Translations under genes and position numbers: made by a program | Notes under the pieces: model-generated | What the model was told of the DNA's origin: nothing | The model's input: the letters and a program-made list of their open reading frames with translations, nothing else | Databases searched by the model: none | In this document: piece by piece, positions 1-64,000 of the stretch | How the letters are laid out: each line of letters opens with the position of its first letter | Numbering within the stretch: the stretch's first letter is position 1 | Assembly: GCA_023459215.1 (NCBI GenBank) | Contig: JAEWVF010000018.1 | Location: forward strand, 70,243-134,242 | Direction: 5' to 3' | Source: Chloroflexota bacterium | Lineage (GTDB): Bacteria; Chloroflexota; Anaerolineae; Anaerolineales; Villigracilaceae | Length of the DNA stretch: 64,000 nucleotides

Positions 1-86
1 TCTGTCCGTGCTGGGTAACGGGATGGGGCTGCTTGGGTGCAATCGGATGGGTGGGCATGTTAACTCCGCAAACAGGTACAAAAAAA

Positions 87-119
87 CCGCCGGAAACTCC
101 GGCGGCTTGTTTATTTTTT
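87..119. terminator. Bidirectional rho-independent terminator (8-bp GC stem ccgccgga/tccggcgg, A-run upstream, T-run downstream)
   Basis: Hairpin 87-105 flanked by aaaaaaa (80-86) and ttgtttatttttt (106-119); lies immediately 3' of the minus-strand gene ending at 118. Confidence 0.6.
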
Positions 120-444
120 ATTCTTCAGTTTCTTCTTCTTCGCCGGTGTCGGTCAGGTCAAGGTAGATGTCCAACCCGACATACAGCAACTGCGCAATCC
201 CTTGCAGGATGAAGAAGTAGAAAGCGCCGAAGAGCGGCTTTGAGAGCAGGCTCGACCAGGCAATCACCTGTTGTAAGGGATCGGGCGGCATTTGCAGGGG
301 CCAGTTCTGAATCACGGACTGGATATCGCCGGTAAAGTTGAGCACATAAAAGGCCAAAATTAACCAGGAGAGAATGTTGGCGCCCAGCGCAATGCGAAAG
401 ACTGCGTTCTGGCTGTGCAGGGATTGGTTTTCTTGTTTTTCCAT
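118..444 (-). CDS. Small hydrophobic membrane protein with acidic C-terminal tail, function unknown
   Basis: 108-aa ORF, GGAG RBS 9 nt upstream of ATG, two predicted TM segments, terminator right after stop. Confidence 0.5.
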   Translation of the reverse strand: MEKQENQSLHSQNAVFRIALGANILSWLILAFYVLNFTGDIQSVIQNWPLQMPPDPLQQVIAWSSLLSKPLFGAFYFFILQGIAQLLYVGLDIYLDLTDTGEEEETEE

Positions 445-546
445 TCGGTTTTGCTCCGTTTGCGGGATAGAATTTAACAGTGCTTCTGATTGCCGGGCAC
501 CATTTTGCCTATTATCTCACCTTTTTCTGAGATTTTGCTGTGCGTT

Positions 547-897
547 TCAGGCTTTTTTGCTTTTCCTGCGGCATTCGGGGCAGGGACAGAGCGCGCGCAG
601 GTAGTACCAGTTGTAAATGCCGTAATCATGATAATCTTCCCAGACCAGGGTGATGCCGTAGGAGCCGGTTGCAACCACATTGGTCAGGTGGGTGGCCGGG
701 CTGTCTTCCAGCGCAACCGTAAACACTTCCGGGTCAGGTTCAGATTTCATATTCTCGTGTCCGCCGCGGCATTGGGCGCAGGGGCAGGCGGCCCGCAGGA
801 GCGAGAAGGGATAAATGCTGGTGTGGCCGTCGTTCCAGGTGACAGTCATTTCCATGGTTTGGCGATTGGCGGTAATACCGGTAGGGCGTTGATTCAT
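547..897 (-). CDS. DUF971-family protein (two CPCxxC repeats, gamma-butyrobetaine-hydroxylase N-terminal-like zinc-binding domain)
   Basis: Internal duplication TVTWNDG..LRAACPCAQC / ITLVWEDY..LRALCPCPEC; start may be the downstream Met (MEMTV). Confidence 0.55.
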   Translation of the reverse strand: MNQRPTGITANRQTMEMTVTWNDGHTSIYPFSLLRAACPCAQCRGGHENMKSEPDPEVFTVALEDSPATHLTNVVATGSYGITLVWEDYHDYGIYNWYYLRALCPCPECRRKSKKA

Positions 898-921
898 CGG
901 GAGCCTCGTAACAGGGATGGA

Positions 922-1404
922 TTAATTCTCAGGCGGCGGGATGTATTCAAGAAAGCTGGATGCCGCCCAGCCGACGCGTTGCTCATCATAAGGCGCGGTC
1001 AGGTACCACCAGGTATACCCGTCCAGTTCAACGGGGCCGTCGCGCACGATGAACATTTCCGAATCGAGCGCCAGGAACAGGAATTCACCTTGCAGCCCGG
1101 GGTTCGAGCGGATGCGCAAGCCTTGGCCATCGGTGCCGGCTACCTGGACATAACCGCCCAGCCCAACCTGGCCGGGAATTGGTGTCGGTGTCAGGTTCGG
1201 ATCGGGCGTGGCGGTTGGCGGAGGGGCGGATGTGCCGGTTGGGGCCGGGATAATGGTCAACGCAGCGGAGATACTTCCCGGTTCCGGGGCATCCGGCGCG
1301 CTGACAAACATCCAGACCAGGGCAACCAGCAGCAAAAACCCACCCAATCCGAGCGCGCCAAGCATGACGCCTGGTGAAAGCAAGCGGCGAAAATCGAAAT
1401 TCAT
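922..1404 (-). CDS. Membrane-anchored protein with Pro/Thr-rich linker and C-terminal bacterial SH3-like domain
   Basis: N-terminal TM helix, PT-rich low-complexity linker, C-terminal GYVQV..GLRIRSNPG..GEFLF..W motif typical of SH3b; ORF trimmed to Met MNFDF to avoid overlap with divergent kinase gene. Confidence 0.5.
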   Translation of the reverse strand: MNFDFRRLLSPGVMLGALGLGGFLLLVALVWMFVSAPDAPEPGSISAALTIIPAPTGTSAPPPTATPDPNLTPTPIPGQVGLGGYVQVAGTDGQGLRIRSNPGLQGEFLFLALDSEMFIVRDGPVELDGYTWWYLTAPYDEQRVGWAASSFLEYIPPPEN

Positions 1405-1491
1405 AGCCAGTATGATACCAGATTTGCGCCCAACCCTGCGGGAGAGCCTTGCCCGAAAAAACGCGAATCGGGATGATATAATCGGGGCAAC

Positions 1492-2613
1492 ATGAACGAA
1501 ACAGCCCTCCTCAACAATCGCTATCAATTGATCGAACCTCTTGGAACAGGCGGTATGGCGCAGGTTTTCCGCGCCCGCGACCTGATGCTGGAGCGGTTTG
1601 TTGCTGTCAAAGTCTTGCGCGCCGATTACTCCTCTGATGCGGAGTTCCAGGCGCGTTTCAGGCAGGAAGCCAAATCAGCGGCGAATCTTTCCCACCCGAA
1701 TATTGTCACTGTGCATGACTTTGGTTTTGACCAGGGCTACCTGTACCTGATCATGGAGTATGTTCCCGGCACCAACCTGAAAACCATGGTTGAAAACCTG
1801 GGCAAACTCAACCCCGACGATGCCCTGCCGCTGATTGTGCAGGCTTGCGCCGGGCTGGGGTATGCCCATCGCGCCGGTCTCGTTCATTGTGATGTGAAAC
1901 CGCATAACATGCTGGTTTCGCCTGACCAGCGCTTGAAAGTAACCGATTTCGGCATTGCCCGCGCCATCGCCAGCATCCACCCCGACGAGCAGAGCGATGT
2001 GATTTGGGGGTCGCCACTTTACTTTTCGCCCGAACAGGCTGCCGGGCAGGCGCCGTCTCCGGCCTCGGATGTTTATTCGTTGGGCGTGGTTATGTACGAA
2101 CTGATGACCGGACGCCCGCCTTTTGTGGCCAAAACTGCCGAGAAACTGGCTCAACTCCACCGCGAAGCCAACCCCATCCCGCCCAGCCAGTACAACCCGG
2201 CCATCAAGCCCGAGCTTGAGCAGATCATCCTGAAAGTGCTTTCCAAAGAACCATCCTCCCGCTATCGCACTGCCGATCAGTTGGGCCGGGTTTTGATGAA
2301 CTTTGGCGCTGCCCGTCGTTCCCCGGCGGTAGGCCTGAGTGAGCCGGCCTCCCAACCGCCGCCGCAGCCCGTGGTTCCTGCACCGGTGGCAGCGCCAGCA
2401 CGCGCGCCGCAAATCGTTCGGCCCGCGCCTCGCCCGGCGGCCAACCCCACGCCCGCGCCGCTCAGCATCTCGCCCGCCGAATCGATTGAAGCCGAAATTC
2501 TCGATTTCGATTGGATTTCCGTCCTGTTGGGCTTGTTGGCTCTGCTGGCCGTTGGCGGCCTGATACCGTTCTGGATGTTCGTTTATTACCAGTGGGTTTC
2601 GCCCCTTCCCTGA
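1492..2613 (+). CDS. Hanks-type Ser/Thr protein kinase with Pro-rich linker and C-terminal TM anchor
   Basis: GTGGMAQVF glycine loop, VAVK, HCDVKPHN catalytic loop, DFGIA, SPEQ activation segment; C-terminal hydrophobic helix. Confidence 0.9.
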   Translation: MNETALLNNRYQLIEPLGTGGMAQVFRARDLMLERFVAVKVLRADYSSDAEFQARFRQEAKSAANLSHPNIVTVHDFGFDQGYLYLIMEYVPGTNLKTMVENLGKLNPDDALPLIVQACAGLGYAHRAGLVHCDVKPHNMLVSPDQRLKVTDFGIARAIASIHPDEQSDVIWGSPLYFSPEQAAGQAPSPASDVYSLGVVMYELMTGRPPFVAKTAEKLAQLHREANPIPPSQYNPAIKPELEQIILKVLSKEPSSRYRTADQLGRVLMNFGAARRSPAVGLSEPASQPPPQPVVPAPVAAPARAPQIVRPAPRPAANPTPAPLSISPAESIEAEILDFDWISVLLGLLALLAVGGLIPFWMFVYYQWVSPLP

Positions 2614-3281
2614 TGCCGCCCAACGCGCCCGTCCTGGCCCCCTCCATCCTTTCAGCCGATTTTACTCGTCTCGGTGAGCAGATTTCCGCTTGCGATTATG
2701 CCGGTGCGGATTGGATTCATGTGGATGTGATGGATGGCCACTTTGTGCCGAACCTGACCTTCGGCCCGCTCATCCTGCAAGCCTGCCGGCGCGCGACCGC
2801 CCTGCCCCTTGATGTGCATCTGATGGTCGAGAAGCCGGAATCCATGCTGGAGGCTTTTGCCCGCGCCGGGGCTTCGCGCCTGACCGTGCATGTGGAAACC
2901 TGCCCGCACCTGCACCGCACCCTTGAGCAGATCCGCGAACTGGGCGTTTTGCCCGGTGTGACGTTAAACCCCTCCACCCCGGCGATTGCGCTGAAAGAGA
3001 TTTTGCCGCTGGTCGACCTGGTGCTGGTAATGAGCGTCAATCCCGGTTTTGGCGGGCAGAAGTTCATCGAGGCCAGCCTGGGCAAGATTGCCGAAATCCG
3101 CCGCATGTTGGATGAAATTGGTTCGACGGCCTGGCTTGAAGTCGATGGCGGCGTCTCGGTCGAGACCCTGCCGCGCTTGCGAGCTGCCGGCGCGGATGCT
3201 TTCGTGGCCGGGAATTCGGTTTTCAACCATCGAGACGGGATCCAGGCCGGGGTGAGGGCGCTGCGCGAGCTGCTGGTTTAG
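2613..3281 (+). CDS. rpe: Ribulose-phosphate 3-epimerase
   Basis: PSILSADF..HVDVMDGHFVPN..MSVNPGFGGQ motifs; ATG overlaps kinase stop (TGATG). Confidence 0.9.
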   Translation: MPPNAPVLAPSILSADFTRLGEQISACDYAGADWIHVDVMDGHFVPNLTFGPLILQACRRATALPLDVHLMVEKPESMLEAFARAGASRLTVHVETCPHLHRTLEQIRELGVLPGVTLNPSTPAIALKEILPLVDLVLVMSVNPGFGGQKFIEASLGKIAEIRRMLDEIGSTAWLEVDGGVSVETLPRLRAAGADAFVAGNSVFNHRDGIQAGVRALRELLV

Positions 3282-3386
3282 CGGTTCCCGCCTGACGTGG
3301 AAACCCTGCTTCAACGGTGAAACGTCGGGCGCTTAAAACAAAAATCACGGCCTGCGCCGTGACTCTTGGGTCGAAAGATAGGCTGA

Positions 3387-3569
3387 CTAAGCCGACTTGA
3401 CCATCGTGCGGATGCACTTGGTGCAAAGGGATTTCTGGAGTTTGCGGCCATTTTCGAACACGGTCACTTTTTGCAAATTGGGTAAGAATTTGCGGTTGGT
3501 GGCGCGCAGAGAGAAGGAACGATTATGTCCGAAAGTGGTGGTTTTACCGCAATGAGCGCATTTAGCCAT
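3387..3569 (-). CDS. rpmB: 50S ribosomal protein L28
   Basis: 60 aa, MAKCAHCGK..NPNLQKV..CTKC zinc-ribbon L28 signature; AAGGAAG RBS. Confidence 0.9.
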   Translation of the reverse strand: MAKCAHCGKTTTFGHNRSFSLRATNRKFLPNLQKVTVFENGRKLQKSLCTKCIRTMVKSA

Positions 3570-3686
3570 CTGTAAACTTCCTTTCTTGCTATAATTGCAG
3601 GGTTCTTTTTGACAGGCGCGTTATTCTAACACAAATCGTATCCTTCTACAAGAGAAGTGTTATTAAACTAGCAAAGGAAAAAGACT

Positions 3687-4043
3687 ATGGGACAGGAAAA
3701 AACGACACTGGGAAGCATCCATATTGCGCCCAACGCCGTGGCAACGATTGCCTATCATGCCACTTTGCAATCTTACGGGGTGGTTGGGTTGGCCCCGAAG
3801 AATCTGGCGGAAGGCATTGCGGCAACCATCACCCGTGAACCGACACGTGGGGTGAATGTCCACTTTGACGGCGAAAAGCTGGATATTGATATTTATGTGA
3901 TTGTCGAATACGGAACGCGGATTTCATCTGTGGCGCAAAGCGTGGCCAACGCTGTCCGCTACCAGGTGGAAAAGACAATCGGTTTGCATGTTAATCACGT
4001 TAATGTGCATGTGCAGGGGCTGCGAGTTAGCAACTCCGATTAG
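3687..4043 (+). CDS. Asp23/Gls24 (alkaline shock protein, DUF322) family protein
   Basis: 118 aa; conserved rpmB / asp23 / yloV neighbourhood as in Firmicutes. Confidence 0.8.
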   Translation: MGQEKTTLGSIHIAPNAVATIAYHATLQSYGVVGLAPKNLAEGIAATITREPTRGVNVHFDGEKLDIDIYVIVEYGTRISSVAQSVANAVRYQVEKTIGLHVNHVNVHVQGLRVSNSD

Positions 4044-4094
4044 TGGATTATCCTGAATGTTATCTTACCCTCGGTCGAGAGGAGAATTTTTCGT

Positions 4095-5735
4095 ATGAGC
4101 AAGAAGCCTGTAGACGGCCTCGAATTTAAAAAGTTGGTGGAGGCCGGTCTGGCCTGGCTGCGCGTTAACCATCAGATGGTAAACGCGCTTAATGTTTTCC
4201 CGGTGCCGGATGGCGACACCGGCACGAATATGCTGTTGACGATGCAAGCCGCTTATAACGAGGTGGCCAATGTCGGGCATCATGGCGCAGGTCAGATGGC
4301 GGCGGCGGTTGCCCAGGGCGCCCTGATGGGCGCGCGCGGCAACTCGGGCGTTATCCTTTCACAACTGTGGCGCGGATTTGCGCGCGGTTTGCACGGCGTG
4401 GAAGTGATTGATACCGCGGCGATGGCGCGCGCTTTTGCCGAATCGCGCGATACGGCCTATAAGGGTGTGGTTCGCCCGGTGGAAGGAACGATTCTGACGG
4501 TTTCGAAGGATGTTGCCACCGCAGCCGAAGCCGCCGCCCAACAAACCAACAGCCTGCGCGAGATGCTGCGCATTGTGGTGGCTGCTGCCGACGAATCTGT
4601 CCAGCGCACGCCGGAATACCTGCCGGTCTTGAAACAAGCCGGTGTGGTTGATTCCGGTGGCAAGGGCTTGTTCTTCATTCTCGAAGGGATTCTGCGCATG
4701 GTCGAAGGCCTGCCGCTCGATGCCCCGATTGTTTCTGTCCAGCCGTTATCGGCCATGAACCTGGAAAATGCCATGGAAGAAGTCGAAGAAGGTCAGGATT
4801 GGGAAGTTGTGGTCGATTTTCGCCCGGATAGTGGTTTCGAGTTGCAGTCCTTCTATGCCAAACTCGAAGAGATGGGTACTTCCATCCAGGTGGGCGAGGG
4901 CGAAGGCATGTATCGTATGCACATCCACACCCCGCTCGAAAAGCGCTATGAGCCGATTGATTACATCATGGGAATAGGCACCATCACCAAGGTGGCCATG
5001 GAAAACCTGCTGGCCCAGATGGACGAAATCGGCAGTCAGGCGAACGCCACCCAGATTGAACTGGCCAACGTGGAACCCGGCCAGATCGCGGTGGTGACAG
5101 TTTCTCCCGGCACCGGACTTTCGCGCATCTTTGCCAGCCTGGGCGTTACCGCGATTGTCGCCGGCGGCCAGACGATGAACCCGTCGACCAAGGATATCCT
5201 GGATGCGTTCGAGAACTTGCCAACCGATAAGGTCATTATCCTGCCGAATAACAAGAATATCGTTCTGGCGGCCAACCAGGCCAAGGAAGTGACCGTCAAG
5301 CAGGTCAAAGTCGTGCCCAGCCGCAATGTCCCGCAAGGGCTGGCGGCCATGCTTCACCTGAATCCGGATGGCGACCTGGACAAGGTAGCCGAGCGCATGA
5401 CCCAGGCGTTGGATGCGGTTGCTACCGGCGAAATCACGGTTGCGGTTCGCACGGTCGAAATTGACGGCGTCAATGTCGAAGAAGGCCAGGCGATTGCGCT
5501 GCTGAACGGCAAATTGGCCGTTTCTGCCGATACTGTCGAAAGCGCGGTGATGCAACTGCTGGAAAAAGCCAATGCCGCCGATTATGAGTTGATTACCCTC
5601 TTCTATGGCGAAGAAATGCGCCACCAGGAAGCCAATCGCGTGGCGGATATGATCCGCACCCAATATCCTGGCCAGGAGATTGAAGTGCAGGAGGGCGGCC
5701 AGCCGCACTATCACTTCATTATTGCAATCGAATAA
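4095..5735 (+). CDS. yloV: DAK2-domain fusion protein YloV (dihydroxyacetone-kinase-like)
   Basis: N-terminal Dak2 domain (DGDTGTNM), C-terminal DegV-like/DhaL-like domain; synteny with asp23. Confidence 0.85.
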   Translation: MSKKPVDGLEFKKLVEAGLAWLRVNHQMVNALNVFPVPDGDTGTNMLLTMQAAYNEVANVGHHGAGQMAAAVAQGALMGARGNSGVILSQLWRGFARGLHGVEVIDTAAMARAFAESRDTAYKGVVRPVEGTILTVSKDVATAAEAAAQQTNSLREMLRIVVAAADESVQRTPEYLPVLKQAGVVDSGGKGLFFILEGILRMVEGLPLDAPIVSVQPLSAMNLENAMEEVEEGQDWEVVVDFRPDSGFELQSFYAKLEEMGTSIQVGEGEGMYRMHIHTPLEKRYEPIDYIMGIGTITKVAMENLLAQMDEIGSQANATQIELANVEPGQIAVVTVSPGTGLSRIFASLGVTAIVAGGQTMNPSTKDILDAFENLPTDKVIILPNNKNIVLAANQAKEVTVKQVKVVPSRNVPQGLAAMLHLNPDGDLDKVAERMTQALDAVATGEITVAVRTVEIDGVNVEEGQAIALLNGKLAVSADTVESAVMQLLEKANAADYELITLFYGEEMRHQEANRVADMIRTQYPGQEIEVQEGGQPHYHFIIAIE

Positions 5736-5765
5736 CCCGCTCGCTTTGATCGAGTTACCTGAACG

Positions 5766-5810
5766 GAAGTAGAAAGCAGGAAGACAACCGCTTTCTACTT
5801 CTTAATTTTT
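5766..5810 (+). terminator. Rho-independent terminator after yloV
   Basis: Perfect 12-bp stem gaagtagaaagc/gctttctacttc followed by ttaattttt. Confidence 0.7.
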
Positions 5811-5821
5811 CTGTAAAAAAT

Positions 5822-6679
5822 ATGTCCCCTGTATCCAAAATCGGCCTTGTAACCGACTCGCCCTGCGACCTGCCCTTTGACCTGGTTGAAAAACACCGGA
5901 TTGAAGTGGTTCCGGCTATCCTGGTTCTGGATGGCCAATCCTATATCGATGGCGAAACCATTAGCCGCGAGGAGTTCTACCGCCGCCTGCCCGCGCTGCG
6001 CGTAGCGCCCAGCACAGCCGCGCCTTCGCCGCTGGCTTTTTCTGCGCGTTATGAGAAGTTTTTATCTGCGGGTTGTGAGCACGTTATTTGCATCAGCACG
6101 GCGGCCAGCCTGACCAGCCTGCACAATGTTGCCCGCGCGGCTGCTGCCGATTTCTCTGGGCGCGTGACGGTCCTCGATAGCGGCCAGTTAACCCTGGGAA
6201 TTGGATTCCAGGTGCTGGCTGCCGCCGAAGCGCTGGCTGCCGGGGCCGATCTTGCGGAAACCCTGGCGATTATCCAGTCCACCCGCCAGCGCATTCGGCT
6301 GATGGGCGTGCTCGACACGCTGGAATATGTCCGGCGCAGCGGGCGTGTGCCGGGATTGGTGGCTTCCCTGGGCGGTTTGCTCAACCTGAAGCCGGTGGTG
6401 ACGCTCGCTGAGGGCGTTGTCCGGCCTTTGGGCGCTGTGCGCACCACCCGTCAGGCCAACGAAAAGGTTCTGGATTTGCTGCTTGCCCAGGGCAGCCTGG
6501 AGCGCCTGGCCATCCTGCATACCAACGCCCCGGAACGCGCCGCGCAGTTCAGCGAAACCCTGGCCAATCGGGTTGCAGTCCCACCCGGGCTTTTAACCGT
6601 TAACCTGACCAGCGTTCTGGGCACCCACCTTGGCCCGAATGGTTTGGGATTCGCGGCAGTCATAAATCGGGTAAAATAG
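5822..6679 (+). CDS. DegV-family fatty-acid-binding protein (paralog 1)
   Basis: IGLVTDSPCDLP N-terminus, DegV fold motifs. Confidence 0.85.
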   Translation: MSPVSKIGLVTDSPCDLPFDLVEKHRIEVVPAILVLDGQSYIDGETISREEFYRRLPALRVAPSTAAPSPLAFSARYEKFLSAGCEHVICISTAASLTSLHNVARAAAADFSGRVTVLDSGQLTLGIGFQVLAAAEALAAGADLAETLAIIQSTRQRIRLMGVLDTLEYVRRSGRVPGLVASLGGLLNLKPVVTLAEGVVRPLGAVRTTRQANEKVLDLLLAQGSLERLAILHTNAPERAAQFSETLANRVAVPPGLLTVNLTSVLGTHLGPNGLGFAAVINRVK

Positions 6680-6686
6680 CCCCACT

Positions 6687-9245
6687 ATGCAAACCGCACT
6701 CGAAAAACTACGCAAATTTTTCCGTCTTGAAGCTGAAAACAAATACGAGAACAAGGCCGTCATCGGCGGCCTGGCGAAAATCCTTGATTTTTGGGAATCA
6801 GAAGCCCGCGCCGAAGGCGTCTCCGAGGAAACCATCCAACTGGTCGCCTCGCGCCTGCGCGATTACCACCGCCTGACCCCCGCCTCGCGCGCCGATACGT
6901 TAAAGGGGATTTGGAAACGCATCCAGGGCCAGGGCGATCTCAGCATTCCCGAACCGGTCTACGCCGCCGAAAGCGAATCGCAGCCGGAACCGACTCCCGA
7001 TTGGCTGGCTCCGGCCTCCGAACAGGCCCAGCCGGCCCCCAGGCCGCGCCCCGCAGCCGAAGCTGTGCCTCCGGCGCGCTATCCTGCATCAAGACCTGCT
7101 CCTGAATCCGCCCCCGCCCGCCGGATGGCCCCTTCGCGGGCATCATCCTTCCCCGGCGCGCAGACCTCCCAAACGCCTGCCGCCCTGAATGCCGATTTAA
7201 CCGTCCTGAACGGGGTTGGCCCTAAAAACGCATCTTCGCTGCAAAAACTGGGCATCCACACCCTGGGCGATTTGCTCTATCACTTCCCGCGCCGCTACGA
7301 CGATTACAGCCAGCTCCAGCCGATCCGCAACCTGATGTATGGCCAGGTTGTGACGGTTATTGGCCAGATTCAGAGCGTCAGCAACCGCCAGATTCGCGGC
7401 GGCAAAATGCAAATCATCGAAGCGGTGATCTCGGATGGTTCCGGTGCGCTGCGCCTGACCTGGTTCAATCAACCCTGGCTGGCCAATCGTTTTAAAGAAG
7501 GCTTGAATATCGCTGTGGCGGGCAAGGTCGAACAATACCTGGGTCGCTTGGTGATGAACAGCCCGGAATGGGAAATGGTCGAGGATGAGCACCTGCACAC
7601 CAACCGGATTGTGCCGGTTTATGGCCTGACAGCCAACATTACCCAAAAATGGCTGCGCCAGATGATGGATCAGGTGGTCAACTTCTGGTCGCCGCGCGTG
7701 GCCGACCCATTGCCCGAAAGCGTTAGAACTGCGGCGGAAGTTTACGGCCTGGGCGAGGCCATCCACCAGGCCCATTTCCCGGATAACCAGGACAATCTCA
7801 AGGCCGCGCGCCAGCGCCTGGCCTTTGATGAAATTTTCTACCTGCAAATGGGCGTCCTGCGCCAGAAACGGGATTTTGAAGCCGCCAGCGCGCGGGTTTT
7901 CGAGACGCCCGATGACTGGCTGGAAGCGCGCATTGCGGCCTTGCCCTTCCCGTTGACCGGGGCGCAGACCCGCGCCGCAGCCGACATCCGCGACGATTTG
8001 CTGTCCGGCCACCCGATGAACCGCCTCGTTCAGGGCGATGTCGGCTCCGGTAAGACGGTCGTGGCGGCCCTGGCAGCGATGATGATCACCCGGCACGGGG
8101 CGCAGGTGGCTATCATGGCCCCGACCTCGATCCTGGCCGAGCAGCATCTCAAGAATTTTTCGAATTTCCTGGTCATGGATGGCTTGCTCGCCGAAGGTCA
8201 GGTGCGCTTATTGACCGGCGACACCGGCAACGGGGAGCGCAGCGAGATCCTGGCCGGACTGGTTTCGGGCGAGATTAAAGTCCTGATTGGCACCCACGCC
8301 CTGATCGAGGAACCGGTCCAATTTGCCGATTTACAGTTGACGGTTATCGATGAGCAGCACCGCTTTGGCGTTGGCCAGCGCGCCGCCCTGCGCAACAAGG
8401 GCAGCAATCCGCATCTGTTGGTGATGACGGCCACGCCCATTCCACGCTCGCTGGCCCTGACCCTGTACGGCGACCTGAACCTTTCGATCATGGATGAAAT
8501 GCCGGCCGGACGCGAACCGGTTTCGACGCATGTTTTGACACCGAACGAGCGCGAGCGCGCCTATTCTCTCATCCGCAGCCAGATTAAGGCCGGGCGGCAG
8601 GCGTTCATCGTCTATCCGCTGATTGAAGAGAGCGAAAAGCTGGAAGACTTGAAGGCGGCGGTCGATGACCACGAGCGCCTTTCGAAAGAGATTTTCCCCG
8701 ATTTGAAGCTTGGTTTGCTGCACGGCAAAATGAAACCGGACGAAAAAGACCGCATCATGGCTGACCTGCGCGACAAGAAATATGACATCTTGGTCTCGAC
8801 CACGGTCATCGAAGTTGGCGTGGATGTGCCGAATGCAACGGTGATGTTGATCGAAGGCGCGAACCGCTTTGGCCTGGCGCAGTTGCATCAGTTGCGCGGA
8901 CGGGTTGGGCGCGGCGGCGGCGAGTCTTTCTGCCTGCTTATCCCCGACAAGGCCGATGCGACCGAGAACGAACGCTTGCAGGCAATGGCCGAAACGAATG
9001 ACGGCTTCCGCCTGGCTGAACTGGATTTGCAGCAGCGCGGTCCCGGCGAATTCCTGGGCACACGCCAGGCCGGCTTTGCCACAACGTTGAGAATGGCCTC
9101 GCTGACCGATGTGAACCTGATCGAAAAAGCCCGCCAGCACGCCGCCGATTTATTTGCCCTTGACCCGACCCTTGCCCAGCCTGAACACGCCCTGCTGGCC
9201 GAAGCCCTCGAGCGCTTCTGGAGCGGCAAGGGCGATGTGAGTTAG
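6687..9245 (+). CDS. recG: ATP-dependent DNA helicase RecG
   Basis: 852 aa; wedge domain, Walker A GDVGSGKT, DEQHRFGV, helicase C motifs. Confidence 0.95.
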   Translation: MQTALEKLRKFFRLEAENKYENKAVIGGLAKILDFWESEARAEGVSEETIQLVASRLRDYHRLTPASRADTLKGIWKRIQGQGDLSIPEPVYAAESESQPEPTPDWLAPASEQAQPAPRPRPAAEAVPPARYPASRPAPESAPARRMAPSRASSFPGAQTSQTPAALNADLTVLNGVGPKNASSLQKLGIHTLGDLLYHFPRRYDDYSQLQPIRNLMYGQVVTVIGQIQSVSNRQIRGGKMQIIEAVISDGSGALRLTWFNQPWLANRFKEGLNIAVAGKVEQYLGRLVMNSPEWEMVEDEHLHTNRIVPVYGLTANITQKWLRQMMDQVVNFWSPRVADPLPESVRTAAEVYGLGEAIHQAHFPDNQDNLKAARQRLAFDEIFYLQMGVLRQKRDFEAASARVFETPDDWLEARIAALPFPLTGAQTRAAADIRDDLLSGHPMNRLVQGDVGSGKTVVAALAAMMITRHGAQVAIMAPTSILAEQHLKNFSNFLVMDGLLAEGQVRLLTGDTGNGERSEILAGLVSGEIKVLIGTHALIEEPVQFADLQLTVIDEQHRFGVGQRAALRNKGSNPHLLVMTATPIPRSLALTLYGDLNLSIMDEMPAGREPVSTHVLTPNERERAYSLIRSQIKAGRQAFIVYPLIEESEKLEDLKAAVDDHERLSKEIFPDLKLGLLHGKMKPDEKDRIMADLRDKKYDILVSTTVIEVGVDVPNATVMLIEGANRFGLAQLHQLRGRVGRGGGESFCLLIPDKADATENERLQAMAETNDGFRLAELDLQQRGPGEFLGTRQAGFATTLRMASLTDVNLIEKARQHAADLFALDPTLAQPEHALLAEALERFWSGKGDVS

Positions 9246-9258
9246 GAGATTCCCAAAA

Positions 9259-9777
9259 ATGGTACGAGCCATGTTCCCTGGCACGTTTGACCCAATCCAC
9301 TACGGGCACATCGATATTGCCAACCGCGCCACCAAGCTGTTTGACGAAGTGGTGATTGCTGTCTATGACAAGCCGCTCAAGAGTCTGTTGTTCTCGCCCG
9401 AAGAACGCATGGAGTTGGTCAAAGAGTCTTTTTTGGACAACCCGAAAATCCGCGTGACTGGCTATAGTGGCCTGACCGTCAATGCCTGCAAGGCGCTCGA
9501 CGCCCAGGTCATCATGCGCGGCTTGCGGGTCTTTTCTGATTTCGAGTTTGAGTTCCGCATGGCCTTGGCCAATCATCGCCTGGCGCCGGATATTGAAATC
9601 GTTTCCTTTATCACCCACGAGGAACACACCTTCCTGTCCTCGACCACTGTGCGCGAAATCGCCACCCTGGATGGCGATATTTCCAGCATGGTTCCCGCCC
9701 ACGTGGAAGCGGCCCTCAAGCGGCGTGTGCGCGACATCGACGACCATCATCGCCCCGCCTACGCGGCCAGGGATTGA
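9259..9777 (+). CDS. coaD: Phosphopantetheine adenylyltransferase
   Basis: FPGTFDPIHYGH motif, 172 aa, AGGAG RBS. Confidence 0.9.
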   Translation: MVRAMFPGTFDPIHYGHIDIANRATKLFDEVVIAVYDKPLKSLLFSPEERMELVKESFLDNPKIRVTGYSGLTVNACKALDAQVIMRGLRVFSDFEFEFRMALANHRLAPDIEIVSFITHEEHTFLSSTTVREIATLDGDISSMVPAHVEAALKRRVRDIDDHHRPAYAARD

Positions 9778-9877
9778 TGCTGTTAAAAACAGAACAAAAA
9801 TTTTTATTTCAATGGGTTTGTGCTAGAATAATTAAGTACTACGCTTAGAAATTGCAGAAATTCGCGGAGCAAGCAAA

Positions 9878-10411
9878 ATGGACATCCTGCATCTTGTAGA
9901 TCGCCTTGAAGAACTCTTCAACGAAAGCCGCACGGTCCCCTTCACCCGCAACGTGGTTGTGGATGAAGATAAAATGCTGGATTTAATCGACCAGATGCGC
10001 GTCACCATCCCGGAAGAAGTCAAGAAAGCCCAGCAGTTGGTGGTGCAGAAGGATCGCATCATGGCCCAGGCTCAGGAAGAAGCCAACCGAATTGTCCAGT
10101 TGGCGCGCGAAAAAGCCGAGCAGATGGTTGAGCGTGAAGCGATTGTCAAAAGCGCCCAGAACCGGGCCGACCAGATTTTGTCGCAAGCGCGCGCCGATGC
10201 CCAGGCCACCCGCCAGGATGCCGATGAGTATGTGGTCCACAGTTTGCAGCACCTGGAAGTTGAACTTTCACGCCTGCAAAACCAGGTCCGCAATGGCTTG
10301 CGCAAGCTGGAAGAAGAACAGTTGCGCGTTCCGCAGCCTTTGCCGCAGGTGCGCAACCAGACCGATGAACAAGCCGAAGATGACGCCCCGCAAGTCCAGG
10401 AAATGGAATAA
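9878..10411 (+). CDS. Coiled-coil protein of unknown function (charged, ATP-synthase-b/FliH-like heptads)
   Basis: 177 aa, highly charged Q/E/R/A-rich; followed by strong terminator. Confidence 0.5.
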   Translation: MDILHLVDRLEELFNESRTVPFTRNVVVDEDKMLDLIDQMRVTIPEEVKKAQQLVVQKDRIMAQAQEEANRIVQLAREKAEQMVEREAIVKSAQNRADQILSQARADAQATRQDADEYVVHSLQHLEVELSRLQNQVRNGLRKLEEEQLRVPQPLPQVRNQTDEQAEDDAPQVQEME

Positions 10412-10428
10412 CACAAATTTTTCATAAC

Positions 10429-10461
10429 AAAAAAAGAACCGGAAAACCGGTTCTTTTTTTG
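10429..10461. terminator. Bidirectional rho-independent terminator
   Basis: aaaaaa-gaaccgg-aaaa-ccggttc-ttttttt between convergent genes. Confidence 0.8.
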
Positions 10462-10477
10462 TCTCTTCCCTTGGTGG

Positions 10478-12280
10478 TTATGGGCGCGGAGTTGCGCTTG
10501 GCATTCGCGTTTGGGTGGGGGTGCGGGTCGGAGTGCGGGTGGCCGTCGGCGGGATGGGTGTGGCCGTGCGGAAGGCGTCGATGCTTGCCTGGGCTTCCTC
10601 GCGCATTTCATCGCTGACCGCTTCTTCGGGCAGCTCTAAAATCGCTTCCCAGTCGCGGATGGATTCGTTGGGGAAGCCGATCTTGCCCAACGAGATGGCC
10701 CGGTAATACAGGAAGATAGCGCGTTTCTCATCTGTATCGGCCAGCTTCTCATGTTTGATCAGTTCGGCGTAACCGTTGTTGTAATCTTCGTTGGCGTACA
10801 GGGCGCGCGTCAGGGCGACCCCGGCATCGAAGAAGTTCTGGTTATAACGCAGCGCGGCGCGCAGATCGCTGATGGCTTCTTCGACATTGCCCAACTCCAG
10901 GTTCGTTTCACCGCGCCAGTAATAGCCTTGCGAACTGGTGCGATCCAGGCTGAGCGCCTGATCCAATGCCTCCAGAGCCTTATCGTACTCGCCGCGGTTG
11001 AAGTAGGTCGCCCCAAGGAAGCTGAAGGCCTCAGCGTTCTCTTTGGAGTACAGGGTGTAAACTTCCAGCGCTTCGAGCGCTTTATCGGTTTCACCGTTGG
11101 CGCGATAAGCCATGCCGAGCACCAGGTAGCTTTCCAGGTTGACGATGTCCAACTCGTTGGCGTGGATGGCTGCTTCCAAGGCCTCGGGGTAATTCTCCTG
11201 GGCTAATTCCACCCGCGCCAGGGCAATGTAAACCTGGGGCGAGTCAGGCAGCAAGTTGCCGGCCTCGCGCAAATCTTCCATGGCGGCTTCGGTATTTCTT
11301 TGACTCAACTGGTACAAACCACGCTCCAGGAAAGCCTCGCCGTAATTTGGATCGAGATTGATCGCCGAGTCGAGATCTGCCATCACCGAACGGCGCGGAT
11401 TGATGGCCAGGTTTGTGCGCGCGCGGCCAAGATAACTGGGCGCAAAGTTGGGATTAACCTTGATCGCCTCCTGGTAATAATCCAGGGCATCCTGATAGCG
11501 TTCATCCAGGCGATATGCTTCGGCGATAAAGTAGAGTGTGTCCGCTGAACCGGGGCTGATGGTTGCCACCTGGATCATCATCTGGGCAACCATTTCCCAA
11601 TTTTCGTTCTCATAGGCCCGCATTGCGCCCCGATATGGGTCAAGCGCAACTCCTTCATAGGGCGTTGCCGCATAAATCGGGGTGGGTGTGTACGTTGCGT
11701 CAATCAGTCCGGCCAGCGGCCCGCGTTCCTGCACTTGCTGGGTCATATCGAGCGTAGCGGTCGGGAATGGCGTAAATGTCTGTTGTACCCGCCGGGTCGG
11801 TTCCGGGCGGAACAAACCAAAAACGCTGAACCCGGCGATCACGCCGCCAATCAACAAGCCGCCCATCAATAATAATGAAACAACCCTGACCATCGGGTTG
11901 GCCGCCAACGCCTTGAAACCGGTCGGCCTGGGGGTTTCATCGGCCAGCTTGAGCTTCGAATCCCAGGGACGCGGGTGATTCATCGGGAACGGGGATAGCC
12001 CCTCCGCCGGCGGCAAACCGCCCAGCAGGGTCAAACCGCGTCGCGCCGCCGCATTTTCGGGGTCGAGCTTCAGCGCAGTTTGCAGGCAATAGATGCGTTC
12101 TTTTTGCGTTTCCATGGCCGCGCTCAGCCAAACCCAATAAACCGCATTGTTCTGATCGGTTTTTAGCAGGCGGGTCAGCAGGTCACGAGCATCGGCAAAA
12201 TTCCCCTGCTCGATAAAGTCTACGGCCTTCTGGAACATCATTTCTTCGGCAGAAACTTCGGGCGTCAGCATCTCATCCAT
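10478..12280 (-). CDS. TPR-repeat protein with central TM segment and Pro/Thr-rich C-terminus
   Basis: Multiple 34-aa TPR-like repeats (A..Y..G..Y..A...A), hydrophobic segment, PT-rich tail. Confidence 0.75.
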   Translation of the reverse strand: MDEMLTPEVSAEEMMFQKAVDFIEQGNFADARDLLTRLLKTDQNNAVYWVWLSAAMETQKERIYCLQTALKLDPENAAARRGLTLLGGLPPAEGLSPFPMNHPRPWDSKLKLADETPRPTGFKALAANPMVRVVSLLLMGGLLIGGVIAGFSVFGLFRPEPTRRVQQTFTPFPTATLDMTQQVQERGPLAGLIDATYTPTPIYAATPYEGVALDPYRGAMRAYENENWEMVAQMMIQVATISPGSADTLYFIAEAYRLDERYQDALDYYQEAIKVNPNFAPSYLGRARTNLAINPRRSVMADLDSAINLDPNYGEAFLERGLYQLSQRNTEAAMEDLREAGNLLPDSPQVYIALARVELAQENYPEALEAAIHANELDIVNLESYLVLGMAYRANGETDKALEALEVYTLYSKENAEAFSFLGATYFNRGEYDKALEALDQALSLDRTSSQGYYWRGETNLELGNVEEAISDLRAALRYNQNFFDAGVALTRALYANEDYNNGYAELIKHEKLADTDEKRAIFLYYRAISLGKIGFPNESIRDWEAILELPEEAVSDEMREEAQASIDAFRTATPIPPTATRTPTRTPTQTRMPSATPRP

Positions 12281-12338
12281 GCCTAAAGTGTAGCACAGGC
12301 CCGAAAGGTGGGCAAGCCTATCCGGTTATAATCAAAAA

Positions 12339-13337
12339 ATGAGATTTTTCCCTGCCCCGATGCGGATACTGACCCTGAGCCTTTGTCTTGCCCTGGCAGC
12401 CTGCTCCAGCGCGGATTCGGACTCCCCTCAGCCTGTTTTGCCATCTATCGAAACGCCTCCGCCAACCGACGCGCTTCCCGCCTCCACCGGGGCTGTCCCC
12501 GCTCCGACCAGCGCCAGTTTAATCCTGATAACGCCCACACCGTTTGTCGCCCCGCCGGTTGACATCCTGCCTACGGCTACCCCGTTTGCCTACGCCATTA
12601 AATCGGGCGACACCATCAGCCAGGTTGCCCAAAACTACGGCCTGACCGTCGATGAATTGATTGCTGCCAACCCTGGCATCAATACCCAGATTCTGAGCAT
12701 CGGCCAGGTCATCAATATTCCCTCGCGCTCGGCTGCCGTCGCCGAGACCGGGCCGACCCCTGCGCCGGTTTCCGCTGGCCCTTTGCGCTGCATCCCCTCC
12801 GGCGCGGGAATGTGGTGCCTGGCGCTGCTTGAGAATCCGCACGCCGAACCGCTGGAAAATATCACCGCCCGGATTTCCCTTTTTGCCGGGGATGCTCGTC
12901 TTTTGGATGGCCTGGAAGCGCTGCCTCCTTTGAATATTCTCCCTGCCGGTCGCCGTCTGCCGGTTGCCGCTTTTTTCCCATCCCGCCCGCTTGAGCCTTT
13001 CGCCGCCCGATTGGATATCGCCACGGCTTTTTTGCTGTCGCCGGGCGACCCGCGTTATTTGCCCGCTCGAGCTGACAATCTTCTGGTGCAGGTTTCCGCG
13101 GATGGGCGTTCTGCCGAAGTACGCGGACGGGTGTTTTTGCCTGAATCCAGTCTGCCTGTTCGTGAAATCTGGCTGGCAGGTGTGGCCTATGACAGCGCCG
13201 GACAGGTGGTCGGTTTTCGGCGCTGGCAATCCTCGACAGGTCTCGAACCCGGACAATCGCAAACTTTTGCCTTTGCGGTCTACAGCCTCGACGGTTCGAT
13301 CGAACGGGTCGATGTGGTAGTTGAAGCGCGTCCTTGA
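12339..13337 (+). CDS. LysM-domain lipoprotein
   Basis: Lipobox LALAAC, PT-rich linker, LysM motif YAIKSGDTISQVA..GLTVDELIAANP. Confidence 0.75.
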   Translation: MRFFPAPMRILTLSLCLALAACSSADSDSPQPVLPSIETPPPTDALPASTGAVPAPTSASLILITPTPFVAPPVDILPTATPFAYAIKSGDTISQVAQNYGLTVDELIAANPGINTQILSIGQVINIPSRSAAVAETGPTPAPVSAGPLRCIPSGAGMWCLALLENPHAEPLENITARISLFAGDARLLDGLEALPPLNILPAGRRLPVAAFFPSRPLEPFAARLDIATAFLLSPGDPRYLPARADNLLVQVSADGRSAEVRGRVFLPESSLPVREIWLAGVAYDSAGQVVGFRRWQSSTGLEPGQSQTFAFAVYSLDGSIERVDVVVEARP

Positions 13338-13427
13338 ATCGGCCTGGATGAGGGTGAGCGGCTTAATTTCTCAAGAACAAAAGGTTTATGCGCAGTATTT
13401 TTTTACCTTCCAAATACTTTGCAATGT

Positions 13428-13456
13428 TTGACGCATATATCCCTTGCATGTATAAT
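13428..13456 (+). promoter_or_regulatory. Near-consensus sigma70 promoter (TTGACG-17 nt-TATAAT) for the 13504-28263 operon
   Basis: ttgacg at 13428-13433, 17-nt spacer, tataat at 13451-13456, AT-rich UP-like region upstream; GAGGA RBS before ATG 13504. Confidence 0.6.
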
Positions 13457-13503
13457 CGCTTTATTCAATTTATTACCCGAATTAACGGGTGTAGAGGACG
13501 CTT

Positions 13504-14325
13504 ATGGCTCTTCGGGGCAACCTTCGGGATTTTACTGTCACCCAGCTTCTGAATTTGATTAATTTAGCCCATAAGACGGGTACTTTGGTGATTGAAGGCC
13601 CGAACGAGGTCGCCAAGGTATCTTTTCGCGATGGAAAGCTGTCCTACGCCCAGATCGGTCAGGATGATACCCGCCTGGCCTCCGTTTTACACAAATCCAA
13701 CCGCCTGACCACCGGCCAGTTGAGAGCCATCCAACTGCGAGCAACCCATGTATCTGATAAGGAACTGGGTTTGCTCTTGATTAATTCCGGTCACATGACT
13801 CAGGATGATATTCTGGCGGCGCTACAGGCTTATTTCACTGAATCTGTGCGCCGTTTGTTTACCTGGGTGGAGGGGTCTTTTCGTTTTGAAAACGAGATGA
13901 TGCCGCCCGAGGATCGCATTACGGTGCGCCTCGACCTTGAAAACCTGATCATTGAAGGCGCCCGCCAGCTTCGTGAGTTTGAGCAGTTACAGGATGAAAT
14001 CCCCAGCCTGGATATGGCGTTGCGCTTCACCGAACGTCCCGGTTCGAATTTGCAAAAGATGAACCTGAGTGTTGAAGAATGGCGGGTGGTTTCTTATATC
14101 AGCCCGAAAAACACCATCCAGCAGATTGCTTCAGCAGCGAAGATGGGCGATATGGAAATCCGGCGCATTGTCTATGGCCTGATCCAGGCTGGCCTGGTCG
14201 AAGTGATGCGCCCCGAAGGCGCCGCCTCGGCTCAGGAAAAGGCGCGCCCTGCTGTTCCCGCTCAGAACCGGGATGAACAGAAGTCCCTTGTTAATCGTTT
14301 AATAACGCGTATTCGCTCGATATAA
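13504..14325 (+). CDS. DUF4388-domain protein (putative GTPase partner/regulator)
   Basis: N-terminal motif LRGNLRDFTVTQLLNLINLAHKTGTLVIEG characteristic of DUF4388; first gene of operon. Confidence 0.65.
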   Translation: MALRGNLRDFTVTQLLNLINLAHKTGTLVIEGPNEVAKVSFRDGKLSYAQIGQDDTRLASVLHKSNRLTTGQLRAIQLRATHVSDKELGLLLINSGHMTQDDILAALQAYFTESVRRLFTWVEGSFRFENEMMPPEDRITVRLDLENLIIEGARQLREFEQLQDEIPSLDMALRFTERPGSNLQKMNLSVEEWRVVSYISPKNTIQQIASAAKMGDMEIRRIVYGLIQAGLVEVMRPEGAASAQEKARPAVPAQNRDEQKSLVNRLITRIRSI

Positions 14326-14350
14326 TTATTATTTTGAAGGAAAAGTAATT

Positions 14351-14893
14351 ATGCAAACGGTCAAAATGGTCGTCACAGGTCCTTTCAGCGCTGGCAAAAC
14401 GGAATTTATCCGTTCTGTAAGTGAAATTGACGTTGTTGCAACTGAGCGAAAGATTTCATCCGATTCTGAAAGAGCCGTGAAACAGGCTACAACAGTCGCC
14501 ATGGATTTTGGTCGTATTACCGTGGACGAAGACCTGGTGCTTTATCTCTTTGGTACCCCAGGCCAAAAGCGTTTCGATTTCATGTGGGAAATTCTTTCGG
14601 AAGGTATGCTTGGCTTTATTGTCATGGTCGATAGCACCCGCCCGGAAACCTTCCGCGAAGCCCGCTCTATTCTGGAAACTTTCCGCGCTTATGCGCCGAC
14701 GCCGTATGTGGTTGCTGCGAACAAACAGGATGTCGATGACGCCTGGGAGTTGGAAGACATGCGCCATGCCCTGCGCCTGGATAACAAGGTGAAACTTTTA
14801 CCGTGTGTTGCCACGGATAAGAACACTGTCAAAAACGTCTTGCTCGAATTGCTTTACAGCATTCTGGCCGAGATGGAAAATACCGAGAAATAA
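14351..14893 (+). CDS. Small P-loop GTPase of the CvnD/MglA ('ATP/GTP-binding protein') type
   Basis: G1 GPFSAGKT, VSEI, G3 LFGTPGQ, G4 ANKQD; 180 aa. Confidence 0.8.
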   Translation: MQTVKMVVTGPFSAGKTEFIRSVSEIDVVATERKISSDSERAVKQATTVAMDFGRITVDEDLVLYLFGTPGQKRFDFMWEILSEGMLGFIVMVDSTRPETFREARSILETFRAYAPTPYVVAANKQDVDDAWELEDMRHALRLDNKVKLLPCVATDKNTVKNVLLELLYSILAEMENTEK

Positions 14894-14909
14894 TTGATAG
14901 AATGCTGCC

Positions 14910-15710
14910 GTGTCCTCAATCACTACTGACCAGGGTATAGTTCATTATGAAGTTTATGGGCGTGGCCGCCCGGTAATTTTGCTTCACGGATGGCTAGGCT
15001 CGTGGGGATTATGGCAGGAGACCATGGCCTATTTAGGCCGTTCATATCGCACTTATGCGCTCGATTTTTGGGGATTTGGCGAGTCAGGAAAAAAGCGCGA
15101 CACCTACGTTGTCCAGGATTTTGTCAGCCTGGTAGACCAGTTTATGGATCGGCTTGGCATCACCCATGCGCCTCTGGTTGGGCACAGCATGGGCGGAACA
15201 GTCAGCTTGTCGGTTGCGATTCAATTTCCACACCGCGTCAGTAAAGTTGTTGTAGTTGGTTCGCCGATTGTTGGCTCATCCCTGGCGATCCCCCTCAAAC
15301 TGGCCGGGTATCGCGCAATCGCCTTTATGTTGTTCAATATGATGTGGGCCTTTCGGGGGGGGATGAAAGTGGCTTCGCCGTTCATTTGCGCTGACCCGCG
15401 GTTCCCGCAGATGATGGATAAAGACCTCTCCAGCACAACCCTCGAATCTTTCCTGCGCAGCATCGCTTCGTTGCGCCGCACCGATTTGCGCCCGATGCTA
15501 TCGGAAGTGAAAGTGCCAACCATGGGCATTTACGGTGGCCGCGATAATATTGTCCACCCAAAGCAATGGCAGCCTCTTTTGCAGGGGGTTCCGCACTCGA
15601 AGATTGTGTACTGGGAGCGGGCGCAGCATTTTGTCATGCTTGATATGTCGAGAGAATTTACTGAAACGCTGAAATCATTTTTGGATGAGGAAGAGAAACC
15701 TACAGGATGA
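14910..15710 (+). CDS. Alpha/beta-hydrolase-fold enzyme (paralog 1, catalytic Ser intact)
   Basis: HGWLGSW oxyanion region, GHSMGG nucleophile elbow, C-terminal His. Confidence 0.8.
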   Translation: MSSITTDQGIVHYEVYGRGRPVILLHGWLGSWGLWQETMAYLGRSYRTYALDFWGFGESGKKRDTYVVQDFVSLVDQFMDRLGITHAPLVGHSMGGTVSLSVAIQFPHRVSKVVVVGSPIVGSSLAIPLKLAGYRAIAFMLFNMMWAFRGGMKVASPFICADPRFPQMMDKDLSSTTLESFLRSIASLRRTDLRPMLSEVKVPTMGIYGGRDNIVHPKQWQPLLQGVPHSKIVYWERAQHFVMLDMSREFTETLKSFLDEEEKPTG

Positions 15711-16339
15711 ATCCTGCTTCCCTTCATTACCACTATCCAAACCAGATGGGGCGTATCTTGTTGTTATCTGGTGATGAGATATTGGGTCGTCCAGGAATGT
15801 CTGCGGTGTTGAATTCAATCCCAGGCGGCGAACAATTTGTTGAGAGCTATCCCAAGGAATCCCTTGACCTGGAATTTCCTTTCGAGTTGGTTTCGGGTTT
15901 GCAGCTTGGCCTGGAAAGGATTTATGGCCCTCATGGTGGCCGAGGCATTTCCCTGCGAATTGGGCGGGCTTGCTTCCAGCAGGGATTGCGCGAGTTTGGG
16001 CCGCTGTTCGGCTTGACCGACCTCGCCTTTCGGCTTCTACCTTTAAAAACCAAGCTCAAGGTGGGCGCGAACGCATTTGCCGATATTTTTAACAAGCATA
16101 GCGACCAACGTGTCCGCATTGAGGAAGATGAACGAAGCATTTTTTGGATCATTGAACGTTGTCCCGTTTGCTGGCAGCGCCATGCTGATGGCCCTTCCTG
16201 CCACCTGGCGGTTGGACTTTTGCAAGAGGCGCTCTATTGGGCGAGTGGTGGTAAGATATTTCAGGTTGAAGAAACACAGTGCTGTGCCTCCGGCGACTCG
16301 CAATGTGTTATTTTGATCGAGAAGATTCCTCTGGGATAA
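15707..16339 (+). CDS. V4R-domain protein (4-vinyl reductase / Bet3-like small-molecule binding domain)
   Basis: ATGA start/stop overlap with upstream gene; conserved Cys pattern CPVC..CH..CCASGD typical of V4R. Confidence 0.65.
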   Translation: MNPASLHYHYPNQMGRILLLSGDEILGRPGMSAVLNSIPGGEQFVESYPKESLDLEFPFELVSGLQLGLERIYGPHGGRGISLRIGRACFQQGLREFGPLFGLTDLAFRLLPLKTKLKVGANAFADIFNKHSDQRVRIEEDERSIFWIIERCPVCWQRHADGPSCHLAVGLLQEALYWASGGKIFQVEETQCCASGDSQCVILIEKIPLG

Positions 16340-16342
16340 CCC

Positions 16343-17614
16343 ATGCTGAAAATAATTTTGCAGGCCAAGCGGCCTATTTCCCCCTTCAACGAACCGGCGC
16401 GAGATTTACGCATCCAAAACCAGCCGCTTTGGCTGTTGCAGCGCGATGCTTTGGCTCCCTATGTAACCCGTGAGTTGGAAATCCCGGCGAACGCGCGGAT
16501 GCCCCAAATGCAGGAACCGATGCTGGTCTACCGCGACAACCTGTTTTTTGACCAGCCTTATATTGATGAGTTTATCCGCCTGGCGACCAAAAAGAACCGC
16601 CCGGTGCGCGCGGCATTTTCGATTGATGATCCCGCTTTTCGTGAACACGCCCTGCCGCTCTCAGTGTCGTATACCCCTGCCGGGAATTTGTACCTGGCTG
16701 ATCTCTGGTATTATCCGCGCGGCCCGGTAGCCGATGTGGACCCGCTCGTTGTTGATATGCAATCTCGAGAAGTTGGTTATTATCATGTTCCTTCCTATAT
16801 GGCCGGCGAACGCGGCGACTTGGTGTTTCAGGTTCCGCTGCGGGCGATGATGGCCATCGATACCTGGGTGCATATCTTTATTGCGGATGTGGTTTTTGGC
16901 TTATTTAAGCGCGGTAACCGTTTTGAAAACCGGCTTGCGAATGATCTGGCCTTTAAATTGAAAGTTGTCGGCACGGCCATTTATGAAGGTCGCCAGATTC
17001 TGGAATGTTCGGAACTGGTAAAAGTTGGCAAAAACTGCATTATTCACCCTGGGGCAATGATTTTTGGGCCGACCACAATTGGGGATAACGTTCACATCGA
17101 CGCTGGCGCGGTGATCGAAAATTGTATTATTGGCAACAATGTCAATGTTTCCCAAGACTGCCAACTGATGCTCTCGGTGGTTGGGGATGGAACTTTCCTG
17201 CCGTTTAAGGCGGCTTTGTTCATGACCACCATCATGGATAATTCGATGGTCGCCCAGAATACGTGTTTGCAGATGTGTGTTGTTGGGCGCAATACGTTTA
17301 TTGGCGCTGGCTCCACTTTTACTGATTACAACCTGATTCCCGCCCCGATCCGCGCTTTAGATGGAAACGATGAATTGAAGCCTTCCAACCGGCCCGTCTT
17401 GGGCGGCTGCGTAGGCCATAACTGCCGGATTGGCGCGGGCATGATTGTTTACCCGGCTCGCACAATTGAATCAGATGTGGTTTTGGCCGCATCCAAAGAA
17501 CGGCGTGTTATTGACAAGAATGTTCGGTTTGAGGACAGCGATCATCATAAGATGAAAACCTCGAACCAGCACAAAGTGCTTTACCAAAAACAACAGGACC
17601 TTGAGTCGTGGTAA
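16343..17614 (+). CDS. Degenerate sugar-nucleotidyltransferase-like N-domain fused to left-handed beta-helix (hexapeptide-repeat) domain
   Basis: N-terminus KIILQAKRPISPF resembles but lacks the GxGxR motif; C-terminal [LIV]G..x.I hexapeptide repeats. Confidence 0.55.
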   Translation: MLKIILQAKRPISPFNEPARDLRIQNQPLWLLQRDALAPYVTRELEIPANARMPQMQEPMLVYRDNLFFDQPYIDEFIRLATKKNRPVRAAFSIDDPAFREHALPLSVSYTPAGNLYLADLWYYPRGPVADVDPLVVDMQSREVGYYHVPSYMAGERGDLVFQVPLRAMMAIDTWVHIFIADVVFGLFKRGNRFENRLANDLAFKLKVVGTAIYEGRQILECSELVKVGKNCIIHPGAMIFGPTTIGDNVHIDAGAVIENCIIGNNVNVSQDCQLMLSVVGDGTFLPFKAALFMTTIMDNSMVAQNTCLQMCVVGRNTFIGAGSTFTDYNLIPAPIRALDGNDELKPSNRPVLGGCVGHNCRIGAGMIVYPARTIESDVVLAASKERRVIDKNVRFEDSDHHKMKTSNQHKVLYQKQQDLESW

Positions 17615-17617
17615 AGC

Positions 17618-18709
17618 ATGGATACATTTGCATTCATCATCCATCCTATTGACCCGAAGCGCGATGTCAGTAGGAAATACCCCCTGCTGGGCAAATACCT
17701 GACAGAAGGCCAGATAAATTTTTTCTCCACATTCTTTCCGCCGGTATATCTCTCCCAAATCGACGGGATTGTTTCCAAGGCAACCGGCAAAGAGATTAAA
17801 GGTTGGTTTGTTGCCTGCCCTTTTACACCGCGGCGGATGTTGGAATTGCCCGAGAAAATGGTGTATCATAAAATCATTCAGACCGGGAGAATGGCAGAGA
17901 AACTTGGCGCCAATATTCTGGGTTTGGGCGCGTTTACCTCGGTTGTCGGCGACTCGGGCGCTACAATTGCGAAGGCGTTGGATGTACCGGTGACAACCGG
18001 CGACTCTTATACAATTGCCGTGGCGGTCGATGCAATTAAAGAAGCGGCGCGGATCATGGATATTCCGCTTGAATCGGCGACCGCTGCCGTGGTTGGCGCT
18101 ACCGGAACAATAGGAAAAGTCTGCGCAGAACTTCTCGCAGATGCCGTAGGTGAGTTATACTTGGTAGGTCGCCGTGTTGATGCATTGGATGCCTTGCGGG
18201 AAAGAATCGCCAGTCATTCGAAGGCACGGTTATATACCAGCACAAAAATGGATGTATTATCGCGGGCGCAGTTGATTTTGACTGTAACCAGCGCTGTCCA
18301 TGATGTGATCAGGCCGGAACATTTGCAGCCAGGAAGTGTGGTCTGTGATGTCGCCCGGCCTCGCGATGTATCTGCAATGGTCGCAGCGGCGCGAGACGAT
18401 ATACTTGTGATTGACGGCGGCATGGTGGATGTGCCTGGTCCTGTCGATTTTCACTTTAACTTTGGTTTTCCTGCGGGAAAAGCCTATGCCTGTATGGCCG
18501 AAACCATTGCCCTGGCGCTTGAAGGCCGTTTTGAAGATTACACCATCGGCAAGGATATCTCCCGGGCTCGGGTAGAAGAGATTTACGCAATTGCAAACAA
18601 GCATGGCTTTCGTTTGAGCGGATTTCGTTCGTTCGAAAAAGAAGTCACGCAAGAAAAAATTGAAATCATACGCCGCAATGCACATGCCCGCCAGCGGCGA
18701 CAGAATTGA
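17618..18709 (+). CDS. Acyl-ACP reductase (AAR)-like NAD(P)-dependent oxidoreductase
   Basis: Colinear similarity to cyanobacterial AAR: MDTFAFIIHP / LGLGAFTSV / AAVVGATGTIGK Rossmann / SVVCDVARP catalytic-Cys region. Confidence 0.65.
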   Translation: MDTFAFIIHPIDPKRDVSRKYPLLGKYLTEGQINFFSTFFPPVYLSQIDGIVSKATGKEIKGWFVACPFTPRRMLELPEKMVYHKIIQTGRMAEKLGANILGLGAFTSVVGDSGATIAKALDVPVTTGDSYTIAVAVDAIKEAARIMDIPLESATAAVVGATGTIGKVCAELLADAVGELYLVGRRVDALDALRERIASHSKARLYTSTKMDVLSRAQLILTVTSAVHDVIRPEHLQPGSVVCDVARPRDVSAMVAAARDDILVIDGGMVDVPGPVDFHFNFGFPAGKAYACMAETIALALEGRFEDYTIGKDISRARVEEIYAIANKHGFRLSGFRSFEKEVTQEKIEIIRRNAHARQRRQN

Positions 18710-18721
18710 TGGAGGCTCTTT

Positions 18722-19627
18722 ATGGGAAAAGCCCGCCTGCTCATTACCGAAGATGATGTAGACATCTCTAACATGCTCAAGATTTATTTTTCCGGCTTGG
18801 GCTATGATGTCGACGTGGCCATGCGCGGTTCAGAAGCGCTGGAAAAAACACGTCAGGTATTGCCACATCTGATTGTGTTGGATATCATGCTGCCCGATAT
18901 TGACGGGTATGAAGTGTGCCGCACGTTGCGCACCAATACACGTACCAGTCATATTCCGGTCATCTTCTTGACCCAAAAGGATGAGCGCAGCGATCGCTTG
19001 CAGGGCCTCGAACTTGGGGCGGATGATTACATCACCAAACCTTTCGACATTGAAGAATTGAAGCTGCGCGTCCAGGGGGCCATTCGTCGCTCTGAGCGCG
19101 AGAGCCTCACCGATCCGCGCTCTGGTTTGCCGGCCGGACGTTTGATTGAGGAACAACTTCGCAAGATTATCCGCGAAACCGGCTGGTCTTATCTCGATAT
19201 CCGCATCAACAATTTCGAAGCCTTCAAAGATGTTTACGGCTTTGTCGCGGGTGATGATGTCCTGCGCTTTACCGGAATGTTGATTGGCGAAGTTCTCGAT
19301 GAGCTTGGCACCTCTGCCGATTTCATCGGCCACGCTGGCGGCGACAATTTCATCGTGATTACCACTGAGGGCGCGACTCCGGCCATCAGCGCCGCGCTGA
19401 AGAACCGTTTTGCTGAACAGGTTCAGACCCATTACAACTTTATGGATCGCCAGCAGGGTTATATTCTCGCCCCAACCTCTGATGGCCAGACTGAGAAATT
19501 CCCCCTGATGACTTTTGCAATCGGTACGGTGATGCCAACCCAGCAGTCGTTTGCTGATATTCGTGAAATTACTGAACTGGCTGCCGAAGCGCGCCGTCAA
19601 GATGCTGCCAATGCGGTAAAAGGATAA
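18722..19627 (+). CDS. Response-regulator receiver fused to degenerate GGDEF domain (GGDNF)
   Basis: REC motifs (EDD, D in DIMLPDIDG, KP), GGDEF-like fold with HAGGDNF instead of GG(D/E)EF. Confidence 0.75.
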   Translation: MGKARLLITEDDVDISNMLKIYFSGLGYDVDVAMRGSEALEKTRQVLPHLIVLDIMLPDIDGYEVCRTLRTNTRTSHIPVIFLTQKDERSDRLQGLELGADDYITKPFDIEELKLRVQGAIRRSERESLTDPRSGLPAGRLIEEQLRKIIRETGWSYLDIRINNFEAFKDVYGFVAGDDVLRFTGMLIGEVLDELGTSADFIGHAGGDNFIVITTEGATPAISAALKNRFAEQVQTHYNFMDRQQGYILAPTSDGQTEKFPLMTFAIGTVMPTQQSFADIREITELAAEARRQDAANAVKG

Positions 19628-19633
19628 CATCAA

Positions 19634-22600
19634 ATGTTGGAAGGGCAATCTTTTGCCTGGGGTATAGGTCTGCTGATATTTGGACTGGTGTTTATTCTCC
19701 TGGTCTGGTCGTTCTTGCGCATCATTCCCAGGGTGCGCCCAGCCCAAATCCAGCCTGTACAGCATTCACTGCCCCAGATGCAAGGGAATGACGATGCCGT
19801 TCTGATTGTGCAAACCGGGGGGCGGATTTCATACGTTAATGAAATCGCCAAGGAATGGTTTGATCTGGCAGAAGGGGAGCAGCCCAGTCTTGATCGGATA
19901 GGCCGCAGAGTGCGGCCTGGTGAAACTTTCCTCGAAATATGCGCCGTTCAAGGTCAGGCGCGTTTTTCAATTAATGGCAGGTTGATCGACGCAATTTCCT
20001 ATCCCTTGCCGGGCGAGATTCCCTCCATTCTGGTTGCCATGCGCGCAGCCAAAAGCACTTTGATGGTCGGCAGCCAGGAAGGTCTTTCCGAAAATGCGCT
20101 TAAAACCGTTGCCGATTTCGGTCAGGCGGTCACTTCGAACTTGAGCATTGAAGCCACAGTTCAATCCATCCTGACTCATATCGAGCAACTGGTCGCTTCC
20201 GACTTTTTGGAACTGAAAGTTTGGAATGAGACCCTGGAAAACTTTTCCATTTATCGTATAAGCGGCGCCGATGGGGCGAACCGGAAGGTAATCATCGAGA
20301 AGGAAAGTCAGTTCGGTGATTACGAAAAGCATGTTTTTTCTGCGAAACAGGAATTGGTGATTGACAATACGCGCATGGCTTCCCATGTTCGTTTTGATTT
20401 TAAAGGCAGTTCAGTGCCTCCGATGGGCTCGTATATCGGCTTGCCGCTCGAAACTGCCGGGCAGCAGGTCGGTTTGCTGGAAGTGGGGGTTGTTCCAACC
20501 AACGGGTTTTCACAAGACGATGTCAGCCTGTTGAAGATGGTCAGCGGGCAGGCTGCCGTGGCCGTCCGCAATGCCCGCCTTTATGAAACCCAGGAAAAGT
20601 GGACTACCCAGCTTTTGGGCCTGACCAAACTGTCCCAGGCGGTCGGATCGTTGCGGGACATCAAGGACCTTTTCTCCAGCCTGATCGACGGCTTGTCCCC
20701 GCTGTTCAATGTCAATATCCTCGGCTTTTTACTGTATGATGAACAGCGCCGCATGCTTGAAGGCCAGCCGCCGTTTTTTGGCTTATCCAGCCAGGTGGTT
20801 GATATCTACAAGACCGTTGTTCGGCCCGGCAGCCCGGCTGAGAAACTGATTTTTAGCCAGGATATTCTCTCCAGCCAGAACGCTTCACTTGACCCGGCCT
20901 GGGATGAACTTGGTTTACGTGATATGGCGCAGGCAGCCAGCATGCGCGATACTACCCTGATCCCGCTGATTTCTGCTGGCCGTTTCCTGGGCTATTTACA
21001 GCTTTCAAACCATAAATTTGGCCATTCGCAACTCAACACCGAAGAACTTCAACTCTTAAACCTGGTAGCGAACCAGGTTGCGGCGATGATTGACAACGCT
21101 CTCCTGGTGCAGCAAGCCCGCCAGCGGAATCAACGTTCCGAGGCGATGCGCCGCCTGGCCAGTCTGGTTAGTTCAACGGCAACCCTTGATGAAATTTTGC
21201 GCTTTTCCATCCAGGAGGCCTCTACACTGCTACGCGCCGATATGGGCGCTGCCTTCTTGCTGGATGAGCACGAAGGTTCGATGCATGTTCACGTTGATTC
21301 GGTTTATGGGGTGGATATCGAGAACAGCAAACCCTTAGCGAAAATCAACGTGAAACCGGCTGTTTTTTACCAGACGGTGGCTGGCAGCCAGCGTTCATTT
21401 GTATCTGGCAACCTGACCAAAGACCGGCGAGTTTTGCCCCTCTATCGCGCATTCGTCCGACGCCTAAAGATCGAATCCTGTATTGTCGTACCGCTTGTCG
21501 TCCGTGGACAAGGTATCGGGGAACTGATGTTTGGCGCGCGGGAACAGGAATTGTTCACCAATAGCGATTTGCAGATGGCCGCCATTATCGGCAGCCAGTT
21601 GGCAGTGGCGATTGAAAATGCGCGCTATTCCCAGCATTCCAGGCAGGATGTTAATCTCCAGGCTGAACAGGTAATCCATGTCAGCCGGATCGCCCGCGAA
21701 CTCACCGCAACCAACGATCTCCGGGAACTGCTGCGCCTGATTTACGAAGAGAGTCTCAAGGTGACCAGGGCTGACTGTGGCTCAGTCATGTTCTTCAACT
21801 TCTCCGAAATAGAAGACGACCAACAGCAAGCTCGCACGGTTGTGATGGCTCTCGGGCATTCGCCTGATGCCGATTTGCTCTGGCGGGAGCACATTTCTGT
21901 TTTGAAACATGAGCCGCTTGTGTTGCGCACGGATGGCGACAGCGCTCAACCGCCGCATGATGGCATTGAACGGGTTGTGCTGACGCCGATTACCTATCAG
22001 GATAACCTCTTTGGCTTGATTGAGTTGCATGCCTCCCAGGCGGATGTTTTTGACGGGCCAGTGCTTGAAACCTTGCGTACGCTAGGCATTCAGGCTGCCC
22101 TGGCCATTGCCAACGCTGTTCGTTACCGCGAACAGCGCCAGCGGATTGAATCTTTGCGCACCCGCGCCGAAACGCTGGGATCGTTATTTGAAGTATCACA
22201 AAAACTGGGATTGGATCGCCCGCTTCCCGATATATTAACCATGATTGCGGAATCGATCCAGAAGTCGACCCAGTTCGATGTTATTTTGATCAGCTTGCTC
22301 GATGGCGAAAGCGGACTTTTGCAGCGTACCTCGGCCGTTGGCGTTTCGCCCGAGACTTTTGCGCAATTGCAGGAACACCAACAGCCCTGGGCGAGCCTGG
22401 TTCAACTCCTCAAACCGGAATTTGAGCACGGGAACCTGTATTTCATCCCGCATGAGCAGATTCCCATTGTTTCCAGGGATTTGCAACTGGTTACTTTGAT
22501 TGAAGGCGCTGGCGAGACCCCGAACGCATGGCATCCTGAAGATTTGTTGTTGGTGCCAGTCATGGATCAGCATAACAATCCGCTTGGCTTGATTAGTGTG

Positions 22601-25600
22601 GACGCCCCGCGAGATGGCAAACGCCCTGACGCTGCCACGTTCGACACGCTGGAGATTTTTGCGTCCCAGGTTCAAATTGCAATCAGCAATGCCAAGCGCT
22701 ATGCCGACCTTGGCCGCGAAATGCAGAATTTGTCTGTTGAAGTGCAGCGCCAAAAGAGCCTGGTCGGATTTAGCCAGCGTAACCTGCCGGTCTTGTTGAA
22801 TAAAGACCTTGACCAGACCATTGCGATTAATTATCTCAATCAACGCGCCCGCCATATTCGGGCTGGCTTGAACCTGACCGAGTCAATCAGTCGCCAGATT
22901 AACTTTGGCTCGGCTTTGTATACCCTTGGTCAGCAGGTTTTGTTTAGTTTTGATATGTCGATTTCGCTGGTGGCCAAGGATACCCCTGAAGGTCCCCAGA
23001 TTGTCCATATGCTCGGCAGTTTGCCGCGCGGCGTTAACCCCGATGCCATGTTTGGCCAGCGCAATCCCCTGCGTTCCTGCATCCAGACCGGCGAAACGCT
23101 AATCTCCGCCAACCTGGATGAAGACGAAACCTGGCACGACACGCCTTTCCTGACCGCGCTCAAGGCCAAATCTTTTATTTGTTTACCCCTGGTGGTGAAC
23201 AATAAACCTGTCGCCGCGATTTTGGCCACAGATACCGAGCCGATGCCGGTATTGTCCAAGGATGATCACCAGGTTTATATCCAGATTGCCCGGCAGCTTT
23301 CGATTATTGTTCAGAATATCGGTTTGTTGAGCGAAACTCGCCAGCGCCTCGAAGAAGTTAATCTGCTGCTCGATTTCAGCCGCCGCTTGAGCGGTTTGAG
23401 CCCGACTGAAATCTTGCAGGCCTTGCTCGATAGCTCATTGCGTGTTGTTTCGCCTGCCCATGCCGGTGTGGTTTTGCTTTGGGATGAGTCTGAAGAAGTC
23501 CTTGTGCCAAAAGCGGCCTCCAACTACGTCGATAATGAAAGCACCATGGAAATTACCTATCGCGTGGGCGAAGGTTTGCCGGGCCGCGTATTTGCCAGCC
23601 GCCATTCCCAGATTATCGACGAAATTAATTTCACGGCGGATTACAACCTTTCTGCGGATAGCTTGTTGCTCTATCGTAAGGCTACCGGCGGACGTTTGCC
23701 CGTTTCGTCGATTGCTGTCCCGATCCAGACCAATGAACGCAGCATGGGCATCCTTATCCTCGATAACTTCAACACTACGGCTGCATTCCGCCAGGACGAT
23801 GAAGCTATTCTGTCATCGCTAACCCAGCAGGTTGCCCTGTCGCTTGAGAATGTCCGCCTGGTACAGGCCACCCAGGAGCGCGCAGCCCAACTGCAGGCCC
23901 TTAACTCGGTGGCGGCTGCCCTGAGTTCATCCCTCAACCGCGACGAACTGATTGCCTCGCTCCTTGACCGTATCAGCACGCTGATTGCCTTCGATACGGC
24001 CATTCTGTGGATGCGCTCCGAAGACCAGTTGGTGGTTGCCGAAGCGCGTGGTTTTAGCGACACCGAAGACCGCAAGGGGCTCTCGGTTTCGGTTGAAGAT
24101 AGTATCCTGCTCAAACAGATGATTCAGTCCGGGCAGGCAATTTCAGTGGGTGATGTTCGCACTGACCCGCGCTTCTCCTCGCTGGTCGAAGCCAAGAATT
24201 TATCCTGGCTGGGCTTGCCGATCATGGTCAAGGGGAAGGTGATTGGCGTTATCGCCCTTGAAAAAGCCGAGATGTATTACTACACCAACGACCAAATCCA
24301 ACTGGCGGCGACGTTTGCCAGCCAGGCGGCGGTGGCGATTGATAACGCCAACCTGTTTGAAGAGAGTCTGCGCCGCACCTCTGAACTGGATGAGCGCTCA
24401 CAGCGTTTGGCCTTGCTGAACCAGTTCTCCTCTGACTTGAGCGGTTCACTGAATGCGGATCAGGTTTTGCGCTTGACAGCCAGCCAGTTGACGCGTGCGC
24501 TTGGCGCGGATTCTGCCATGGTGGTTATGCTCGACCGGAATGATAAATCTTTCCTGCTGGCGGTTCTGCCCGAAGAGAACGACCACCCATCCATGTACCG
24601 CGCTCTGCCTTCTTCGCAAATCATGTCCGAATTGCGCGAGTCGCAGACAGTTTACGTTGTCGATAACATCAGTGGTCATCCTGAACTGCAGCCCTTTGCA
24701 GAAATCACCGAAGGCGCCAGTTCCTTGCTGATTTTGCCGGTTTTCAGCTCGCAAAGCAACTATGCAATTATCGTGCTGACCAATGATGTTCATGTTTTCT
24801 CGTCCACTGAGATCGAAATTGCCAGAACCCTTGGAAACCAGGCAGCCATTGCCTTGGAAAATGCCGACCTGTATCAATCGACCCTGGCAACCGCCGAGCG
24901 CTTGTCGATTTTGAACCAGGTCAGTTTTGAGATTGGTTCCAGCCTCGACCCCGAACAGGTTTACCACGCTGTTCACGAGGCGGTCGCCAAACTGATGCCT
25001 CTCGATGCCTTTGTGATTGCCCTTCACGATGAAGAGACCAACGAAGTGGATGGCGTTTATATCGTCGATATGGGCCAACGCATCACCGGCATTCGCCTAC
25101 CTTATGGACAGGGTCTAAGCGGCAACGTGATTGCCACCGGCCAGCCGGTTTTGACCTTGACCTCCTCCGAAGCCGATAACCAGGGAGCGGTTACGGTAGG
25201 CGAAAAGGGAACTCCCAACTCGATTATTGCCGTGCCGATGTTCCAGGGCAGCAAAACCATCGGTATGCTCTCCGCCCAAAGCTATCAGCATAACGCTTAT
25301 TCAGAGAGCGATATTCAGTTGTTGAGCACGTTTGCCAACCAGGCCATGGTTGCCATCCAGAATGGCCGCCTGTTTGCCGAAACCCAACAGATGACTTCCA
25401 CGCTTGAACAGCGCGTTATCGAGCGTACGGCTGAACTGGAGCGTGAACAGCGCAACACAGAAACACTTCTGCGCATTCTCACCGAAGTTTCGTCGAGTCT
25501 TGACCTTGACCGCGCTCTCAGCCGCACCCTGGCCTTGTTGAACGATGCCATTGGCGCCGAACAGGGCACTATCATGCTGCTCAACCCCGAAGACAACATG

Positions 25601-27088
25601 CTTCACTACCGCGCCGGTTACGGTTATCTCTCCGAATCTGCCGAACAGGGTGATTTGAAACCGCAGCAAAACGCGTTCAAGTTGAAGATCGGTGAAGGCC
25701 TGGCCGGGTGGGTGGTGAAAAACCGCCAATCGGTGCTGGTTGAAGACCTGTACACCGACCCGCGCTGGATGGTCTCACAAGGCTCACAGAACCACCGCAG
25801 CGCGGTGATTGCCCCCCTGACGGTGGGCGAGGACGTTATTGGCGCGATCATGGTCTACCACAGGCGCTTGGCGTTCTTCTCTGACGATTCACTCGAAATG
25901 GTCAAGGCGATTGGTTCGCAGGTGGCTATTGCCATTAACAACGCCCAGTTGTACGAATTGATCCGCGACCAGGCGGAGCGCCTTGGCTCCTACCTGCGCT
26001 CCCAGCAGATGGAAGCCAGCCGCCAAACGGCCATCCTCGAAGCGGTTGCCGATGGCGTCCTGGTTACGAATTCGTCCAACACCATTAGTTTCGTCAATCC
26101 CTCTGCGGAGAAGATTCTAAGCATCAACTCGGCCCAAATTTCTGGCCGCTCGCTGGAAAACTTCGCCGGTTTGTTTGGCAAAAGCTCCCAGACCTGGATG
26201 CAAACTGTGCGCGACTGGTCTGAGAACTCCGTCAGCCATAGCGGCGAAACGTATGCAGAGCAAATCAGTCTGGATAACGGTCGTGTGGTTTTGGTGCATC
26301 TGGCCCCGGTAGTCTGGCAAAACGAATTTCTCGGTACGGTTTCCATCTTCCGTGATATTACCCACGAGGTGGAAGTGGACCGGCTCAAGTCCGAGTTTGT
26401 GGCCACCGTCAGCCATGAATTGCGCACCCCGATGACCTCCATCCGCGGCTATGTTGATATCCTGCTGATGGGCGCGGCTGGCGAACTTACCCAGAGCCAA
26501 CTGCACTTCCTTGAAATTGTTAAGAACAACACCGAGCGTTTGAACATCCTGGTCAATGATTTGCTCGATATTTCGCGGATCGAAACCGGGCGCGTCACCC
26601 TCAGTCTGCAACCGATGGATTTGCGCGAGGTGACCGACGAAGTGGTTGCCGAGGTTCTGCGGCGTTCCCAGGAAGAGAACAAGCCGATGGCAATCGAAGT
26701 CGATGCCCAACCCAATTTGCCGCTCGCCCTGGTCGACCCGGATCGCATTCAGCAGATCATAGGCAATTTGGTAGATAATGCCTATAATTACACCCCGAAA
26801 GATGGCAAGATCACCATCCACATCCACAGCGATGGCTCGGATGTACAGGTTGACGTTCAGGATACCGGGGTGGGCATTCCTCTGGAAGACCAGGAGCGTG
26901 TCTTTGAACGTTTCTTCCGCGGCGAAGATCCTTTGGTGCTGGCAACCCCCGGAACAGGCCTGGGACTCTCGATTGTCTCCCAACTGGTCGAGATGCATCA
27001 TGGTAAGATTTGGATGAGAAGTTCCGGCTTGCCCGGCGATGGAAGCACGTTCTCCTTCACCGTGCCAGCCGATAAGAATGAGGAGTAG
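19634..27088 (+). CDS. Giant sensor histidine kinase: N-terminal TM segment, roughly 8-10 tandem GAF domains, PAS domain, HisKA, HATPase_c
   Basis: 2484-aa continuous ORF; H-box SHELRTPMTSIRGY, N/G1/G2 boxes DNAYNYT, QDTGVGIP, GTGLGLSIV. Confidence 0.9.
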   Translation: MLEGQSFAWGIGLLIFGLVFILLVWSFLRIIPRVRPAQIQPVQHSLPQMQGNDDAVLIVQTGGRISYVNEIAKEWFDLAEGEQPSLDRIGRRVRPGETFLEICAVQGQARFSINGRLIDAISYPLPGEIPSILVAMRAAKSTLMVGSQEGLSENALKTVADFGQAVTSNLSIEATVQSILTHIEQLVASDFLELKVWNETLENFSIYRISGADGANRKVIIEKESQFGDYEKHVFSAKQELVIDNTRMASHVRFDFKGSSVPPMGSYIGLPLETAGQQVGLLEVGVVPTNGFSQDDVSLLKMVSGQAAVAVRNARLYETQEKWTTQLLGLTKLSQAVGSLRDIKDLFSSLIDGLSPLFNVNILGFLLYDEQRRMLEGQPPFFGLSSQVVDIYKTVVRPGSPAEKLIFSQDILSSQNASLDPAWDELGLRDMAQAASMRDTTLIPLISAGRFLGYLQLSNHKFGHSQLNTEELQLLNLVANQVAAMIDNALLVQQARQRNQRSEAMRRLASLVSSTATLDEILRFSIQEASTLLRADMGAAFLLDEHEGSMHVHVDSVYGVDIENSKPLAKINVKPAVFYQTVAGSQRSFVSGNLTKDRRVLPLYRAFVRRLKIESCIVVPLVVRGQGIGELMFGAREQELFTNSDLQMAAIIGSQLAVAIENARYSQHSRQDVNLQAEQVIHVSRIARELTATNDLRELLRLIYEESLKVTRADCGSVMFFNFSEIEDDQQQARTVVMALGHSPDADLLWREHISVLKHEPLVLRTDGDSAQPPHDGIERVVLTPITYQDNLFGLIELHASQADVFDGPVLETLRTLGIQAALAIANAVRYREQRQRIESLRTRAETLGSLFEVSQKLGLDRPLPDILTMIAESIQKSTQFDVILISLLDGESGLLQRTSAVGVSPETFAQLQEHQQPWASLVQLLKPEFEHGNLYFIPHEQIPIVSRDLQLVTLIEGAGETPNAWHPEDLLLVPVMDQHNNPLGLISVDAPRDGKRPDAATFDTLEIFASQVQIAISNAKRYADLGREMQNLSVEVQRQKSLVGFSQRNLPVLLNKDLDQTIAINYLNQRARHIRAGLNLTESISRQINFGSALYTLGQQVLFSFDMSISLVAKDTPEGPQIVHMLGSLPRGVNPDAMFGQRNPLRSCIQTGETLISANLDEDETWHDTPFLTALKAKSFICLPLVVNNKPVAAILATDTEPMPVLSKDDHQVYIQIARQLSIIVQNIGLLSETRQRLEEVNLLLDFSRRLSGLSPTEILQALLDSSLRVVSPAHAGVVLLWDESEEVLVPKAASNYVDNESTMEITYRVGEGLPGRVFASRHSQIIDEINFTADYNLSADSLLLYRKATGGRLPVSSIAVPIQTNERSMGILILDNFNTTAAFRQDDEAILSSLTQQVALSLENVRLVQATQERAAQLQALNSVAAALSSSLNRDELIASLLDRISTLIAFDTAILWMRSEDQLVVAEARGFSDTEDRKGLSVSVEDSILLKQMIQSGQAISVGDVRTDPRFSSLVEAKNLSWLGLPIMVKGKVIGVIALEKAEMYYYTNDQIQLAATFASQAAVAIDNANLFEESLRRTSELDERSQRLALLNQFSSDLSGSLNADQVLRLTASQLTRALGADSAMVVMLDRNDKSFLLAVLPEENDHPSMYRALPSSQIMSELRESQTVYVVDNISGHPELQPFAEITEGASSLLILPVFSSQSNYAIIVLTNDVHVFSSTEIEIARTLGNQAAIALENADLYQSTLATAERLSILNQVSFEIGSSLDPEQVYHAVHEAVAKLMPLDAFVIALHDEETNEVDGVYIVDMGQRITGIRLPYGQGLSGNVIATGQPVLTLTSSEADNQGAVTVGEKGTPNSIIAVPMFQGSKTIGMLSAQSYQHNAYSESDIQLLSTFANQAMVAIQNGRLFAETQQMTSTLEQRVIERTAELEREQRNTETLLRILTEVSSSLDLDRALSRTLALLNDAIGAEQGTIMLLNPEDNMLHYRAGYGYLSESAEQGDLKPQQNAFKLKIGEGLAGWVVKNRQSVLVEDLYTDPRWMVSQGSQNHRSAVIAPLTVGEDVIGAIMVYHRRLAFFSDDSLEMVKAIGSQVAIAINNAQLYELIRDQAERLGSYLRSQQMEASRQTAILEAVADGVLVTNSSNTISFVNPSAEKILSINSAQISGRSLENFAGLFGKSSQTWMQTVRDWSENSVSHSGETYAEQISLDNGRVVLVHLAPVVWQNEFLGTVSIFRDITHEVEVDRLKSEFVATVSHELRTPMTSIRGYVDILLMGAAGELTQSQLHFLEIVKNNTERLNILVNDLLDISRIETGRVTLSLQPMDLREVTDEVVAEVLRRSQEENKPMAIEVDAQPNLPLALVDPDRIQQIIGNLVDNAYNYTPKDGKITIHIHSDGSDVQVDVQDTGVGIPLEDQERVFERFFRGEDPLVLATPGTGLGLSIVSQLVEMHHGKIWMRSSGLPGDGSTFSFTVPADKNEE

Positions 27089-27090
27089 TG

Positions 27091-27465
27091 ATGGCAAAAA
27101 TTGTGATTGCTGAAGATGAACCGGATATTCGCGAACTGATCGCGTTTACCCTGCGTTTTGCCGGTCATGAAGTCGTAACGGGCGCCAACGGACAGGAAGG
27201 CTATGAGTTGGCCAAACAGCATAAACCTGATTTGATTATGCTGGATGTGCGCATGCCCAAACTGACAGGCTATGAAGCCTGCCAGCGCATCAAATCCGAG
27301 CCGGATATTGCCCATATCCCGGTGATTTTTCTCTCGGCCAAGGGCCAGGAATCGGAAATCGAGCAGGGTCTCTCGGTTGGTGCTGAGCAATATTTGCTCA
27401 AACCGTTTGCGCCCGACCAATTGACCCAGCAAGTCCGCGAAGTTTTAACCAAATACGGGAAATAG
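27091..27465 (+). CDS. Single-domain CheY-like response regulator
   Basis: AEDEPDIR..D in LIMLDVRMP..KP; starts 3 nt after kinase stop. Confidence 0.85.
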   Translation: MAKIVIAEDEPDIRELIAFTLRFAGHEVVTGANGQEGYELAKQHKPDLIMLDVRMPKLTGYEACQRIKSEPDIAHIPVIFLSAKGQESEIEQGLSVGAEQYLLKPFAPDQLTQQVREVLTKYGK

Positions 27466-27477
27466 TTTTTACAAAAA

Positions 27478-28263
27478 ATGAGCGCAATTCTTCTGGATGG
27501 TGGCATAGTTCATTACGAGGTGATTGGGCGTGGACGTCCAATTATCTTCCTGCACGGCTGGATCGGCTCTTGGCGTTATTGGATTCCGGCCTTGCAATCT
27601 GCCTCCACCAACTTCCGCGCTTACGCGGTCGATTTATGGGGCTTTGGCGATACCGCCCGTGAGCCGGACCGCTATTCGCTCGACAGGCAGATGACCTTGC
27701 TTGACCAGTTCTTGCAGGAAATGGGGATCGGCAAGGTTGCCCTGGTTGGGCATGGCTTGGGTGCGATTATCGGTCTTCATTACACCCTGCGCCATCCCAA
27801 TACCGTCGACCGGATCATGGCGTTGAATGCGCCGATCGACCTGACCTCGGTCAACGCCCGCCTGCGCACCGATTCGCTTTCCAACCTGACCGACTGGCTG
27901 CTTAGCAAAACGCCGGAGGCCGAACCCGCCCGGGTGGATGGCCTGCGCGCCGATCCGCTGGCGATTTCTGAGTCGTTCAACAATTCCGAGCAGTTCACCC
28001 TGTCTGGCAAGCTGCTTTCGATGAACAATTCCTGCCTGATGGTCTACGGCCAGAGCGACCCGGCCATTACCGTCCCGATGCTGGACCCCAACCTGACGCC
28101 CTCGATGCTGCACCTGTTGCTGCTCGAGCAAACCGGTCATTTCCCCATGCTCGAAGATACCGCGCGTTTTAACCGGCTGTTGACCGACTTCCTGGCGCTC
28201 GAGTCGGGAGATACCCCGCGCAATTTGCAGCTAAAAGAAGAATGGAAGCGCCGCGTGCGCTAA
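27478..28263 (+). CDS. Alpha/beta-hydrolase-fold protein (paralog 2, nucleophile Ser replaced: GHGLGA)
   Basis: About 50% identical over the aligned N-terminal ~100 aa to the 14910-15710 product but GxSxG is GHGLG; His retained. Confidence 0.75.
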   Translation: MSAILLDGGIVHYEVIGRGRPIIFLHGWIGSWRYWIPALQSASTNFRAYAVDLWGFGDTAREPDRYSLDRQMTLLDQFLQEMGIGKVALVGHGLGAIIGLHYTLRHPNTVDRIMALNAPIDLTSVNARLRTDSLSNLTDWLLSKTPEAEPARVDGLRADPLAISESFNNSEQFTLSGKLLSMNNSCLMVYGQSDPAITVPMLDPNLTPSMLHLLLLEQTGHFPMLEDTARFNRLLTDFLALESGDTPRNLQLKEEWKRRVR

Positions 28264-28281
28264 TTGCGTAGCCCGATATAC

Positions 28282-28307
28282 AAAAACGCGCTTTCGGGCG
28301 CGTTTTT
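28282..28307. terminator. Bidirectional rho-independent terminator ending the operon
   Basis: aaaaacgcgc-tttcgg-gcgcgttttt. Confidence 0.75.
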
Positions 28308-28326
28308 AGATTCACCAGGAAAGCGT

Positions 28327-28893
28327 TTACCGCTCTTCTTTTTGCTTCTGTTTGTGGAACCACATTCGCCCGATGAAATTTTCCCCGCGCAGGAATTGGT
28401 GATAGACAAATGCCAGCAGGTGCTGTCCGATGAGCAGCATCAGCACCAGCGACAGCGTCCCATGCCAGACGCGGGCCGGGTAGGCGTAAAAATCGGCGGG
28501 CAGGGGCTTGTCATTCCCCAGGAACAGGATGCCCCACAAATCCGTGGGCAAGGCCAGCCAGATGCCCACCAGCGCCATCAGGAAGGTGAATAAGTACAAC
28601 AGCGGCTGGACGTACACGCTCAGGACATCCAACAGTGGGATTTTTCGCCGCCCGGCTGCGGCTGGCCCCTCGATGCGATAGACTGGCCGCCCCATCAACC
28701 CGCGGACGATAAATCTGGCTACCGTTAAAACCAGGATCAGCACGCCGATGACGATATGCGCAGCCAGCGGAACCAGCTTGCTCTCGTCGTTGGGTTGGTT
28801 GGCCAGCGAAACCAATCCAATCAGGAAGGCCAGCAAAATCAGGATTGCGGATGCCCAGTGCAGGGCAACATAAAGCGGACGATAGCGATTCAT
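28327..28893 (-). CDS. Cytochrome b561 family protein (CybB-like), paralog A
   Basis: Four TM helices with conserved His, RY..HW N-terminal motif; ATGA overlap with upstream paralog suggests start at MNRYRP. Confidence 0.7.
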   Translation of the reverse strand: MNRYRPLYVALHWASAILILLAFLIGLVSLANQPNDESKLVPLAAHIVIGVLILVLTVARFIVRGLMGRPVYRIEGPAAAGRRKIPLLDVLSVYVQPLLYLFTFLMALVGIWLALPTDLWGILFLGNDKPLPADFYAYPARVWHGTLSLVLMLLIGQHLLAFVYHQFLRGENFIGRMWFHKQKQKEER

Positions 28894-29423
28894 TCGCCTT
28901 TGCCAAACCACATGCGCGCCAGCAGGTTATCCTTGCGGATGAATTGATGGAACAGGGCGGCTCCGATGTGCAGTAGCACCAATCCGCTCAGGACATAGCC
29001 AAAGAAACCGTGCCCAATCGCCGGGGGGAAGGCGGCGAAATCGGCGGGCAGGCTCCCGGCGCCCTCGAAGACGATTGCGGGCAGCCCGGCCAGGGCCGAG
29101 ATGCCCATCCCGCTGATGCCCATCCCGAGTGCGGCCAGATAAAGCAGATAGTGGGTGACGACGCCGACTTTGTCGAGTAGCGGATTGCCGGTGGTGGCGT
29201 GCTCAGGCTTTTTGCTGAAAACGCGCACCAGGAAACGCAGCACCGTCAGCGCGACGATGGTGATGCCAATCGGCATGTGCAGGCTCAAAACCTGGACTTT
29301 GGCGGCGTCATTGGGTGTTTCACCGAGGCGTGTGTAACCCATGACCAGCATCAGCAGGATCAAGGCTGCAATCAGCCAGTGTAAAATAACCAGGGCAGGG
29401 TGGTACCGTTTGGGGGTCGACAT
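28890..29423 (-). CDS. Cytochrome b561 family protein (CybB-like), paralog B
   Basis: KRYHPALVILHW motif, four TM helices with His ligands. Confidence 0.7.
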   Translation of the reverse strand: MSTPKRYHPALVILHWLIAALILLMLVMGYTRLGETPNDAAKVQVLSLHMPIGITIVALTVLRFLVRVFSKKPEHATTGNPLLDKVGVVTHYLLYLAALGMGISGMGISALAGLPAIVFEGAGSLPADFAAFPPAIGHGFFGYVLSGLVLLHIGAALFHQFIRKDNLLARMWFGKGE

Positions 29424-29664
29424 GATTTCTCTCCTTGTACCGTTATTGAGTGAAAAACTACCTTGTTAGTATAAAACAAATTTGATGTTGAAACAATATT
29501 TGTGCGCCGGCGGGAGAGTTTTTGATGGAATGCTTGTGTAAATCTTCACAAATCGGGAATTTTATTTTATAATATTTACGATAAATATTATAAATATTAT
29601 CCTAATAGACTTCTTGTATAAGTGCTATCACAAGTCCTGCCTGCGCCAGTGCCGCCGGCACAGG

Positions 29665-29765
29665 TGAGCGGAGCGTCCTTCGACTGCGGGCTGCGCAAAA
29701 TACGCTTCGCCCTCCGCTCAGGACAGCAACACTTTATGCAAAAAAGCGCAGTCGAAGGACTTTTT
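29665..29765 (+). promoter_or_regulatory. Leader hairpin with 14-bp perfect inverted repeat plus U-tract (attenuator/terminator-like) upstream of ndh
   Basis: gtccttcgactgcg (29675-29688) pairs with cgcagtcgaaggac (29747-29760) followed by ttttt; alternative pairing gagcggag/ctccgctc. Confidence 0.35.
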
Positions 29766-29803
29766 CAAACCAATTATTACTTTTGCAAGATGTTTAATAA
29801 AGG

Positions 29804-31057
29804 ATGGAAACGATGCAAGACAAACTTCCCCATGTTGTGATTGTTGGCGCCGGTTTTGGCGGGCTGCACGCTGCCCATGCCCTGGCCGGGAAACCCGTCC
29901 GCGTGACGTTGATCGACAAACGCAATTACCACCTTTTCCAGCCGCTGCTTTACCAGGTGGCTACGGCGGGTATTTCACCGCACGAGATTGCCTACCCGGT
30001 GCGGGCCATTTTCCAGCGCCAGAAAAATTTCGAGTTCCTGATGGCGCGCGTCAGCGGCGTGGATTTTGAGCGCAAACTGGTGCTTAGCGAGCACGGCGAA
30101 ATTGCTTATGATTACCTGATCCTGGCTGCCGGGGCTTCGGTCAATTTCTTCGGCAACGCCTCGCTGGAGCAGAATGCCCTGCCGCTCAAGGATGTCGCCG
30201 ATGCGGTTACGGTGCGCAACCACATTTTGCGCATGTTCGAATTGGCCGCCCTGGAGCCGGATTTGCGCAAGCGCCAGGCGCTGTTGACTTTTGTGGTCGT
30301 CGGCGGCGGCCCGACCGGCGTTGAAACGGCCGGGGCGCTCTCCGAACTGATCCGCCTGGTGCTGAAGAAGGATTACCGCCAGATCAACGTCGAGAACATC
30401 CGCGTGATCCTGATGGAGGCTGCGCCGCGCATCCTGAACGGTTTCCCGCAGCCCTTGCAGGATGTGGCCCGCAAATCGCTGGAGAGCAAGAAGGTCGAGG
30501 TGCGGGTCGAGACCAAGGTCAGCAATTATGATGGTCAAAAGTTGACCCTTGAACACGGTGAAGTCATCCCAACCCAAACGGTGCTCTGGTCGGCGGGCGT
30601 CCGCGCTGCCAGCCTGATGGGCAAACTGGGGCTGGAACAGGTCAGCGCCGGGCGCATCAAGGTGCTGCCAACCCTGCAATTACCGGCGTGCGCGGATGTT
30701 TACATCATCGGGGATGCGGCTTTCTTCGAAGAGGACGGCCAGCCCCTGCCGATGGTGGCCCAGGTGGCGATGCAGCAGGGCAAACGCGCGGTTGCCAACA
30801 TCCTGGCTTCGGCCCAGGGCAAACCGTTGCAAACTTTCAAATATAACGATTTGGGCATCATGGCCACGATTGGCCGCAACGCCGCTGTGGCCGCCACCTT
30901 TGGCCTGCAATTCCGCGGATTTGTGGCCTGGGTGGTCTGGCTGGTCATTCACCTGATTGGGCTGATTGGTTTCCGCAACCGCCTGATTGTGCTGATTAAC
31001 TGGACCTGGGATTACCTGTTCTACGACCGGGCGGTCCGCCTGATCAGCCGGGAATAA
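29804..31057 (+). CDS. ndh: Type II NADH dehydrogenase (NDH-2)
   Basis: VVIVGAGFGG and second GGGPTGVE dinucleotide motifs, C-terminal membrane-anchoring helices. Confidence 0.9.
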   Translation: METMQDKLPHVVIVGAGFGGLHAAHALAGKPVRVTLIDKRNYHLFQPLLYQVATAGISPHEIAYPVRAIFQRQKNFEFLMARVSGVDFERKLVLSEHGEIAYDYLILAAGASVNFFGNASLEQNALPLKDVADAVTVRNHILRMFELAALEPDLRKRQALLTFVVVGGGPTGVETAGALSELIRLVLKKDYRQINVENIRVILMEAAPRILNGFPQPLQDVARKSLESKKVEVRVETKVSNYDGQKLTLEHGEVIPTQTVLWSAGVRAASLMGKLGLEQVSAGRIKVLPTLQLPACADVYIIGDAAFFEEDGQPLPMVAQVAMQQGKRAVANILASAQGKPLQTFKYNDLGIMATIGRNAAVAATFGLQFRGFVAWVVWLVIHLIGLIGFRNRLIVLINWTWDYLFYDRAVRLISRE

Positions 31058-31076
31058 CGGCTTGACGATGGATGGC

Positions 31077-31117
31077 AATCGCCCCGACTGGGTTTCTCCA
31101 GCCGGGGCGATTTTTTT
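31077..31117 (+). terminator. Rho-independent terminator after ndh
   Basis: aatcgccccg...cggggcgatt + ttttttt. Confidence 0.7.
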
Positions 31118-31137
31118 GTCAGGCGTTACTCGCCAGG

Positions 31138-33144
31138 TTACTTCTTTTTCTCTTTCTCTTCGCCGCTGCTTGCCGATTTCTTCATGCTTTCGTAAATCTG
31201 TTGGCGCATGGCCTCGGCTTCTGCCGAGCGCGGAGCCTGGTTTTCGCCTGCCAGGGCTTCATAGCGTTCAGAAAGCAGCATGGTCAGCAGGGCTTCCATA
31301 ATGCTGCCCGAGGTGCTCGAGCCGCCCTCGGCGTTGCCGCCGCCGGTGACCATGATGCGCGGAACCACATCCACCTTCGATTGCTGGATGGCCTCGGCGA
31401 AACGATTGAGCACTTGCTGGGTGACCTGGAACTGCGGGCCGCCGTAGGCGCGTACTTGTTCTTCGGTCGCCAGGGCCTGGGCAATACCGATGCGGGCGGT
31501 TTTTTCGGCCTCGGCTTCGGCCAGGGCGCGGATTTGCGAAGCCTGCTGGATGGAACGCTGGTACTCGGCTTTACCCTGGTTGGTTTGGATGTTGATGTTC
31601 AACTCGGCTTCGGTCATCTTGGTTTGCATTGCGGCGCGGGACTCGGCCTCGCGCAGTTCGCGTTCCTTGACCGCTGCGGCTTGCTGGCGGTTGTAGGTTT
31701 CCACCTGCTCGGTGGCGATTTGGCGCGAGCGCAACTGGGTCAGGATCATCTCGATCTGGTGGTCTTCCGCCGAGGAGGTGGGCGTGCCAATCAGCACTTC
31801 CTCCAACTCCAGGTTGTAGTGTTGGAACTTTTCCTTCATCTCCATGCTGGCCTGCTGCTGGATTTGGCTGCGCTCCTGCAAGAGCTGAATCAGGGTGCGG
31901 GTCTGACCGATGTTCTTGAAGTAGGCCGCCACCATCGGGTCGAGGGTCTGTTCGACCAGTTTCTTAATGTCGCCGAAGCGCTGGATGACGAGCGGGGCCT
32001 TTTTGTAGTCGATATGTACCACCACTGAGAGCGGCAGCGACGGTTCGAAGGCATCCTTGGTGATGAGCGAGACCTCGCTCAGGTTTTCATCGAAATTGTG
32101 TGAGCCGACTTCGCTGTGGATCCATTTCAGGATAAAGTTGGTGGTTGGAACATTCACAACTTTGCCCGCATAGGTGTTGAAGGCGTACTTGCCAGGCATG
32201 AGCGCCTCACTCCAAACACCACGGCTGCCCTTCAGAACCAACTCTCCATGCCGGTACTCTTCGCCTGAAAGGTCTGCGCCGGTGGTGCCGGTATAGGAGA
32301 CCACCACGCCTACGTTACCCACTTCAATGATCGTTTTCTTGATCATTTCCACAGTGGCGAACAAACGGTTTACGTAGTATGTGCCTTCCACCAGCACTTG
32401 CAGTTGGCGTCCGCGCATACCGCCGGCCATCAGGAAGTGGTCGGCATCCTGGAATTTGTTATGGTAAGTTTCTTCCTGGGTGGGATCGTCACCAACGACA
32501 GGGGCGATAATCTCTCCCTGTCCAAGCGAAAGACCATCGTGAACGGTGACAATGCCGATCATATCATCGGTATCCTTGATAATCACCGGGCGGAAGCCAC
32601 CGCGTTCTTTGATGACCTCGGCCATGCGGATGACCACATCGTTTTCCTCACGACTGAGCGGCAGGGAATAGACGCGCTCCTCGGTGATGACTACGAATTG
32701 CACCAGGTTAATGGCATAGGTACCTTCACGCAGGATGCGGCGCTGCGGGCCGCGCTGTCCGCCGTTTTTTAGGAAATTTTCCACATCCTGGAAATCGTCG
32801 GCGGTCAGGTTCGAAGCCAGCACCTGGGCCGGGTCGAGCGGTTTGCCGTCGCGGGCAAAAATATAGCCGATCTTGCCCTGGGTAATGGTCACGAGCGGGG
32901 CGATGTGAACCACATACTGGATCGGCATCAGGTAATGCAGGCCACCGCGCAGGATTTGCGGCTGGTAACCCGCCTCGCCATTCAAGGCGATCAGGCCTGA
33001 TTTCAGTGAGCTTGCTCCGAACCGTTTTTCGATCAAACCGATCCGGTTATTGGGGATAAACCGAATGCCTGACAGCAAAACCAGGAAGCCAATGACCAGC
33101 AAGGCAACCAGGATAAACCCCAACAAGCTAATAAAAAAAGTCAT
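31138..33144 (-). CDS. Flotillin-like SPFH/band-7 protein
   Basis: N-terminal TM helix, SPFH domain, long EA-rich coiled-coil (flotillin repeats); start trimmed to Met with GGAG RBS. Confidence 0.75.
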   Translation of the reverse strand: MTFFISLLGFILVALLVIGFLVLLSGIRFIPNNRIGLIEKRFGASSLKSGLIALNGEAGYQPQILRGGLHYLMPIQYVVHIAPLVTITQGKIGYIFARDGKPLDPAQVLASNLTADDFQDVENFLKNGGQRGPQRRILREGTYAINLVQFVVITEERVYSLPLSREENDVVIRMAEVIKERGGFRPVIIKDTDDMIGIVTVHDGLSLGQGEIIAPVVGDDPTQEETYHNKFQDADHFLMAGGMRGRQLQVLVEGTYYVNRLFATVEMIKKTIIEVGNVGVVVSYTGTTGADLSGEEYRHGELVLKGSRGVWSEALMPGKYAFNTYAGKVVNVPTTNFILKWIHSEVGSHNFDENLSEVSLITKDAFEPSLPLSVVVHIDYKKAPLVIQRFGDIKKLVEQTLDPMVAAYFKNIGQTRTLIQLLQERSQIQQQASMEMKEKFQHYNLELEEVLIGTPTSSAEDHQIEMILTQLRSRQIATEQVETYNRQQAAAVKERELREAESRAAMQTKMTEAELNINIQTNQGKAEYQRSIQQASQIRALAEAEAEKTARIGIAQALATEEQVRAYGGPQFQVTQQVLNRFAEAIQQSKVDVVPRIMVTGGGNAEGGSSTSGSIMEALLTMLLSERYEALAGENQAPRSAEAEAMRQQIYESMKKSASSGEEKEKKK

Positions 33145-33384
33145 TCTTGCTCCATTTTCTGGCGTATCGACGCCCAATCTACAGCCGTTTCATCGCAAAT
33201 TGTGTTTTCTGAAAGACAAACACGATTTACGAACACGAATATTCTATACCCGTTTCAGCCAAAATAGTGTCTTTTTCAGGTATTTGAAGGCGCAATCTTG
33301 GTAACGGGCCATTCTATATACGCGATTGGGGTCGAAAGTTTGTAAAAAATAAGGGAAGGCTTGTGGCCTTCCCTTCTGGTTTTG

Positions 33385-35283
33385 TTATTCCGCCAGGACG
33401 ATGATTTTGTCTTCCTCGTGGAATGTGATTACCGTCGATTTTTTCGGGTTGGTGTAAACCCCGTAGGATTTTTGGGCGTCGGCGTGTTCGGCGTCGATGC
33501 GGTAGCCGAAGGCTGTTTCTCCCCGGCGGCGGGCCGCTTCAACCACGGTGTAGAAATTGACCGGTTCACCCACCGCAACGTACTGGCTGATGGGTTTCAG
33601 GTAGACTTCCGAGCCTTCCGGGTCGAACAAATCGGTGAAAACACCCATCAAATTGCTGTTTTCGGAAAGCTGGGCCGTCATCAGTGAAATCAGGTGGTCG
33701 CTGACGATAAAGTCGTCGACCTGGGTCACCTCGGCCAGTTCGCGGTTGCGCAGGTCGAGCATTTCGCTGACGATGGAGAAGGGCGTCTCGTCGCGCGAAG
33801 CAATATCGCGCAGGTGCAGCAGCGTGACCAGGGTGCGGGCATCGGAATCCTGCACCGGCAGGGTGGTATCGGCCAGGACGATGACGTGGTCGTAATCCTC
33901 GATGCCCAAAGAGTCGAGCAATTCACGGTCGGTTGTGTCGCCGGCCTTGAAGGTTACTTTCTGGCGCTCCAGTTTGGCGCAGCTCTTGACTTCTTCTTCC
34001 ATGGCCTCGTCCGCCACCACGGTCACGAGCGAACCTTTGGCCACGTAGGCATCCAATTCTTTCAGGATGGTGCCCGCGCGCAAGTTCCAGCCGAGCAGCA
34101 GGGCTTTTTCAGGCTGGGGCGCAGGCGGATGTCCGTTGGTGCGCAGGGCCGCGGCCTGGATCGGGAAGGTGTTCAGCCCGGAGAGCTTGATGGTGTCATC
34201 GTCAGCCGAAACGGCGATGATTTTGTCGCCGGGTTCGATGCGCGCATCCATCGCCGGATTGAGCTGCACCGTTCCATCGGCGCGTTGCAGGCCCAGGACG
34301 GCGGAATCTTCAAAAGCCAGCAGCGACTCGCCGAAGGTCCGCCCGGAAAGTCCCGGTTCCTGTTTGAAGTAGATTTCGTCACCGCCGAAATTCATCAGTT
34401 CGGTATAAACCACCGAAAGACCCGAAAGGCGCGAGGTTTGGGCCGTCACGCGCGCGATCAGGTCGCCCATCATCACCGCGTGGACATCGTCCCTCGCGCC
34501 GATCATCTTGACGACCGACTGGTTCTTTTCCTCGCGCAGTTGGGTGACGATGTGATACGGCTCACTGCGGCGGTTGGGATTGTTGGTGATCGCCAGCACG
34601 GTTTTGATTACGAACGTATCCGGGTCTTCGCTGTCGGGCGGGATGACGATGATCGAACGGGCGGTATGCGGGCTGGCCAGCTCCAGGTCGGTCGGGTCCA
34701 TCGGATTGCCCGAGCGGCAGATAACGCGGGTTGTTTTCAGGTTGCTGATGCGCGCGCGGATTTCATCTTCCATCTCGACCTTGTCGTTCTCGGCCAGGAT
34801 GGCGATGGCGGCCCGTTTCTGGTTGCTGTTGGCTTCGACCAGTTCCGAGATGATGGTGAAGACCTGCGGCGACCAGCCCAGGATGACGGTATGGTTGTTT
34901 TCGAGCACAATCGAACGGCCTTTGCGCAGTTCTTCGAGCTTGCTTTCAACCCCGGCGCTGAGTACACCGATCAGGCTGGAGACGACGAAGATGCCGCCCA
35001 GCGTGACCAGCAGCATGACCAGGCGGAAGCCGAAACCGGCGTCGCCGCCCATGGTGCCGGCATCCAGGGTGCGCATCAGGCTCAGCCAGGCGGCCTCGCC
35101 GAAGGACAGCGCGCCCTCTTCGCCGGGTTGGTTGATGCCGAGCAGGCTGATGATGGCCGCTGCGACGAAGACCACCACCAGCGAGAGCAGGGCCAACATG
35201 CCGATCATGGCCGGGGTGCCGGCGGCCATGAGATTGTCGAACAGGTAGCTTAATTTCTGTTTGAAACTTGGTTTTTGAGACAT
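33385..35283 (-). CDS. CASTOR/POLLUX-like ion channel with tandem RCK (TrkA-N) domains
   Basis: TM pore region with LDAGTMGGD filter-like motif followed by two Rossmann-like RCK domains; GAGGAG RBS at chosen start. Confidence 0.6.
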   Translation of the reverse strand: MSQKPSFKQKLSYLFDNLMAAGTPAMIGMLALLSLVVVFVAAAIISLLGINQPGEEGALSFGEAAWLSLMRTLDAGTMGGDAGFGFRLVMLLVTLGGIFVVSSLIGVLSAGVESKLEELRKGRSIVLENNHTVILGWSPQVFTIISELVEANSNQKRAAIAILAENDKVEMEDEIRARISNLKTTRVICRSGNPMDPTDLELASPHTARSIIVIPPDSEDPDTFVIKTVLAITNNPNRRSEPYHIVTQLREEKNQSVVKMIGARDDVHAVMMGDLIARVTAQTSRLSGLSVVYTELMNFGGDEIYFKQEPGLSGRTFGESLLAFEDSAVLGLQRADGTVQLNPAMDARIEPGDKIIAVSADDDTIKLSGLNTFPIQAAALRTNGHPPAPQPEKALLLGWNLRAGTILKELDAYVAKGSLVTVVADEAMEEEVKSCAKLERQKVTFKAGDTTDRELLDSLGIEDYDHVIVLADTTLPVQDSDARTLVTLLHLRDIASRDETPFSIVSEMLDLRNRELAEVTQVDDFIVSDHLISLMTAQLSENSNLMGVFTDLFDPEGSEVYLKPISQYVAVGEPVNFYTVVEAARRRGETAFGYRIDAEHADAQKSYGVYTNPKKSTVITFHEEDKIIVLAE

Positions 35284-35480
35284 ACATGCTCCTCGATGAA
35301 AACAAAAATGTGATTGGGGCAAAATTGGATAGATTCTACCTGTAAAAGCCTCTCTTGAGGGCTTTTTCATCGAGTTGCAATGCGTTTTAATCTTTTTGTC
35401 CGTTCCCTTCCGTGAATCCGTTACAAAGTCCGTTTTCCGCCCTACCTACCGTTCGGTAGGTTTTTTGATATAATACCGGC

Positions 35481-36692
35481 ATGGACTTCTCCCTCTCCCC
35501 CGAACACAAAATGGCGCAAAAAATGGTGCGCGATTTCGCCCAAAAGGAAATCGCCCCGGTCATCAAGGAATACGACCGCAAGCAGGAGCCGATTCCCTTC
35601 ATGCTCAAACGCATGGGCGAACTCGGCATCCTCGGCATCTGCTTCCCGGCCCGCTACGGCGGCCAGGGCATGGACTATCTCAGCCTGGGCCTGGCCTGCG
35701 AGGAACTCGAAGCGGTCGATAGCGTCCTGCGCGTGGCCATGTCCGTCCATACCGGGTTGTGCGCGATGACTCTCTTCCAGTGGGGCACCGAGGAGCAGAA
35801 ACGGCGTTTGCTCACGCCCCTCGCCAGCGGAGCCAAAATCGGCTGCGGCGCGTTCACCGAATCCGGCATGGGGTCGGACGTGGCCGCCATGCAGACCTCC
35901 GCCCGCTGGGATGGCGATGCCTACATCCTGAACGGTGAAAAGATGTGGATTTCGCTGGCCGGGCTGGCTGATTACGCCCTGGTGACGGCCCGCACCGACC
36001 CGGCGGCGGCCAAGCCCTCGCAGGGGCTATCCACCTTTTTGGTCGATTTGCACAGCCCCGGCGTGACGCGCGGCAACCTGCACGGCAAACTCGGCGTGCG
36101 GGCCGGCTCGACCGGCTGGATCGCCTTCCAGGATGTGCGCGTGCCGCTCGAAAACCGCATCGGCGAGCAGGGCGAGGGCTTCAAAATCACCATGTCGGCT
36201 TTCGACCATGGACGCTATACCGTAGCGGCGGGCGCGGTGGGCATTATCCGCGCCTCGTTGGCGGCCAGCAGCGCCTATGCCCGCGAGCGGGTGGCTTTTG
36301 GCAAACCGATTGGCGATTACCAACTCATCCAGCAGAAAATCGCCCAAATGGCGCAGGATTACGAAATTGCGCGCCTTTTGTACTGGCAGGTCGGCTGGAT
36401 GAAGAACCTCGGCCAGCGCCCGACCCTGCAAACCTCGTATGCCAAGAAATTCGCCACCGAAGCCGCCTTTGAGGCCGCGGACCAGGCCATCCAGGTGCAC
36501 GGCGCATATGGTTTCAGCGATGAGTATGACCTCGAGCGTCACCTGCGCAACAGCCGCGGCGCGATTATCTACGAAGGCAGTTCCGAAATCCAGACCCTCA
36601 TCCAGGCCGGTTACGCCCTCGGCGAACGCGAAGATAAGCCCCTGCGCTGTGAACTTCCGGCTTACGATGAAGCACTCTGGCAGGAAAGTTGA
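35481..36692 (+). CDS. Acyl-CoA dehydrogenase
   Basis: ACAD N/M/C domains, catalytic Glu near C-terminus (YEGSSEIQ). Confidence 0.9.
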   Translation: MDFSLSPEHKMAQKMVRDFAQKEIAPVIKEYDRKQEPIPFMLKRMGELGILGICFPARYGGQGMDYLSLGLACEELEAVDSVLRVAMSVHTGLCAMTLFQWGTEEQKRRLLTPLASGAKIGCGAFTESGMGSDVAAMQTSARWDGDAYILNGEKMWISLAGLADYALVTARTDPAAAKPSQGLSTFLVDLHSPGVTRGNLHGKLGVRAGSTGWIAFQDVRVPLENRIGEQGEGFKITMSAFDHGRYTVAAGAVGIIRASLAASSAYARERVAFGKPIGDYQLIQQKIAQMAQDYEIARLLYWQVGWMKNLGQRPTLQTSYAKKFATEAAFEAADQAIQVHGAYGFSDEYDLERHLRNSRGAIIYEGSSEIQTLIQAGYALGEREDKPLRCELPAYDEALWQES

Positions 36693-36698
36693 TAAACG

Positions 36699-36842
36699 AG
36701 GGTCGAGTAGCAGCGTTCTTTGCTGCGTATCGAGACCCGGTCTCGACCCCTGCACTGCACCAAACGCAGTGCGGTGCAAGTGTACGGCGGCGGAGGTTGA
36801 GTAGTCTTGCAAAGACGTATCGAAACCCGCCGCCTACTCGAC
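36699..36842. repeat. Two related tandem hairpin units (gagtag...ctactcgacc) between acd and etfB
   Basis: Unit A 36699-36748 and unit B 36793-36842 share gagtag-palindrome-gtatcga(g/a)acc-...ctcgacc; motif cgtatcgagacc recurs inverted at 38755. Confidence 0.4.
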
Positions 36843-36861
36843 CATCACCAAAGGAGGAACC

Positions 36862-37632
36862 GTGAAAATTGTCGTCTGTGTCAAACAAACCCCCGATTCC
36901 GAGGCCAAACTGACGGCCCAAAACGGGCAGCCATCCTGGGGCGACGCGCCCCTGGTCATCAACCCTTTTGACGAGTACGCAGTCGAGGGCGCGCTCCAGC
37001 AAAAGGAAGCCGTCGATGCCAGCGTTGTGGCCCTGTGCATCGGCCCGGATTCGGCTCGCGATGCGCTCAAACACGCCCTGGCAATGGGCGCGGACGAGGC
37101 CATCCTGGTCAGCGACCCGGCTCTCGACGACCTCGACTCTGCCGGAGCCGCCCGCGTCCTGGCCGCCGCCATCCAGAAAATCGGCGACGCCGACCTGGTC
37201 TTCTTTGGCCGCCAAACCATCGATAACGGCACCGGCCTCGTCCCGGCCCAGGTGGCGCGCGTCCTTGGCTGGCCGCTGCTCAGCCTGGTCGGGCAAATGA
37301 CCATCGAGGGCGGCGAAATCAAAGTCGAGCGCACCATCGAAGAAGGCAAACAGACCGCCCGTGCAAAATTCCCCGCCGTCCTGAGCATCATGCAGGGCGT
37401 CGGCGAACCGCGCTACCCGTCCTTCATGGGCATCCGCAAAGCCGGCAAGGCCACCATCCCGGTCTGGACGCTTGCCGACCTGGGCATCGACGCCCCGGCC
37501 CAGGCCGTCCGCCGCGCGGAACTGCTCAACCCGCCCGTGCGCGACACAAAATGCGAAATCATCAGCGGCGGCAGCCCGGCAGAAATCGCCGAGGCCCTGG
37601 CCGACAAAATCCTGGCGGAGAAAGTCCTATGA
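36862..37632 (+). CDS. etfB: Electron transfer flavoprotein beta subunit
   Basis: MKIVVCVKQ N-terminus, EtfB fold. Confidence 0.9.
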   Translation: MKIVVCVKQTPDSEAKLTAQNGQPSWGDAPLVINPFDEYAVEGALQQKEAVDASVVALCIGPDSARDALKHALAMGADEAILVSDPALDDLDSAGAARVLAAAIQKIGDADLVFFGRQTIDNGTGLVPAQVARVLGWPLLSLVGQMTIEGGEIKVERTIEEGKQTARAKFPAVLSIMQGVGEPRYPSFMGIRKAGKATIPVWTLADLGIDAPAQAVRRAELLNPPVRDTKCEIISGGSPAEIAEALADKILAEKVL

Positions 37633-38588
37633 ACACCTGGGTATATATCGACCACTTCAACGGCCAGCCCGCCCCGGCCTCCTGGGAGGCCCTCGGCCTG
37701 GCAAAAACCTTTGGCTCCGCAACTGCCCTCGTTTTTGGGCAAAATGTCGAAGCGTTGGCAAAAACCGCTCTGGAATATGGCGCGGATACCGTGTTATTGG
37801 CCGACGACCCGGCCCTGGCCGTTTTCAGCCCGGAGGCCTTTACCTCCACCCTGGCCGCGCTCGTATCAGACTCACCCCCGGCCTTGATTCTGTTTCCGAC
37901 GACCTCCCGCACCCGTGAAATCGCCGCCATGCTGGCAATTGACCTCGCTACTGGCGTGCTGGTCGATGTCACCGGCCTCGAACTCACCGATGGTCAGGTG
38001 GTCGCCACCCGCCCCGTTTACGAAGGCAAACTGCTCGAAAAGACGACCTGCTCGGCCCGCCCGCAACTCGTCACCCTGCGCGCGCGCGCCTTCCCCAAAC
38101 CGACTCCCGAAGCCGGGCGCGGCGGCGAAATCAAGAAAGTCGCTGCCGTGACTGGCGGTTCTGTCGTGGTCGAGGGCTTCGTCTCCGGGCAGTCGGGCGT
38201 CAGCCTGACCGATGCCGGGGTGGTCGTCTCCGGCGGACGCGGCGTCAGCAAAGACCCGGCGGAGGGCTTCAAGCTGGTCGGGGAGTTGGCTGCCGTTCTG
38301 GGCGGCGCGGTCGGCGCCTCGCGCGCGGCCGTGGACGAGGGTTACATCCCCTACGCCAACCAGGTCGGGCAGACCGGTAAAGTGGTCTCGCCCGATTTAT
38401 ACATCGCCGCCGGTATTTCCGGGGCCATCCAACATATGTCCGGGATGCGCTCCAGTAAAGTCATCGTCGCCATAAACAAAGACCCCGATGCGCCCATCTT
38501 CCAGGCCGCGCGCTACGGCGTGGTCGGCGACCTGTTCACGATGGTCCCGGCCCTGACCGAGGCGTTCAAGAAGAAATTGGGCAAGTAA
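37629..38588 (+). CDS. etfA: Electron transfer flavoprotein alpha subunit
   Basis: ATGA overlap with etfB; FAD-binding C-terminal motif [15 protein letters not shown]. Confidence 0.9.
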
Positions 38589-38868
38589 CTGGATTGGTCA
38601 ACAAGGAATGAGCAACAGAAGAGGGCGCATCTCTCATAATGCGCCCTCCATCTGTCATCCCTGGCACTGCCCGCCAGGGCAAGTGTTCGAGGCGCTTCGC
38701 AGCGAGAAATCTTGCCCATCCAGGCGCGGATTTCTCCTCGCTGGGTCTCGACAGGTCTCGATACGGCTTCGCCAGTCGACCAACTGCTCGACCACCAGCA
38801 CTCGTCGAAATGACAAAATGAGCGCTGCTGGAAATGCGATTTGAGATCCCGTAACCATCATTGATAAC

Positions 38869-38900
38869 AAAAAGCGCCCTGATGAAAAGGGCGCTTTTTG
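38869..38900. terminator. Bidirectional rho-independent terminator
   Basis: aaaaagcgccct-gatgaaa-agggcgcttttt. Confidence 0.75.
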
Positions 38901-39004
38901 TTCAATTATCCGATGCGCTTAATCAAGATGGCTGGCCATCATTTTTCCCGAAAGGATGCTGCGTATCCTGAGTACCCGATGTTGGGTGTGTGACGGTAAA
39001 TGTG

Positions 39005-39901
39005 CTATTGAATTGAAACAACAAATGTTGCGCCTCCGCGTTTGCCCACAAACCAGTATTGCCCACTTCCGTAAAATACCGGGATCATTCCACAACAATA
39101 TGCCATAGAGATTGAGTCAAATTCAGTCCCAATGATATTTTCGTCATACACCATATGAAATTTGCCGTTTTTCTTGGCGATGTAAATTAATTTGCCTTTG
39201 ATTTCATAGGGAAAATATGACCCTTCCAACTCATATTTTTCATTATAGTTTACGCCATCAACCACAATAACAGGTGTGAAGCCGCCTAGTTCCCACACTA
39301 ATTTTCCTTCGATGTTCCAAAACCTTACGTTTGGGTCATATGACGAAAAGACAGGAGACATTTTTAGAATCGCATCTCCGTTTTTTATTAACTGATAACT
39401 GCAACAATCCCTAGAAGTGACGTTCTTTGTTTCGAAATAATCATTTCCAATTGTTATTCGCCAATCACTAAAACTGCTTTTATTTTTTACTCGTTCGCCA
39501 ATCATCTTTTTGTCATTTTCATTGAAAGTTGGTATTTCAATACACTTTGCCAGAAAATCCATATCACTCCTAGCATACTTTTCATTTGGCACGACGCATT
39601 CCGACCATGTCAGTCCGTTATTTATGGGAATTACGGTGGGAGTACCTGAAAAAGAAAGTGCAGATGTTGGTATAAGAGTTTCTGTAAGATGCAATGGAGT
39701 GGCCGAAGGTATCAGCGTGGCAGTAGAAGTTGCTGTTGGAATTGCCGTTTGTGTTTCAGCAATTTCAGTTCCTGCAACGGCTAGGGCTGTTTCCATAACC
39801 TCTGTTAGTTGCGTTTTGACTGTTGGCCTAAAACTATTACAGGAAGTCAACATTACTAGAATCAGAGGTAATGAGATTATTCCCTTGCTAGCGATTTTCA
39901 T
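39005..39901 (-). CDS. Lipoprotein of unknown function encoded in a low-GC island
   Basis: Lipobox LTSC, Thr/Ser/Pro-rich linker, strongly AT-rich codon usage over 39100-39900 unlike flanks. Confidence 0.55.
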   Translation of the reverse strand: MKIASKGIISLPLILVMLTSCNSFRPTVKTQLTEVMETALAVAGTEIAETQTAIPTATSTATLIPSATPLHLTETLIPTSALSFSGTPTVIPINNGLTWSECVVPNEKYARSDMDFLAKCIEIPTFNENDKKMIGERVKNKSSFSDWRITIGNDYFETKNVTSRDCCSYQLIKNGDAILKMSPVFSSYDPNVRFWNIEGKLVWELGGFTPVIVVDGVNYNEKYELEGSYFPYEIKGKLIYIAKKNGKFHMVYDENIIGTEFDSISMAYCCGMIPVFYGSGQYWFVGKRGGATFVVSIQ

Positions 39902-40168
39902 TTTCCCGTACCTTTTATGTTTTGCGACGAAGCGTCCAATTATGAAGTAGACCGATACCGTCTAATAGTTTATAGGCCGTCAAAGAACAAACCGTATTAA
40001 ATATAGCACTTTTTGTGAAAATCATTCCTGGCGTATCATCAAAATGCTCAATTTGCCGCCCGTTGATTTTCCTGCGCGATAGGAGGCAAGATACGTATCT
40101 CGCTCTACAGCTTTTTTATTGGGTTTCTCTGTGCCGCCGTGACTCTGTGGTCATTTTTTGGCTAAAGG

Positions 40169-40804
40169 TTAATTGAGTTTCTGCACCACAAACACCGCCC
40201 CGGCGAAGGCCAGGCCCAAAATGCCGGTGATGGCCGGCAGGATCCATTTCAGGGCGTTGCTTTCAAACGAATCGATGCGCGCTTCGAGCGGTTTTTCCGG
40301 GTTGTAACGCACCGTCACCTCGTCGCCGACTTCGTAGGAGGGCGGGTCGCTGCCTTCGGCCAACTGCACATCGCGGATGCGCCCATCCTGGGCGGCGAAA
40401 CGCACCACCGGGTAGTGGAACTCGTTCAGCAGGCGGTCGCGGTCGTTTTCATCGTAAACCGGGCGGACGACCATCTCGACCACGGTGCCGGGCGCGCTTT
40501 CTTCGCGTGAAACCTCCGCGATGGCGCTGCCGCCAGACCAGACCGAAATCAGCAGCATCAGGGCGGCCACCCCGCCAAAGACCCACAGGATGATGTTGAA
40601 GGCCGCATTCGACTCTTTTTGGGTTTCTTCCCATTCCTGCTCATCGAAATCCGGCTGGGACGAATCGGCCATCATCTGCATCAGTTTGCGCTTATCGCGC
40701 TTGTTCGGGATGTCATTCAGGTTGGTGTAGAGCACGCCGTCGACCTCGAACGAGACCGCTTCTTCATTTTCCCAGTGCACCGAATAAGATTTTTTCTCTG
40801 CCAT
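40169..40804 (-). CDS. DUF3592-domain membrane protein
   Basis: TM helix followed by GTVVEMVV..YNPEKP beta-domain typical of DUF3592; start trimmed to MAEKK. Confidence 0.55.
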   Translation of the reverse strand: MAEKKSYSVHWENEEAVSFEVDGVLYTNLNDIPNKRDKRKLMQMMADSSQPDFDEQEWEETQKESNAAFNIILWVFGGVAALMLLISVWSGGSAIAEVSREESAPGTVVEMVVRPVYDENDRDRLLNEFHYPVVRFAAQDGRIRDVQLAEGSDPPSYEVGDEVTVRYNPEKPLEARIDSFESNALKWILPAITGILGLAFAGAVFVVQKLN

Positions 40805-40839
40805 TTTTGCTCCGTTTGGCTTTGGGGGGAGATGCGGCT

Positions 40840-41055
40840 TTATTCCTGCTTTTCCTCGCGCAGTTTGCGCATCCGTTCGCTCAGTTCTTCGGCATCTTTG
40901 TCTTGCTTGAAGACATCGAGCGGCTGGCCGCTTTTGGGCAGCCATTTCACATCGCCGCGTGACCAGCCGCGCACCACGGCGAACATCAGCGCGTTCGAAA
41001 GCAGCAGGATCAGAATCAGGACCAGAATCACAATCCAAATCTTTTCAGGATTCAT
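40840..41055 (-). CDS. Small single-pass membrane protein (71 aa)
   Basis: MNPEKIWIVILVLILILLL TM helix then charged tail; 11-nt overlap with upstream HAD gene. Confidence 0.4.
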   Translation of the reverse strand: MNPEKIWIVILVLILILLLSNALMFAVVRGWSRGDVKWLPKSGQPLDVFKQDKDAEELSERMRKLREEKQE

Positions 41056-41716
41056 ACAAACTCCTTTTCCCGGCCTGTTCGAGCAGGGCGGGTAACTCGT
41101 TCCAGTGTTGCAGCACGGCATCTGCCTCGGCGCTGGACGCGCCGTTTTCGCTGACCAGGATCGTATACATGCCAATCTGGCGGGCGGCGAGAGTGGTGCG
41201 CGGCATGTCGTCGAGGATGACGCAGCGCCCTGGGGCCGGATTCCCGGCTGCGCACAGGGCAATTTCAAACGATTCGGGCATCGGCTTGCAGTAGGGCGAA
41301 ACCGTCAGCACATCGATCACGCCTTCGAAGCAGCCTTCCAGCCCGAGCGCGCTCAAAACCCGTTCGGCGTGGGCCGCATCGGCGTTGGTGAAGATGAACT
41401 TGCGGGCCGGAATGGCCTCGATAACGGCCCGCAGGCCGGGGTTGGGCGCGATGTACTCCCGCAGGGGCAGGTCATGCACAAAGGCCAGGTAATCGGCCTT
41501 GTCGAGCTGATATTCCCGTTCCAGCCCGCGCAGGGCGGTGCCATATTGCTCGTAATAGTAGCGGCGCAGGGGAACGACCCGCTCTTCAGGGATGGCCAGC
41601 CGTTCGCGCATGTACAGGTCGATGCGCGCGCGAATATCGCGCCACAGGCCGCTGGAGGCCGGGTAAAGGGTATCGTCGAGGTCGAAGAAAAGGGTGTCGA
41701 AGGTCATGGCATTCAA
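41045..41716 (-). CDS. HAD-superfamily hydrolase (pyrimidine 5'-nucleotidase-like)
   Basis: FDLDDTLY motif I, S/T motif II, K..GDxxxD motifs III/IV. Confidence 0.8.
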   Translation of the reverse strand: MNAMTFDTLFFDLDDTLYPASSGLWRDIRARIDLYMRERLAIPEERVVPLRRYYYEQYGTALRGLEREYQLDKADYLAFVHDLPLREYIAPNPGLRAVIEAIPARKFIFTNADAAHAERVLSALGLEGCFEGVIDVLTVSPYCKPMPESFEIALCAAGNPAPGRCVILDDMPRTTLAARQIGMYTILVSENGASSAEADAVLQHWNELPALLEQAGKRSLYES

Positions 41717-41775
41717 ATTTGACGGAACAGGTTTAATTCTAGCGACCCACTAGTTTGGTTTTGTAAAGAAAAGAG

Positions 41776-41873
41776 AACGCGGATCGCGCGGATTTGGCCG
41801 ATTTTCGCTGATTTTTTTTCAAAAACTCCGTGCAGATCCGTCTAATCTGTGGAATCCGTGTTCTATTTTTGCT
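41776..41873. repeat. Iteron-like convergent arrays of 9-10-bp periodic repeats (CGCGGAT x4 ... ATCCGTG x4)
   Basis: gaacgcggat cgcgcggatt tggccgattt tcgctgattt | ctccgtgcag atccgtctaa tctgtggaat ccgtgttct; imperfect ~95-bp palindrome in the thrC leader. Confidence 0.5.
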
Positions 41874-41964
41874 AAAAATTTCAAAGCGTCCGCTGGAGAG
41901 GTCTAATTCTACCTTATGGCGCATCGTCCTGTGTAATTCCGAGTGGGAAGAGTATAATTTCAAC

Positions 41965-43212
41965 ATGAACAAATTCCTTGGTTATCGCTGTTCGCTTTGC
42001 GGGGCAGAGTTCCTGCCCAACCAGATCACTTATACCTGCTCCTGCGGCGGGAACCTGGATGTGCAGCTCGATTACGAAAGCATCAAGAAAAAATACCAGC
42101 CGGATGATTTCCTGTGCCGGGATGAGAACAATCTTTGGCGTTACCTGCCGCTGCTGCCGGTTTCCTTTCCCAAGCGCGGGGAGCGGACTCCCCTCGGCCT
42201 GGCCGGCGGGACCCCGGTCGTTGCGCTGACGCGACTGGCCCGCAAACTTGGCCTGGAGCAGCTCTGGCTCAAGGACGAATCGCGCAACCCGACCGCTTCT
42301 TTCAAAGACCGCGCTTCGGCGGTGGTGGTGGCGCGCGCCATCGAAACCAACGTCGAAACCGTTGTCACCGCTTCGACCGGCAACGCCGGGGCGGCCCTGG
42401 CGGGCATGGCGGCGGCGGTCGGCCAGAAAGCGGTCATATTTGCGCCGAAGACTGCTCCGCCGGCCAAGGTGGCGCAGTTGCTGGTCTTTGGCGCAAAAGT
42501 CCTGCTGGTGGATGGCTCCTACGACGACGCCTTTGACCTGACCGTCAAGGCCAGCGCCGAGTTTGGCTGGTACTGCCGCAACACCGGCTACAATCCGCTG
42601 ACCGTGGAGGGCAAAAAGACAGCCGCTTTTGAAATCTGGGAGTGGATGTCTTCGGCCAAGCTGGGGCTGCGCAATGGCGCTCCGCTGACCGTTTTTGTCT
42701 CGGTCGGCGATGGCAATATCATCTCTGGCATTCACAAAGGTTTCAAGGATTTGCTCGCCCTGGGCTGGCTGGAGCGCATGCCGCGCCTGATCGGCATCCA
42801 GGCCGAAGGGTCGGCGGCGATTGCCAACGCTTTCAAAGCCGGCGACGAGAAGATTATCCCGGTCCAGTCTACGACCCTGGCCGATAGCATCAGCGTCGAC
42901 TTGCCGCGCGACGGGGTGCGGGCGGTGCGCGCCGCGCGCGAGACGGGTGGAACGTATCTGACCGTCAGCGATGCCGAGATTCTGGCGGCGATTGCCGAAC
43001 TGGGCGCGCAGGGGGTTTTTGCCGAACCCGCCGGGGCGACGGCTTACGCCGGTTTGGTGGCGGCCAAGGCCCAGGGCTTGCTTGATCCGGGCGCGCCGGT
43101 TTTGGTGATGAATACCGGCAGCGGGTTAAAAGACGTTCGCGCGGCGATGCAGGCAGTGCAGGCCGCGCCGATTATCCAACCGGATTTGGAGTCTGTCAAA
43201 AAACACTTATGA
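41965..43212 (+). CDS. thrC: Threonine synthase with N-terminal zinc-ribbon
   Basis: CxxC..CxC N-terminus, PLP-lysine motif FKDRAS, GNAG, PLP-fold. Confidence 0.85.
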   Translation: MNKFLGYRCSLCGAEFLPNQITYTCSCGGNLDVQLDYESIKKKYQPDDFLCRDENNLWRYLPLLPVSFPKRGERTPLGLAGGTPVVALTRLARKLGLEQLWLKDESRNPTASFKDRASAVVVARAIETNVETVVTASTGNAGAALAGMAAAVGQKAVIFAPKTAPPAKVAQLLVFGAKVLLVDGSYDDAFDLTVKASAEFGWYCRNTGYNPLTVEGKKTAAFEIWEWMSSAKLGLRNGAPLTVFVSVGDGNIISGIHKGFKDLLALGWLERMPRLIGIQAEGSAAIANAFKAGDEKIIPVQSTTLADSISVDLPRDGVRAVRAARETGGTYLTVSDAEILAAIAELGAQGVFAEPAGATAYAGLVAAKAQGLLDPGAPVLVMNTGSGLKDVRAAMQAVQAAPIIQPDLESVKKHL

Positions 43213-44324
43213 GTTCCTGGGGTTTGCCGTTTCGTTATTTGATGGGTGTTTTATTATTGGTGTTTTTCGCGGCGTTTGCTTATTACGCCCGCGAAGCAAT
43301 CATGCCGCTGGTGGTTTCGGCGTTTATTGCGTATTTATTCAGCCCGGCGGCGGTTTTCCTGGCCGAGCAGACCCGCCTGTCGCGGCGGGCGGCGGTGGCG
43401 ATTGTTTATTCGACGGCCATTGTGCTGTTGTTTGCCATCCCGGCCATTATTACCCCGTTTTTCATCGATGAACTGACCGGTGTTGGCCAGGATTTGCTCA
43501 GCCTGCTGCGCCAGTTGCGCGAGGCGCTGGCCGAGCCAGTGCGTTTGTTGGGCATGAGCTTTGATCTGGGCCAATTGGAACACGGCCTGGAGCAGTTGCA
43601 GACCGCCCTGGTGACGCCCCTGCCTGAGAACGCCTTCTGGATTTTGGAATCGACTTCGCGCGGCACGATCTGGCTGCTGGTGATTATCGTCAGCGTTTAC
43701 CTGTTCCTGGCGTATTGGCCCGATATGCGCGATTGGCTGATCGGGCTGGCTCCCAAATCGGCGCGCGGCGAGGTGGAAATGCTCTACCGGCAGGTGCGCG
43801 GGGTCTGGATGGCTTATTTGCGCGGCCAGCTCCTGTTGATGCTGGTGGTCGGCGTGATTTTTACCATCGCCTGGATGATCCTGGGCATCCCCGGCGCGTT
43901 TGTGTTGGGCGTGATTGCCGGCTTGTTCACCCTTGTGCCCGACATCGGCCCAATTTTCGCGGTGGCGCTTGCCATGGGCGTGGCCTTGCTGGAAGGGTCG
44001 ACCTGGATTCCGCTCTCGAACGTCTGGGTGATGCTGATTGTTTTCCTGGTCTATTTTGTGCTGATTAATCTCAAAAACATGTGGCTGCGGCCATTTATTA
44101 TGGGCCGCAGTGTTCACATGAACGAAGGCGTTATTTTTGTGGCGATCCTGGTTGCCACAATTTTGTATGGCATTTTGGGCGCGTTGTTGGTTGTGCCGGT
44201 TCTGGCTTCGGCTGTGATTTTGATCAATTATTTGTTGGTGAAAATCATGGGCAGCCACTCTCAGGAGCGTCCCAGCCGTCCTGCTCGTTCAAGCAGGAAC
44301 ATCAGAAAGAGAAACAGGAATTAA
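43209..44324 (+). CDS. AI-2E family (PerM/UPF0118) transporter
   Basis: 8 TM helices; 4-nt overlap with thrC. Confidence 0.75.
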   Translation: MSSWGLPFRYLMGVLLLVFFAAFAYYAREAIMPLVVSAFIAYLFSPAAVFLAEQTRLSRRAAVAIVYSTAIVLLFAIPAIITPFFIDELTGVGQDLLSLLRQLREALAEPVRLLGMSFDLGQLEHGLEQLQTALVTPLPENAFWILESTSRGTIWLLVIIVSVYLFLAYWPDMRDWLIGLAPKSARGEVEMLYRQVRGVWMAYLRGQLLLMLVVGVIFTIAWMILGIPGAFVLGVIAGLFTLVPDIGPIFAVALAMGVALLEGSTWIPLSNVWVMLIVFLVYFVLINLKNMWLRPFIMGRSVHMNEGVIFVAILVATILYGILGALLVVPVLASAVILINYLLVKIMGSHSQERPSRPARSSRNIRKRNRN

Positions 44325-44327
44325 TCC

Positions 44328-45269
44328 ATGACGATTAAATATTCGATTATTGCCCCGATTTTCAACGAATTCGAAAACATTCCCGTGCTTTGGAAGCGGG
44401 TCAGCGAAGTGATGGATTCGACCGGCGAGCCTTGGGAGTTGATCCTGGTGGATGACGGTTCGAGCGACGGTTCGACTGATCGCATCCGCGAACTGGCGGC
44501 TGCCGAGCCGCGCGTGCGCCCGGTGATTTTTGCGCGCAATTTCGGCCACCAGATCGCTGTCACCGCCGGGATGGATTACAGCCGGGGCGAGGCGATTGTG
44601 GTCATCGATGCCGACCTGCAAGACCCGCCGGAAGTGATCCTTGAACTGGCCAAGAAATGGAAGGAAGGCTACGAGGTGGTTTACGCGGTGCGCTCGGAAC
44701 GCGAGGGCGAAAGCTGGTTCAAGCTGATGACGGCATCGTTGTTCTACCGCCTGATTTATCGCATTACGGATGTCAAAATTCCGCTTGATACCGGCGATTT
44801 CCGCCTGGTCGACCGCAAGGTGGTCGATGTGATGAACTCGATGCGCGAACGGCATCGTTTCCTGCGCGGCATGTCCTCCTGGATCGGGTTCAAGCAAATT
44901 GGGGTTGAGTACAAACGGGCGGCCAGGTTAAGCGGCGTTACCAAGTATCCGCTCAAGAAGATGCTCAAGTTTGCCCAGGATGGCATTACCGGTTTTTCGT
45001 ATTTCCCGCTGCAAATTGCCACTTACCTGGGCTTTTTTGCCGCCGGTTTGAGCGTCGTCGGCATTCCGTTGGTGATGATCCTGCGCCTGGCCGGGTCGCA
45101 TTTTTTCGAGGGTCAGACCACGACCCTGATCTCTGTTCTGTTTTTGGGCGGGGTGCAGTTGATTTCGCTGGGCATCCTGGGCGAGTACATCGGGCGTATC
45201 TATGACGAGGTTAAGGGTCGCCCCCTGTATGTGGTGCGCGATGCGCCCAAGATGGATGGCGAACAGTAA
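44328..45269 (+). CDS. Family 2 glycosyltransferase (polyprenol-phosphate glycosyltransferase-like)
   Basis: [21 protein letters not shown] motif, C-terminal TM helices. Confidence 0.8.
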
Positions 45270-45332
45270 ACGGTAACCAGAAAAATAGTATTCAGTAAGC
45301 AGGCCGGAAAACTTTCCCGGCCTGCTTTTTTA

Positions 45333-45710
45333 TTAACCACTGGTGATTTTTAAGGCGGTGTAGCGTTTTCGGCTGAACAAACCCATCAGGCCAAACAGGT
45401 GGAAGGCAATGCCATATTTTTTGATCATCAGTTTGCGGACCTGTTCAACCGCTGCGGGCGAATCGTCGCGGATGGCCTGGGCGGGGACCCAATCGCCGAG
45501 CAGATGCCCATCGCCGCGGCAGGGAGCGATGTTGACGCTGACGGGGGCCTCGCGACGGACGCGCTTGGCTTTGCCCGAGTCGGCTTGCGTCCAGATATAG
45601 AGCGCATTGCCCTCCTGCGCGAACCAGACCGGGGTTTTAATCCCCTGTCCATTTTTGCGGAAGGTTTCGAGGTTGAGATATTGTTGGTTTTGGAAGGTGG
45701 GGTAGGACAT
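45333..45710 (-). CDS. PPOX-class (pyridoxamine 5'-phosphate oxidase-like) FMN/F420-binding split-barrel protein
   Basis: 125 aa, PNPOx-like fold signature (RKNGQ..TPVWF). Confidence 0.55.
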   Translation of the reverse strand: MSYPTFQNQQYLNLETFRKNGQGIKTPVWFAQEGNALYIWTQADSGKAKRVRREAPVSVNIAPCRGDGHLLGDWVPAQAIRDDSPAAVEQVRKLMIKKYGIAFHLFGLMGLFSRKRYTALKITSG

Positions 45711-45742
45711 GAGGGGAACTCCGGGAAAGGGGATTGATATTA

Positions 45743-45789
45743 GATACTCGATATTCGTTATGATGTTTGATTAACGAATATCGAGTATC
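45743..45789. repeat. Perfect 18-bp inverted repeat (gatactcgatattcgtta / taacgaatatcgagtatc) with 11-nt spacer
   Basis: Read directly; related copy inserted inside P450 gene at 47276-47340. Confidence 0.8.
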
Positions 45790-45793
45790 GCTT

Positions 45794-46588
45794 TTACGGC
45801 AAGCCTTTGAAGCCACGCGCTTTCCAGGCAGCGAAGCGCTCCCAGCCGAGATTGGAGAGCATCAGGGTCATGCCGAAGCCGATTAAAACGCAGGTGATGA
45901 AGAAAAAGGCAACTTCTTCAATCGGCAGGATGCCGAAGAAGTTGATTCCCAACGTCTGGTCTTTCGAGATTTGCCAGGTGGTGGCGTTCAGGGCAACGAT
46001 GTCCATCAGCGACAGGTACAGACCGGGGGCGAAAATGGCCCAAAATACCAGTTTGCGGTAATGCCAGAGAATATCGGCTCCGAACAGGAATTGGGGAATG
46101 ATCGGCGGCAGCGCCCAGAAGAAGATGATGCCGAGATAGTTCCACTCATCGCCGGCGAAGAAGAACTGAACGGTGAAGAAGGCCCAGGCGGCGACAAGGA
46201 TTGCGGTTGACCAGTAAGCCAGTTTTGGGCTGCGCTGGAAGGTTTCAGGGGCGGGCAGGGTCAAGCGTTTGGCCAGGAACCACCACCACAGGCCGACCAT
46301 GATAGTTTCAACGATAAAGAACGTGTATTCTTCAATCGGGACGTAGCCAATCGTAATGCCGGTCACCAGCTCCGGGTTGTAGTACCAGACGCCGGTGGCG
46401 ACCAGGTAGTTGTCCCAGGGGGTGGTGTAGATCAGCGCGATGAGAACATGCGCGGCGATAATCAGCGGCACTTTTTTGGCGTCGAAGCCGGGGGTGGGGC
46501 GTCCGGCGCGCTTGTCCAGCCAGGTGATGAACAGCAGGACAAGGATGGGGATGAGTACGAAATAGGCGAGGAAGGCAAAGTAGGTCAT
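45794..46588 (-). CDS. crtYcd: Fused heterodimeric-type lycopene beta-cyclase (CrtYcd, two lycopene-cyclase domains)
   Basis: Two PxEE motifs (PIEEYTFF and PIEEVAFF), TPWDN motif, ~7 TM helices. Confidence 0.75.
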   Translation of the reverse strand: MTYFAFLAYFVLIPILVLLFITWLDKRAGRPTPGFDAKKVPLIIAAHVLIALIYTTPWDNYLVATGVWYYNPELVTGITIGYVPIEEYTFFIVETIMVGLWWWFLAKRLTLPAPETFQRSPKLAYWSTAILVAAWAFFTVQFFFAGDEWNYLGIIFFWALPPIIPQFLFGADILWHYRKLVFWAIFAPGLYLSLMDIVALNATTWQISKDQTLGINFFGILPIEEVAFFFITCVLIGFGMTLMLSNLGWERFAAWKARGFKGLP

Positions 46589-46595
46589 TGGGATT

Positions 46596-47963
46596 TCAGA
46601 TTTGAGATTTTTGATTGGGGGGTTGTCGGCGGGTAATTTTCATCAGCACGCCAGGGCGCGGCTCAAGGGTTGCGCCCATGTGCGGATGGATTTCGTGCGG
46701 GTTGATCGGCTGGAAGTCGAAGTTTTGCAGCAAATAGCTGACCACAATCCGCGCTTCGGCCTGGCCGAAGGCGGCCCCGATGCAGGCGCGCGGCCCACCG
46801 CCAAAGGCGATGAAACTCATGGGCGGGGGTGCCTGCCCTGCGCTTCCCTGCGGGGTGCGGCCTCGTGCGAAGCGCTCGGGCTGGAACTGGTCCGGGTTGT
46901 CCCAGATGGCCGGGTCGCGCTGGGTCAGGTAGATCGAGTAGAACATGCGCGCGCCAGCCGGAATGGTCTCGCCTTCGCCGAAGGTCACATCCTTGGCGAC
47001 CATGCGGTTGCCGATGTGGATCGGCGGATATAGGCGCAGGGATTCCTTGATGACCTGGTCGAGCAGCGGCGGATTTTGGCCGGGTTCGCTCTCGTCCAGG
47101 TCGCGGACGAGGGCGGCGTAAACGTCCGGGTGTTGGCCGAGCAGGGCAAAAATCCAGGCCAGCAGGGCGGTGGAGGTGTCGTGGCCGGCAATCAGCATGG
47201 TCAACATCTGATCGCGGATGGTTTTGTTGGGCAGGCCGGCATCGATCAGGTGTTGGAGCAGGTCGTTATTTGGGGATTCGATATTTGAGTCTTCGATATT
47301 GGAACCTCGAGTATTCGAATATCGAATATCGAGGTTCGCTTTCCGACGTTCAGCGATAATTTCATAGAGATAAGTATCCAGGGCTTGCAGGTGCTTTTTG
47401 TAGCCGGGGCGCGGGATGCGCCGCCACAAAATCCATGCGCCGGGTGAGATGTAGTCGATGGCTTTCAGGATCGGCGTCCAGATGCGTGGCAGGTCGTCCC
47501 AGGCGTCGCGGCTGAACAGGGCCTGGATGATGATCAGCAGGGCGATTTTGCGGCCCTCGACCAGCATATCCACCGTCTGACCGTCCTGCCAGGCCGCGCT
47601 GACCCGTTCGGTCTGTTGGCGCATCATCCCGGCGTAGCCGGGCAGCTTACCGGGATGCAGCGACGGTTCCATCAACTTGCGATATTGGTCGTGTTCTTCA
47701 CCGTCGGTGACGAGCACGCCCCGGTCGAGCAAATCCGTCACCGGGTCCTGGTTGCGCCACAGGAACTTATCCCGTTCGGTAATGAGCACCTTGCGCGCCG
47801 CATCCGGCCCGTAAACGATATAAGGTTTGAATCCCGGCAGCGGCACCTGGAAGAAACGCCCAACCCGCTCGGCCATCACGCGCAGCGGCCCAAGCGGGGA
47901 TTTTTCAGCGAGAAAGGCTTTCAGCACAGCCAGGCCGGTTTGGGGATCAGATTCAGCAGGCAT
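46596..47963 (-). CDS. Cytochrome P450 (carotenoid-cluster associated), carrying an in-frame ~20-aa repeat-encoded insertion
   Basis: FGGGPRACIG heme loop, ExxR; LDIRYSNTRGSNIEDSNIES inserted between ERR and DLLQ helices. Confidence 0.85.
   Translation of the reverse strand: MPAESDPQTGLAVLKAFLAEKSPLGPLRVMAERVGRFFQVPLPGFKPYIVYGPDAARKVLITERDKFLWRNQDPVTDLLDRGVLVTDGEEHDQYRKLMEPSLHPGKLPGYAGMMRQQTERVSAAWQDGQTVDMLVEGRKIALLIIIQALFSRDAWDDLPRIWTPILKAIDYISPGAWILWRRIPRPGYKKHLQALDTYLYEIIAERRKANLDIRYSNTRGSNIEDSNIESPNNDLLQHLIDAGLPNKTIRDQMLTMLIAGHDTSTALLAWIFALLGQHPDVYAALVRDLDESEPGQNPPLLDQVIKESLRLYPPIHIGNRMVAKDVTFGEGETIPAGARMFYSIYLTQRDPAIWDNPDQFQPERFARGRTPQGSAGQAPPPMSFIAFGGGPRACIGAAFGQAEARIVVSYLLQNFDFQPINPHEIHPHMGATLEPRPGVLMKITRRQPPNQKSQI
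47276..47340. repeat. Palindromic element copy (tcgatatt / cgaatatcga units) embedded in-frame in P450 CDS
   Basis: cctcgagtattcgaatatcgaatatcgagg; shares cgaatatcgag..cgcttt with 45772-45795. Confidence 0.7.
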
Positions 47964-48484
47964 CAGCGCAACTCCTTGGTAAAGTACAGCACCAGGTCGT
48001 CATCGACCGGCACGGATTGGCCGTACTGGACGGGCTGGCCGCGCGAGTACAATCCGCGCCCATCGGGGATATAGCCGCGTTTGGCGTACATGCGCTGGGC
48101 CGAGCCGTAATCGGCGGTCATGCCGACGCCCAGGCCGACGATAGCGCTGCGGGCGGTGGCCCGCTTTTCGGCCTCATCCATCAGGGCTGCGCCGATGCCC
48201 TGGCGGCGGAATTTGGGTAGCACGTTGAAATCGACGATTTCGGGGATGTTTTGCTCGCGGAAAGGCGGATAGTGCGACTGCCAGCAGATGGTGACGTAAC
48301 CGGCGAATTCCAAAATCGGCAGATTTTGAACTCCAGAATGAGCGACCATGACCACCCGCTGGCCTGCTTCCTGCTCCGAGAGATATTTCTCATACTGCGA
48401 GGCGGGTTTATCCCAGCCGAGTTGAGCGAAAGCGGCAGCAATCGAGGCGATGTCGGCGGGTTCTAGCAGGCGAATGATATGCAT
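47963..48484 (-). CDS. GNAT-family N-acetyltransferase
   Basis: RRQGIGAALM acetyl-CoA binding motif. Confidence 0.75.
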   Translation of the reverse strand: MHIIRLLEPADIASIAAAFAQLGWDKPASQYEKYLSEQEAGQRVVMVAHSGVQNLPILEFAGYVTICWQSHYPPFREQNIPEIVDFNVLPKFRRQGIGAALMDEAEKRATARSAIVGLGVGMTADYGSAQRMYAKRGYIPDGRGLYSRGQPVQYGQSVPVDDDLVLYFTKELR

Positions 48485-48501
48485 ACGAAGACTGAAAACT
48501 T

Positions 48502-49917
48502 TCAGGGATTTATCCAGACGGGTGGAAAGAAAAGAATTCCATCTTTCATATTTATTTTGTTCATAATTGCCCGGGTTGAAATATCGACAATAAGTAGCCT
48601 ATCAAATTCTGAAAAATAAAAATACTTTGAGTCCGGACTCCATTTCCCTTGGTTTACCCTTGTGCCATTTCGAAAAATGATATTTCCATCCCAATCCCCG
48701 ATAACAAGTTCGTTTTCAATAGTTGCCCAAAAATTTTTGTCCGGAGAAATTATAGGCAAAGATTCGAGATATGGAGTTCTTAAAATTTCCCCGCTCGGAA
48801 AAATTTCCAAGGATGAAGAGTTCCATTGAGATGCTATAAAAGCCCCAATCTCTGGATACCAGGAAATTTCTCTTACAATATCGTCTGAAATTTTTTTAGG
48901 TTCCTGTCCAATTTCAAAAAGATATAATCCATCTTGTTGGTTTTCGTAGTTATTAAGTGTGCACAGGAGAAATTGCTTAGTCGAATTGCTATAAGCACCA
49001 GTAAAAAAGTTGCTGAATAAGAGTGTTGTTTCGCCTGAGTCGATATTGACAATATCCAAGCTAATATATTCACCGGGCAAAGCATAATAATAGCCGCTTA
49101 GGTAATTTGACATGTCAATCCAGCCAAATGTTTCTTCAATTCCATACACTTCCCAATCATAAAGTTTGCGGGTTTCTGAGCCGTCAGGTGCTGTTACCCA
49201 GACAGAGAGCATATCATATCCCCTGCCATTGGCCCCGAAATTAAGTTTTTTAGCGGCGCCGTGAACAATATAGCGTCCATCTGGTGTCCAACGTAATGAT
49301 ACTGCCTGGGTTAAGCCATCGGTCAGGCGCTTAATGTTATCATTTTCCATTGAATATACATAAACATCCGATGTTGGGCCATCTATGGACGCGGTAAAAG
49401 CCAAGTATTTTCCATCGGGCGACCATGCTAATTTTCCTAATGCCGAGAAAGTATCCATCAGTTCTGGCGGTTTGTTTTCAAGTGCTGGATATAAACCAGT
49501 TGTGATATATGTGATAGTTTTGTCTACGCCGGGAGTGATACGGATTTTTAAAGTAACATCTTTTGTCGGTGCTCCATTATTCTTGCTTTCGATATATGCA
49601 ATTACGTTGTTGAATGTTGCAATATCAAGTAAATAAAAATCTTTGGATTGTGCGGGTAGAAACGGTGAATATCCAGATCCATCTGGATTTATGATGAAAG
49701 GCATTATTCGATCAGGTATTAATACCCAAGAACCTGTTGTAGATACTGGTGTAATATCTGGGAATGATGGAGTAATTGTGGATGTTGCAGATGAAGAGTT
49801 GGCTATGATGGTTTCTTGTGGTTGAAAAACCGTTGTCACCGGGGTATTTTCTGTTGCCGGACCAGCACAACCTGCCAGCAGGAGAAGTAATCCGAAAATA
49901 TGGTTGAACTTTTTCAT
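48502..49917 (-). CDS. Lipoprotein with PD40/TolB-like beta-propeller repeats, low-GC island
   Basis: Lipobox LLAGC, S/T-rich linker, WSPDGKY / WTPDGRY / WSPDSKY repeats; AT-rich. Confidence 0.6.
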   Translation of the reverse strand: MKKFNHIFGLLLLLAGCAGPATENTPVTTVFQPQETIIANSSSATSTITPSFPDITPVSTTGSWVLIPDRIMPFIINPDGSGYSPFLPAQSKDFYLLDIATFNNVIAYIESKNNGAPTKDVTLKIRITPGVDKTITYITTGLYPALENKPPELMDTFSALGKLAWSPDGKYLAFTASIDGPTSDVYVYSMENDNIKRLTDGLTQAVSLRWTPDGRYIVHGAAKKLNFGANGRGYDMLSVWVTAPDGSETRKLYDWEVYGIEETFGWIDMSNYLSGYYYALPGEYISLDIVNIDSGETTLLFSNFFTGAYSNSTKQFLLCTLNNYENQQDGLYLFEIGQEPKKISDDIVREISWYPEIGAFIASQWNSSSLEIFPSGEILRTPYLESLPIISPDKNFWATIENELVIGDWDGNIIFRNGTRVNQGKWSPDSKYFYFSEFDRLLIVDISTRAIMNKINMKDGILFFPPVWINP

Positions 49918-49924
49918 GGTTTTT

Positions 49925-51316
<1,392 letters not shown>

Positions 51317-51383
51317 GGTTGGGGTTGGTAGGTTGGTAAATTGGGGATTGGCGGTTATGAGCGATAACTCTCCAATTACCAAA

Positions 51384-51959
51384 CTATTCCAGAAGTTCGG
51401 GCAGAGTCGGTTCGGCGATTTGCTCCGGGAAGAGTTTGTGCATAACGGTGATGACCTTGTATGCAAAGTTCGGATCGAAGGTGTAGAAGCCCTCGTACAT
51501 ACGCGACTCACCTTTCAATCGTTCTGCCGAGTTGATTTCTTCGGCCAACAGAGTCATGTGGATGCCCGGCCCATAAGCGATGACGAACCAGTAGTTTTCG
51601 AGTGGGGTGCCGGTGGTATCCACGGCGGTGGTGCGGGCAAAGCCAGGCAGGGGCGCATCGGGCACGCCGTACAGATACAGACCGGTCGATGCCAGGGCAA
51701 CTTGCGTGTAGCGTTCCTGCTGATCGGCCACGCGTGAAAAATACTGGAAGGAAACGTGTGTTTCCGAGATGCCGGGGCTGGCGACGATGGCATCTTCGAT
51801 CATATGGCTGATCTCGACCATGCCATTGACGGTGAAGATGTAGCGAAAATTAACCCGGTTCAGGTCTTCGCGCGTGGCGCTTTTCAGAAACGCTTCGGTG
51901 CGCGGCGGGAACAGCGGCATCAGTTTGCCAAAGAAGTTGTGCAGGATATCTTTTTCCAT
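51384..51959 (-). CDS. Stand-alone DICT-like sensor-domain protein
   Basis: Homologous to N-terminal domain of adjacent cyclase (FQxFS..RY.Q.A..Y..G..D.P.P..L..WF.....P.....LL..EI). Confidence 0.5.
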   Translation of the reverse strand: MEKDILHNFFGKLMPLFPPRTEAFLKSATREDLNRVNFRYIFTVNGMVEISHMIEDAIVASPGISETHVSFQYFSRVADQQERYTQVALASTGLYLYGVPDAPLPGFARTTAVDTTGTPLENYWFVIAYGPGIHMTLLAEEINSAERLKGESRMYEGFYTFDPNFAYKVITVMHKLFPEQIAEPTLPELLE

Positions 51960-52047
51960 AAGGTTTCCTCCTGATTAGAAAGCTGGAAAATTAAAGGTTG
52001 ATGTTTGTTCGTGCTATTGGCTTGGCGCCCTTGCAAATCGCTGATGC

Positions 52048-53373
52048 TCAAGCTTCCTGTTCCGCCTCTTGCATTTCTTCAAGGGCTTCGAACTCGGCGC
52101 TGTACATGCGCTGATAGCCCTTACCCTTGACCTGCACTTCGCGGCCCAGGCAGCGGATGGGCCGGTTGATGGCCTGGTAGGTGGGTTCGTCGACGCTGAT
52201 GCCGTTAATCGGCGCAAGGGCTTGCAGGCGGCTGGCCATGTTGACCGCGTCGCCGATGATGGTGATTTCACGCCGCGAGGCCGAGCCGAGTCGGGCGATG
52301 ACGCATTCCCCGCTGGCGATGCCGATGCGGGTATTCAGCACGGTTTCGCGGTGAGCGATTTGTTGCTTGTTGAAACGCGCCAGATGGCGCTGCATGGCGA
52401 TGGCGGCGTTGACCGCATCCTTGGGTTCGCTGAAGAAAGCCATCAGGCCGTCGCCCAGGAATTTGTCGATGTCGCCATTGTGTTCATAAACGATGGTGGC
52501 CAGCAGGTTGAAATAGCGATTCAAGTTCCTGGTCAGTTCCAGGGTATCGTTGCGCTCGAAAAGCGGGGTGAATTCGTGAATGTCAGTGAACAGGATGGTC
52601 AGGTTGCGCCGTTCAGGCGCAGTCGGCTCATTTTCTGCCGGGTCATCCGGCAGGTTCTGGCTGTCCTGCCAGGCATGCCGCGAAATCATGCTGCGCACAA
52701 TCCCTTCCATGCGCTCCAGCGCCTGGGTGCGGTTTTGCAGATTGCCATACAGGGCCGAAAGCTGGCTCTGGGCGCGATCCATGTACCCGGCGAATTGGTT
52801 CAGGTAGGTGTTGAGCGGATTCGCCGGCTCGAAGGGCGCGGGGACAAGCGGCGGGGCGGGCAGCCCGAGCGCCTGGTGCAGTAAACTGACCGCCGGCTGG
52901 ACGATGTGGTCTTCCATGCTGATCAGGCCCTGGTAGAAACGTCCGCGGCCAAACTGGTTGTCGCGAACCGAAGCCGCATAGCGCCCGCGAATCTCGTGGG
53001 TCAGCAGAGCAATATTGAAGCGCGGATGGGCAAAGAGGATGAACCATTCCTGGACGAGCGGCGCGTTGGCTTCCAGGGCGACATATTCCAGCTTTGGAAT
53101 TTCAGGCGCGGGGCTGTCAGCCTGTCCAAAGATATAGATTTTTTTGCAGCGCCCAGCCAACTGCCGAAAGCGGTCGGCCTGCGGCAGGAAGGCGGAAAAA
53201 CGCTGGAATCCGGCGAAAAAGATTGAATCCAGGCCGTGGCGCAGCACCGTTTCTTCGATGCTGTGGCTGACCGCCAGCAGGGAGGCCACCGACGAGGTGC
53301 GCGTGGCGTTCAGCCCCGATGGCTGGCTCGCATTCAGCGTATAGAGCGAGAGAGTCTGGATGTCGGGTTGCAT
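52048..53373 (-). CDS. Class III adenylate/guanylate cyclase with N-terminal DICT-like sensor domain
   Basis: CHD motifs LFTDIHEFT, FLGDGLMAFF, IGIASGECV; N-terminal domain paralogous to 51384-51959. Confidence 0.8.
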   Translation of the reverse strand: MQPDIQTLSLYTLNASQPSGLNATRTSSVASLLAVSHSIEETVLRHGLDSIFFAGFQRFSAFLPQADRFRQLAGRCKKIYIFGQADSPAPEIPKLEYVALEANAPLVQEWFILFAHPRFNIALLTHEIRGRYAASVRDNQFGRGRFYQGLISMEDHIVQPAVSLLHQALGLPAPPLVPAPFEPANPLNTYLNQFAGYMDRAQSQLSALYGNLQNRTQALERMEGIVRSMISRHAWQDSQNLPDDPAENEPTAPERRNLTILFTDIHEFTPLFERNDTLELTRNLNRYFNLLATIVYEHNGDIDKFLGDGLMAFFSEPKDAVNAAIAMQRHLARFNKQQIAHRETVLNTRIGIASGECVIARLGSASRREITIIGDAVNMASRLQALAPINGISVDEPTYQAINRPIRCLGREVQVKGKGYQRMYSAEFEALEEMQEAEQEA

Positions 53374-53377
53374 GGTT

Positions 53378-54601
53378 TTAGTGTGATATCCCGGTGGGGG
53401 CCGGGGCCGATTTTGCGCGGATTTCCGCCGCAATCGGGTGGCCGTAAATGACGCGCCAGACGTAAACGCTCAAAACCGCCAGCATCGCTGCGCTGAAGAA
53501 ACCGGGCGCGGATGTCCCGGCCCAGCCGAGCAAAGCGCCGCCCAGGGTGGGGGCGATGGCGCGCGTCAGGCTTTCGACCGAAGCTGAAAGGCCGAGAATG
53601 CCGCCGATTTCCTGCGGTTCGACCGCTTTGGTCAGGGTGGAAGCCAGGACGGTATTCAGCACGCCACCGGCGATTGCGGTGGGAGTTAGAACGGCGATCA
53701 GCCAGAAGACGGATGGCGAAAGGGCCCATCCGAGCAGTGAAATGGCCATTACAACCACCGAAACGGCGATCAGTCCATCTTCACGAAAACGGCGGGTAAG
53801 CTGGCCAATCAGGAATCCCTGTACAATGACCGAAAGCACGCCAACGTAGGCGAGAATCAGGCCGGTTTCCTGGGCGCCCAATTCGAATTTTTTCAGGGCG
53901 TACAACGAGAAGATGGTTTGGAAGATGGCAAAAGGCAGCCCGAAGAAGAAGCGGGTAATCAGCAGGGAACCGCTGAAGGGGCGCTTGAGCGCGTCCAGCA
54001 GGGCCGACAAGGTAAAGCCAGGCTGCTTTTCAGGCATGCTGGCCCGTTTTTCGGGAGTAAGCGATTCGGGCAGCCAGAAAGCGACCAATCCCAGGTTGAT
54101 CAGGGCCAGGCTGGCGGCCAAAAAGGCCGGGACGGCGTAGCCCCACTGGCTCAGGAATCCGCCGGCGGCCGGGCCGATGATGAACCCGATCCCGAAAGCG
54201 GCCCCGATCATGCCCAGGCCCATCGAGCGGTTTTTCTCGTCGGTGACATCCGAGATGTAAGCCTGGGCCACGCTCAGATTGCCGCCGGTGAAACCGTCCA
54301 GGATGCGGCTGGCGAAGAGCATCCACAAGCTGTTGGCAAACCCGAGCAGCAGGAACCCCAGGAAGGTGCCGAAAATGCTGACCAGCAGGATCTGGCGGCG
54401 GCCAAAACGGTCTGAAAGGCGGCCCAAAACGGGCGCGCCGACCAGTTGCATGGCGGCATAGGAGGCAACCAGCAGTCCGGTAACGAAATCGCTGGCCCCG
54501 AACGTGCTGGCATAGTATGGCAGCAGCGGCAAAATCAGGCCAAAGCCGAGCAGGTCGACGAAAACGACGAAAATAACGGGGAAAAGGCGTTTTTTATCCA
54601 T
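53378..54601 (-). CDS. MFS transporter
   Basis: 12 TM helices, GRLSDRFGRR motif. Confidence 0.85.
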   Translation of the reverse strand: MDKKRLFPVIFVVFVDLLGFGLILPLLPYYASTFGASDFVTGLLVASYAAMQLVGAPVLGRLSDRFGRRQILLVSIFGTFLGFLLLGFANSLWMLFASRILDGFTGGNLSVAQAYISDVTDEKNRSMGLGMIGAAFGIGFIIGPAAGGFLSQWGYAVPAFLAASLALINLGLVAFWLPESLTPEKRASMPEKQPGFTLSALLDALKRPFSGSLLITRFFFGLPFAIFQTIFSLYALKKFELGAQETGLILAYVGVLSVIVQGFLIGQLTRRFREDGLIAVSVVVMAISLLGWALSPSVFWLIAVLTPTAIAGGVLNTVLASTLTKAVEPQEIGGILGLSASVESLTRAIAPTLGGALLGWAGTSAPGFFSAAMLAVLSVYVWRVIYGHPIAAEIRAKSAPAPTGISH

Positions 54602-55076
54602 GAAGTTTTTCTTGGTTGAACTCTTTTACAACGGCCAGGATTTCCTCGTTGGCAGGAATATCGGCGGCGTCGTGGCCGTAATGCACGAAGCGCACAATGC
54701 CCTGCTTGTCGATGGTCACCTGGGCGGGCATGCGCCCAAACTTGAAGATTTTGATTTGCTGTCCATACAGCTTTAGAACGCTGTGGGTTGGGTCGGGCAG
54801 GCCGATGAAGGGCAGGTCATTTTTTTGCCAGTAGTTTTTGAACGCGCTGGTATCCTCGGGGCCGAGCACCAGCACGACCGTATCTTCGGCAACAAATTTG
54901 TCATGATCCTGGCGCAACTGCGCCATGTGCCGTTGGCAGAACGGTCAGAAAAAACCGCGATTGAAGACCAGCAGTACGTTTTTCTGACCTTTGAAGTCAG
55001 AAAGGCGGATCTGCTGGCCGTTGAAATCGGCCAGGCTGAAGTCGGGTGCGGGTTGGTTGAGTGCGACGCGGCTCAT
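54594..55076 (-). CDS. Candidate selenoprotein: AhpC/TSA (redoxin)-family peroxiredoxin-like protein with in-frame TGA (Sec) in UxxC motif
   Basis: MSRVALNQPAPDFSLADFNGQQIRLSDFKGQKNVLLVFNRGFF-TGA(54945-54947)-PFCQRHMAQL...; the TGA sits exactly where the redox Cys of FxRGxxCPxC is expected; stem-loop ggcgc-aguu-gcgcc about 20 nt downstream. Confidence 0.55.
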
Positions 55077-55077
55077 C

Positions 55078-55404
55078 TCAGGCGTTCCTTCCCAACCAGA
55101 ATTTTTTCCAGTCGCCGCGGCTGGCGTACAGATTAATCAGGGCATACAGGCTGACGGCGAAAGCGCCCAGGGTCATGACGGCGATAATCCACAATACCGT
55201 TGCGGGGATGGATTTTTCGCGGTAAACGATCCAGGCTGAAAAAAGCGTAAAGCCGACATACAAATCGACTAGCGAGACGATCCCCCACGGCATGGAGGTC
55301 AGCACTGCGCCCTCGGCGGCGAAATCGCCCACGACGAAGCCATAGGCAATCACCGCGGTCATGGCGATTACGCCCAACAGGGCGATGGTTTTGGCGAGTT
55401 TCAT
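55078..55404 (-). CDS. Small polytopic membrane protein (4 TM)
   Basis: 108-aa hydrophobic ORF tightly following the Prx-like gene. Confidence 0.5.
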   Translation of the reverse strand: MKLAKTIALLGVIAMTAVIAYGFVVGDFAAEGAVLTSMPWGIVSLVDLYVGFTLFSAWIVYREKSIPATVLWIIAVMTLGAFAVSLYALINLYASRGDWKKFWLGRNA

Positions 55405-55406
55405 GG

Positions 55407-56255
55407 TTAGCGAATCCTTTTCTTGCTGATGGCAACGAAACCCAGCGCGCCAATGCCCAGGTGCGCACCCAAAACGGGCGTAATCTGCACTGGCACAGGC
55501 TCATCTTCCTCCGGAAAGTAAGCGCGCACGGCTTCCTGCAAGGCCTCGGCCTCTTCCTGGATGCCGGCGTGGACCACTGCCAGGCGCTCAAAGGGCGCAT
55601 ACTGGTTGAGCCAGTCCAGCAATTGGGCGGTGGCCTTTTTCTGGGTGCGGGTGCGGTGGACGGTCGGTTTGCCCTGGTGCATGTGCAGCAGCGGTTTGAT
55701 TTTCAGGAATTCGCCGATATGGGCCACGGCGCTGTTCATCCGTCCGCTGCGGCGCAGGTATTCGAGCGTTTTCAGCGAGGCAAAAACATAGCTGCGGGTC
55801 ATCTGCTCCTTGAGTTGCAGCAGGATGTTCTCGATGGTTTCCCCGGCGCGGGCCAGTAGGGCCGCTTTCTCGACCAGGAAGCCCGTTCCCAGGCTGAGTT
55901 GGCTCGAGTCGAGTACCGTTACCGGGATGCGGGTAAATTCCTCGGCGGCCTTGCGGGCGACATTGATGGTTGCGCTCAAACTTTCAGAAATATGGATCGA
56001 CAGGATGGCTTTTGCGCCCTCATCGGCCAGGCGTTCGTAAATCTGGCGGAACATTTCCGGGCTGGGGGCGGCGGTCTTTGGGAAAGGATTCATCTCGGGC
56101 AGTTGGCGATAAAACTCCTCGCGGGAGATGTCAACGCCATCGACCAGGGCTTTTTCGCCAATATGGATATTGAGCGGCAGGACGGTGATACCCAAATCCT
56201 GTACGGTTTCATCGGGCAGATCGCAGGTGCTGTCGGTGACAATTCGAATGCTCAT
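55407..56255 (-). CDS. DegV-family fatty-acid-binding protein (paralog 2)
   Basis: IRIVTDSTCDLP N-terminus. Confidence 0.85.
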   Translation of the reverse strand: MSIRIVTDSTCDLPDETVQDLGITVLPLNIHIGEKALVDGVDISREEFYRQLPEMNPFPKTAAPSPEMFRQIYERLADEGAKAILSIHISESLSATINVARKAAEEFTRIPVTVLDSSQLSLGTGFLVEKAALLARAGETIENILLQLKEQMTRSYVFASLKTLEYLRRSGRMNSAVAHIGEFLKIKPLLHMHQGKPTVHRTRTQKKATAQLLDWLNQYAPFERLAVVHAGIQEEAEALQEAVRAYFPEEDEPVPVQITPVLGAHLGIGALGFVAISKKRIR

Positions 56256-56293
56256 AAGTGCTGTCTTTCTCCCTTTTTTGGGCGTTGCGAACG

Positions 56294-57328
56294 TTAATCG
56301 CTACTGGCCGAATTTTCGGCTATGGCAGTTGGTTTGCGAAAACGGTCAACGATCCAGATACCCAGCGCGACCAGTCCGGCCATGAGAAAAGCGACCAGGT
56401 ATTCGATGATCGGGATGCGAATAACCTCATTCAGATATTCCCATCCTTTCCAATTGTATACCGCCAGCGCCGCAAGAATATAACCAAGTCCTATCAACCA
56501 GCGGGTAAGTTTGCTCCAGCCAACGCCGTGCATTTGGGTGATGACGAACATGCCCAGGAAGCCGAAGAAGAACATCGTCCAGATGCCGGAGCCTTGCAGG
56601 ATGGCCACCATTGTTCCGTGGAACAGAACCGCCACCTCCTGGGTCAGCATCCACCACTTGTTGACGTGAATACGCGTCAGGAAGAGCGAGCCTTGCAGCA
56701 GCAGGAAGAACATGTACAGGAAGCCGAGTAAATGCCCGGATGTGTTCACCATCGGGTGGAACCAGAAGGTGTAGACGGTGGCCCAGGCGAACAGGTAGCC
56801 GTGATATTTGCGCGCAAAATCGATCACGCGGGTTGAAATGGGGGCTTTTTTGCCAAAGAACATGCCGCGGCGTTTGTTTTCCATGATCAGGATGGCGCAC
56901 AACATCAGGATGACTGAACCTTGCGAACTCCAAACCGGCGTATCCTGGGCCAGCCCATCGTACCAGATGTGGCTCTGGATAAAGTGCAGGACGATGAAGA
57001 GCGCGTTCAATCCCAATGCCCAGATATTAACCATGTGCAGGCCTTTAGCATATTTCTGCACGCGGGTTTGGGCGTAGTAAATCAGCCCCCAGAAGGCGAT
57101 CTGGTGCAGGGCATACAGGCCCCAGTAGCTCAGGCGCGTCCAGAAGGTTACAGCTTCAACGGGGAGTTTCCACTCGTACCAGAGCGGTCCCTGGTCGGGC
57201 AGGATTGGGACGGCGTTCAGCCGTTCACCGGCCAGCCAGATCAGCAGGGTGAACGCCAGCGAGAAGGCGATGCCGCCCCACAGGGCGATTTTGTTGGAGC
57301 GTGGGTCTGAAAGGTCGATTTTGTTCAT
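56294..57328 (-). CDS. Polytopic membrane protein of unknown function (carotenoid-cluster associated; CruF-like hydratase is one possibility)
   Basis: 344 aa, about 9 TM helices rich in His/Trp; 23 nt downstream of carH-like gene. Confidence 0.4.
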   Translation of the reverse strand: MNKIDLSDPRSNKIALWGGIAFSLAFTLLIWLAGERLNAVPILPDQGPLWYEWKLPVEAVTFWTRLSYWGLYALHQIAFWGLIYYAQTRVQKYAKGLHMVNIWALGLNALFIVLHFIQSHIWYDGLAQDTPVWSSQGSVILMLCAILIMENKRRGMFFGKKAPISTRVIDFARKYHGYLFAWATVYTFWFHPMVNTSGHLLGFLYMFFLLLQGSLFLTRIHVNKWWMLTQEVAVLFHGTMVAILQGSGIWTMFFFGFLGMFVITQMHGVGWSKLTRWLIGLGYILAALAVYNWKGWEYLNEVIRIPIIEYLVAFLMAGLVALGIWIVDRFRKPTAIAENSASSD

Positions 57329-57351
57329 GGTTTCACCTATATGATTTCTGT

Positions 57352-58683
57352 TCAGGCCAGGAATTTGTTGACGGTAGCGGTGTTCAACCAGCGGCTGATG
57401 ATGCGCCCTTGTTCGGGCATGTGTTGGTCAATGGCTTCGGCAAATGTTTTCAGGTAGTCAACAACCACCTGCGCCGGCATCCGGTTGACCTTGATCAGCG
57501 TTTCGAGCCAATCCAATTCCGAATCGATGTAATGCAGGTTGCCCAGGTGCAGGGCGGCAATAATATTGTCGCCCAGGAACTGATTGGCATTGGAAATGTG
57601 CTCGGGGTTGGCGCTGAAAGGCCGCAGGCGTTCGTTGACGGCATTTTCGATCAATGGCCGTTTAATCACGAAGCTTTTCAGGGTTTGCACATATTCGGTC
57701 GGCAGCGGAGCGATTTTGGGCGTTTCCGGGCGGCTGGCCAGCAGCATTTCAATTTTTTCGATGCCCGCTTCCAGTGTATCGCCCAGGTAATGACCGGGGA
57801 TGTGAGCTGTCAGGCCGGGCTGCATGATAAATATCCTGCCGCCGTACACCACGGTTGCGCCGTGGGCCGAGAGCAGGCTGGCGGTTTGCTGCAAGCTGGC
57901 GGCGGTGCGCAGTTGTTGTGACGTTAAAACCACCAGGCTGGGTTGGACCGCTGTCAGGGTTTCCTCGAAGCGTTCGGCTGGCACGTTTGAGCCAAGGTAA
58001 ATCACATTCAGTCCGCGGCGGCGCAGCAGGATGGTCAGGAGCAGGCCGCTGAAGTTGTGCCACTCATTCGGTGGGCAACCTACCAGAATGGTGTGCGGCC
58101 GTCCCGGGGCTGGCGAAGCGGCAATCAGCGCATCCAGGCGGCGCATGGCCAGCCCTGAAGCAAAATGCTCCTGCTGAACGCTGGCGCGGTTCTCATACCA
58201 GAGCATCCCAATTTCGGTCAGGCCGCGGGCGAGCAGGTCGACGCAAACGGTTTCAACCGGGTACAGGCTGAACGCCTGGTTCAAGGTTTGTTCGGCGGTT
58301 GTTTCGTTGAAGTTCAGGCAGGCGGCCAGCCATTGGGCGCGCAGCGCATCCAGCCCGGTTTCGGGCGGCAGGTAAATTGCCTGGTTGGCCAGGTTGAAGC
58401 TGGTCGGGCGCGGCCCGGGCATTGTTTCCAACGGATCTTTGCCGTTGACGGCTTGTTCGCGCCACATTTCCACGGCGCGCGAAATCGACAGACCCTCGTT
58501 TTGGCGCGCGATCAGCCATTTGATCAGGGCAATGTCACGTTCCGAGTACAGGCGATGACCGCCTGGTGTGCGCTGCGGATTGGGCAGCCCATAACGGCGT
58601 TCCCAGGCGCGCAAGGTATCTGCGCTTAATCCAGTTTCCTTCAAGACAGCTTTCAGGTTGAAAATCGGGTTCGTGCTCGGCAT
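57352..58683 (-). CDS. carH: CarH/LitR-type MerR-family transcriptional regulator with cobalamin-binding domain and C-terminal extension
   Basis: MerR HTH (LKETGLSADTLRAWERRYGLP), W-x9-EH (WYENRASVQQEH) four-helix-bundle motif, Rossmann B12 motif EWHNFSG. Confidence 0.7.
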   Translation of the reverse strand: MPSTNPIFNLKAVLKETGLSADTLRAWERRYGLPNPQRTPGGHRLYSERDIALIKWLIARQNEGLSISRAVEMWREQAVNGKDPLETMPGPRPTSFNLANQAIYLPPETGLDALRAQWLAACLNFNETTAEQTLNQAFSLYPVETVCVDLLARGLTEIGMLWYENRASVQQEHFASGLAMRRLDALIAASPAPGRPHTILVGCPPNEWHNFSGLLLTILLRRRGLNVIYLGSNVPAERFEETLTAVQPSLVVLTSQQLRTAASLQQTASLLSAHGATVVYGGRIFIMQPGLTAHIPGHYLGDTLEAGIEKIEMLLASRPETPKIAPLPTEYVQTLKSFVIKRPLIENAVNERLRPFSANPEHISNANQFLGDNIIAALHLGNLHYIDSELDWLETLIKVNRMPAQVVVDYLKTFAEAIDQHMPEQGRIISRWLNTATVNKFLA

Positions 58684-58757
58684 AGTTCTTTCAATGGTAC
58701 TCGCGCAGGAACAAAAGGCCAGGTGTTTTATGCCTTTTGTTCCTGGCTTGTGAGAAA

Positions 58758-59177
58758 TTAATCCCCGGTCGCGGGCGACAATTTATACCCGGCGACGGTT
58801 AAACCTTTGAATTCTTTCAAAATGCGTTCGGTGGTCAAGCGCGCCGAGAGCAGCACAATTGGCAGGCCGGTGCCGGGATGGGTGGATGCCCCGGCAAAGT
58901 ACATATTCTTGAACTGCGCGTGGCGGTTCTGCGGGCGCAGGAAACCCACCTGCCAGAAGTTGTGGCTCAGGCCAAAAGCGGCGCCTTTTTCAAGGTTAAA
59001 ACGCTCTTTCCATTCCTTTGGCGTGTAGCTAATCTCAAACTTGATGTGTTCGCGCAAATCGCTGATGCCCATTTCCTTTTCAAGGCGGGCAAAAACCGTT
59101 TCACGGGCGCGATTGACCATGCAGAAAAACTTGTTTCCACTGCTCCCGTCAATATTGTTAAGTGCCACTAAGCGCAC
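58758..59177 (-). pseudogene. crtI: Phytoene desaturase (crtI) C-terminal remnant, N-terminal ~350 codons missing
   Basis: Matches only the C-terminal ~130 aa of CrtI (YFAGASTHPGTGLPIVLLSA); upstream sequence switches abruptly to AT-rich foreign DNA. Confidence 0.6.
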
Positions 59178-59357
59178 TTTTTATTTTGCGCAGCAATTGA
59201 GACATAAAAATTATAGTTTTTTTATGCTTCTTTGTCAAGATTTTGTCGATTTGTTCTTTTAATATCTAGTCAAAACATCGACAATTCGAACAAAGAAAAC
59301 CAAAGAAAATATAGTATTATTAATAATGTTTGTTTGAGTGTTTGACGGAGTAATTAA

Positions 59358-60464
59358 ATGGGTAGACTAAGACCAGAAGCTCGAAGGAAATACGAAAAAG
59401 AACTTTTAGCAACAATGGATATTGCTAAAAGCAATGTTCTTTCGTATATGTTAATAGAGAAAATTGCTCACAAATTTAATAAAAAGCCTACATTGTTTAT
59501 GACAACACTGATAAGTTTTTTATTAGCTGTTCTTGTTTTTCTTATTTCTCTCTCTGTAGATTTTATTTTTGGTAAGCCTATAAGCCTTGATCAAATCATT
59601 GGGTTAGCAATATCTGCTTTCCTGGCTGGTGCATTTATCTGGGTTCTAAAAGTCGCGGAAGATATAGCTTTTTTGGGAAACATGAAAGACATTCTGGCTT
59701 TGCCTGCCGAAGAAGACGGTTTTCAAAAACTTAATGATTGGTTTAGGGAAATTTTTCGATTTAAACCTCAATTTATTTGGGCATTGAGTTTTGGTATATG
59801 TTCGGTTATCAGTGCTTGGTTCCTGTTTAGAGGCTTTCATCGTCTAGCTTCTAGTTTTGGTATATATATTGGTGTTTTTATTGTGTTTTTTATTATTGGG
59901 ATTGGAGCACATGCCGCATTATCTTTGCCATCCTTAGTTAAAGTTGCTAGTAAAACTCGCCTAAATCTCTACGCATTTGATCCTGTAAAATCTAGAGCAG
60001 TCAAGATCGCAAACAAAGCGTATGGATTAATAACGCTGGGTACCGGTTTTGTTGCCACTGTTGTTATGATGATGCTGTTTATTCTCAACCCTTGGGGAGA
60101 ACAAAGGACTTTTTGGATCGCAGCCGGATGGCTGGTGATTGTTTGGGGAGTTACTCTATATTCTTTCATTTATCCTCATTATTATGTTACTCAGGGTATT
60201 TTGTTTGAGAAGCAGAATCAACTCGAAATACTAGATCAGCAGATCGAAAAGCTTAGCGAACGCTTGGCTTCTTTGTCTCCAGATGAAATTTCGCGGCTCG
60301 AGAAGTATATTGAATTACGAGAAAAAGTATTTCTGTCAAAAAATACATCTATAGATATTTCTTCTTTTTGGAATTTTATAACATCCATGGTTCTTCCGGC
60401 GGTATCATTTGTTCTTGGCGGTCTAGATGTAATTAAGCAGGCCTTTCCTGAATTATTTATTTAG
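59358..60464 (+). CDS. Polytopic membrane protein of unknown function encoded in a low-GC island
   Basis: 368 aa, AT-rich codon usage, about 6 TM helices and C-terminal coiled-coil; own terminator. Confidence 0.55.
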   Translation: MGRLRPEARRKYEKELLATMDIAKSNVLSYMLIEKIAHKFNKKPTLFMTTLISFLLAVLVFLISLSVDFIFGKPISLDQIIGLAISAFLAGAFIWVLKVAEDIAFLGNMKDILALPAEEDGFQKLNDWFREIFRFKPQFIWALSFGICSVISAWFLFRGFHRLASSFGIYIGVFIVFFIIGIGAHAALSLPSLVKVASKTRLNLYAFDPVKSRAVKIANKAYGLITLGTGFVATVVMMMLFILNPWGEQRTFWIAAGWLVIVWGVTLYSFIYPHYYVTQGILFEKQNQLEILDQQIEKLSERLASLSPDEISRLEKYIELREKVFLSKNTSIDISSFWNFITSMVLPAVSFVLGGLDVIKQAFPELFI

Positions 60465-60485
60465 TAATCTTGGTTGTGTTTTTGG

Positions 60486-60523
60486 AAGCGGCAGATGGAA
60501 TGATTTCCATCTGCCGCTTTTTG
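60486..60523 (+). terminator. Rho-independent terminator of island gene
   Basis: gcggcagatggaa-tgat-ttccatctgccgc + tttttg. Confidence 0.8.
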
Positions 60524-60982
60524 TGTTACCAATAGAGTATGTGTGCAAAACATTGACAAAAACTATAAATCCTGTACAATATGTATACAATACGAAGTTA
60601 TTCATAAAACTTTTATTTTCGAATTAGTAGTTCATGTGGTTTCGAGCGTTTTTTGCGAAGCAAACTCCTGGTAAATGAGCAATACCTATCCTCATAGGGT
60701 AGGCTAGCTGAGCACAGACCTCCTTTCTCATACATTATCACATTTTCATCGGGGAACGACTTCACTATTGACATTTACCAAAATAGGTTAAGTTGGCCCT
60801 ATTCGCTATCTTGTTTATTATGAGCAAGATTGAGATACTTCAACCCTACCAGTGATGTTTTGGATGTTTTTTGCTCAAAAAAGTGCTCTGTTGGGGTCGC
60901 AGACTTAATTAACTTATGTAAACGTCAATAATTAATATGATAATCCTATATACTTCTGGTTTCATTCTTTGCTGGAGGCATA

Positions 60983-61930
60983 ATGCAAACAACATGGGAA
61001 CACAAGCTTATCTCACTTGCTGGACGCATTCCTCACCCATCCAATCGTCCAGTTTTTTCTTATTGGGCTGGAGATGTTTCTCTACAAAAAGCCTATAACT
61101 TGGCCAGAAAAATTACATCCTATCGCAACAAGTCCTTGTTTATAGTTTCTGGTTTATTTCCTGAAGAAAAACACTCTGCGATTTTTGCTCTTTATGCATT
61201 TTATACTACAATAGATGATATTGTGGATGAAGGCTCGGTTGTTGGCCGCGAGGTGGAATTGGATTACTGGCGCGGGGTTGTCCAGGGGCTGGTCCCGCCG
61301 CGCGCGGGCGACCTGGTAGCCCAGGCCTGGGCGGATACGCGCTCGCGCTATCACATCCCCCCGCGCTATGCCTTGCAGTTGATCGATGGCGTGGCCCGCG
61401 ACCTTACCCAGTCCCGCTACAAAACTTTTGACGACCTGGCGACCTATTGCTATGGAGTCGCCTCGACCGTTGGCTTGATGAGCATGTACATTGTCGGTTT
61501 CAAATCCAATGAAGCGCTGCCTTATGCCATTAAATTGGGCGTGGCCTTGCAGATGACCAATATCCTGCGCGATATTGGCGAAGATTTCCGCAATGGCCGG
61601 GTTTACCTGCCCAAGGATGAGTTGAAAGCCTTTGGCATTAGCGAAGCCGACCTGGCCCGCGGCATTGTCAACGACGCCTGGCGCAACTTCATGCGCTACC
61701 AGATCGATCGCACCCGCAAACTTTACGCCGAAGCCGAAAAAGGCATCGCCTTTCTTGAGCGCGATGGCCAGTTGGCGATTGGCGCCTCGTCCAATTTCTA
61801 CCAGGGTATCCTGGATGTGATCGAGGCCAATGATTATGATGTATTTTCCAAACGCGCCAGTCTCACCGCCTGGGGCAAGGTTAGCCGCATCCCTGCGTTA
61901 TGGTTCAAACTTGCCGCGCTGCCTCAATAG
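60983..61930 (+). CDS. crtB: Phytoene synthase
   Basis: YTTIDDIVDE and MTNILRDIGEDFRNGRVYLP aspartate-rich motifs. Confidence 0.9.
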   Translation: MQTTWEHKLISLAGRIPHPSNRPVFSYWAGDVSLQKAYNLARKITSYRNKSLFIVSGLFPEEKHSAIFALYAFYTTIDDIVDEGSVVGREVELDYWRGVVQGLVPPRAGDLVAQAWADTRSRYHIPPRYALQLIDGVARDLTQSRYKTFDDLATYCYGVASTVGLMSMYIVGFKSNEALPYAIKLGVALQMTNILRDIGEDFRNGRVYLPKDELKAFGISEADLARGIVNDAWRNFMRYQIDRTRKLYAEAEKGIAFLERDGQLAIGASSNFYQGILDVIEANDYDVFSKRASLTAWGKVSRIPALWFKLAALPQ

Positions 61931-61977
61931 CATGCGTACTAGGTGATTTCTCCTTTGGGTGAAGGGCTAGCCCTTCA

Positions 61978-62014
61978 GCAAGACCCCCGTCGGGCAACGG
62001 GGGTCTTGTCTTTT
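61978..62014 (+). terminator. Rho-independent terminator after crtB
   Basis: caagacccccg-tcgggcaa-cgggggtcttg + tctttt. Confidence 0.8.
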
Positions 62015-62045
62015 AAGCGATAGATATTGAGAAAACGAATTTTAC

Positions 62046-62095
62046 GTATTGGCCCTTCGACTACGCTGAAGAGCGCTCCGCTCAGGGCCTGTGTA
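62046..62095. repeat. Short repeat (ccttcgactacg...ctccgctcagg) related to the ndh-leader element at 29665-29725
   Basis: Shared motifs ccttcgact(a/g)cg and c(g/c)ctccgctcagg in both loci. Confidence 0.5.
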
Positions 62096-62109
62096 TCAAA
62101 ATGATTATG

Positions 62110-62583
62110 TTAATCTCTATCGTATTTGCGTTTGCTGTTGCGGTATCTCTCCAGGTCGGGGGTGCTGTTTTCGTATTCTTCGAGCATCAGCGGCGAGGAG
62201 ATGATGAAATCGGCGGTCGAGCGGTTCGAGGCGGTCGGGATGTTGTACAGCACCGCCAGCCGCAGCAAGGCTTTGATGTCTGGGTCGTGCGGCTGGGGTT
62301 CGAGCGGATCCCAGAAGAAAATCAACAGGTCGATGTCGCCGTCCGAGATGGCCGCGCCGATTTGCTGGTCGCCGCCCAACGGTCCGCTCTTGTACTGTGT
62401 AACGGGAACATCCAGCTCGTTCTCGATCAGCGAGCCGGTCGTGCCGGTGCCGAACAGTGAATGCCGCGTGAGCGTGCCGCGATTGAAGCGCGCCCAATCC
62501 AGCAGGTCGGCTTTTTTGTTGTCATGGGCGACCAGCGCGATTCGTTTGCGCTTTTGAATGGTATGCCGGGCTTTGTTCGACAT
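62110..62583 (-). CDS. mgsA: Methylglyoxal synthase
   Basis: RIALVAHDNKK..LFGTGTTG..DPL.PQPHDPD motifs; AGGAGG RBS. Confidence 0.85.
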   Translation of the reverse strand: MSNKARHTIQKRKRIALVAHDNKKADLLDWARFNRGTLTRHSLFGTGTTGSLIENELDVPVTQYKSGPLGGDQQIGAAISDGDIDLLIFFWDPLEPQPHDPDIKALLRLAVLYNIPTASNRSTADFIISSPLMLEEYENSTPDLERYRNSKRKYDRD

Positions 62584-62674
62584 CCTGCCTCCTGAAACTT
62601 TGGGGAGAGAAGAAAACCGCCATATCTGGGGATTTTCCAGATATGGCGGCAATGTGTATTACCAGAATTTGCGC

Positions 62675-63820
62675 CTATGGCTCAGGGGTTTCTTGCGGGG
62701 CCACACCCTGCCATGAGAAAACGCGTTTATCCGATTGCGCGCCCGCTGGAACCCAGACGGGCTGTCCCTGTTCGTCCGTTCCACTCTGGCGGACGGTGGT
62801 TACCGACCAGCGGATCACATGCGGGGAGTTATCGCGCGGCCTGAAGGAGGACGGCACGATAAATTTGGTATCGGTGACGTACTGTACGATGCGCCGGGTG
62901 CCGTCGGTGACATCTTCGACGATAACCTGGTAGGCTTCGTTTTCGCGCAGGGTGCCGATGGAGGCCCACTGCAGGGTAATCGCATCATTGGCCAGGGTAA
63001 AGGAGGACCCATCCGCGGGCAGGAGCAGGTTGGCAGCCGGGTAGGGCGGCGGGATGGTCGCGGTCGGGGACGGGCCGGGTGTGGCTGCGCGTTCGCACAG
63101 CGGAACGATCAGGTTCATCCCCAGGAAGACCGTATCGGTGCTCAGGCCGTTATAAGATTTGATCGCATCCTGCGGTACCGCATAGTTGGCGGCGATGATC
63201 GAAAGGGTGTCGCCATCCTGGACGGTGTAAATGACTTTGTCGCAGGCTTGCAGGGTGGCCTGGCCGGCTTCGAGGGTCGAAGTGGCCGCCGGAGGCTGGG
63301 TCGGCGTCGGGTAGGGGATTTTGATCTTCTGCCCCACCGACAGGATACAGTTCGCCGACAGGTTGTTTTCCAGGATGATGCTCTGGAAGGAAACATTAAA
63401 CGTGGCCGCCAGGCCCAGACAGGTATCGCCCTGACCGATGGTGTAATCGAAAGGCGGCTGGGTGGTTGAGGTCGGCACCGGGGTCTGGGTGAAAGCGATG
63501 GTCGCGGTCGGGCTGAGGGTCGGGGTTGCGGTAATGGTTGCGGTAACGTCGCTGGCCCCGGCTGGGGTGGTCCCGGTCAGGCGCATGGCGAAGAAAACCA
63601 GCGCGGCGCCGGCCATCAGGAAAAGGGTTAACAGGCCCAGCGCCATCGGCAAACTGAGGGTGATTTCGGGCATCCGCGCGGCCTGTACTTCAGCCGGTTT
63701 TTTCGTTTCGATTGCTGTTGTTAGTTCGGTGCCACACACCAGGCAGCGCGAGGCATTTTCTGCCAGGCGTGTGCCGCAGGTAGGACAAACTTTTGTGGAT
63801 TGGGGAGTATTTTCTGGCAT
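62675..63820 (-). CDS. Zinc-ribbon / TM / Pro-Thr linker / tandem LysM-domain protein
   Basis: CPTCG..CLVCG N-terminus, TM helix, two LysM motifs (YTIGQGDTCLGLA; YTVQDGDTLSIIA). Confidence 0.7.
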   Translation of the reverse strand: MPENTPQSTKVCPTCGTRLAENASRCLVCGTELTTAIETKKPAEVQAARMPEITLSLPMALGLLTLFLMAGAALVFFAMRLTGTTPAGASDVTATITATPTLSPTATIAFTQTPVPTSTTQPPFDYTIGQGDTCLGLAATFNVSFQSIILENNLSANCILSVGQKIKIPYPTPTQPPAATSTLEAGQATLQACDKVIYTVQDGDTLSIIAANYAVPQDAIKSYNGLSTDTVFLGMNLIVPLCERAATPGPSPTATIPPPYPAANLLLPADGSSFTLANDAITLQWASIGTLRENEAYQVIVEDVTDGTRRIVQYVTDTKFIVPSSFRPRDNSPHVIRWSVTTVRQSGTDEQGQPVWVPAGAQSDKRVFSWQGVAPQETPEP

Positions 63821-63908
63821 AACGAAGCGGAATTATACCATGCTGCTACCTGACTGTTTTGCAAAGAATAAATGGGTCTTTGGGAATCTCCGGGATGGGT
63901 ATTTTTTG

Positions 63909-64000
63909 TACACGGAAAACGCGGAAAACACAGAGAAACACGGAAAAATCGTTGTTTAAAAAGCCCTTTCCGTGCGTTTCCGTCAATTCCGTGTGTTCCG
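63909..64000. repeat. Iteron-like convergent arrays (CACGGAAAA x4 ... TTTCCGTG x4), truncated by window end
   Basis: cacggaaaa cgcggaaaa cacagagaaa cacggaaaaa ... tttccgtgcg tttccgtcaa ttccgtgtg ttccg; same architecture as 41776-41873. Confidence 0.5.

What the first reader, a model, noticed from the sequence alone, without database searches (positions are those of the whole stretch)
13428..28307. Tightly packed 11-gene operon: a conservon-like GTPase module wired to a giant multi-GAF kinase and an AAR-like lipid-reductase enzyme set (candidate undescribed system)
From the consensus promoter at 13428 to the terminator at 28282, eleven co-oriented genes sit 3-16 nt apart or overlap by 4 nt. 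In order they are: DUF4388, CvnD/MglA-type GTPase, alpha/beta hydrolase, V4R, pseudo-nucleotidyltransferase-LbH, AAR-like reductase, REC-GGDEF(GGDNF), a 2484-aa multi-GAF/PAS histidine kinase, CheY, and an alpha/beta hydrolase paralog. The logic resembles the actinobacterial conservon (sensor-kinase-like CvnA, Roadblock CvnB, DUF742 CvnC, GTPase CvnD). Here the parts differ (V4R, DUF4388, a true HisKA kinase), and enzymes that could make or consume fatty aldehydes or acyl compounds are embedded between the GTPase and the two-component parts. I am not aware of a described system with this composition.
Basis: partly seen in the sequence, partly recalled or inferred. Interest (0 to 1): 0.85.

Follow-up and report, generated by a model that had tools for sequence, protein, structure and literature searches.

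The report
Conserved Chloroflexota kinase–GTPase signalling operon
This is a real ten-gene operon, kept in the same order in about 80 species of filamentous Chloroflexota, that joins a giant sensor kinase and two response regulators to a Ras-like GTPase and several enzyme-like proteins, three of which look catalytically dead; its function is unknown and I found no description of it.

Summary
There are ten genes, not eleven, and the gaps are 25, 16, -4, 3, 3, 12, 6, -1 and 12 nt. All domain calls were reproduced. The window is an Anaerolineales (Chloroflexota) MAG.

The cluster is not a chance juxtaposition. In 80 species-level genomes gene order is kept: PATAN 62/69, GTPase 62/69, ABH1 64/71, V4R 64/75, AAR-like 75/77, REC-GGDEF 74/74, kinase 68/68 and CheY 60/60. 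A near-consensus sigma-70 promoter sits 40-50 nt upstream of gene 1 in 58/62 loci.

Deeper relatives show a core of NT-LbH protein, REC-pseudoGGDEF, multi-GAF kinase and, where the locus reaches that far, the second hydrolase, usually with V4R. The PATAN-GTPase-hydrolase module, the AAR-like reductase and CheY are accessory.

Three "enzymes" are probably pseudoenzymes. The NT-LbH protein lacks the NTP motif. GGDEF reads GGDNF or VGPDF. The second hydrolase has Gly at the nucleophile. The AAR-like reductase and the first hydrolase keep their catalytic residues.

The GTPase carries the MglA group 2-5 (CvnD-type) signature, but there is no Roadblock, DUF742 or CvnA, so this is not a conservon.

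Best reading: an integrated two-component plus G-protein signalling system with ligand-handling accessory proteins. Function is unproven.

The parts
13428..13456 (+). sigma-70-type promoter, TTGACG-17 nt-TATAAT, 47 nt upstream of the g1 start codon
   Evidence: 11/12 match. The same or a near-identical element (TTGACG or TTTACA, 16-18 nt, TATAAT) lies mostly 39-58 nt upstream of g1 in 58 of 62 orthologous loci.
13504..14325 (+). g1: PATAN (DUF4388/PatA_N) protein, 273 aa, with no REC domain; the C-terminal ~90 aa give only weak winged-helix-like matches
   Evidence: PF14332 E=1.3e-26. The C-terminal region gives only weak wHTH hits and no DUF742 hit. Present in 62/69 testable loci.
14351..14893 (+). 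g2: small Ras-superfamily GTPase, 180 aa, with the MglA-family group 2-5 (CvnD-like) signature
   Evidence: ATP_bind_1 1.8e-21, Ras 1.3e-10. GPFSAGKT, TT in G2, FGTPGQ and NKQD are invariant in 67 orthologs, median identity 89%. The signature is defined in PMC4316618. T. thermophilus MglA matches over the full length, E=2e-6.
14910..15710 (+). g3: alpha/beta hydrolase 1 (ABH1), 266 aa, GTG start, intact catalytic triad
   Evidence: Abhydrolase_1 2.2e-28. GHSMGG Ser, Asp212 and His240 are invariant in 70 orthologs, and the HG oxyanion motif at residues 26-27 supports the long ORF.
15707..16339 (+). g4: V4R-domain protein, 210 aa, with five invariant Cys (152, 155, 165, 192, 200); 4-nt overlap with g3
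   Evidence: PF02830 37.6 bits against a cutoff of 31. Cys conservation in 67 and 28 sequences. Weak profile hits to the V4R structures MJ1460, MopR and PoxR. Zn-Cys4 sites in V4R/TRAPPC3 are described in PMC10933270.
16343..17614 (+). g5: 423-aa protein with a nucleotidyltransferase-like N domain (no NTP motif) and a left-handed beta-helix; probable pseudoenzyme or regulatory subunit
17618..18709 (+). g6: AAR/PigE-N-like NAD(P)-dependent acyl-thioester reductase, 363 aa
   Evidence: PigE N-terminal region 8.3e-64 and AAR TIGR04058 6.8e-32, both below the family cutoffs. PDB 4ppm 1e-37 and AAR 6jzq 7e-26, with the catalytic Cys aligned. The Cys and GATGxIG are invariant in 74-75 orthologs. Present in 75/77 loci.
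18722..19627 (+). g7: response regulator, REC plus a degenerate GGDEF-like domain (GGDNF), 301 aa
   Evidence: REC 2.4e-27, GGDEF 4.6e-9. The phospho-acceptor Asp, Thr and Lys are invariant, and GGDNF occurs in 75/79 orthologs. Deeper Chloroflexota relatives have VGPDF or TGPDF at that position. Present in 74/74 loci.
19634..27088 (+). g8: 2484-aa histidine kinase with an N-terminal hydrophobic (TM-like) segment, at least 11 GAF domains, PAS, HisKA and HATPase_c
   Evidence: Pfam. Present in 68/68 loci. Length is 2470-2491 aa in 53 of 58 complete orthologs despite about 50% identity. H-box SHELRTP is read from the sequence.
27088..27465 (+). g9: single-domain CheY-like response regulator, 125 aa; its start overlaps the g8 stop by 1 nt
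   Evidence: REC 2.4e-30. Lies directly after the kinase in 60/60 testable loci.
27478..28263 (+). g10: alpha/beta-hydrolase paralog (ABH2), 261 aa, with Gly at the nucleophile position (GHGLGA) and a conserved C-terminal EWKRRVR tail; probable pseudo-hydrolase
   Evidence: Abhydrolase_1 2e-20. Gly aligns with the HDWG nucleophile of a dehalogenase-type hydrolase. Gly occurs in the window, L020, L030, L094, L088 and L177; Ser occurs only in L093. Its N-terminus follows CheY in about 50 loci.
28282..28307 (+). intrinsic-terminator-like hairpin, AAAAACGCGC-(loop)-GCGCGTTTTT, possibly bidirectional
   Evidence: Read. The fold gives dG -14.4 kcal/mol, z = -3.94, and 0 of 200 shuffles fold as well. 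The consensus scanner did not call it.

Best explanation
The operon encodes one integrated cytoplasmic signalling system of Chloroflexota. Shown: it has a conserved promoter, tight or overlapping gene junctions, and an order kept across about 80 species. Inferred: the giant kinase, with at least 11 GAF domains, one PAS domain and a canonical HisKA/HATPase core, integrates intracellular small-molecule signals. It then phosphorylates the two receiver proteins encoded on either side of it, REC-pseudoGGDEF and a CheY-like protein. None of the ten proteins has a recognisable DNA-binding output, so the output is most likely protein-protein regulation. The proteins always found with the kinase are the NT-LbH protein (eIF2B-gamma/epsilon- and GMPPA/B-like fold, no NTP motif) and the REC-pseudoGGDEF regulator. 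The hydrolase paralog with Gly at its nucleophile, and usually a Cys-rich V4R protein, accompany them wherever the sequence reaches. I read these as ligand-binding or regulatory subunits rather than enzymes. Two genuine enzymes, an AAR/PigE-like acyl-thioester reductase and a Ser-Asp-His hydrolase, are optional. They would make or remove an acyl-derived (aldehyde-type) ligand for that sensor complex. In Anaerolineales the system is transcriptionally fused to a PATAN protein and an MglA group 2-5 GTPase. I take this pair to be the downstream switch, acting on a membrane or polar machine by analogy with PATAN-PilB/PilC and with MglA.
For: Operon reality: ten co-oriented genes with gaps of -4 to 25 nt; the promoter is conserved in 58/62 loci; a terminator hairpin follows g10. 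Synteny in 80 species-level genomes: 62/69, 62/69, 64/71, 64/75, 75/77, 74/74, 68/68 and 60/60 for g1-g9. Core versus accessory parts: L088 (Roseiflexaceae) is V4R-LbH-REC-kinase-ABH. L175 and L176 show V4R-LbH-REC and a kinase of 3164-3522 aa that runs off the locus. L093 lacks V4R. L094 and L177 lack the reductase. L065-type loci start at g5 with their own promoter-like motif. Functional residues are under selection: the GTPase G1-G4 motifs, the REC Asp/Thr/Lys, the reductase Cys and GxGxxG, the ABH1 triad and the five V4R Cys are all invariant. Pseudoenzyme calls rest. Independent recurrence of the logic: in a distant branch of the g5 family (24-30% identity; the few named hits are Chloroflexi and Candidatus Pacebacteria MAGs), the gene order is NAD_binding_4 thioester-reductase-like, then g5-like, then 7TM-GAF-HisKA kinase, then CheY. 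The reductase is present in 25/52 loci with enough flank, the kinase in 17/38 and both in 12/30; 12 of the 15 both-flank loci at 49% identity or more to the query have both, against none of 15 below that. A non-homologous reductase therefore occupies the same place. Precedents: GAF or P450 accessory proteins modulate the kinase of actinobacterial G-protein systems (PMC13343842). PATAN binds PilB/PilC (bioRxiv 10.1101/2021.06.11.447907). PATAN-MglA neighbourhoods have been noted before (PMC4316618).
Against: There is no experimental or interaction evidence, so every functional link is inferred from gene context. The GTPase module is absent from clusters that otherwise look complete, so coupling between kinase and GTPase is not obligatory. 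The reductase and V4R are each dispensable in some lineages, which weakens the idea of an enzyme-made ligand. The pseudoenzyme calls rest on missing motifs. LbH active sites lie at subunit interfaces and vary, so catalysis by g5 cannot be excluded. Only seven ABH2 sequences reached the nucleophile position. No type IV pilus, Roadblock or other effector genes were seen among the large ORFs of the window. The ligand and the output are unknown.
Confidence: 0.45

Rival explanations
1. The cluster is chiefly a biosynthetic or lipid-remodelling operon. Acyl-thioester reductase, hydrolases and an LbH acyltransferase would make a fatty aldehyde/alcohol-derived envelope or signalling lipid. The two-component genes and the GTPase would only regulate or localise the pathway.
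For: g6 keeps the catalytic Cys and the NAD(P) motif, and g3 keeps a full triad. g5-family genes pair with a reductase in three settings: AAR-like here, in L092 as an isolated pair, and NAD_binding_4-type in the distant branch. LbH proteins such as LpxA and LpxD use acyl-ACP (established knowledge).
Against: Three of the five 'enzymes' lack catalytic signatures. The reductase is missing from several intact clusters. No acyl carrier, ligase, aldehyde-consuming enzyme (ADO, aminotransferase, alcohol dehydrogenase) or transporter is present. The signalling genes, not the enzymes, are the invariant part.
Confidence: 0.2
2. Two functionally independent units happen to be co-transcribed in Anaerolineales. 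One is a PATAN-GTPase(-ABH1-V4R) polarity or motility switch. The other is a kinase/response-regulator system with its accessory proteins. There is no direct signalling between them.
For: The upstream module is absent in 7 of 69 Anaerolineales loci and in the deeper Chloroflexota clusters. In those Anaerolineales loci g5 has its own conserved promoter-like motif. PATAN-MglA pairs occur in many other contexts (PMC4316618).
Against: The fusion is kept with 3-4 nt junctions in 62/69 species under a single conserved promoter and with no conserved internal promoter. V4R sits with either half, depending on lineage. The GTPase has no MglB/Roadblock partner in the cluster, so a regulator must come from elsewhere, plausibly from its neighbours.
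Confidence: 0.25
3. The genes are a chance juxtaposition or an assembly artefact.
For: None found.
Against: The identical gene order occurs on independent contigs from several samples and in 80 species-level genomes with a conserved promoter.
Confidence: 0.01

Closest known systems
Actinobacterial G-protein systems (conservons, CvnA-D, with accessory CvnE P450 or CvnF GAF proteins)
   Same: An operon that joins a histidine kinase to an MglA-family group 2-5 GTPase (GTPGQ; Thr instead of the Arg finger). GAF-based sensing and enzyme-like accessory proteins are attached to the kinase (PMC4316618, PMC13343842).
   Different: There is no Roadblock (CvnB), no DUF742 (CvnC) and no CvnA-type kinase (HAMP, C-terminal LPxR). 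Instead it has a bona fide HisKA kinase with two REC partners, PATAN, V4R, NT-LbH, a thioester reductase and two hydrolases. The host is Chloroflexota, not Actinomycetota. The GTPase is separable from the kinase core.
MglA/MglB/RomR polarity module with Frz input (Myxococcus), and PATAN-MglA neighbourhoods
   Same: A small MglA-family GTPase lies next to a PATAN protein and is linked to phosphorelay proteins with single-domain receivers.
   Different: The GTPase is the group 2-5 type (no intrinsic Arg finger; GTPGQ rather than TVPGQ). There is no MglB. The input is a giant GAF kinase rather than a chemosensory array. No motility genes are nearby.
PatA-type PATAN-REC response regulators of cyanobacteria (PixG, PixE, PatA)
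   Same: The PATAN (PF14332) domain is the likely output domain. In Synechocystis it binds PilB1 and PilC.
   Different: g1 has no REC domain. Phosphorylation-dependent control would have to come in trans, for example from the CheY-like g9.
Cyanobacterial acyl-ACP reductase (AAR) and the N-terminal thioester-reductase domain of PigE
   Same: Homologous over the full length, with a conserved catalytic Cys and a Rossmann motif. Both known enzymes reduce acyl thioesters to aldehydes (PDB 6jzq, 4ppm; PMC8341465).
   Different: Scores fall far below both family cutoffs. There is no ADO partner and no aminotransferase domain. The gene sits in a signalling operon and is dispensable in some lineages.
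NT-LbH regulatory pseudoenzymes (eIF2B gamma/epsilon, GMPPA) and the active enzymes ST0452, GlmU and GMPPB
   Different: There is no NTP-binding signature, no Pfam NTP_transferase match and no conserved catalytic His. This is a narrow family whose named members are mostly Chloroflexota MAGs (one Candidatus Pacebacteria and one Methanosarcina-labelled MAG also appear), and it is linked to GAF kinases and reductases.
V4R / TRAPPC3 (Bet3) superfamily; RsbQ-RsbP (alpha/beta hydrolase partnering a PAS sensor; recalled from my own knowledge, not tested here)
   Same: V4R has a Cys cluster like the Zn site of PoxR and Thor-TRAPPC3, and the fold forms a ligand cavity. A hydrolase-fold protein serves as an accessory to a PAS/GAF sensor.
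   Different: No sequence-level link to TRAPPC3 or RsbQ was detected here. ABH2 lacks the nucleophile, whereas RsbQ keeps its triad.

Membership tests
Conservon / actinobacterial G-protein system | CvnD-type small GTPase (MglA group 2: GTPGQ; Thr in place of the G2 Arg) | tested here: met
   FGTPGQ and TT are invariant. Criteria are from PMC4316618. The signature is shared by groups 2-5, so it does not by itself assign group 2.
Conservon / actinobacterial G-protein system | CvnB Roadblock/LC7 (MglB-like) protein in the operon | tested here: not met
   None of the ten proteins hits Roadblock in Pfam. Gaps of at most 25 nt leave no room for another gene.
Conservon / actinobacterial G-protein system | CvnC (DUF742) protein | tested here: not met
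   No DUF742 hit. The g1 C-terminus gives only weak generic wHTH matches (E 0.03-0.09).
Conservon / actinobacterial G-protein system | CvnA-type kinase (TM, HAMP, C-terminal LPxR) and an Actinomycetota host | tested here: not met
   g8 is TM-like segment + GAFx11 + PAS + HisKA + HATPase_c and ends ...FTVPADKNEE. Related loci named by their records are almost all Chloroflexota MAGs; one is labelled Candidatus Nitrotoga.
MglA family, groups 2-5 | P-loop, G2 Thr replacing the Arg finger, GTPGQ, and NKxD | tested here: met
   with definitions.
MglA family, groups 2-5 | coupled MglB gene | tested here: not met
   Absent from the cluster. The rest of the genome could not be searched.
PatA-type response regulator | PATAN domain | tested here: met
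   PF14332 E=1.3e-26, 93 bits against a cutoff of 25.
PatA-type response regulator | C-terminal REC domain | tested here: not met
   No REC hit in g1.
Long-chain acyl-ACP reductase (AAR, TIGR04058) | score at or above the equivalog cutoff | tested here: not met
   111 bits against a cutoff of 449.7.
Long-chain acyl-ACP reductase (AAR, TIGR04058) | catalytic Cys and Rossmann motif | tested here: met
   AYACMAE aligns to FACFAE of 6jzq. The Cys is invariant in 74/75 orthologs. That this Cys is the catalytic residue is my own knowledge of AAR.
Long-chain acyl-ACP reductase (AAR, TIGR04058) | adjacent aldehyde-deformylating oxygenase | tested here: not met
   No such protein among the ten genes or the neighbouring ORFs scanned.
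PigE (prodigiosin MAP aminotransferase/reductase) | N-terminal reductase domain plus C-terminal class-III aminotransferase | tested here: not met
   Only the N-terminal 362 positions of the 837-position model match: 216 bits against a cutoff of 850.
Diguanylate cyclase (GGDEF) | GG[D/E]EF active-site motif | tested here: not met
   GGDNF in 75/79 orthologs. VGPDF or TGPDF in deeper relatives. The upstream D-x-...-N-D segment is shortened (read).
Sugar-1-phosphate nucleotidyltransferase / LbH acyltransferase (GlmU, ST0452) | two-domain NT + LbH fold | tested here: met
Sugar-1-phosphate nucleotidyltransferase / LbH acyltransferase (GlmU, ST0452) | N-terminal G-x-G-[ST]-R ... K nucleotide-binding signature | tested here: not met
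   The N-terminus reads KIILQAKRPISPFNEPARDL; family consensus xIxPFxEPARDL. No NTP_transferase hit even at E<=1.
Sugar-1-phosphate nucleotidyltransferase / LbH acyltransferase (GlmU, ST0452) | acyltransferase catalytic base in the LbH domain | tested here: inconclusive
   There is no invariant His across 46 family members. LbH active sites vary and lie between subunits.
alpha/beta hydrolase (catalytic) | nucleophile-Asp-His triad | tested here: met
   For g3: Ser93, Asp212 and His240 are invariant in 70 orthologs.
alpha/beta hydrolase (catalytic) | nucleophile in the G-x-Nu-x-G elbow (g10) | tested here: not met
   GHGLGA. Gly is found in 6 of 7 sequences that reach this position.
V4R domain | Pfam PF02830 above the gathering score, and a Cys cluster | tested here: met
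   37.6 bits against 31. Five Cys are invariant. The whole-fold check failed: the single-sequence AF2 model reached only pLDDT 50.

The most novel reading that the evidence does not exclude
The operon is a self-contained bacterial G-protein pathway. In it, the MglA-type GTPase, which lacks any MglB/Roadblock partner, would be regulated by homologs of eukaryotic GEF-complex subunits: a V4R protein (the prokaryotic relative of TRAPPC3/Bet3) and an NT-LbH pseudoenzyme (the fold of eIF2B gamma/epsilon). These would act under the control of a phosphorelay and an acyl-derived ligand. That would be the first functional link between V4R and a small GTPase outside eukaryotes.
Probability: 0.08. Interest if true: 0.85.

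Novelty: new variant of a known kind. Interest (0 to 1): 0.6.

Why it matters
Anaerolineales are among the most abundant filamentous bacteria in sediments, anaerobic digesters and activated sludge, yet almost nothing is known about how they sense and respond. This operon is one of their best-conserved multi-gene signalling units: the GTPase has a median identity of 89% across the order.

If the reading is right, it extends histidine kinase plus small G protein signalling, so far studied only as the actinobacterial conservon, to a second phylum with a different parts list. It would also give a concrete case of several pseudoenzymes recruited as signalling subunits. Finally, it offers a bacterial test bed for the proposed ancestry of TRAPP and eIF2B-type GTPase regulators.

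It also corrects database annotation. Members of the g5 family are labelled 'multidrug transporter' or as GlmU-like enzymes.

Tried and rejected
(1) Structure of the V4R protein. The single-sequence AF2 model had pLDDT 50 and was not used for fold search.

(2) Sequence searches of PDB. PATAN gave nothing useful. V4R gave nothing as a single sequence and only marginal V4R hits as a profile.

(3) RsbQ/D14-like identity of the hydrolases. PDB hits are generic esterases, epoxide hydrolases and dehalogenases, and RsbQ is not among the 60 best hits shown. I keep RsbQ only as an analogy from memory.

(4) Anti-phage defence system. PADLOC gave only generic REC matches. Vertical conservation across an order also argues against this.

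(5) RNA elements. There are no Rfam families at gathering score and no tRNAs in the window.

(6) Conservon membership was rejected; see the membership test.

(7) Alkane biosynthesis (AAR plus ADO) was rejected because there is no ADO and the score is far below the AAR cutoff.

(8) Literature. Five searches that combined PATAN/DUF4388, V4R, MglA, small GTPases, GAF kinases and Chloroflexota/Anaerolineae returned no description of this cluster. The library lacks most subscription journals.

(9) More ABH2 sequences. The 10-kb flank limit stops about 150 nt short of the nucleophile codon in standard-length clusters, so only seven sequences could be read.

Full report
**1. What is in the sequence**

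Between 13504 and 28263 the + strand carries ten long ORFs and nothing else of substance. The gaps are 25, 16, -4, 3, 3, 12, 6, -1 and 12 nt.

Pfam and NCBIfam reproduce every domain call:
- g1: PATAN/DUF4388 (PF14332, 1.3e-26).
- g2: a 180-aa small GTPase (ATP_bind_1 1.8e-21, Ras, Arf).
- g3: an alpha/beta hydrolase.
- g4: V4R, above the gathering score.
- g5: a 423-aa hexapeptide/LbH protein whose first 216 residues match no family.
- g6: a reductase matching the N-terminal half of PigE (8.3e-64) and cyanobacterial AAR (6.8e-32), both far below the curated cutoffs.
- g7: REC plus a weak GGDEF match.
- g8: a 2484-aa kinase with 11 GAF matches, PAS, HisKA and HATPase_c.
- g9: a CheY-like receiver.
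- g10: a second alpha/beta hydrolase, about 30% identical to g3.

The promoter-like site at 13428-13456 (TTGACG-17-TATAAT, 11/12) is the best in the region. The terminator at 28282-28307 was not called by the scanner. It folds as an 11-bp hairpin with dG -14.4 kcal/mol and z = -3.9.

**2. Source and conservation**

The exact g6 protein lies on a 185-kb metagenomic scaffold and on several other contigs with the same gene order. Homologs of g5 are named Anaerolineae, Anaerolineales or Chloroflexota MAGs.

A scan of one genome per GTDB species returned 80 loci with g5 at 72-96% identity, nearly all labelled Anaerolineales or Anaerolineae. tblastn and ORF-level blastp of the window proteins against these loci show the same order and strand almost everywhere. 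Counting only loci whose flanks reach the expected position:

| Gene | Present / testable loci |
|---|---|
| PATAN (g1) | 62/69 |
| GTPase (g2) | 62/69 |
| ABH1 (g3) | 64/71 |
| V4R (g4) | 64/75 |
| AAR-like (g6) | 75/77 |
| REC-GGDEF (g7) | 74/74 |
| Kinase (g8) | 68/68 |
| CheY directly after the kinase (g9) | 60/60 |

The N-terminus of ABH2 follows CheY in about 50 loci.

The sigma-70-type promoter is itself conserved. TTGACG or TTTACA, then 16-18 nt, then TATAAT lies mostly 39-58 nt upstream of g1 in 58 of 62 loci.

**3. Core and accessory parts**

Seven Anaerolineales loci (L032, L036, L040, L042, L059, L065, L073) lack g1-g4. In L065 the genes upstream of g5 are unrelated: PCMT and a STAND NTPase. 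These loci share their own conserved motif (TGGAATAAT, extended -10-like) in front of g5.

A search of 1.84 billion representatives shows that the g5 family is narrow. Only 64 clusters reach E<=1e-30, many of them fragments, with full-length relatives down to about 25% identity. Contexts of the deeper relatives:
- L088 (Roseiflexaceae): V4R - LbH - REC - 2482-aa multi-GAF kinase - hydrolase.
- L176: V4R - LbH - REC - kinase of 3164 aa.
- L175: a V4R homolog without the Cys cluster - LbH - REC - kinase of 3522 aa.
- L093: the full set without V4R.
- L094 and L177: the full set without the reductase. The L177 kinase is only 1404 aa.
- L092: an isolated LbH + AAR-like pair.
- L087 and L089: stand-alone LbH.

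The invariant association is therefore NT-LbH + REC-pseudoGGDEF + multi-GAF kinase, with ABH2 wherever the sequence reaches it and V4R usually present. PATAN-GTPase-ABH1, the reductase and CheY are lineage-specific additions or losses.

**4. A second, independent occurrence of the same logic**

In the most distant branch of the g5 family (24-30% identity; the few named members are 'Chloroflexi bacterium' and 'Candidatus Pacebacteria' MAGs), a metagenome scan gave 80 loci. I clustered the immediate neighbours and annotated the representatives. A recurrent co-oriented set emerged: NAD_binding_4 ('male sterility', thioester-reductase-type SDR, about 378 aa), then g5-like, then a 7TM-GAF-HisKA kinase (about 726 aa), then a CheY-like receiver.

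The reductase is present in 25 of 52 loci with enough upstream sequence. The kinase is present in 17 of 38 with enough downstream sequence. Both are present in 12 of 30. Of the 15 both-flank loci at 49% identity or more to the query, 12 have both; none of the 15 below that does.

A reductase of a different fold but the same chemistry (acyl thioester to aldehyde or alcohol) thus sits in the position that the AAR-like gene holds here. This is the best evidence that the NT-LbH protein, a thioester reductase and a GAF kinase/receiver pair work together.

**5. Which proteins look active**

Alignments of 62-89 orthologs give the following.

*Residues kept:*
- GTPase: GPFSAGKT, TT (G2), FGTPGQ and NKQD are invariant, with median identity 89%. 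GTPGQ plus Thr in place of the G2 arginine is the stated signature of MglA-family groups 2-5, which include CvnD (PMC4316618).
- ABH1: Ser, Asp and His are invariant.
- V4R: five Cys are invariant. This is consistent with the Zn-Cys4 site described for PoxR and Thor-TRAPPC3 (PMC10933270).
- AAR-like reductase: the Cys that aligns with the AAR active-site Cys and the GxGxxG motif are invariant.
- Both receivers keep Asp, Thr/Ser and Lys.

*Signatures lost:*
- (a) The GGDEF motif is GGDNF in 75/79 orthologs and VGPDF or TGPDF in deeper relatives. The upstream metal/substrate segment is shortened, and no RxxD I-site precedes the motif.
- (b) g10 has Gly at the nucleophile elbow (GHGLGA). This Gly aligns with the HDWG nucleophile of a dehalogenase-type hydrolase. 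Gly is found in six of the seven sequences that reach this position, including the Roseiflexaceae one at 32% identity; only L093 has Ser. ABH2 also carries a conserved basic C-terminal tail (EWKRRVR).

I therefore treat g5, g10 and the C-terminal domain of g7 as probable pseudoenzymes. Catalysis by the LbH domain cannot be excluded from sequence alone.

**6. The kinase**

g8 has an N-terminal hydrophobic segment, a canonical H-box (SHELRTP) and a complete ATPase domain. Its length is strikingly constrained. 53 of 58 complete Anaerolineales orthologs are 2470-2491 aa although they are only about 50% identical, so the number and spacing of GAF domains is fixed within the order. Deeper lineages range from 1404 to 3522 aa.

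**7. Interpretation**

None of the ten proteins has a recognisable DNA-binding output. The g1 C-terminus gives only marginal winged-helix matches. The most economical reading is a post-translational signalling system. A cytoplasmic multi-GAF/PAS kinase feeds two receivers. A set of ligand-binding or regulatory subunits (NT-LbH, pseudo-hydrolase, V4R) is permanently associated with it. Two real enzymes (thioester reductase, ABH1) could make or remove an acyl-derived ligand. In Anaerolineales, a PATAN protein plus an MglA-type GTPase serves as the downstream switch.

Three precedents make each step plausible:
- GAF and P450 accessory proteins modulate the conservon kinase (PMC13343842).
- The PATAN domain is the output domain that binds PilB1/PilC in Synechocystis.
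- PATAN-MglA neighbourhoods have been noted before.

All of these links are inferences from context; none is shown. The main rivals are a biosynthetic operon with attached regulators and two independent units that are merely co-transcribed. Both remain open (see rivals).

**8. Comparison with known systems**

The closest described system is the actinobacterial conservon/AGPS. The GTPase type and the kinase-plus-G-protein logic are shared. Roadblock, DUF742 and the CvnA kinase type are absent, and the phylum differs, so membership fails.

The cluster is also none of the following:
- An MglAB module: there is no MglB, and the GTPase is not group 1.
- A PatA-type regulator: g1 has no REC domain.
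- An AAR/ADO alkane pathway.
- A diguanylate cyclase system.
- A PADLOC defence system.

Five literature searches found no description of this cluster. Public annotations of g5 homologs ('multidrug transporter', 'GlmU-related') are uninformative.

**9. Verdict**

This is a real, strongly conserved and apparently undescribed signalling operon. It is a new variant of the bacterial 'two-component system plus small G protein' theme. Its interpretation is partly right on the GTPase type, novelty and synteny. It needs correction on the conservon analogy, on the 'enzyme set' (largely pseudoenzymes, with an optional reductase) and on what forms the core. Interest is moderate to high: the composition is unusual and testable, but function and output remain unknown.

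Noticed in passing
window 19634-27088 and orthologs in L007-L086: The kinase length is almost fixed: 2470-2491 aa in 53 of 58 complete orthologs at about 50% identity. Deeper Chloroflexota relatives range from 1404 to 3522 aa. This suggests a fixed GAF-array architecture within the order.
   Followed up: partly
window 28231-28263 (C-terminus of g10); also L020, L088, L093, L094, L177: ABH2 ends in a conserved basic tail, (L/M)KEEWKRRVR, kept even at 32% overall identity. It may be a docking peptide.
   Followed up: no
L040, L042, L059, L036, L065, L073, L032: about 10-40 nt upstream of g5: Loci that lack g1-g4 share a conserved motif, GATTTTTGCAATTCTGTGGAATAAT (extended -10-like TGGAATAAT), in front of g5. 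This looks like an alternative promoter for the shorter operon.
   Followed up: partly
L175 9207-9857: The V4R homolog in this deep-branching cluster (40% identical to g4) has lost four of the five otherwise invariant Cys residues. It sits next to a 3522-aa kinase.
   Followed up: no
window 14910-15710 versus L001 7407-8093: The public gene call for g3 starts 38 codons downstream (228 aa). The longer GTG-start ORF contains the conserved HG oxyanion motif (LLHGW at residues 24-28), so the public start is probably wrong.
   Followed up: yes
L013 (Candidatus Nitrotoga MAG) and L087 (Methanosarcina sp. MAG): An Anaerolineales-type cluster fragment sits in a bin labelled Nitrotoga, and a g5-family gene sits in a bin labelled Methanosarcina. 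The first is probably binning contamination. The second could be contamination or horizontal transfer.
   Followed up: no
P0005, P0060, P0118, P0310, P0313, P0317, P0344 (g5 homologs): NCBI names several g5-family proteins 'multidrug transporter'. The fold is NT + LbH with no membrane segments, so this is a propagated misannotation.
   Followed up: yes
window 4095-6679: A fatty-acid kinase pair, FakA-like (Dak2/FakA_C) and a DegV fatty-acid-binding protein, lies 7 kb upstream of the operon, followed by RecG and a CoaD-like gene. I found no conserved linkage to the cluster; the upstream regions differ between species.
   Followed up: partly
window 28327-31057: Immediately downstream on the opposite strand are two tandem cytochrome b561-type (Ni_hydr_CYTB) membrane proteins, then an NDH-2-type oxidoreductase on the + strand with its own 11/12 promoter-like site at 29545.
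   Followed up: no
window 35481-38588 and 46596-51511: An acyl-CoA dehydrogenase with ETF beta and alpha subunits, and further on a cytochrome P450 and a DNA photolyase. These look like ordinary metabolic genes unrelated to the cluster.
   Followed up: no
window 18830-19765 (- strand): A 311-aa antisense ORF lies entirely inside g7 and the start of g8. g7 is conserved in frame on the + strand in 79 orthologs, so I take this ORF to be spurious; I did not test it directly.
   Followed up: partly
L092 10001-12472: In another Anaerolineae genome, a g5 homolog (50% identity) and an AAR-like homolog (63% identity) form an isolated, abutting two-gene pair with no kinase or GTPase nearby. This supports a direct functional link between these two proteins.
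   Followed up: partly

Follow-up and report, generated by a model that had tools for sequence, protein, structure and literature searches.

Proteins with the fold of cyanobacterial acyl-ACP reductase (AAR) are known to do three jobs, namely alkane biosynthesis, the formation of aldehydes for pyrroles and alkaloids, and a puzzling amidation by a domain of nonribosomal peptide synthetases (NRPS). In cyanobacteria, the genes encoding AAR (aar) and aldehyde-deformylating oxygenase (ado) are usually adjacent. The catalytic cysteines have been identified as Cys294 in AAR and Cys296 in PigE, whose reductase activity is hard to show in vitro (PMC8341465), and the role of a Thr-Thr-Gly (TTG) motif has been described for the homologous domain TAD (bioRxiv 10.1101/2024.10.28.620694).

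The locus described here provides a fourth, unstudied context for the AAR fold: a deeply conserved, order-wide operon of Anaerolineales, filamentous bacteria that are abundant in sludge, sediments, and the subsurface but poorly understood. In this operon, the reductase is enclosed by a transferase-like protein on one side and a two-component system with an exceptional GAF array on the other, beside a small-GTPase switch. A literature search returned no paper on an acyl-ACP reductase in Anaerolineae and none that connects a fatty aldehyde with a histidine kinase and a GAF domain.

Affiliation and fold of the reductase

The reductase gene (17618-18709, forward strand; all positions refer to the window, i.e., the entire 64-kb stretch of DNA that was analysed) encodes a stand-alone thioester reductase of the AAR/PigE-N type in the COG5322 superfamily. 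The reading frame of 363 codons runs from ATG to stop exactly as in the original prediction, and the four motifs quoted there (MDTFAFIIH, GLGAFTS, VVGATGTIGK, and SVVCDVARP) are all present. Orthologues with 75-92% sequence identity were found at 80 loci of 80 genomes, all from the order Anaerolineales.

The colinear likeness to AAR that had been noticed in the sequence is well above chance. Searches of the protein against AAR in the PDB (phmmer; 6jzq, residues 11-332) and against the AAR equivalog model (TIGR04058) yielded E-values of 6.8e-26 and 6.8e-32, respectively. An AlphaFold2 model (pLDDT 96.3) comprises both the N-terminal lobe and the Rossmann/C-terminal lobe of the full-length AAR fold; its top match in Foldseek is AAR (6jzu_A; E = 3.7e-24, TM 0.78/0.83, 355 aligned columns), followed by TAD of the carmabin pathway (9e4u; E = 3e-20, TM 0.77). 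The structures of shikimate dehydrogenase and GluTR reach TM scores of only 0.3-0.5. The family model of HemA (TIGR01035) matches the Rossmann region alone and scores 35 bits where 209.55 would be required, and its Foldseek TM score is about 0.3.

Judged by its sequence, fold, NADPH motif, and nucleophilic cysteine, the protein truly belongs to the AAR superfamily. With AAR, PigE-N, and TAD it has in common the fold, a cysteine (Cys292) at the start of a helix and opposite the nicotinamide, and the TTG motif (residues 126-128). The search with the AAR model that had been suggested as a check identifies a relative within the superfamily but not an orthologue of AAR: the score of 111.1 bits falls far short of the cutoff of 449.7 bits, and sequence identity to AAR is about 27%. 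Because it fails this equivalog threshold, the protein is properly labelled AAR-like rather than AAR, and it represents an uncharacterised branch of its own. In terms of sequence, its closest characterised relative is not AAR but the N-terminal thioester-reductase domain of PigE (216 vs. 111 bits). It matches the N-terminal half of the PigE model (NF053554, profile positions 2-362 of 837; E = 8e-64) and the PigE structure 4ppm (E = 1e-37), but it lacks the Aminotran_3 domain and does not approach the score of at least 850 bits needed for a PigE equivalog.

Catalytic cysteine and cofactor site

The predicted acyl-enzyme nucleophile is Cys292 (AYACMAETIALALEG; YACMAET; 18491-18493, forward strand). 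It is equivalent to Cys294 of AAR, with which it aligns at the start of the helix that carries the motif FACFAE, and to Cys296 of PigE. Cys292 is conserved in all 80 orthologues and in 65 of 71 diverse relatives, and it is invariant in an alignment of 59 sequences (A2). The TTG motif (Thr126-Thr127-Gly128 in VPVTTGDSY; 17993-18001, forward strand), which in this superfamily packs against the catalytic cysteine at the junction, is also present in each of the orthologues (80/80), and Gly128 is invariant among the 71 diverse relatives. The same holds for the GxxGxxG motif of the Rossmann dinucleotide-binding loop (G160-A-T-G-T-I-G166; 18095-18115, forward strand), which aligns with GATGDIG of AAR and is intact in 80/80 orthologues. 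Taken together, Cys292, TTG, and GxxGxxG are each found in 65-71 of the 71 diverse relatives.

Arg185 (nucleotides 18170-18172), located at the end of strand beta-2, aligns with the motif TARN of AAR and is conserved in 79 of 80 orthologues. Its position suggests that NADPH is favoured over NADH, and the combination of GATGTIG (160-166) with Arg185 corresponds, at the level of sequence, to the NADPH site of AAR.

The original prediction had placed the catalytic cysteine in the motif SVVCDVARP, but this assignment does not hold. The cysteine in question, Cys243 (18344-18346, forward strand), aligns with an isoleucine in both AAR (VLIDGGYP) and PigE (IFIDVALP) and is not the nucleophile of the family. 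It lies in a D-x-x-x-P loop that probably contacts the cofactor, considering its homology with IDGGYP of AAR and DDSG-cisP of TAD, and it is conserved within the subfamily (80/80 orthologues; 55/71 diverse relatives). When Cys292 is taken as the nucleophile, the conservation of catalytic cysteine and NADPH motif that the original prediction had proposed to check is indeed found among the orthologues.

A conserved operon of sensors and switches

In Anaerolineales, the reductase is the sixth gene in a block of eight that encodes sensor and switch proteins and is presumably co-transcribed. The order of the unit is PATAN, MglA-like GTPase, alpha/beta hydrolase, V4R, LbH, reductase, REC-GGDNF, and multi-GAF kinase, all on the forward strand. 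Intergenic gaps range from -4 to 25 nt and measure 3-12 nt around the reductase. A possible operon promoter is the best sigma-70-like match (TTGACG-17-TATAAT, 11/12; 13428-13456), which precedes the first gene by about 48 nt. Apart from this good -35/-10 match, the scans for promoters and terminators remained at background level, and the 17 promoter-like sites of the region are not clearly above the expectation from shuffled sequence (12 +/- 3.4).

The block begins with a DUF4388 (PATAN-type) protein of 273 amino acids (13504-14325; Pfam DUF4388, E = 1.3e-26), which precedes a small GTPase of 180 amino acids that resembles MglA and CvnD (14351-14893; Pfam ATP_bind_1, 1.8e-21; Ras, 1.3e-10; TIGR00231 small_GTP). 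An association of PATAN domains with MglA-type GTPases has been published (PMC4316618). An alpha/beta-fold hydrolase of 266 amino acids (14910-15710; Abhydrolase_1, 2.2e-28) follows, whose stop codon overlaps by 4 nt with the start of a V4R-domain protein of 210 amino acids with a cysteine-rich C-terminus (15707-16339; Pfam V4R, 2.3e-09; CPVC...C...CC...C). The V4R/TRAPPC3 fold is known to bind palmitate or phenols and contains a zinc site of four cysteines (PMC10933270), and the V4R protein is predicted to bind a hydrophobic small molecule.

Immediately upstream of the reductase lies a gene for a left-handed beta-helix (LbH) protein with hexapeptide repeats (423 amino acids; 16343-17614; Hexapep, 3.9e-15; LbH_EIF2B), which carries the name "multidrug transporter" in the databases, one of the names to be corrected. 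A profile search against the PDB yielded a match to GlmU at positions 193-271, which extends from a linker helix into the LbH, whereas the N-terminal stretch of about 190 residues has no match in the sequence and profile searches of the PDB. The acyl-ACP-using LbH enzymes of the LpxA/LpxD type are weak matches. The AlphaFold2 model of this protein is unreliable (pLDDT 48), with a shallow alignment of 28 sequences at >=76% identity.

Downstream of the reductase, the block continues with a response regulator (18722-19627) that combines an intact REC domain (DIMLPD; Response_reg, 2.4e-27) with a degenerate GGDEF domain (GGDNF, nucleotides 19337-19351; 4.6e-09, a partial match that covers profile positions 3-108 of 161). 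The regulator has no DNA-binding domain and does not carry the diguanylate cyclase signature GG[DE]EF. Among its orthologues, DIMLPD is always present (80/80) and GGDNF is found in 72 of 79, but never GG[DE]EF. Because the GGDEF domain is degenerate, any link of this particular operon to c-di-GMP is putative. The last gene encodes a histidine kinase of 2484 amino acids (19634-27088) with one N-terminal transmembrane helix, about 10-11 GAF domains (GAF_2 in 10 stretches, GAF in 11), PAS, HisKA, and HATPase_c. The single helix comprises residues ~4-34 and there is no periplasmic domain, which means that the kinase must sense either intracellularly or within the membrane.

The neighbours named in the original prediction, namely the LbH protein, the V4R protein, and alpha/beta hydrolases at 14910-15710 and 27478-28263, were correctly recognised. 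The most prominent features of the locus, the downstream regulator with its 2484-aa kinase and the upstream PATAN/GTPase pair, had been missed. FakA/DegV at 4095-6679 belong to the usual fakA-recG housekeeping arrangement and lie outside the conserved block.

The reductase is situated between the LbH protein and the REC-GGDNF regulator in each of the 80 Anaerolineales loci, and the adjoining LbH protein is 68-96% identical throughout. The N-terminal part of the kinase is encoded downstream in 77 of 80 loci, the PATAN protein upstream in 55 (64-92% identity), the GTPase in 58 (84-99%), the hydrolase in 63, and the V4R protein in 61. Even the divergent locus L110 has retained all eight genes, although its reductase and GTPase are only 65% and 79% identical, respectively. 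None of these loci contains a second AAR-like paralogue.

Signalling links in sister clades

In an unbootstrapped neighbour-joining tree, the LbH-linked reductases form an exclusive clade, and fusions of the reductase with an SRPBCC domain, some of them with an additional PilZ domain, appear as a separate sister clade. In the SRPBCC class, a 7TM-GAF kinase is encoded within two genes downstream at all five informative loci (P0260, P0278, P0321, P0329, and P0304), and the outputs of the response regulators are of the guanylate-cyclase or HD-GYP type. The genes between reductase and kinase encode a class-III aminotransferase at one locus and a GMC oxidoreductase at another, both of which act on aldehydes or alcohols. 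The reductases P0260, P0289, and P0304 carry a fused PilZ domain, and the relative P0367 is fused directly with a GAF domain. Fusions with an aminotransferase also occur among the sister clades. The contigs of four close stand-alone representatives (P0241, P0243, P0247, and P0286) are too short to show their context.

A member of another clade, P0255, lies among genes for a phasin, a patatin, SCP2, an iron-dependent alcohol dehydrogenase (Fe-ADH), and PlsC/DAGAT, a lipid context that supports acyl substrates. The largest branch of the superfamily (~47 of 75 loci, i.e., most of the wider family) is linked to an uncharacterised partner family, here called c1; its members are located among dus, greA, and lysS and have no signalling neighbours. 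Fusion proteins of about 700 amino acids carry an N-terminal domain of about 300 residues that is homologous to c1. When this domain was considered as a possible counterpart of the neighbours in the window (LbH, V4R, alpha/beta hydrolase, and others), there were no blastp matches. The c1 family is absent from the window and from the surroundings of the Anaerolineales orthologues, with the sole exception of locus L027, which has a truncated copy 8 kb upstream.

Role of the reductase

The reading that we favour, with a probability of roughly 40%, is that of a stand-alone, cytoplasmic, cysteine-dependent NAD(P)H thioester reductase of the LbH-linked clade that serves as the metabolic arm of a signalling module rather than in bulk hydrocarbon synthesis. 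If the enzyme works in the manner of AAR and PigE, an acyl group would be transferred from a carrier thioester (acyl-ACP or acyl-CoA) to Cys292, and the acyl-enzyme would be reduced by NADPH bound at GATGTIG and Arg185, with the release of an aldehyde. The reductase and the LbH protein, possibly together with the hydrolase, would produce or modify, within the cell, a small hydrophobic molecule of lipid origin, which may be the ligand of the V4R protein and/or of the GAF array of the adjacent kinase. An acyl-activating or obvious aldehyde-consuming enzyme is not encoded in the operon, and the window contains no class-III aminotransferase, Fe-ADH, ACP, or acyl-CoA/ACP synthetase. The proposal of a signalling intermediate in the original prediction gains contextual support from the invariant operon with its regulator and multi-GAF kinase and from the kinase, PilZ, and GAF links of the sister clades, whereas the fatty acyl substrate, the aldehyde product, and the use of NADPH are putative, as is the role of the enzyme as producer of the signal rather than as an output under its control.

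It is possible, albeit unlikely, that the direction is the opposite, with the enzyme as the pathway's output. It would convert an acyl-thioester to an aldehyde and perhaps, together with the LbH protein and the hydrolase, to an alcohol, wax, or ether lipid, and would adjust membrane or storage lipids under the post-translational control of the kinase and the REC-GGDNF regulator or, in the sister clades, of c-di-GMP via PilZ. The PilZ fusions fit such a c-di-GMP-controlled output equally well, considering that c-di-GMP receptors normally sit on the regulated effector. Also the regulator, which has no DNA-binding domain and whose degenerate GGDEF could act by protein contact, the neutral-lipid cluster around P0255, and the use of acyl-ACP by LpxA and LpxD, even though these match the LbH protein only weakly, are consistent with an output. 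By contrast, the gene order of the SRPBCC class, in which a synthase-like enzyme or enzymes and an aminotransferase or GMC oxidoreductase precede a 7TM receptor kinase, more closely resembles a small-molecule pathway next to its receptor. Moreover, the presence of the V4R protein and of 10-11 GAF domains implies that ligands are sensed by products of this very operon, and genes for membrane lipids (PlsC, glycosyltransferases, ACP) are absent from the operon of Anaerolineales.

If the favoured role as a signal-producing arm is extended beyond this order, AAR-like reductases outside cyanobacteria might be synthases of unrecognised lipid-derived signals, i.e., fatty aldehydes, amines, or alcohols. 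In the SRPBCC clade, such signals would act on 7TM-GAF kinases and, through these, on cyclic-nucleotide regulators; in Anaerolineales, the LbH protein and the reductase would make a signal that is read intracellularly by the V4R protein and the 10-GAF kinase, with the PATAN/MglA switch coupled to it. We regard this generalisation as doubtful, but if true, it would reveal a new and widespread system of metabolite-based signalling. The context of the operon and the links of the sister clades to kinases, PilZ, and GAF domains make the signalling hypothesis testable: an aldehyde derived from an acyl-thioester, or a derivative thereof, may serve as a signal within the cell or its membrane, or the production of fatty aldehydes may be gated directly by cyclic-nucleotide signalling.

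A non-reductive or redox-neutral reaction of the Cys292 acyl-enzyme, similar to that proposed for TAD, is improbable. In this case, the LbH protein would, for example, provide an amine or hydroxyl to which the acyl group is transferred, and NAD(P) would have a structural or transient role. The structure of TAD is the second-best match of the model, with the cysteine, the TTG motif, and the cofactor tunnel in common, and the invariant partner of the reductase has a transferase-type fold rather than that of an aldehyde consumer. In TAD, the acyl group is apparently not simply released as an aldehyde despite the same cysteine and cofactor site, an observation that speaks against the preferred reading and indicates that fold and cysteine do not fix the reaction. 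The sequence of the protein, however, is far closer to the thioester reductases PigE-N and AAR, and TAD was not detected by sequence at all. An arginine in the position of Arg185 is characteristic of reductases that use NADPH, in contrast to the NAD-selecting aspartate of TAD, and the partners of sister clades (fused aminotransferases; Fe-ADH and GMC oxidoreductases as neighbours) use aldehydes.

Little probability is also assigned to the view that the gene arrangement is merely inherited synteny within one order and that the reductase is a housekeeping enzyme without a functional link to its neighbours. Most family members, namely those of the c1-linked and c1-fused clades, lack signalling neighbours, and the 80 close loci all stem from the same order and are not independent evidence. 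Nevertheless, the gaps around the gene are short (3-12 nt), the gene order persists down to 62-65% identity while the flanking genes change, and the linkage to a kinase is seen again, independently, in the SRPBCC clade, where the architecture of the kinase differs, in addition to the PilZ and GAF fusions.

An ordinary AAR of the alkane pathway, with an ADO encoded elsewhere in the genome, is very improbable. The automatic annotation of many orthologues in IMG as "fatty aldehyde-generating acyl-ACP reductase" would be in agreement, but this name is to be corrected, since the protein scores only 111 of the 449.7 bits required by TIGR04058, is merely ~27% identical to AAR, and belongs to a separate clade in the neighbour-joining tree. 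A PDB-validated ADO probe gave only noise (E > 0.7) in the 64-kb window and within +/-8 kb of the 80 related loci, unlike the usual adjacency in cyanobacteria, and Pfam scans detected no ferritin-like oxygenase among the other large open reading frames of the window. The original placement of the reductase outside the alkane pathway of cyanobacteria, with no ADO partner in the regions searched, is thereby supported.

A shikimate/quinate or amino-acid dehydrogenase is hardly credible, although Shikimate_DH is the sole Pfam match (39 bits, above cutoff) and orthologues are named "shikimate dehydrogenase" or "predicted amino acid dehydrogenase" in NCBI and COG, because the match is limited to the Rossmann segment (residues 143-260), the AroE model NF001312 yields ~19 bits against a cutoff of 295, the TM scores with AroE and amino-acid dehydrogenases are 0.35-0.5 compared to 0.8 for AAR over the full length, and the conserved Cys292/TTG site is that of an acyl-thioester reductase. 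An unrelated NAD-binding protein with an unconserved cysteine, which would have overturned the original prediction, is therefore not what the profiles, structures, and orthologues (Cys292, 80/80) indicate, and the name "shikimate dehydrogenase" should be corrected.

Comparison with known systems

PigE-N of the MAP pathway of prodigiosin biosynthesis (4ppm) and its counterparts in TamH and KecF have in common with the reductase of Anaerolineales the CMAET motif, the equivalent cysteine (C296 = C292), and the D-x-x-x-P loop, and probably also the reduction of a thioester to an aldehyde. However, in PigE, TamH, and KecF the aldehyde is consumed by a fused class-III aminotransferase, and the genes lie in clusters for secondary metabolites, whereas the protein of Anaerolineales is stand-alone and is accompanied by LbH and signalling genes; in the unbootstrapped tree, PigE groups with the aminotransferase-fused proteins rather than with the reductase of Anaerolineales.

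AAR of Synechococcus elongatus (6jzq/6jzu) shares the two-lobe fold, the GATGxIG loop, the TTG motif, and the equivalent of Cys294, and its ping-pong mechanism with an acyl-enzyme would also be expected here. It differs by the isoleucine in the position of Cys243, by its host (cyanobacteria vs. Chloroflexota), and by an entirely different genomic context. TAD of CarI in the carmabin NRPS (9e4u) shows the same invariant cysteine, TTG motif, and cofactor tunnel, but it is a C-terminal domain of an NRPS that is NAD-specific by virtue of its aspartate and probably catalyses an amidation, whereas the reductase of Anaerolineales is a discrete protein with an arginine in the position of the 2'-phosphate.

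A fatty-acyl-thioester-using enzyme that is encoded beside the kinase sensing its hydrophobic product is found in cqsA-cqsS of Vibrio and lqsA-lqsS of Legionella. The resemblance is one of analogy, because CqsA is a PLP enzyme without homology to the reductase and the kinase of Anaerolineales has no ligand-binding domain in the membrane. The conservons of Streptomyces (CvnA-D) likewise encode a histidine kinase together with an MglA-like GTPase (PMC4316618); again, this is an analogy, with Roadblock and DUF742 in the conservons but PATAN and V4R in the operon of Anaerolineales.

A parallel in gene context is provided by the uncharacterised SRPBCC-(PilZ)-reductase fusions, whose reductase domain is 39-44% identical and has retained both the cysteine and the VVCD motif. 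They differ in having a START-like lipid-binding domain instead of LbH, a 7TM receptor kinase instead of a giant kinase with a single transmembrane helix and 10 GAF domains, and regulator outputs of the guanylate-cyclase or HD-GYP type instead of a degenerate GGDEF. In both cases, however, the reductase gene is in close linkage with genes for a histidine kinase that contains GAF domains and for a regulator without a DNA-binding domain whose output domain is of a nucleotide-signalling type.

Fold, active site and family of the reductase

The open reading frame at 17618-18709 (+) comprises 363 codons from ATG to stop, exactly at these coordinates, and its product contains every peptide motif quoted in the original prediction, which had likened it to cyanobacterial acyl-ACP reductase (AAR). 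This likeness holds up: residues 29-332 match the AAR model TIGR04058 (E 6.8e-32, 111 bits), phmmer against the PDB aligns the AAR chains 6jzq and 6jzu with residues 10-332 (E ~7e-26), and an AlphaFold2 model (pLDDT 96.3, pTM 0.93; 71-sequence alignment as input) retrieves AAR entries as Foldseek hits 1-7 in the PDB (E 1e-20 to 4e-24, TM 0.76-0.83, ~355 aligned columns). Orthology with AAR is ruled out, because TIGR04058 has a curated equivalog cutoff of 449.7 bits, far above the 111 bits reached, so that the AAR label stands for superfamily likeness and falls for orthology. The best-scoring model is that of the N-terminal half of PigE, the prodigiosin-pathway reductase-aminotransferase (NF053554, positions 2-362 of 837; 216 bits, E 8e-64), and PigE is also the best PDB sequence match (4ppm, E 1e-37). 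Fold, cysteine and Thr-Thr-Gly motif identify the reductase as a member of a broader Cys-dependent superfamily that includes AAR, the N-terminal region of PigE, and the terminal amidation domain (TAD) of the carmabin NRPS.

Pairwise alignments place Cys292 (AYACMAETIALALEG, nt 18491-18493) in the column of AAR Cys294 (..QMFACFAEAMLLEFEG) and PigE Cys296 (..NGCMAETIVLALEN); the latter two had already been equated when the N-terminal region of PigE was reread as an AAR-like thioester reductase (PMC8341465). Like this region, KecF carries a COG5322 domain (PMC6498172). The catalytic cysteine had originally been sought in SVVCDVARP, but that residue, Cys243, shares its column with isoleucine in both AAR and PigE, and the counterpart of the nucleophile is Cys292. 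Cys243 is located within a conserved D-x-x-x-P loop; because the equivalent loop in the TAD structure lines the nicotinamide (bioRxiv 10.1101/2024.10.28.620694), it may be a cofactor-loop residue specific to the subfamily of the reductase.

The reductase is under strong purifying selection. All 80 Anaerolineales orthologues retain Cys292 and Glu295, as well as the Thr-Thr-Gly junction motif at 126-128 and the GATGTIG loop at 160-166; Arg185, which follows beta-2, is kept in 79 of them. Among 71 relatives with identities down to 33%, G160 and G128 are invariant, Cys292 is present in 65, and Cys243 in 55.

A conserved eight-gene block

Eight co-directional genes with intergenic spacings of -4 to 25 nt make up a block, in which the reductase gene comes sixth. 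The block is headed (13504-14893, +) by a DUF4388/PATAN protein (13504-14325, +) and an MglA/CvnD-like small GTPase (14351-14893, +); pairs of PATAN proteins and MglA-type GTPases, and "conservons" of kinase and GTPase, are recognised signalling associations (PMC4316618). Then follow an alpha/beta hydrolase (14910-15710, +), a V4R protein (15707-16339, +), a left-handed beta-helix (LbH) protein of 423 aa (16343-17614, +), the reductase, a REC-GGDEF-like response regulator (18722-19627, +), and a histidine kinase of 2484 aa (19634-27088, +). The LbH, V4R, and alpha/beta hydrolase neighbours are present as originally described. A second alpha/beta hydrolase, a 30-40% identical paralogue of that in the block, lies directly 3' of the kinase (27478-28263, +).

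A species-level scan with one genome each yielded 419 loci with relatives of the reductase. The best 80 of these 419, with reductases 74-92% identical to the query, stem from Chloroflexota MAGs, mostly Anaerolineales, with one Nitrotoga-labelled exception. That 4.2-kb contig (L007, CAZPUT010000081.1, "uncultured Candidatus Nitrotoga sp.") carries the hydrolase, V4R, LbH, reductase and regulator genes at 83-93% identity and is probably mis-binned. By tblastn, the LbH, reductase, and regulator genes are adjacent in all 80 loci, the N-terminal part of the kinase lies downstream in 77, and the PATAN, GTPase, hydrolase, and V4R genes lie upstream in 55-63, a shortfall caused in part by short contigs, with about 10 loci lacking these genes nearby. 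In a metagenome locus (L110) whose reductase is just 65% identical, all eight genes are kept in the same order. Of the proteins encoded in the block, the GTPase varies least, with 84-99% identity across the order.

Genes beyond the block, namely TPR and LysM, RecG and CoaD on the upstream side, and cytochrome b561 and NDH-2 on the downstream side, are not conserved or unrelated. The window also encodes a fatty-acid kinase pair FakA + DegV 5' of recG (4095-6679, +), two tandem cytochrome b561 genes beside NDH-2 (28327-29423, -), a Castor/Pollux-type RCK ion channel (33385-35370, -), a cytochrome P450 (46596-47963, -), and a DICT-domain class-III nucleotide cyclase (52048-53433, -). The best promoter-like match of the region is directly 5' of the first gene of the block; promoter and terminator scans across the block region were at background level overall. 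The eight genes are presumably co-transcribed, and their operon-like arrangement ties the reductase to the LbH protein, a two-component system, and a small-GTPase module.

Proteins of the V4R/TRAPPC3 fold bind hydrophobic molecules, palmitate in the case of TRAPPC3 and phenols in that of PoxR, and have a 4-Cys Zn site (PMC10933270), which the Cys-rich C-terminus of the V4R protein in the window matches. The N-terminal domain of the LbH protein matched nothing in PDB sequence and profile searches, and the predicted model of the protein is of low confidence. The receiver motif DIMLPD of the regulator is intact in all 80 orthologues. Its GGDEF signature (19337-19351) reads GGDNF in 72 of 79 orthologues and GG[DE]EF in none, suggesting that the regulator is probably not a diguanylate cyclase; there is no RxxD I-site five residues before the signature, and the conserved degenerate domain probably serves as a binding or interaction module instead. 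The kinase has one TM helix, at its N-terminus, lacks a periplasmic domain, and carries 10-11 GAF domains in tandem ahead of PAS, HisKA, and HATPase; it is conserved 3' of the reductase in Anaerolineales. Its N-terminal third varies far more (37-86% identity) than does the kinase core at the C-terminus (63-90%).

The predicted lack of an aldehyde-deformylating oxygenase (ADO) partner was borne out: a probe with a full-length match to the PDB "aldehyde decarbonylase" 4quw and 6jzu_B (507 bits) gave nothing better than E 0.7 by tblastn and phmmer in the window and the 80 orthologous loci. Pfam detected no ferritin-like oxygenase, class-III aminotransferase, Fe-ADH, or ACP among essentially all large open reading frames of the window. 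Locally, both are absent: ADO from the window and the related loci, an aldehyde-consuming enzyme from the window.

Distribution and partners in the wider family

Run exhaustively against 1.84 billion cluster representatives, phmmer returned 3326 clusters at E<1e-3, with 879 at E<1e-30. Outside the Anaerolineales group, the nearest relatives share 45-56% identity with the reductase. The top 150 representatives divide as follows: 72 are stand-alone, 22 are fragments, 35 are fused to an N-terminal domain of ~300 aa, 11 to an SRPBCC/START-like lipid-binding domain, and 4 to a class-III aminotransferase (PigE/TamH type); 6 are other long forms. A metagenome scan led by the family consensus gave 80 diverse loci, 6 of which have the LbH-reductase-regulator arrangement. 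Of the 75 that include a complete reductase gene, ~47 have a gene of ~307 aa (c1; for example L097:990-1913, among L089-L168) directly 5' of it, in the neighbourhood tilS-hpt-ftsH-birA-bioY-coaX-dus ... greA-lysS; these regions between dus and greA-lysS look like Firmicutes-type housekeeping. The c1 product has no match in Pfam, NCBIfam, or the PDB, and the reductase fusions of ~700 aa have an N-terminal domain homologous to it (E ~1e-15; e.g., P0255, P0263, P0298). Backed by these fusions, c1 and the reductase are a strong functional pair. No c1 was found beside the Anaerolineales reductase gene. In one Anaerolineae locus, a truncated homologue (L027:1-~900, +; c1 HMM score 220 bits) lies ~8 kb 5' of the LbH-linked reductase and is not accompanied by a second reductase gene, a hint that c1 may occur separately in some Chloroflexota.

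In an unbootstrapped neighbour-joining tree of 204 reductase domains rooted with AAR, 11 LbH-linked sequences form an exclusive clade, and the c1-linked, c1-fused, SRPBCC-fused, and aminotransferase-fused groups (PigE included) are largely coherent.

Possible functions

The reductase combines a full-length AAR fold with the family nucleophile and dinucleotide site, belongs to a clade of its own, and has no ADO nearby. Each statement on its function is based on comparative genomics. By analogy with AAR and PigE, an acyl group would move from ACP or CoA onto Cys292 and be reduced there by NADPH to an aldehyde. The LbH protein or the hydrolase might modify the product, which would then act as a ligand for the V4R or GAF sensors of the block. 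We assign a probability of roughly 0.4 to this reading, in which the product is a signal metabolite sensed by V4R/GAF proteins.

Sister clades have analogous kinase, PilZ, and GAF couplings. In the SRPBCC-fusion clade, a HisKA_7TM-GAF histidine kinase is encoded at most two genes downstream of the reductase on every contig with sequence on that side, although such contigs are few (five loci, at least 4 cluster representatives). The 7TM-GAF kinase overlaps the reductase stop by 4 nt in L082-L084 (P0260), as does the kinase in L087 (P0278), whose contig holds the 7TM start only; in L170 (P0321), it directly follows the reductase gene and precedes a REC-guanylate-cyclase-type regulator. In L171 (P0329), it follows a class-III aminotransferase, with a REC-HD-GYP regulator and, further on, SDR and ACP; in L172 (P0304), a GMC oxidoreductase intervenes. 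The intervening enzymes act on aldehydes or alcohols, consistent with an aldehyde product. One of the other long forms (P0367) joins the reductase domain to a GAF domain.

The same chemistry could follow the reverse logic, with the reductase as the controlled output of a signalling pathway. This is favoured by the PilZ c-di-GMP-receptor domain of three SRPBCC fusions (P0260, P0289, and P0304, the last with an HTH domain as well), but the order from enzyme to receptor kinase in this clade and its aldehyde-converting neighbours favour signal production. A regulated output is the main rival and somewhat less probable. The c1 fusion P0255 (L086; GCA_016199465.1, JACQGR010000302.1) lies near genes for phasin, PHB_acc_N, two patatins, SCP2, Fe-ADH, SDR/epimerase, and PlsC/DAGAT-like proteins, a neutral-lipid context that looks like a storage-lipid or wax-ester-type pathway.

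Non-reductive, TAD-like chemistry is improbable. Equally little weight falls on conserved synteny of the block without a functional link. Source databases name the protein "shikimate dehydrogenase", "predicted amino acid dehydrogenase", "fatty aldehyde-generating acyl-ACP reductase", or "hypothetical", but a classical AAR is contradicted by the equivalog score and the lack of an ADO nearby, and a shikimate or amino-acid dehydrogenase by Foldseek, where these enzymes and glutamyl-tRNA reductases reach only TM 0.3-0.5, and by the confinement of the Pfam Shikimate_DH match (39 bits) to the Rossmann segment (residues 143-260), which makes either identity very unlikely.

Comparison with known systems

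Literature searches in the available library turned up nothing on Anaerolineae homologues of AAR and nothing on GAF kinases that sense fatty aldehydes. Because of this, and because neither curated family fits, we regard the partner set and the signalling-centred context as new, on an enzyme fold that is known. Discrete TAD homologues without an assigned function are explicitly noted in the TAD preprint (bioRxiv 10.1101/2024.10.28.620694). The reductase would work like AAR, although it scores below the AAR equivalog cutoff and has no ADO partner nearby; its working would also resemble that of the N-terminal region of PigE, whose aminotransferase half it lacks. It thus appears to share the mode of action of AAR or PigE-N, yet stands outside both curated families.

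Follow-up and report, generated by a model that had tools for sequence, protein, structure and literature searches.

Heptamer-built hairpin repeats at a gene junction and within a cytochrome P450 loop of an Anaerolineales operon, probably members of one dispersed family

Introduction

Palindromic repeats can reside inside protein genes. The Rickettsia palindromic elements (RPEs) are about 100–150 bp long, have a defined consensus and no tandem short units, and inhabit an intracellular alpha-proteobacterium; they are tolerated because they are located in surface-exposed segments, and Ogata et al. (2000) reportedly found them in frame in protein genes as well as in intergenic DNA. The SDRs of Nostoc/Anabaena are said, in work by Elhai et al. 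(2008), to be hairpin-forming dispersed repeats of 21–27 nt, some of which lie within tandem heptamer arrays; they are reportedly mobile, with no known enzyme. In neuO of E. coli K1, a heptanucleotide VNTR occupies the 5' coding region, with three units encoding seven residues, and slippage in its long perfect arrays results in on/off phase variation.

RPEs are mentioned in PMC1779305 and PMC10969869, and the neuO VNTR came up in PMC3046976 and PMC13001214. REP and REPIN sequences are dispersed palindromes of 20–40 bp found at gene ends in operons, where they have been proposed to act in termination or in protecting mRNA 3' ends; REPs lie outside genes, are rich in G+C, bear a GTAG or CGTC tetranucleotide tag on one side and are linked to a RAYT (IS200/IS605-like) transposase gene (PMC3116915, PMC3733652). 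Heptameric SSRs are known from heterocystous cyanobacteria, as STRR heptanucleotides, and from Xanthomonas and Nostoc, as GGGAATC and GGGGA(T/C)T repeats; an origin by polymerase slippage has been proposed for them (PMC4692102, with Mazel 1990 and Mrazek 2007 cited there). TAACTGA direct repeats are known from Beggiatoaceae, Cyanobacteria and Bacteroidetes (MacGregor 2015, PMC4679880). Each lineage favors one heptamer, arranged in arrays of 2–6 units just before start codons or over stop codons; the stop-codon content of the unit sets the allowed ORF orientation, rare translated copies (LSVISYQ) are found at protein peripheries, and horizontal or intragenomic spread has been suspected, with no known mechanism (PMC4679880). 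Heptameric repeats are over-represented in some bacteria, and their origin, multi-site occurrence and role are questions raised by both studies (PMC4692102, PMC4679880).

Here, we describe repeats of this kind in a 64-kb stretch of an Anaerolineales genome (the window, referring throughout to the whole stretch analyzed), where one element lies between two genes and another inside a cytochrome P450 gene of the same operon (Table 1).

Table 1. Features of the repeat-bearing operon (window coordinates)
Feature	Position	Strand	Description
125-aa ORF	45333..45710	-	Downstream of the intergenic hairpin
Intergenic TCGATAT-type hairpin	45743..45789	-	GATACTC GATATTC G.. / ..C GAATATC GAGTATC
Lycopene-cyclase-like membrane protein gene	45794..46588	-	264 aa; PF18916, weak match; between the two elements
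Third heptamer array in the operon	46589..46616	-	AATCAAA AATCTCA AATCTGA AATCCCA
Cytochrome P450 gene, host of the insert	46596..47963	-	455 aa; PF00067, E = 1.7e-61
Block divergent between window and L003	47256..47358	-	Whole repeat cassette and flanking codons; clustered synonymous changes
In-frame repeat-encoded P450 insert	47265..47342	-	Residues 208-233, KANLDIRYSNTRGSNIEDSNIESPNN

The intergenic hairpin

The original prediction described a perfect 18-bp inverted repeat with an 11-nt spacer in the intergenic region, and the arms (45743–45760 and 45772–45789, 18 nt each around an 11-nt loop) are 100% complementary. No other perfect inverted repeat in the window is as long, and an arithmetic estimate puts its chance expectation at ~1e-4 per window. 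On the transcribed (minus) strand, the predicted fold has an energy of -25 kcal/mol (z = -8.2). The hairpin is positioned 4 nt past the stop codon of the lycopene-cyclase-like gene and 32 nt ahead of the ATG of the 125-aa ORF, with a GGAG ribosome-binding site between the hairpin and this ATG. An Rfam search of positions 45200–47600 assigned no family to the intergenic or the P450 element, and BLAST against plasmids with the intergenic element as query gave no match. The sole Rfam match in the same query is a sub-threshold sRNA at 45295–45385.

A perfect 18-bp dyad in a light/carotenoid cluster that contains a MerR-B12 regulator, a photolyase and carotenoid genes could be the operator of a dimeric regulator, for instance a MerR/B12-binding protein of the CarH/LitR-like type, with an incidental similarity to the P450 segment; moreover, TATCGATATTCGATA flanks a TTGACA...TATACT promoter in an operator-like manner in unrelated gut-metagenome contigs (group A, described below). 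However, the palindrome follows a stop codon and precedes a ribosome-binding site, promoter-like hexamers are absent nearby, and the element is also present within coding sequences and in unrelated operons. Other genomes have unrelated heptamers or nothing at the orthologous site, although the MerR-B12 gene is retained in the two related loci with neighbors listed. A promoter and terminator scan of 45200–46700 found neither at the hairpin, which downgrades the operator and terminator readings, and we consider an operator very improbable.

The in-frame segment of the P450

A related sequence had been claimed inside the P450 coding sequence, and it is readily recognized: positions 45766–45794 and 47314–47342 match at 83% across 29 nt, and the 20-mer CGAATATCGAGKWTCGCTTT is present in both elements and nowhere else in the window (0.01 matches expected). 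Allowing at most one mismatch, TCGATATTCG has 10 matches in the window versus 3.8 expected, six of which fall in the two elements; no further copies of the family were found within the 64 kb. The proposed common tail, AGCGATAC...GTATCGCT, recurs at four other loci (L098, L113, L195 and L157) but is not general among copies.

The host gene is intact, with both the I-helix motif AGHDTS and the haem loop FGGGPRACIG in place. The protein reads ...ERR-KANLDIRYSNTRGSNIEDSNIESPNN-DLLQ..., with 26 residues between the invariant R207 and D234, versus six in the shortest orthologs (e.g. QSPAQP), which confirms the extra in-frame segment of ~20 aa postulated between ERR and DLL. The idea that this copy is tolerated as a protein insertion, extra relative to many orthologs, is likewise supported. 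On the coding strand, the insert opens with (TCGATAT)n units and closes with ATATCGA units; it includes a hairpin at 47303–47336, a 15-nt (7+8) super-unit at 47263–47300 and a period-7 array identified by TRF at 47315–47332, of about 2.5–2.6 perfect units. In the AlphaFold model, the insert forms the end of the G-helix followed by coil, with pLDDT <50 at residues 218–230. It is probably a polar extension of the G-H loop by ~20 aa that is neutral in function. The identical P450 protein is encoded on four contigs, two of which represent an ENA and a Logan assembly, so the insert is not an assembly artefact. No target-site duplication was found at its borders in the comparison between the window and L003. 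We also considered that the insert might be bypassed in translation or excised, and dropped the idea, as the reading frame continues through the segment with no stop and orthologs conserve its peptide.

P450s are known to vary in the G-H loop. This counts in favor of an ordinary ancestral variable loop that resembles the intergenic palindrome by chance, as does the presence of the segment in many orthologs. Such a coincidence is refuted by the expectation for the shared 20-mer, by the 7-nt periodicity and hairpin (z = -6.1) of the loop DNA, and by the dispersal of 10-mers of the TCGATAT unit to many other sites, which leave it next to no probability.

The operon has a third heptamer array, detected by TRF as period 7 at 46588–46610. 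The C-terminal tail and stop codon of the P450 are encoded in this array, which borders directly on the ATG of the following gene; in orthologs, the same junction is occupied by AATCTAA, AATCACA or TCTCTAA arrays.

The P450 loop among orthologs

In 66 orthologs, the P450 loop is either short or drawn from at least eight heptamer families, and nearly all extended loops have a period-7 autocorrelation of 0.45–0.80. Length varies in in-frame steps of 15 or 21 nt, with additional SNIEY/SNIEL units in two of the P450s (P0007 and P0025). The LDIRYS...SNIE segment is common to orthologs of 71–88% identity, and the insert is therefore old, not recent. The original prediction had reserved the term ancestral loop for a segment shared by orthologous P450s and devoid of copies elsewhere: the sharing is found, but other copies exist. 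By these sequence comparisons, the loop extension of the P450 is encoded by repeats and of old standing, as opposed to a recent hit by a transposon.

A unit length indivisible by 3 within a coding sequence, and one ortholog (L022) with in-frame stops in the tract, would fit a phase-variation switch in which 7-nt slippage toggles the P450, as in the neuO VNTR of E. coli K1. However, L022 is a long-read MAG, and its stops were ascribed to likely indel errors; all other orthologs are in frame throughout, the array has about 2.5 perfect units only, and genic arrays have evolved in-frame super-units of 15 and 21 nt. Phase variation is hardly credible at this site.

The conspecific locus L003 is ~98% identical to the window over 16 kb, with the exception of a single block (Table 1) where L003 has a different heptamer cassette. 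Within this block, the window and L016 are 83–88% identical, and the L003 cassette matches that of L013 at 33 of 39 positions (manual count). Both alleles, that of the window and that of L003, were found in several independent assemblies. We read the block as a recombination patch of ~100 nt, in which a cassette would have been swapped, with no clean insertion or excision.

For 25 of 30 loops with coding copies, the predicted fold is more stable on the antisense strand than on the mRNA (p = 2e-5). Selection for mRNA hairpins in coding copies was rejected on the basis of this asymmetry, which runs in the opposite direction and is probably due to the A/C-rich codons of polar residues.

The intergenic site in relatives

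The orthologous site between the cyclase and the next gene was compared among related genomes. The element keeps its syntenic position in L003, L016 and L007, and its unit number differs among them. A TCGATAT hairpin occupies the site in the window, L003 and L016, the right arm in L016 being (CGAATAT)5. Other heptamers are found at the same position in L007, which has (AATACCG)5 and no hairpin, in L009, which has an ATTACCA hairpin (z = -8.6), and in L029 and L063, which have (TTACTGA)n. The site is empty in L010 (31 nt) and L023 (28 nt), and empty or devoid of a hairpin in L017. Both unit number and sequence thus vary among related genomes at this position, as described for heptameric SSRs. 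Filled sites (window, L016, L007 and L009) aligned against empty sites (L010 and L023) revealed no target-site duplication.

These data also bear on whether selection for RNA structure keeps the hairpins, be it for termination or attenuation between cistrons or for stabilizing the mRNA by a stem-loop, with the heptamers being secondary. The strong predicted fold so close to a stop codon is consistent with this explanation, as are the retention of hairpin potential in L009 with another sequence, an A-to-G change in L003 that still allows G-U pairing on the transcribed strand, and the enrichment of hairpins directly past ORF ends (see below). However, the transcribed strand lacks a U-tract at the intergenic hairpin and the scan called no terminator there, four relatives (L010, L023, L017 and L007) have an empty or hairpin-free site, the coding copies fold better as antisense, and many arrays are direct only. 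Selection for RNA structure is rather improbable as the explanation of the repeats; by analogy with REPs, the individual stem-loop at the 3' end of the cyclase cistron may serve as a 3'-end protector or a partial barrier.

Dispersal to other sites and proteins

10-mers of the TCGATAT unit have 116 matches versus ~19 expected. Their clusters, 12 in number, are confined to the clade of the window (the window and five related loci) and include palindromes at 7245–7318 of L016 and 4064–4103 of L013. A metagenome scan yielded at least 120 loci, 42 of which are distinct heptamer-rich hairpins, the CydC case being the only one on a contig tied to Anaerolineales; matching the proteins beside metagenome copies by exact sequence retrieved no taxonomy. 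Group A, comprising 45 of the 120 loci, is an unrelated gut-bacterial promoter with TATCGATATTCGATA operators and was set aside as convergent sequence. Heptamer-rich hairpins concentrate at gene ends: 43% lie within 45 nt past an ORF end versus 9% of controls, and 36% lie inside ORFs versus 69% of controls.

At L098, a TCGATAT element located between a thiolase stop codon and the next start codon has 21 identical nucleotides in common with the window, CGAATATCGAGTATCGCTTTT. Such identity at unrelated sites argues for copying, to which gene conversion or true mobility would be equally suited. In-frame TCGATAT copies were found in a CarA-like protein and in the linkers of CydDC ABC exporters (L166, L191 and, with two copies, L177); the same exporter linker in Anaerolineales CydC homologues has DIRYS..RISNIE, SVISEQ..PITNYQ or other families. 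With more copies in relatives, in metagenomes and in frame in other proteins, the assignment of the two sequences to a dispersed family of small palindromes has held up, and it is reasonably likely that this is a family of tiny hairpin repeats composed of head-to-head TCGATAT/ATATCGA arrays.

The elements had been likened to a MITE/REP-like mobile palindrome. Their short length, dispersal and symmetry agree with that description; the expected fixed structure and target-site duplication do not appear, and copies lie within genes. A palindrome with defined ends that transposed separately into the spacer and the P450 gene would account for a dispersed family with near-identical arms at unrelated sites, for presence and absence at orthologous sites, and for in-frame copies in several unrelated proteins. 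However, the elements have no fixed length, as arms vary by 7-nt units at one site, and the outer ends of 81 arms display no conserved terminus beyond the heptamer unit. The window arms begin with GATAC.../...GTATC, and no GTAG or CGTC tag was noticed on reading the 81 oriented flanks listed. Furthermore, the P450 copy is common to orthologs down to 71% identity, unrelated heptamer families are found at both sites, and the sole polymorphism between near-identical genomes, window and L003, is a recombination patch. No transposase link was found among the ORFs scanned, which are part of those in the 64-kb window. We regard this form of transposition as unlikely.

Heptamer families and period-7 statistics

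TRF was applied to 1.40 Mb of sequence, consisting of the window and genome or contig look-up loci, 80 of them from GTDB genomes. Period 7 is the commonest, with 131 arrays versus 23 in shuffled controls that do not preserve codon structure; since the same P450 served to select all 80 comparison loci, this excess may partly reflect the neighborhood and repeatedly counted orthologous sites. Other periods that are not multiples of 3 are enriched ~2-fold at most, with period 14, twice 7, at ~4-fold. The repertoire is restricted (AATTACC 18, AAAGAAG 7, AATATCG 6, ACACCTG 5), and an inverted partner lies within 90 nt of 22% of period-7 arrays versus 1.4% in controls. A further 109 period-7 arrays were counted in 442 kb of metagenome loci; both counts refer to loci and not to whole genomes. 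Strict periodicity scans of the window (at least three units with at most two mismatches, or 80% self-match over four units) detected nothing; the arrays are too short and imperfect for them, and TRF at a low score threshold was needed.

Further heptamer families in Anaerolineales are ATTACCA, ACCTGAC, CCGTCCA, AACGTTS and ATACGCA, and we think it fairly probable that this order has a limited number of such families, with TCGATAT among them. TCGATAT is stop-free on both strands (SIFDIRY / ISNIEYR), and a complete hairpin can therefore occupy a reading frame if its length is divisible by 3. TCGATAT and CCGTCCA, both stop-free on either strand, make in-frame hairpins, whereas ATTACCA and ACCTGAC, which are not stop-free on both strands, exist only as direct arrays within coding sequence.

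A model for heptamer repeat turnover

The comparisons reveal four kinds of change: the number of units at a fixed site changes, super-units of 15 or 21 nt arise in frame within genes, one heptamer family substitutes for another at a fixed site, and alleles exchange whole cassettes via short-patch homologous recombination. We propose that heptamer repeats would persist only at tolerant sites, namely directly behind stop codons and ahead of start codons within operons, across gene junctions, and, in proteins, as in-frame segments of disordered surface loops or linkers between domains. Replication slippage would enlarge the arrays, intra-strand template switching could create and maintain palindromes, and new sites may be seeded from existing arrays by gene conversion or by small-repeat mobility of another kind, with no transposase. 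More tentatively, Anaerolineales might hold an undescribed class of heptamer-built hairpins that is actively copied between sites in a transposase-independent manner, colonizing gene junctions and, where stop-free, protein loops and linkers; this could give rise, in enzymes that are conserved elsewhere, to cassette-like hypervariable segments (the P450 G-H loop, the CydC linker, CrtI and photolyase) that strains would exchange by recombination.

The locus is an unusually clean comparative system, with three repeat-hosting sites in 2.5 kb, dozens of orthologous genomes in which the sites are empty, filled or differently filled, and a within-species pair set apart by a cassette swap. It illustrates that repeats with a unit that is not a multiple of 3 can inhabit enzymes, if stop-free, by evolving super-units of 15 or 21 nt, and how new disordered loops originate in protein evolution. 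In annotation, the repeat segments resemble odd low-complexity inserts, and in alignments of MAG protein families they bring in spurious variable regions.

Comparison with known systems

Like RPEs, the present repeats are palindromic and found in frame at tolerated surface positions as well as between genes; unlike RPEs, the elements are 47–78 nt long, are built of 7-nt units and reside in Anaerolineales, with no evident sequence relationship. SDRs are fixed-sequence units placed into heptamer arrays, whereas the arms of the present hairpins are themselves heptamer arrays. The arrays resemble neuO in having heptanucleotides translated within a coding sequence, and differ from it in being short, degenerate and organized in in-frame super-units. 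As in REPs, short palindromes are dispersed at gene ends; unlike REPs, the stems are A/T-rich and copies are found inside the P450, the CydDC linkers and a CarA-like protein.

The closest resemblance is to tandem heptamers. Heptameric SSRs share with the present repeats a tandem arrangement of 7-nt units, an excess of this unit length over others, a mainly intergenic location flanked by the same genes in related genomes, and wide variation in length and sequence among those genomes; inverted arrangements with stem-loop potential are occasional in heptameric SSRs (PMC4692102) and frequent here (22%). The present repeats differ in belonging to the phylum Chloroflexota and the order Anaerolineales, for which text searches of the literature gave no report of such heptameric repeats, and in having many copies translated within enzymes. 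Their units contain A/T and are not G-rich, and no quadruplex is therefore expected. TAACTGA repeats have in common with them arrays at start and stop codons, stop-codon limits on orientation, translated copies and suspected spread. However, TAACTGA has stops in all forward frames and TCGATAT has none on either strand; one indirect repeat was reported in 170 TAACTGA sets (PMC4679880), whereas the TCGATAT family typically forms hairpins; and several families coexist here, replacing one another at one site. By analogy, we would place these repeats beside the cyanobacterial STRR and TAACTGA repeats, as a counterpart of both in Chloroflexota with an RPE-like tolerance in proteins.

Two copies of one repeat

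On its plus strand, the intergenic element of the window reads GATACTCGATATTCGTTA-tgatgtttgat-TAACGAATATCGAGTATC. It is the perfect 18-bp inverted repeat with an 11-nt spacer described in the original prediction, and the longest perfect one within the 64-kb window. Written in heptamers (GATACTC-GATATTC-G...C-GAATATC-GAGTATC), it has the same units as a related sequence in the minus-strand P450 ORF, whose coding strand reads AAC C-TCGATAT-TCGATAT-TCGAATA-CTCGAGG TTCC-AATATCGA-AGACTCA-AATATCGA-ATCC, with TCGATAT units at the start and the complement ATATCGA at the end. The predicted kinship of the two copies is borne out by an 83% match across 29 nt and by a shared 20-mer, CGAATATCGAGKWTCGCTTT, with two matches (one in each copy) where 0.01 were expected. 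Chance similarity is excluded by this 20-mer, by the 7-nt periodicity of the loop DNA, and by the 10-mers of the TCGATAT array, which occur 116 times against ~19 expected in a 1.40-Mb set of loci and cluster in the window's clade only. Besides the intergenic and P450 copies, no further copy of the TCGATAT family was found within the 64-kb window. The coordinates are collected in the Table.

Table. Features of the window and of the comparison loci (L-numbers)
Feature	Locus	Position	Strand	Remark
TAACTGA units	window	39388-39402		TTAACTGATAACTGC, two units
125-aa ORF	window	45333-45710	minus
Intergenic inverted repeat	window	45743-45789	plus
Matching 29-nt segments	window	45766-45794; 47314-47342
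Lycopene-cyclase-like membrane protein	window	45794-46588	minus
P450/cyclase junction array	window	46616-46589	minus
Cytochrome P450	window	46596-47963	minus	455 aa; PF00067, E = 1.7e-61
Second P450 indel	window	~46821-46856		residues ~370-381
Block divergent from L003	window	47256-47358		~100 nt
15-nt (7+8) super-unit	window	47263-47300
P450 repeat copy	window	47276-47342
Gene replacement relative to L003	window	~48500-50000
Beta-propeller ORF (PD40/Tricorn-like)	window	48502-50175	minus	G+C 44.7%, low
Photolyase array	window	50688-50709	minus
P450-start array	L008	9976-10004
P450-start array	L009	1964-1990
New palindrome	L013	4064-4103		42 nt as read from sequence
New palindrome	L016	7245-7318		25-bp arms as read from sequence
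New palindrome	L016	17539-17614
P450 loop with in-frame stops	L022	10610-10675
Unrelated gut promoter	L087	6207-6250
Unrelated gut promoter	L106	1665-1708
Fused CydDC exporter	L177	7080-10448

The neighbourhood is a light/carotenoid cluster with all genes on the minus strand: a MerR/B12-binding regulator, a photolyase, a GNAT acetyltransferase, the P450, the cyclase-like protein and the 125-aa ORF, with phytoene synthase and phytoene desaturase seen in a relative locus (L006). A 185-kb metagenome scaffold and, independently, a Logan contig encode this exact P450, and every close homologue carries an Anaerolineales or Anaerolineae MAG annotation.

The P450 loop hosts several heptamer families

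The insert is translated as ...IIAERR-KANLDIRYSNTRGSNIEDSNIESPNN-DLLQHLIDAGL.... In the alignment of 36 orthologs, with 66 orthologous loops taken from GTDB genomes, the stretch between R207 and D234, both invariant, varies from 6 residues (QSPAQP, IGAFEP) to more than 60, and measures 26 in the window; the extra segment noticed between ERR and DLL is thus a true in-frame insertion. An AlphaFold model (mean pLDDT 63, moderate overall, good in the insert region) places it where the long G helix (188-218) ends, followed by coil with pLDDT <50 (218-230), before the H and I helices; it is therefore the G-H surface loop. The LDIRYS...SNIE type is common to orthologs at 71-88% identity (proteins P0002, 3, 5, 7-11, 17 and 25; loci L007, L008 and L016), and the insertion is therefore not recent. 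Most likely, the segment is a neutral polar loop extension.

Other orthologs carry different peptides in this loop (SNLKPDTSHRTP; AITNHQLPIT; RLTVDR...PSSTVHRP; NVERSTLNVQ; YEVRDTQYA; EWKVESGK), encoded by units such as ACCTGAC, ATTACCA/ATCACCA, TGGACGG/CCGTCCA, AACGTTS, ATACGCA and AGTGGAA. Extended loop DNA has a period-7 self-match of 0.45-0.80, the best period in nearly all. The 15-nt super-unit of the window is amplified in the homologues P0007 (SNIEYSNTEYSNIEYSNTES) and P0025, and the ITNxQLP type changes length in steps of 21 nt across the ortholog alignment; arrays inside genes vary by frame-compatible steps. Phase variation of the neuO kind is unlikely with just 2.6 perfect units.

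A second in-frame indel lies just upstream of the haem-binding loop (GRTPQGSAGQAPPPMS vs GRKTPPMS in 63 of 73 orthologs); it is G+C-rich and has no 7-periodicity. Locus L011 has a quite different peptide of equal length there (TPPTLAPPARAGV). Separately, the P450 loop of L022 contains two in-frame stop codons between flanks that are both in frame, and its conserved DRR motif is readable in the +1 frame only. The probable cause is a pair of long-read assembly errors, each an indel within the repeat tract; alternatively, the allele could be genuinely frameshifted.

Stop codons and repeat architecture within genes

A tandem heptamer encodes one cyclic 7-residue peptide from all three frames. TCGATAT gives SIFDIRY and its complement ISNIEYR, with a stop in neither, and both strands of CCGTCCA/TGGACGG are free of stops too; each of the two families builds hairpins in frame, with loop folding z-scores of -6.1 (window), -6.4 (L007) and -4.3 (L080). 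One strand of ATTACCA and of ACCTGAC contains a stop, and within coding sequence these families occur as direct, non-folding arrays only. An ATTACCA hairpin is found at the intergenic site of L009, a place where stops do not matter. Stop-codon content thus explains, by a simple rule, the repeat architecture found in genes.

Selection for an mRNA hairpin in the coding copies has no support: the antisense strand is more stable than the sense strand in 25 of 30 P450 loops (30 loci), by 6 kcal/mol on average. The sense strands of these loops are A/C-rich, and A/C-rich codons of polar residues would give this antisense-favoured folding.

Repeat turnover at the intergenic site

On the minus strand, the palindrome starts 4 nt past the cyclase stop codon; from its end to the next ATG are 32 nt, which include a GGAG ribosome-binding site. 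Spacers were compared across loci with both flanking genes aligned. The conspecific locus L003 has the window's hairpin with two substitutions, one giving a G-U pair on the transcribed strand; in L016 the right arm has grown to (CGAATAT)5, and L007 combines TCGATAT units with (AATACCG)5. Elsewhere the site holds the ATTACCA hairpin (GTAATTGGTAATTGG...CCAATTACCAATTAC, z = -8.6; L009), a degenerate ATTACCA-like sequence (L017), (TTACTGA/TCACTGA)n (L029, L063), or a spacer of 31 nt (L010) or 28 nt (L023) without any repeat. The intergenic site, too, is an old host of repeats. No target-site duplication is visible between filled and empty loci in these aligned spacers.

The stem-loop may serve, by analogy with REPs, as incidental protection or punctuation of the operon mRNA. 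As a terminator it lacks a U-tract. An operator for the MerR-B12 regulator of the cluster is disfavoured by the position of the palindrome, by a scan of the region that found no promoter, by the presence of further copies within coding sequences and in unrelated operons, and by the sequence turnover at this site.

Cassette exchange between conspecific alleles

Over 16 kb, the window and L003 share ~98% identity (0-15 differences in each 250 nt), with two exceptions. The first, between the photolyase and GNAT genes, is a strain-specific gene replacement, with a 180-aa DUF3267 gene in L003 at the place of the beta-propeller ORF. The second is a block within the P450, where L003 has an ACCTGAC-type cassette (SNLKPDTSHRTP) instead of the TCGATAT type. 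The divergent block reaches into conserved codons on either flank, where synonymous changes cluster: ATT/ATC, GCT/GCC, GAA/GAG, CGT/CGG and CGG/CGC on the left, CTG/CTT and CTC/CTG on the right. Within it, the window is 83-88% identical to L016, and the cassettes of L003 and L013 are 33/39 identical by manual count. In the P450 tree, L003 falls inside a single clade made up of the TCGATAT type; two other close proteins (P0004, P0006) have the L003 loop type. Each allele occurs in several independent assemblies. The difference bears the mark of homologous recombination over a short patch between diverged alleles, rather than of transposition.

Arrays in other proteins and at gene junctions

A third repeat site, 7 nt upstream of the cyclase ATG, reads AATCAAA-AATCTCA-AATCTGA-AATCCCA; these four units code for the P450 C-terminal tail (NQKSQI), hold its TGA stop and extend as far as the cyclase ATG. 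A Shine-Dalgarno sequence is absent from this junction. Orthologs have AATCTAA, AATCACA or TCTCTAA arrays here, and highly variable C-terminal tails. At the other end of the gene, TGAAACCTGACACA occurs twice over the P450 start (MKPDTS...) in L008 and L009. This array belongs to the ACCTGAC family, as does the L003 loop cassette (NLKPDTSH), and could be the donor of the cassette, or the reverse.

The fused CydDC exporter of L177 has two translated copies in its TMD-NBD linkers, ...DDTRHSIFDTRYSNIELS... and ...KNDIRYSLNDTRISNIEF...; L166 and L191 likewise carry translated copies in this linker, and a CarA-like protein is a further host. Across Anaerolineales CydC/CydDC (CydC homologues P0126-P0245, annotated Anaerolineales), this linker measures 19-57 residues and carries DIRYS..RISNIE, SVISEQ..PITNYQ, KEGRxE and other families, with up to 6 tandem SEQLSV units. 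These exporters are a second protein family in which one site hosts several repeat families.

In 80 loci, CrtI and photolyase also contain in-frame heptamer sites. The mid-protein NAPVK of phytoene desaturase is followed, at one position, by a variable heptamer peptide (L036, L040, L062, L069, L080, L082): LNVERSTFN (AACGTTS units), KMKEERGK (AAAGAAG) or LKVAGSKVEG (GGTTGAA). Photolyase sites encode ..PITNY.., RNSYLVTRN and YAVRNTQY. The window's photolyase gene has an ATTACCA-like array (plus strand TGGTAAT x3.1) encoding ..KLPINDYHETRN. Clearer ATTACCA arrays, encoding (L/S)PITNY, occupy this position in ~10 photolyase orthologs, immediately ahead of the conserved Y..RN motif.

Period-7 excess and dispersal of hairpins

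The 1.40-Mb set comprises the window and loci from look-ups of genomes and contigs (80 are from GTDB genomes), all comparison loci lying around one gene, the P450. Period 7 is the commonest in this set by TRF, with 131 arrays vs 23 in shuffles that ignore codon structure; enrichment is ~2-fold at most for periods 8, 10, 11 and 13, and ~4-fold for period 14, the double of 7. The unit repertoire is restricted (AATTACC 18, AAAGAAG 7, AATATCG 6, ACACCTG 5, others), and an inverted partner lies within 90 nt of 22% of period-7 arrays, vs 1.4% in controls. Two TAACTGA units were also seen in a lower-G+C stretch of the window.

New palindromes of the TCGATAT family were found in L013 and L016, and metagenome contigs scanned for TCGATATTCG-N(0-30)-CGAATATCGA gave at least 120 loci. 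Among the matches listed, 45 loci belong to an unrelated gut-bacterial promoter that carries TATCGATATTCGATA operators, and were put aside; the others include at least 42 distinct heptamer-rich hairpins. Period 7 again dominates the repeats of their contigs, with 109 arrays in 442 kb among the matches listed. The L098 element follows a thiolase stop codon by 1 nt, precedes the next ATG by 17 nt, and has 21 bases identical to the window copy, among them the tail singled out in the original prediction. Among the matches listed, 43% of hairpins lie within 45 nt past an ORF end, vs 9% of random positions, and 36% lie inside ORFs, vs 69%.

The set-aside promoter is highly conserved, and several of its contigs are labelled human gut metagenome. 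It reads TTGACAATA-TCGATATTCGATA-(A/G)TATACT...AATATCGAATATCGATA, then AAAGGAGG, and two TATCGATATTCGATA dyads flank its -35/-10 region in operator-like fashion. The dyad is convergent with the window motif, not homologous.

Origin and relation to known repeats

Across the compared loci, unit number changes, super-units arise in frame and families turn over at fixed sites; one family is dispersed to many unrelated sites, with gene-end enrichment, stop-codon filtering of architecture and allelic exchange through recombination. The proposed mobile palindrome of MITE/REP type holds in part: the family is dispersed and has in-frame copies. In the loci compared, a MITE or REPIN with defined ends and a transposase is disfavoured: no target-site duplication is seen, length varies, the hairpins have no distinct terminus, and the P450 insert is old. 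Arrays would grow through replication slippage, the explanation proposed for bacterial heptamer excess in PMC4692102, citing Mrazek 2007. Palindromes may originate through template switching, new sites may be seeded by copying existing arrays (gene conversion or some small-repeat mobility), and copies would survive in permissive places only.

Rickettsia palindromic elements are tolerated inside proteins, as are the Anaerolineales repeats. Cyanobacterial SDRs are small and hairpin-forming, and the Anaerolineales hairpins resemble both these and REPs in size and form. The closest phenomena on record are the heptameric SSRs/STRRs of cyanobacteria and Xanthomonas, with 7-nt units (PMC4692102), and the TAACTGA heptamer abundant in Beggiatoaceae, Cyanobacteria and Bacteroidetes (PMC4679880). 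Shared with these are the 7-nt unit, a favoured heptamer, sites at gene starts and ends, variation among relatives and spread by an unexplained route. Literature text searches returned no report of such heptamer repeats for Anaerolineae or Chloroflexi. Unlike the known heptamer repeats, those described here reside in Chloroflexota, their hairpin arms are themselves heptamer arrays, several families compete for the same sites, translated copies are frequent in enzyme loops, and a cassette swap is documented.
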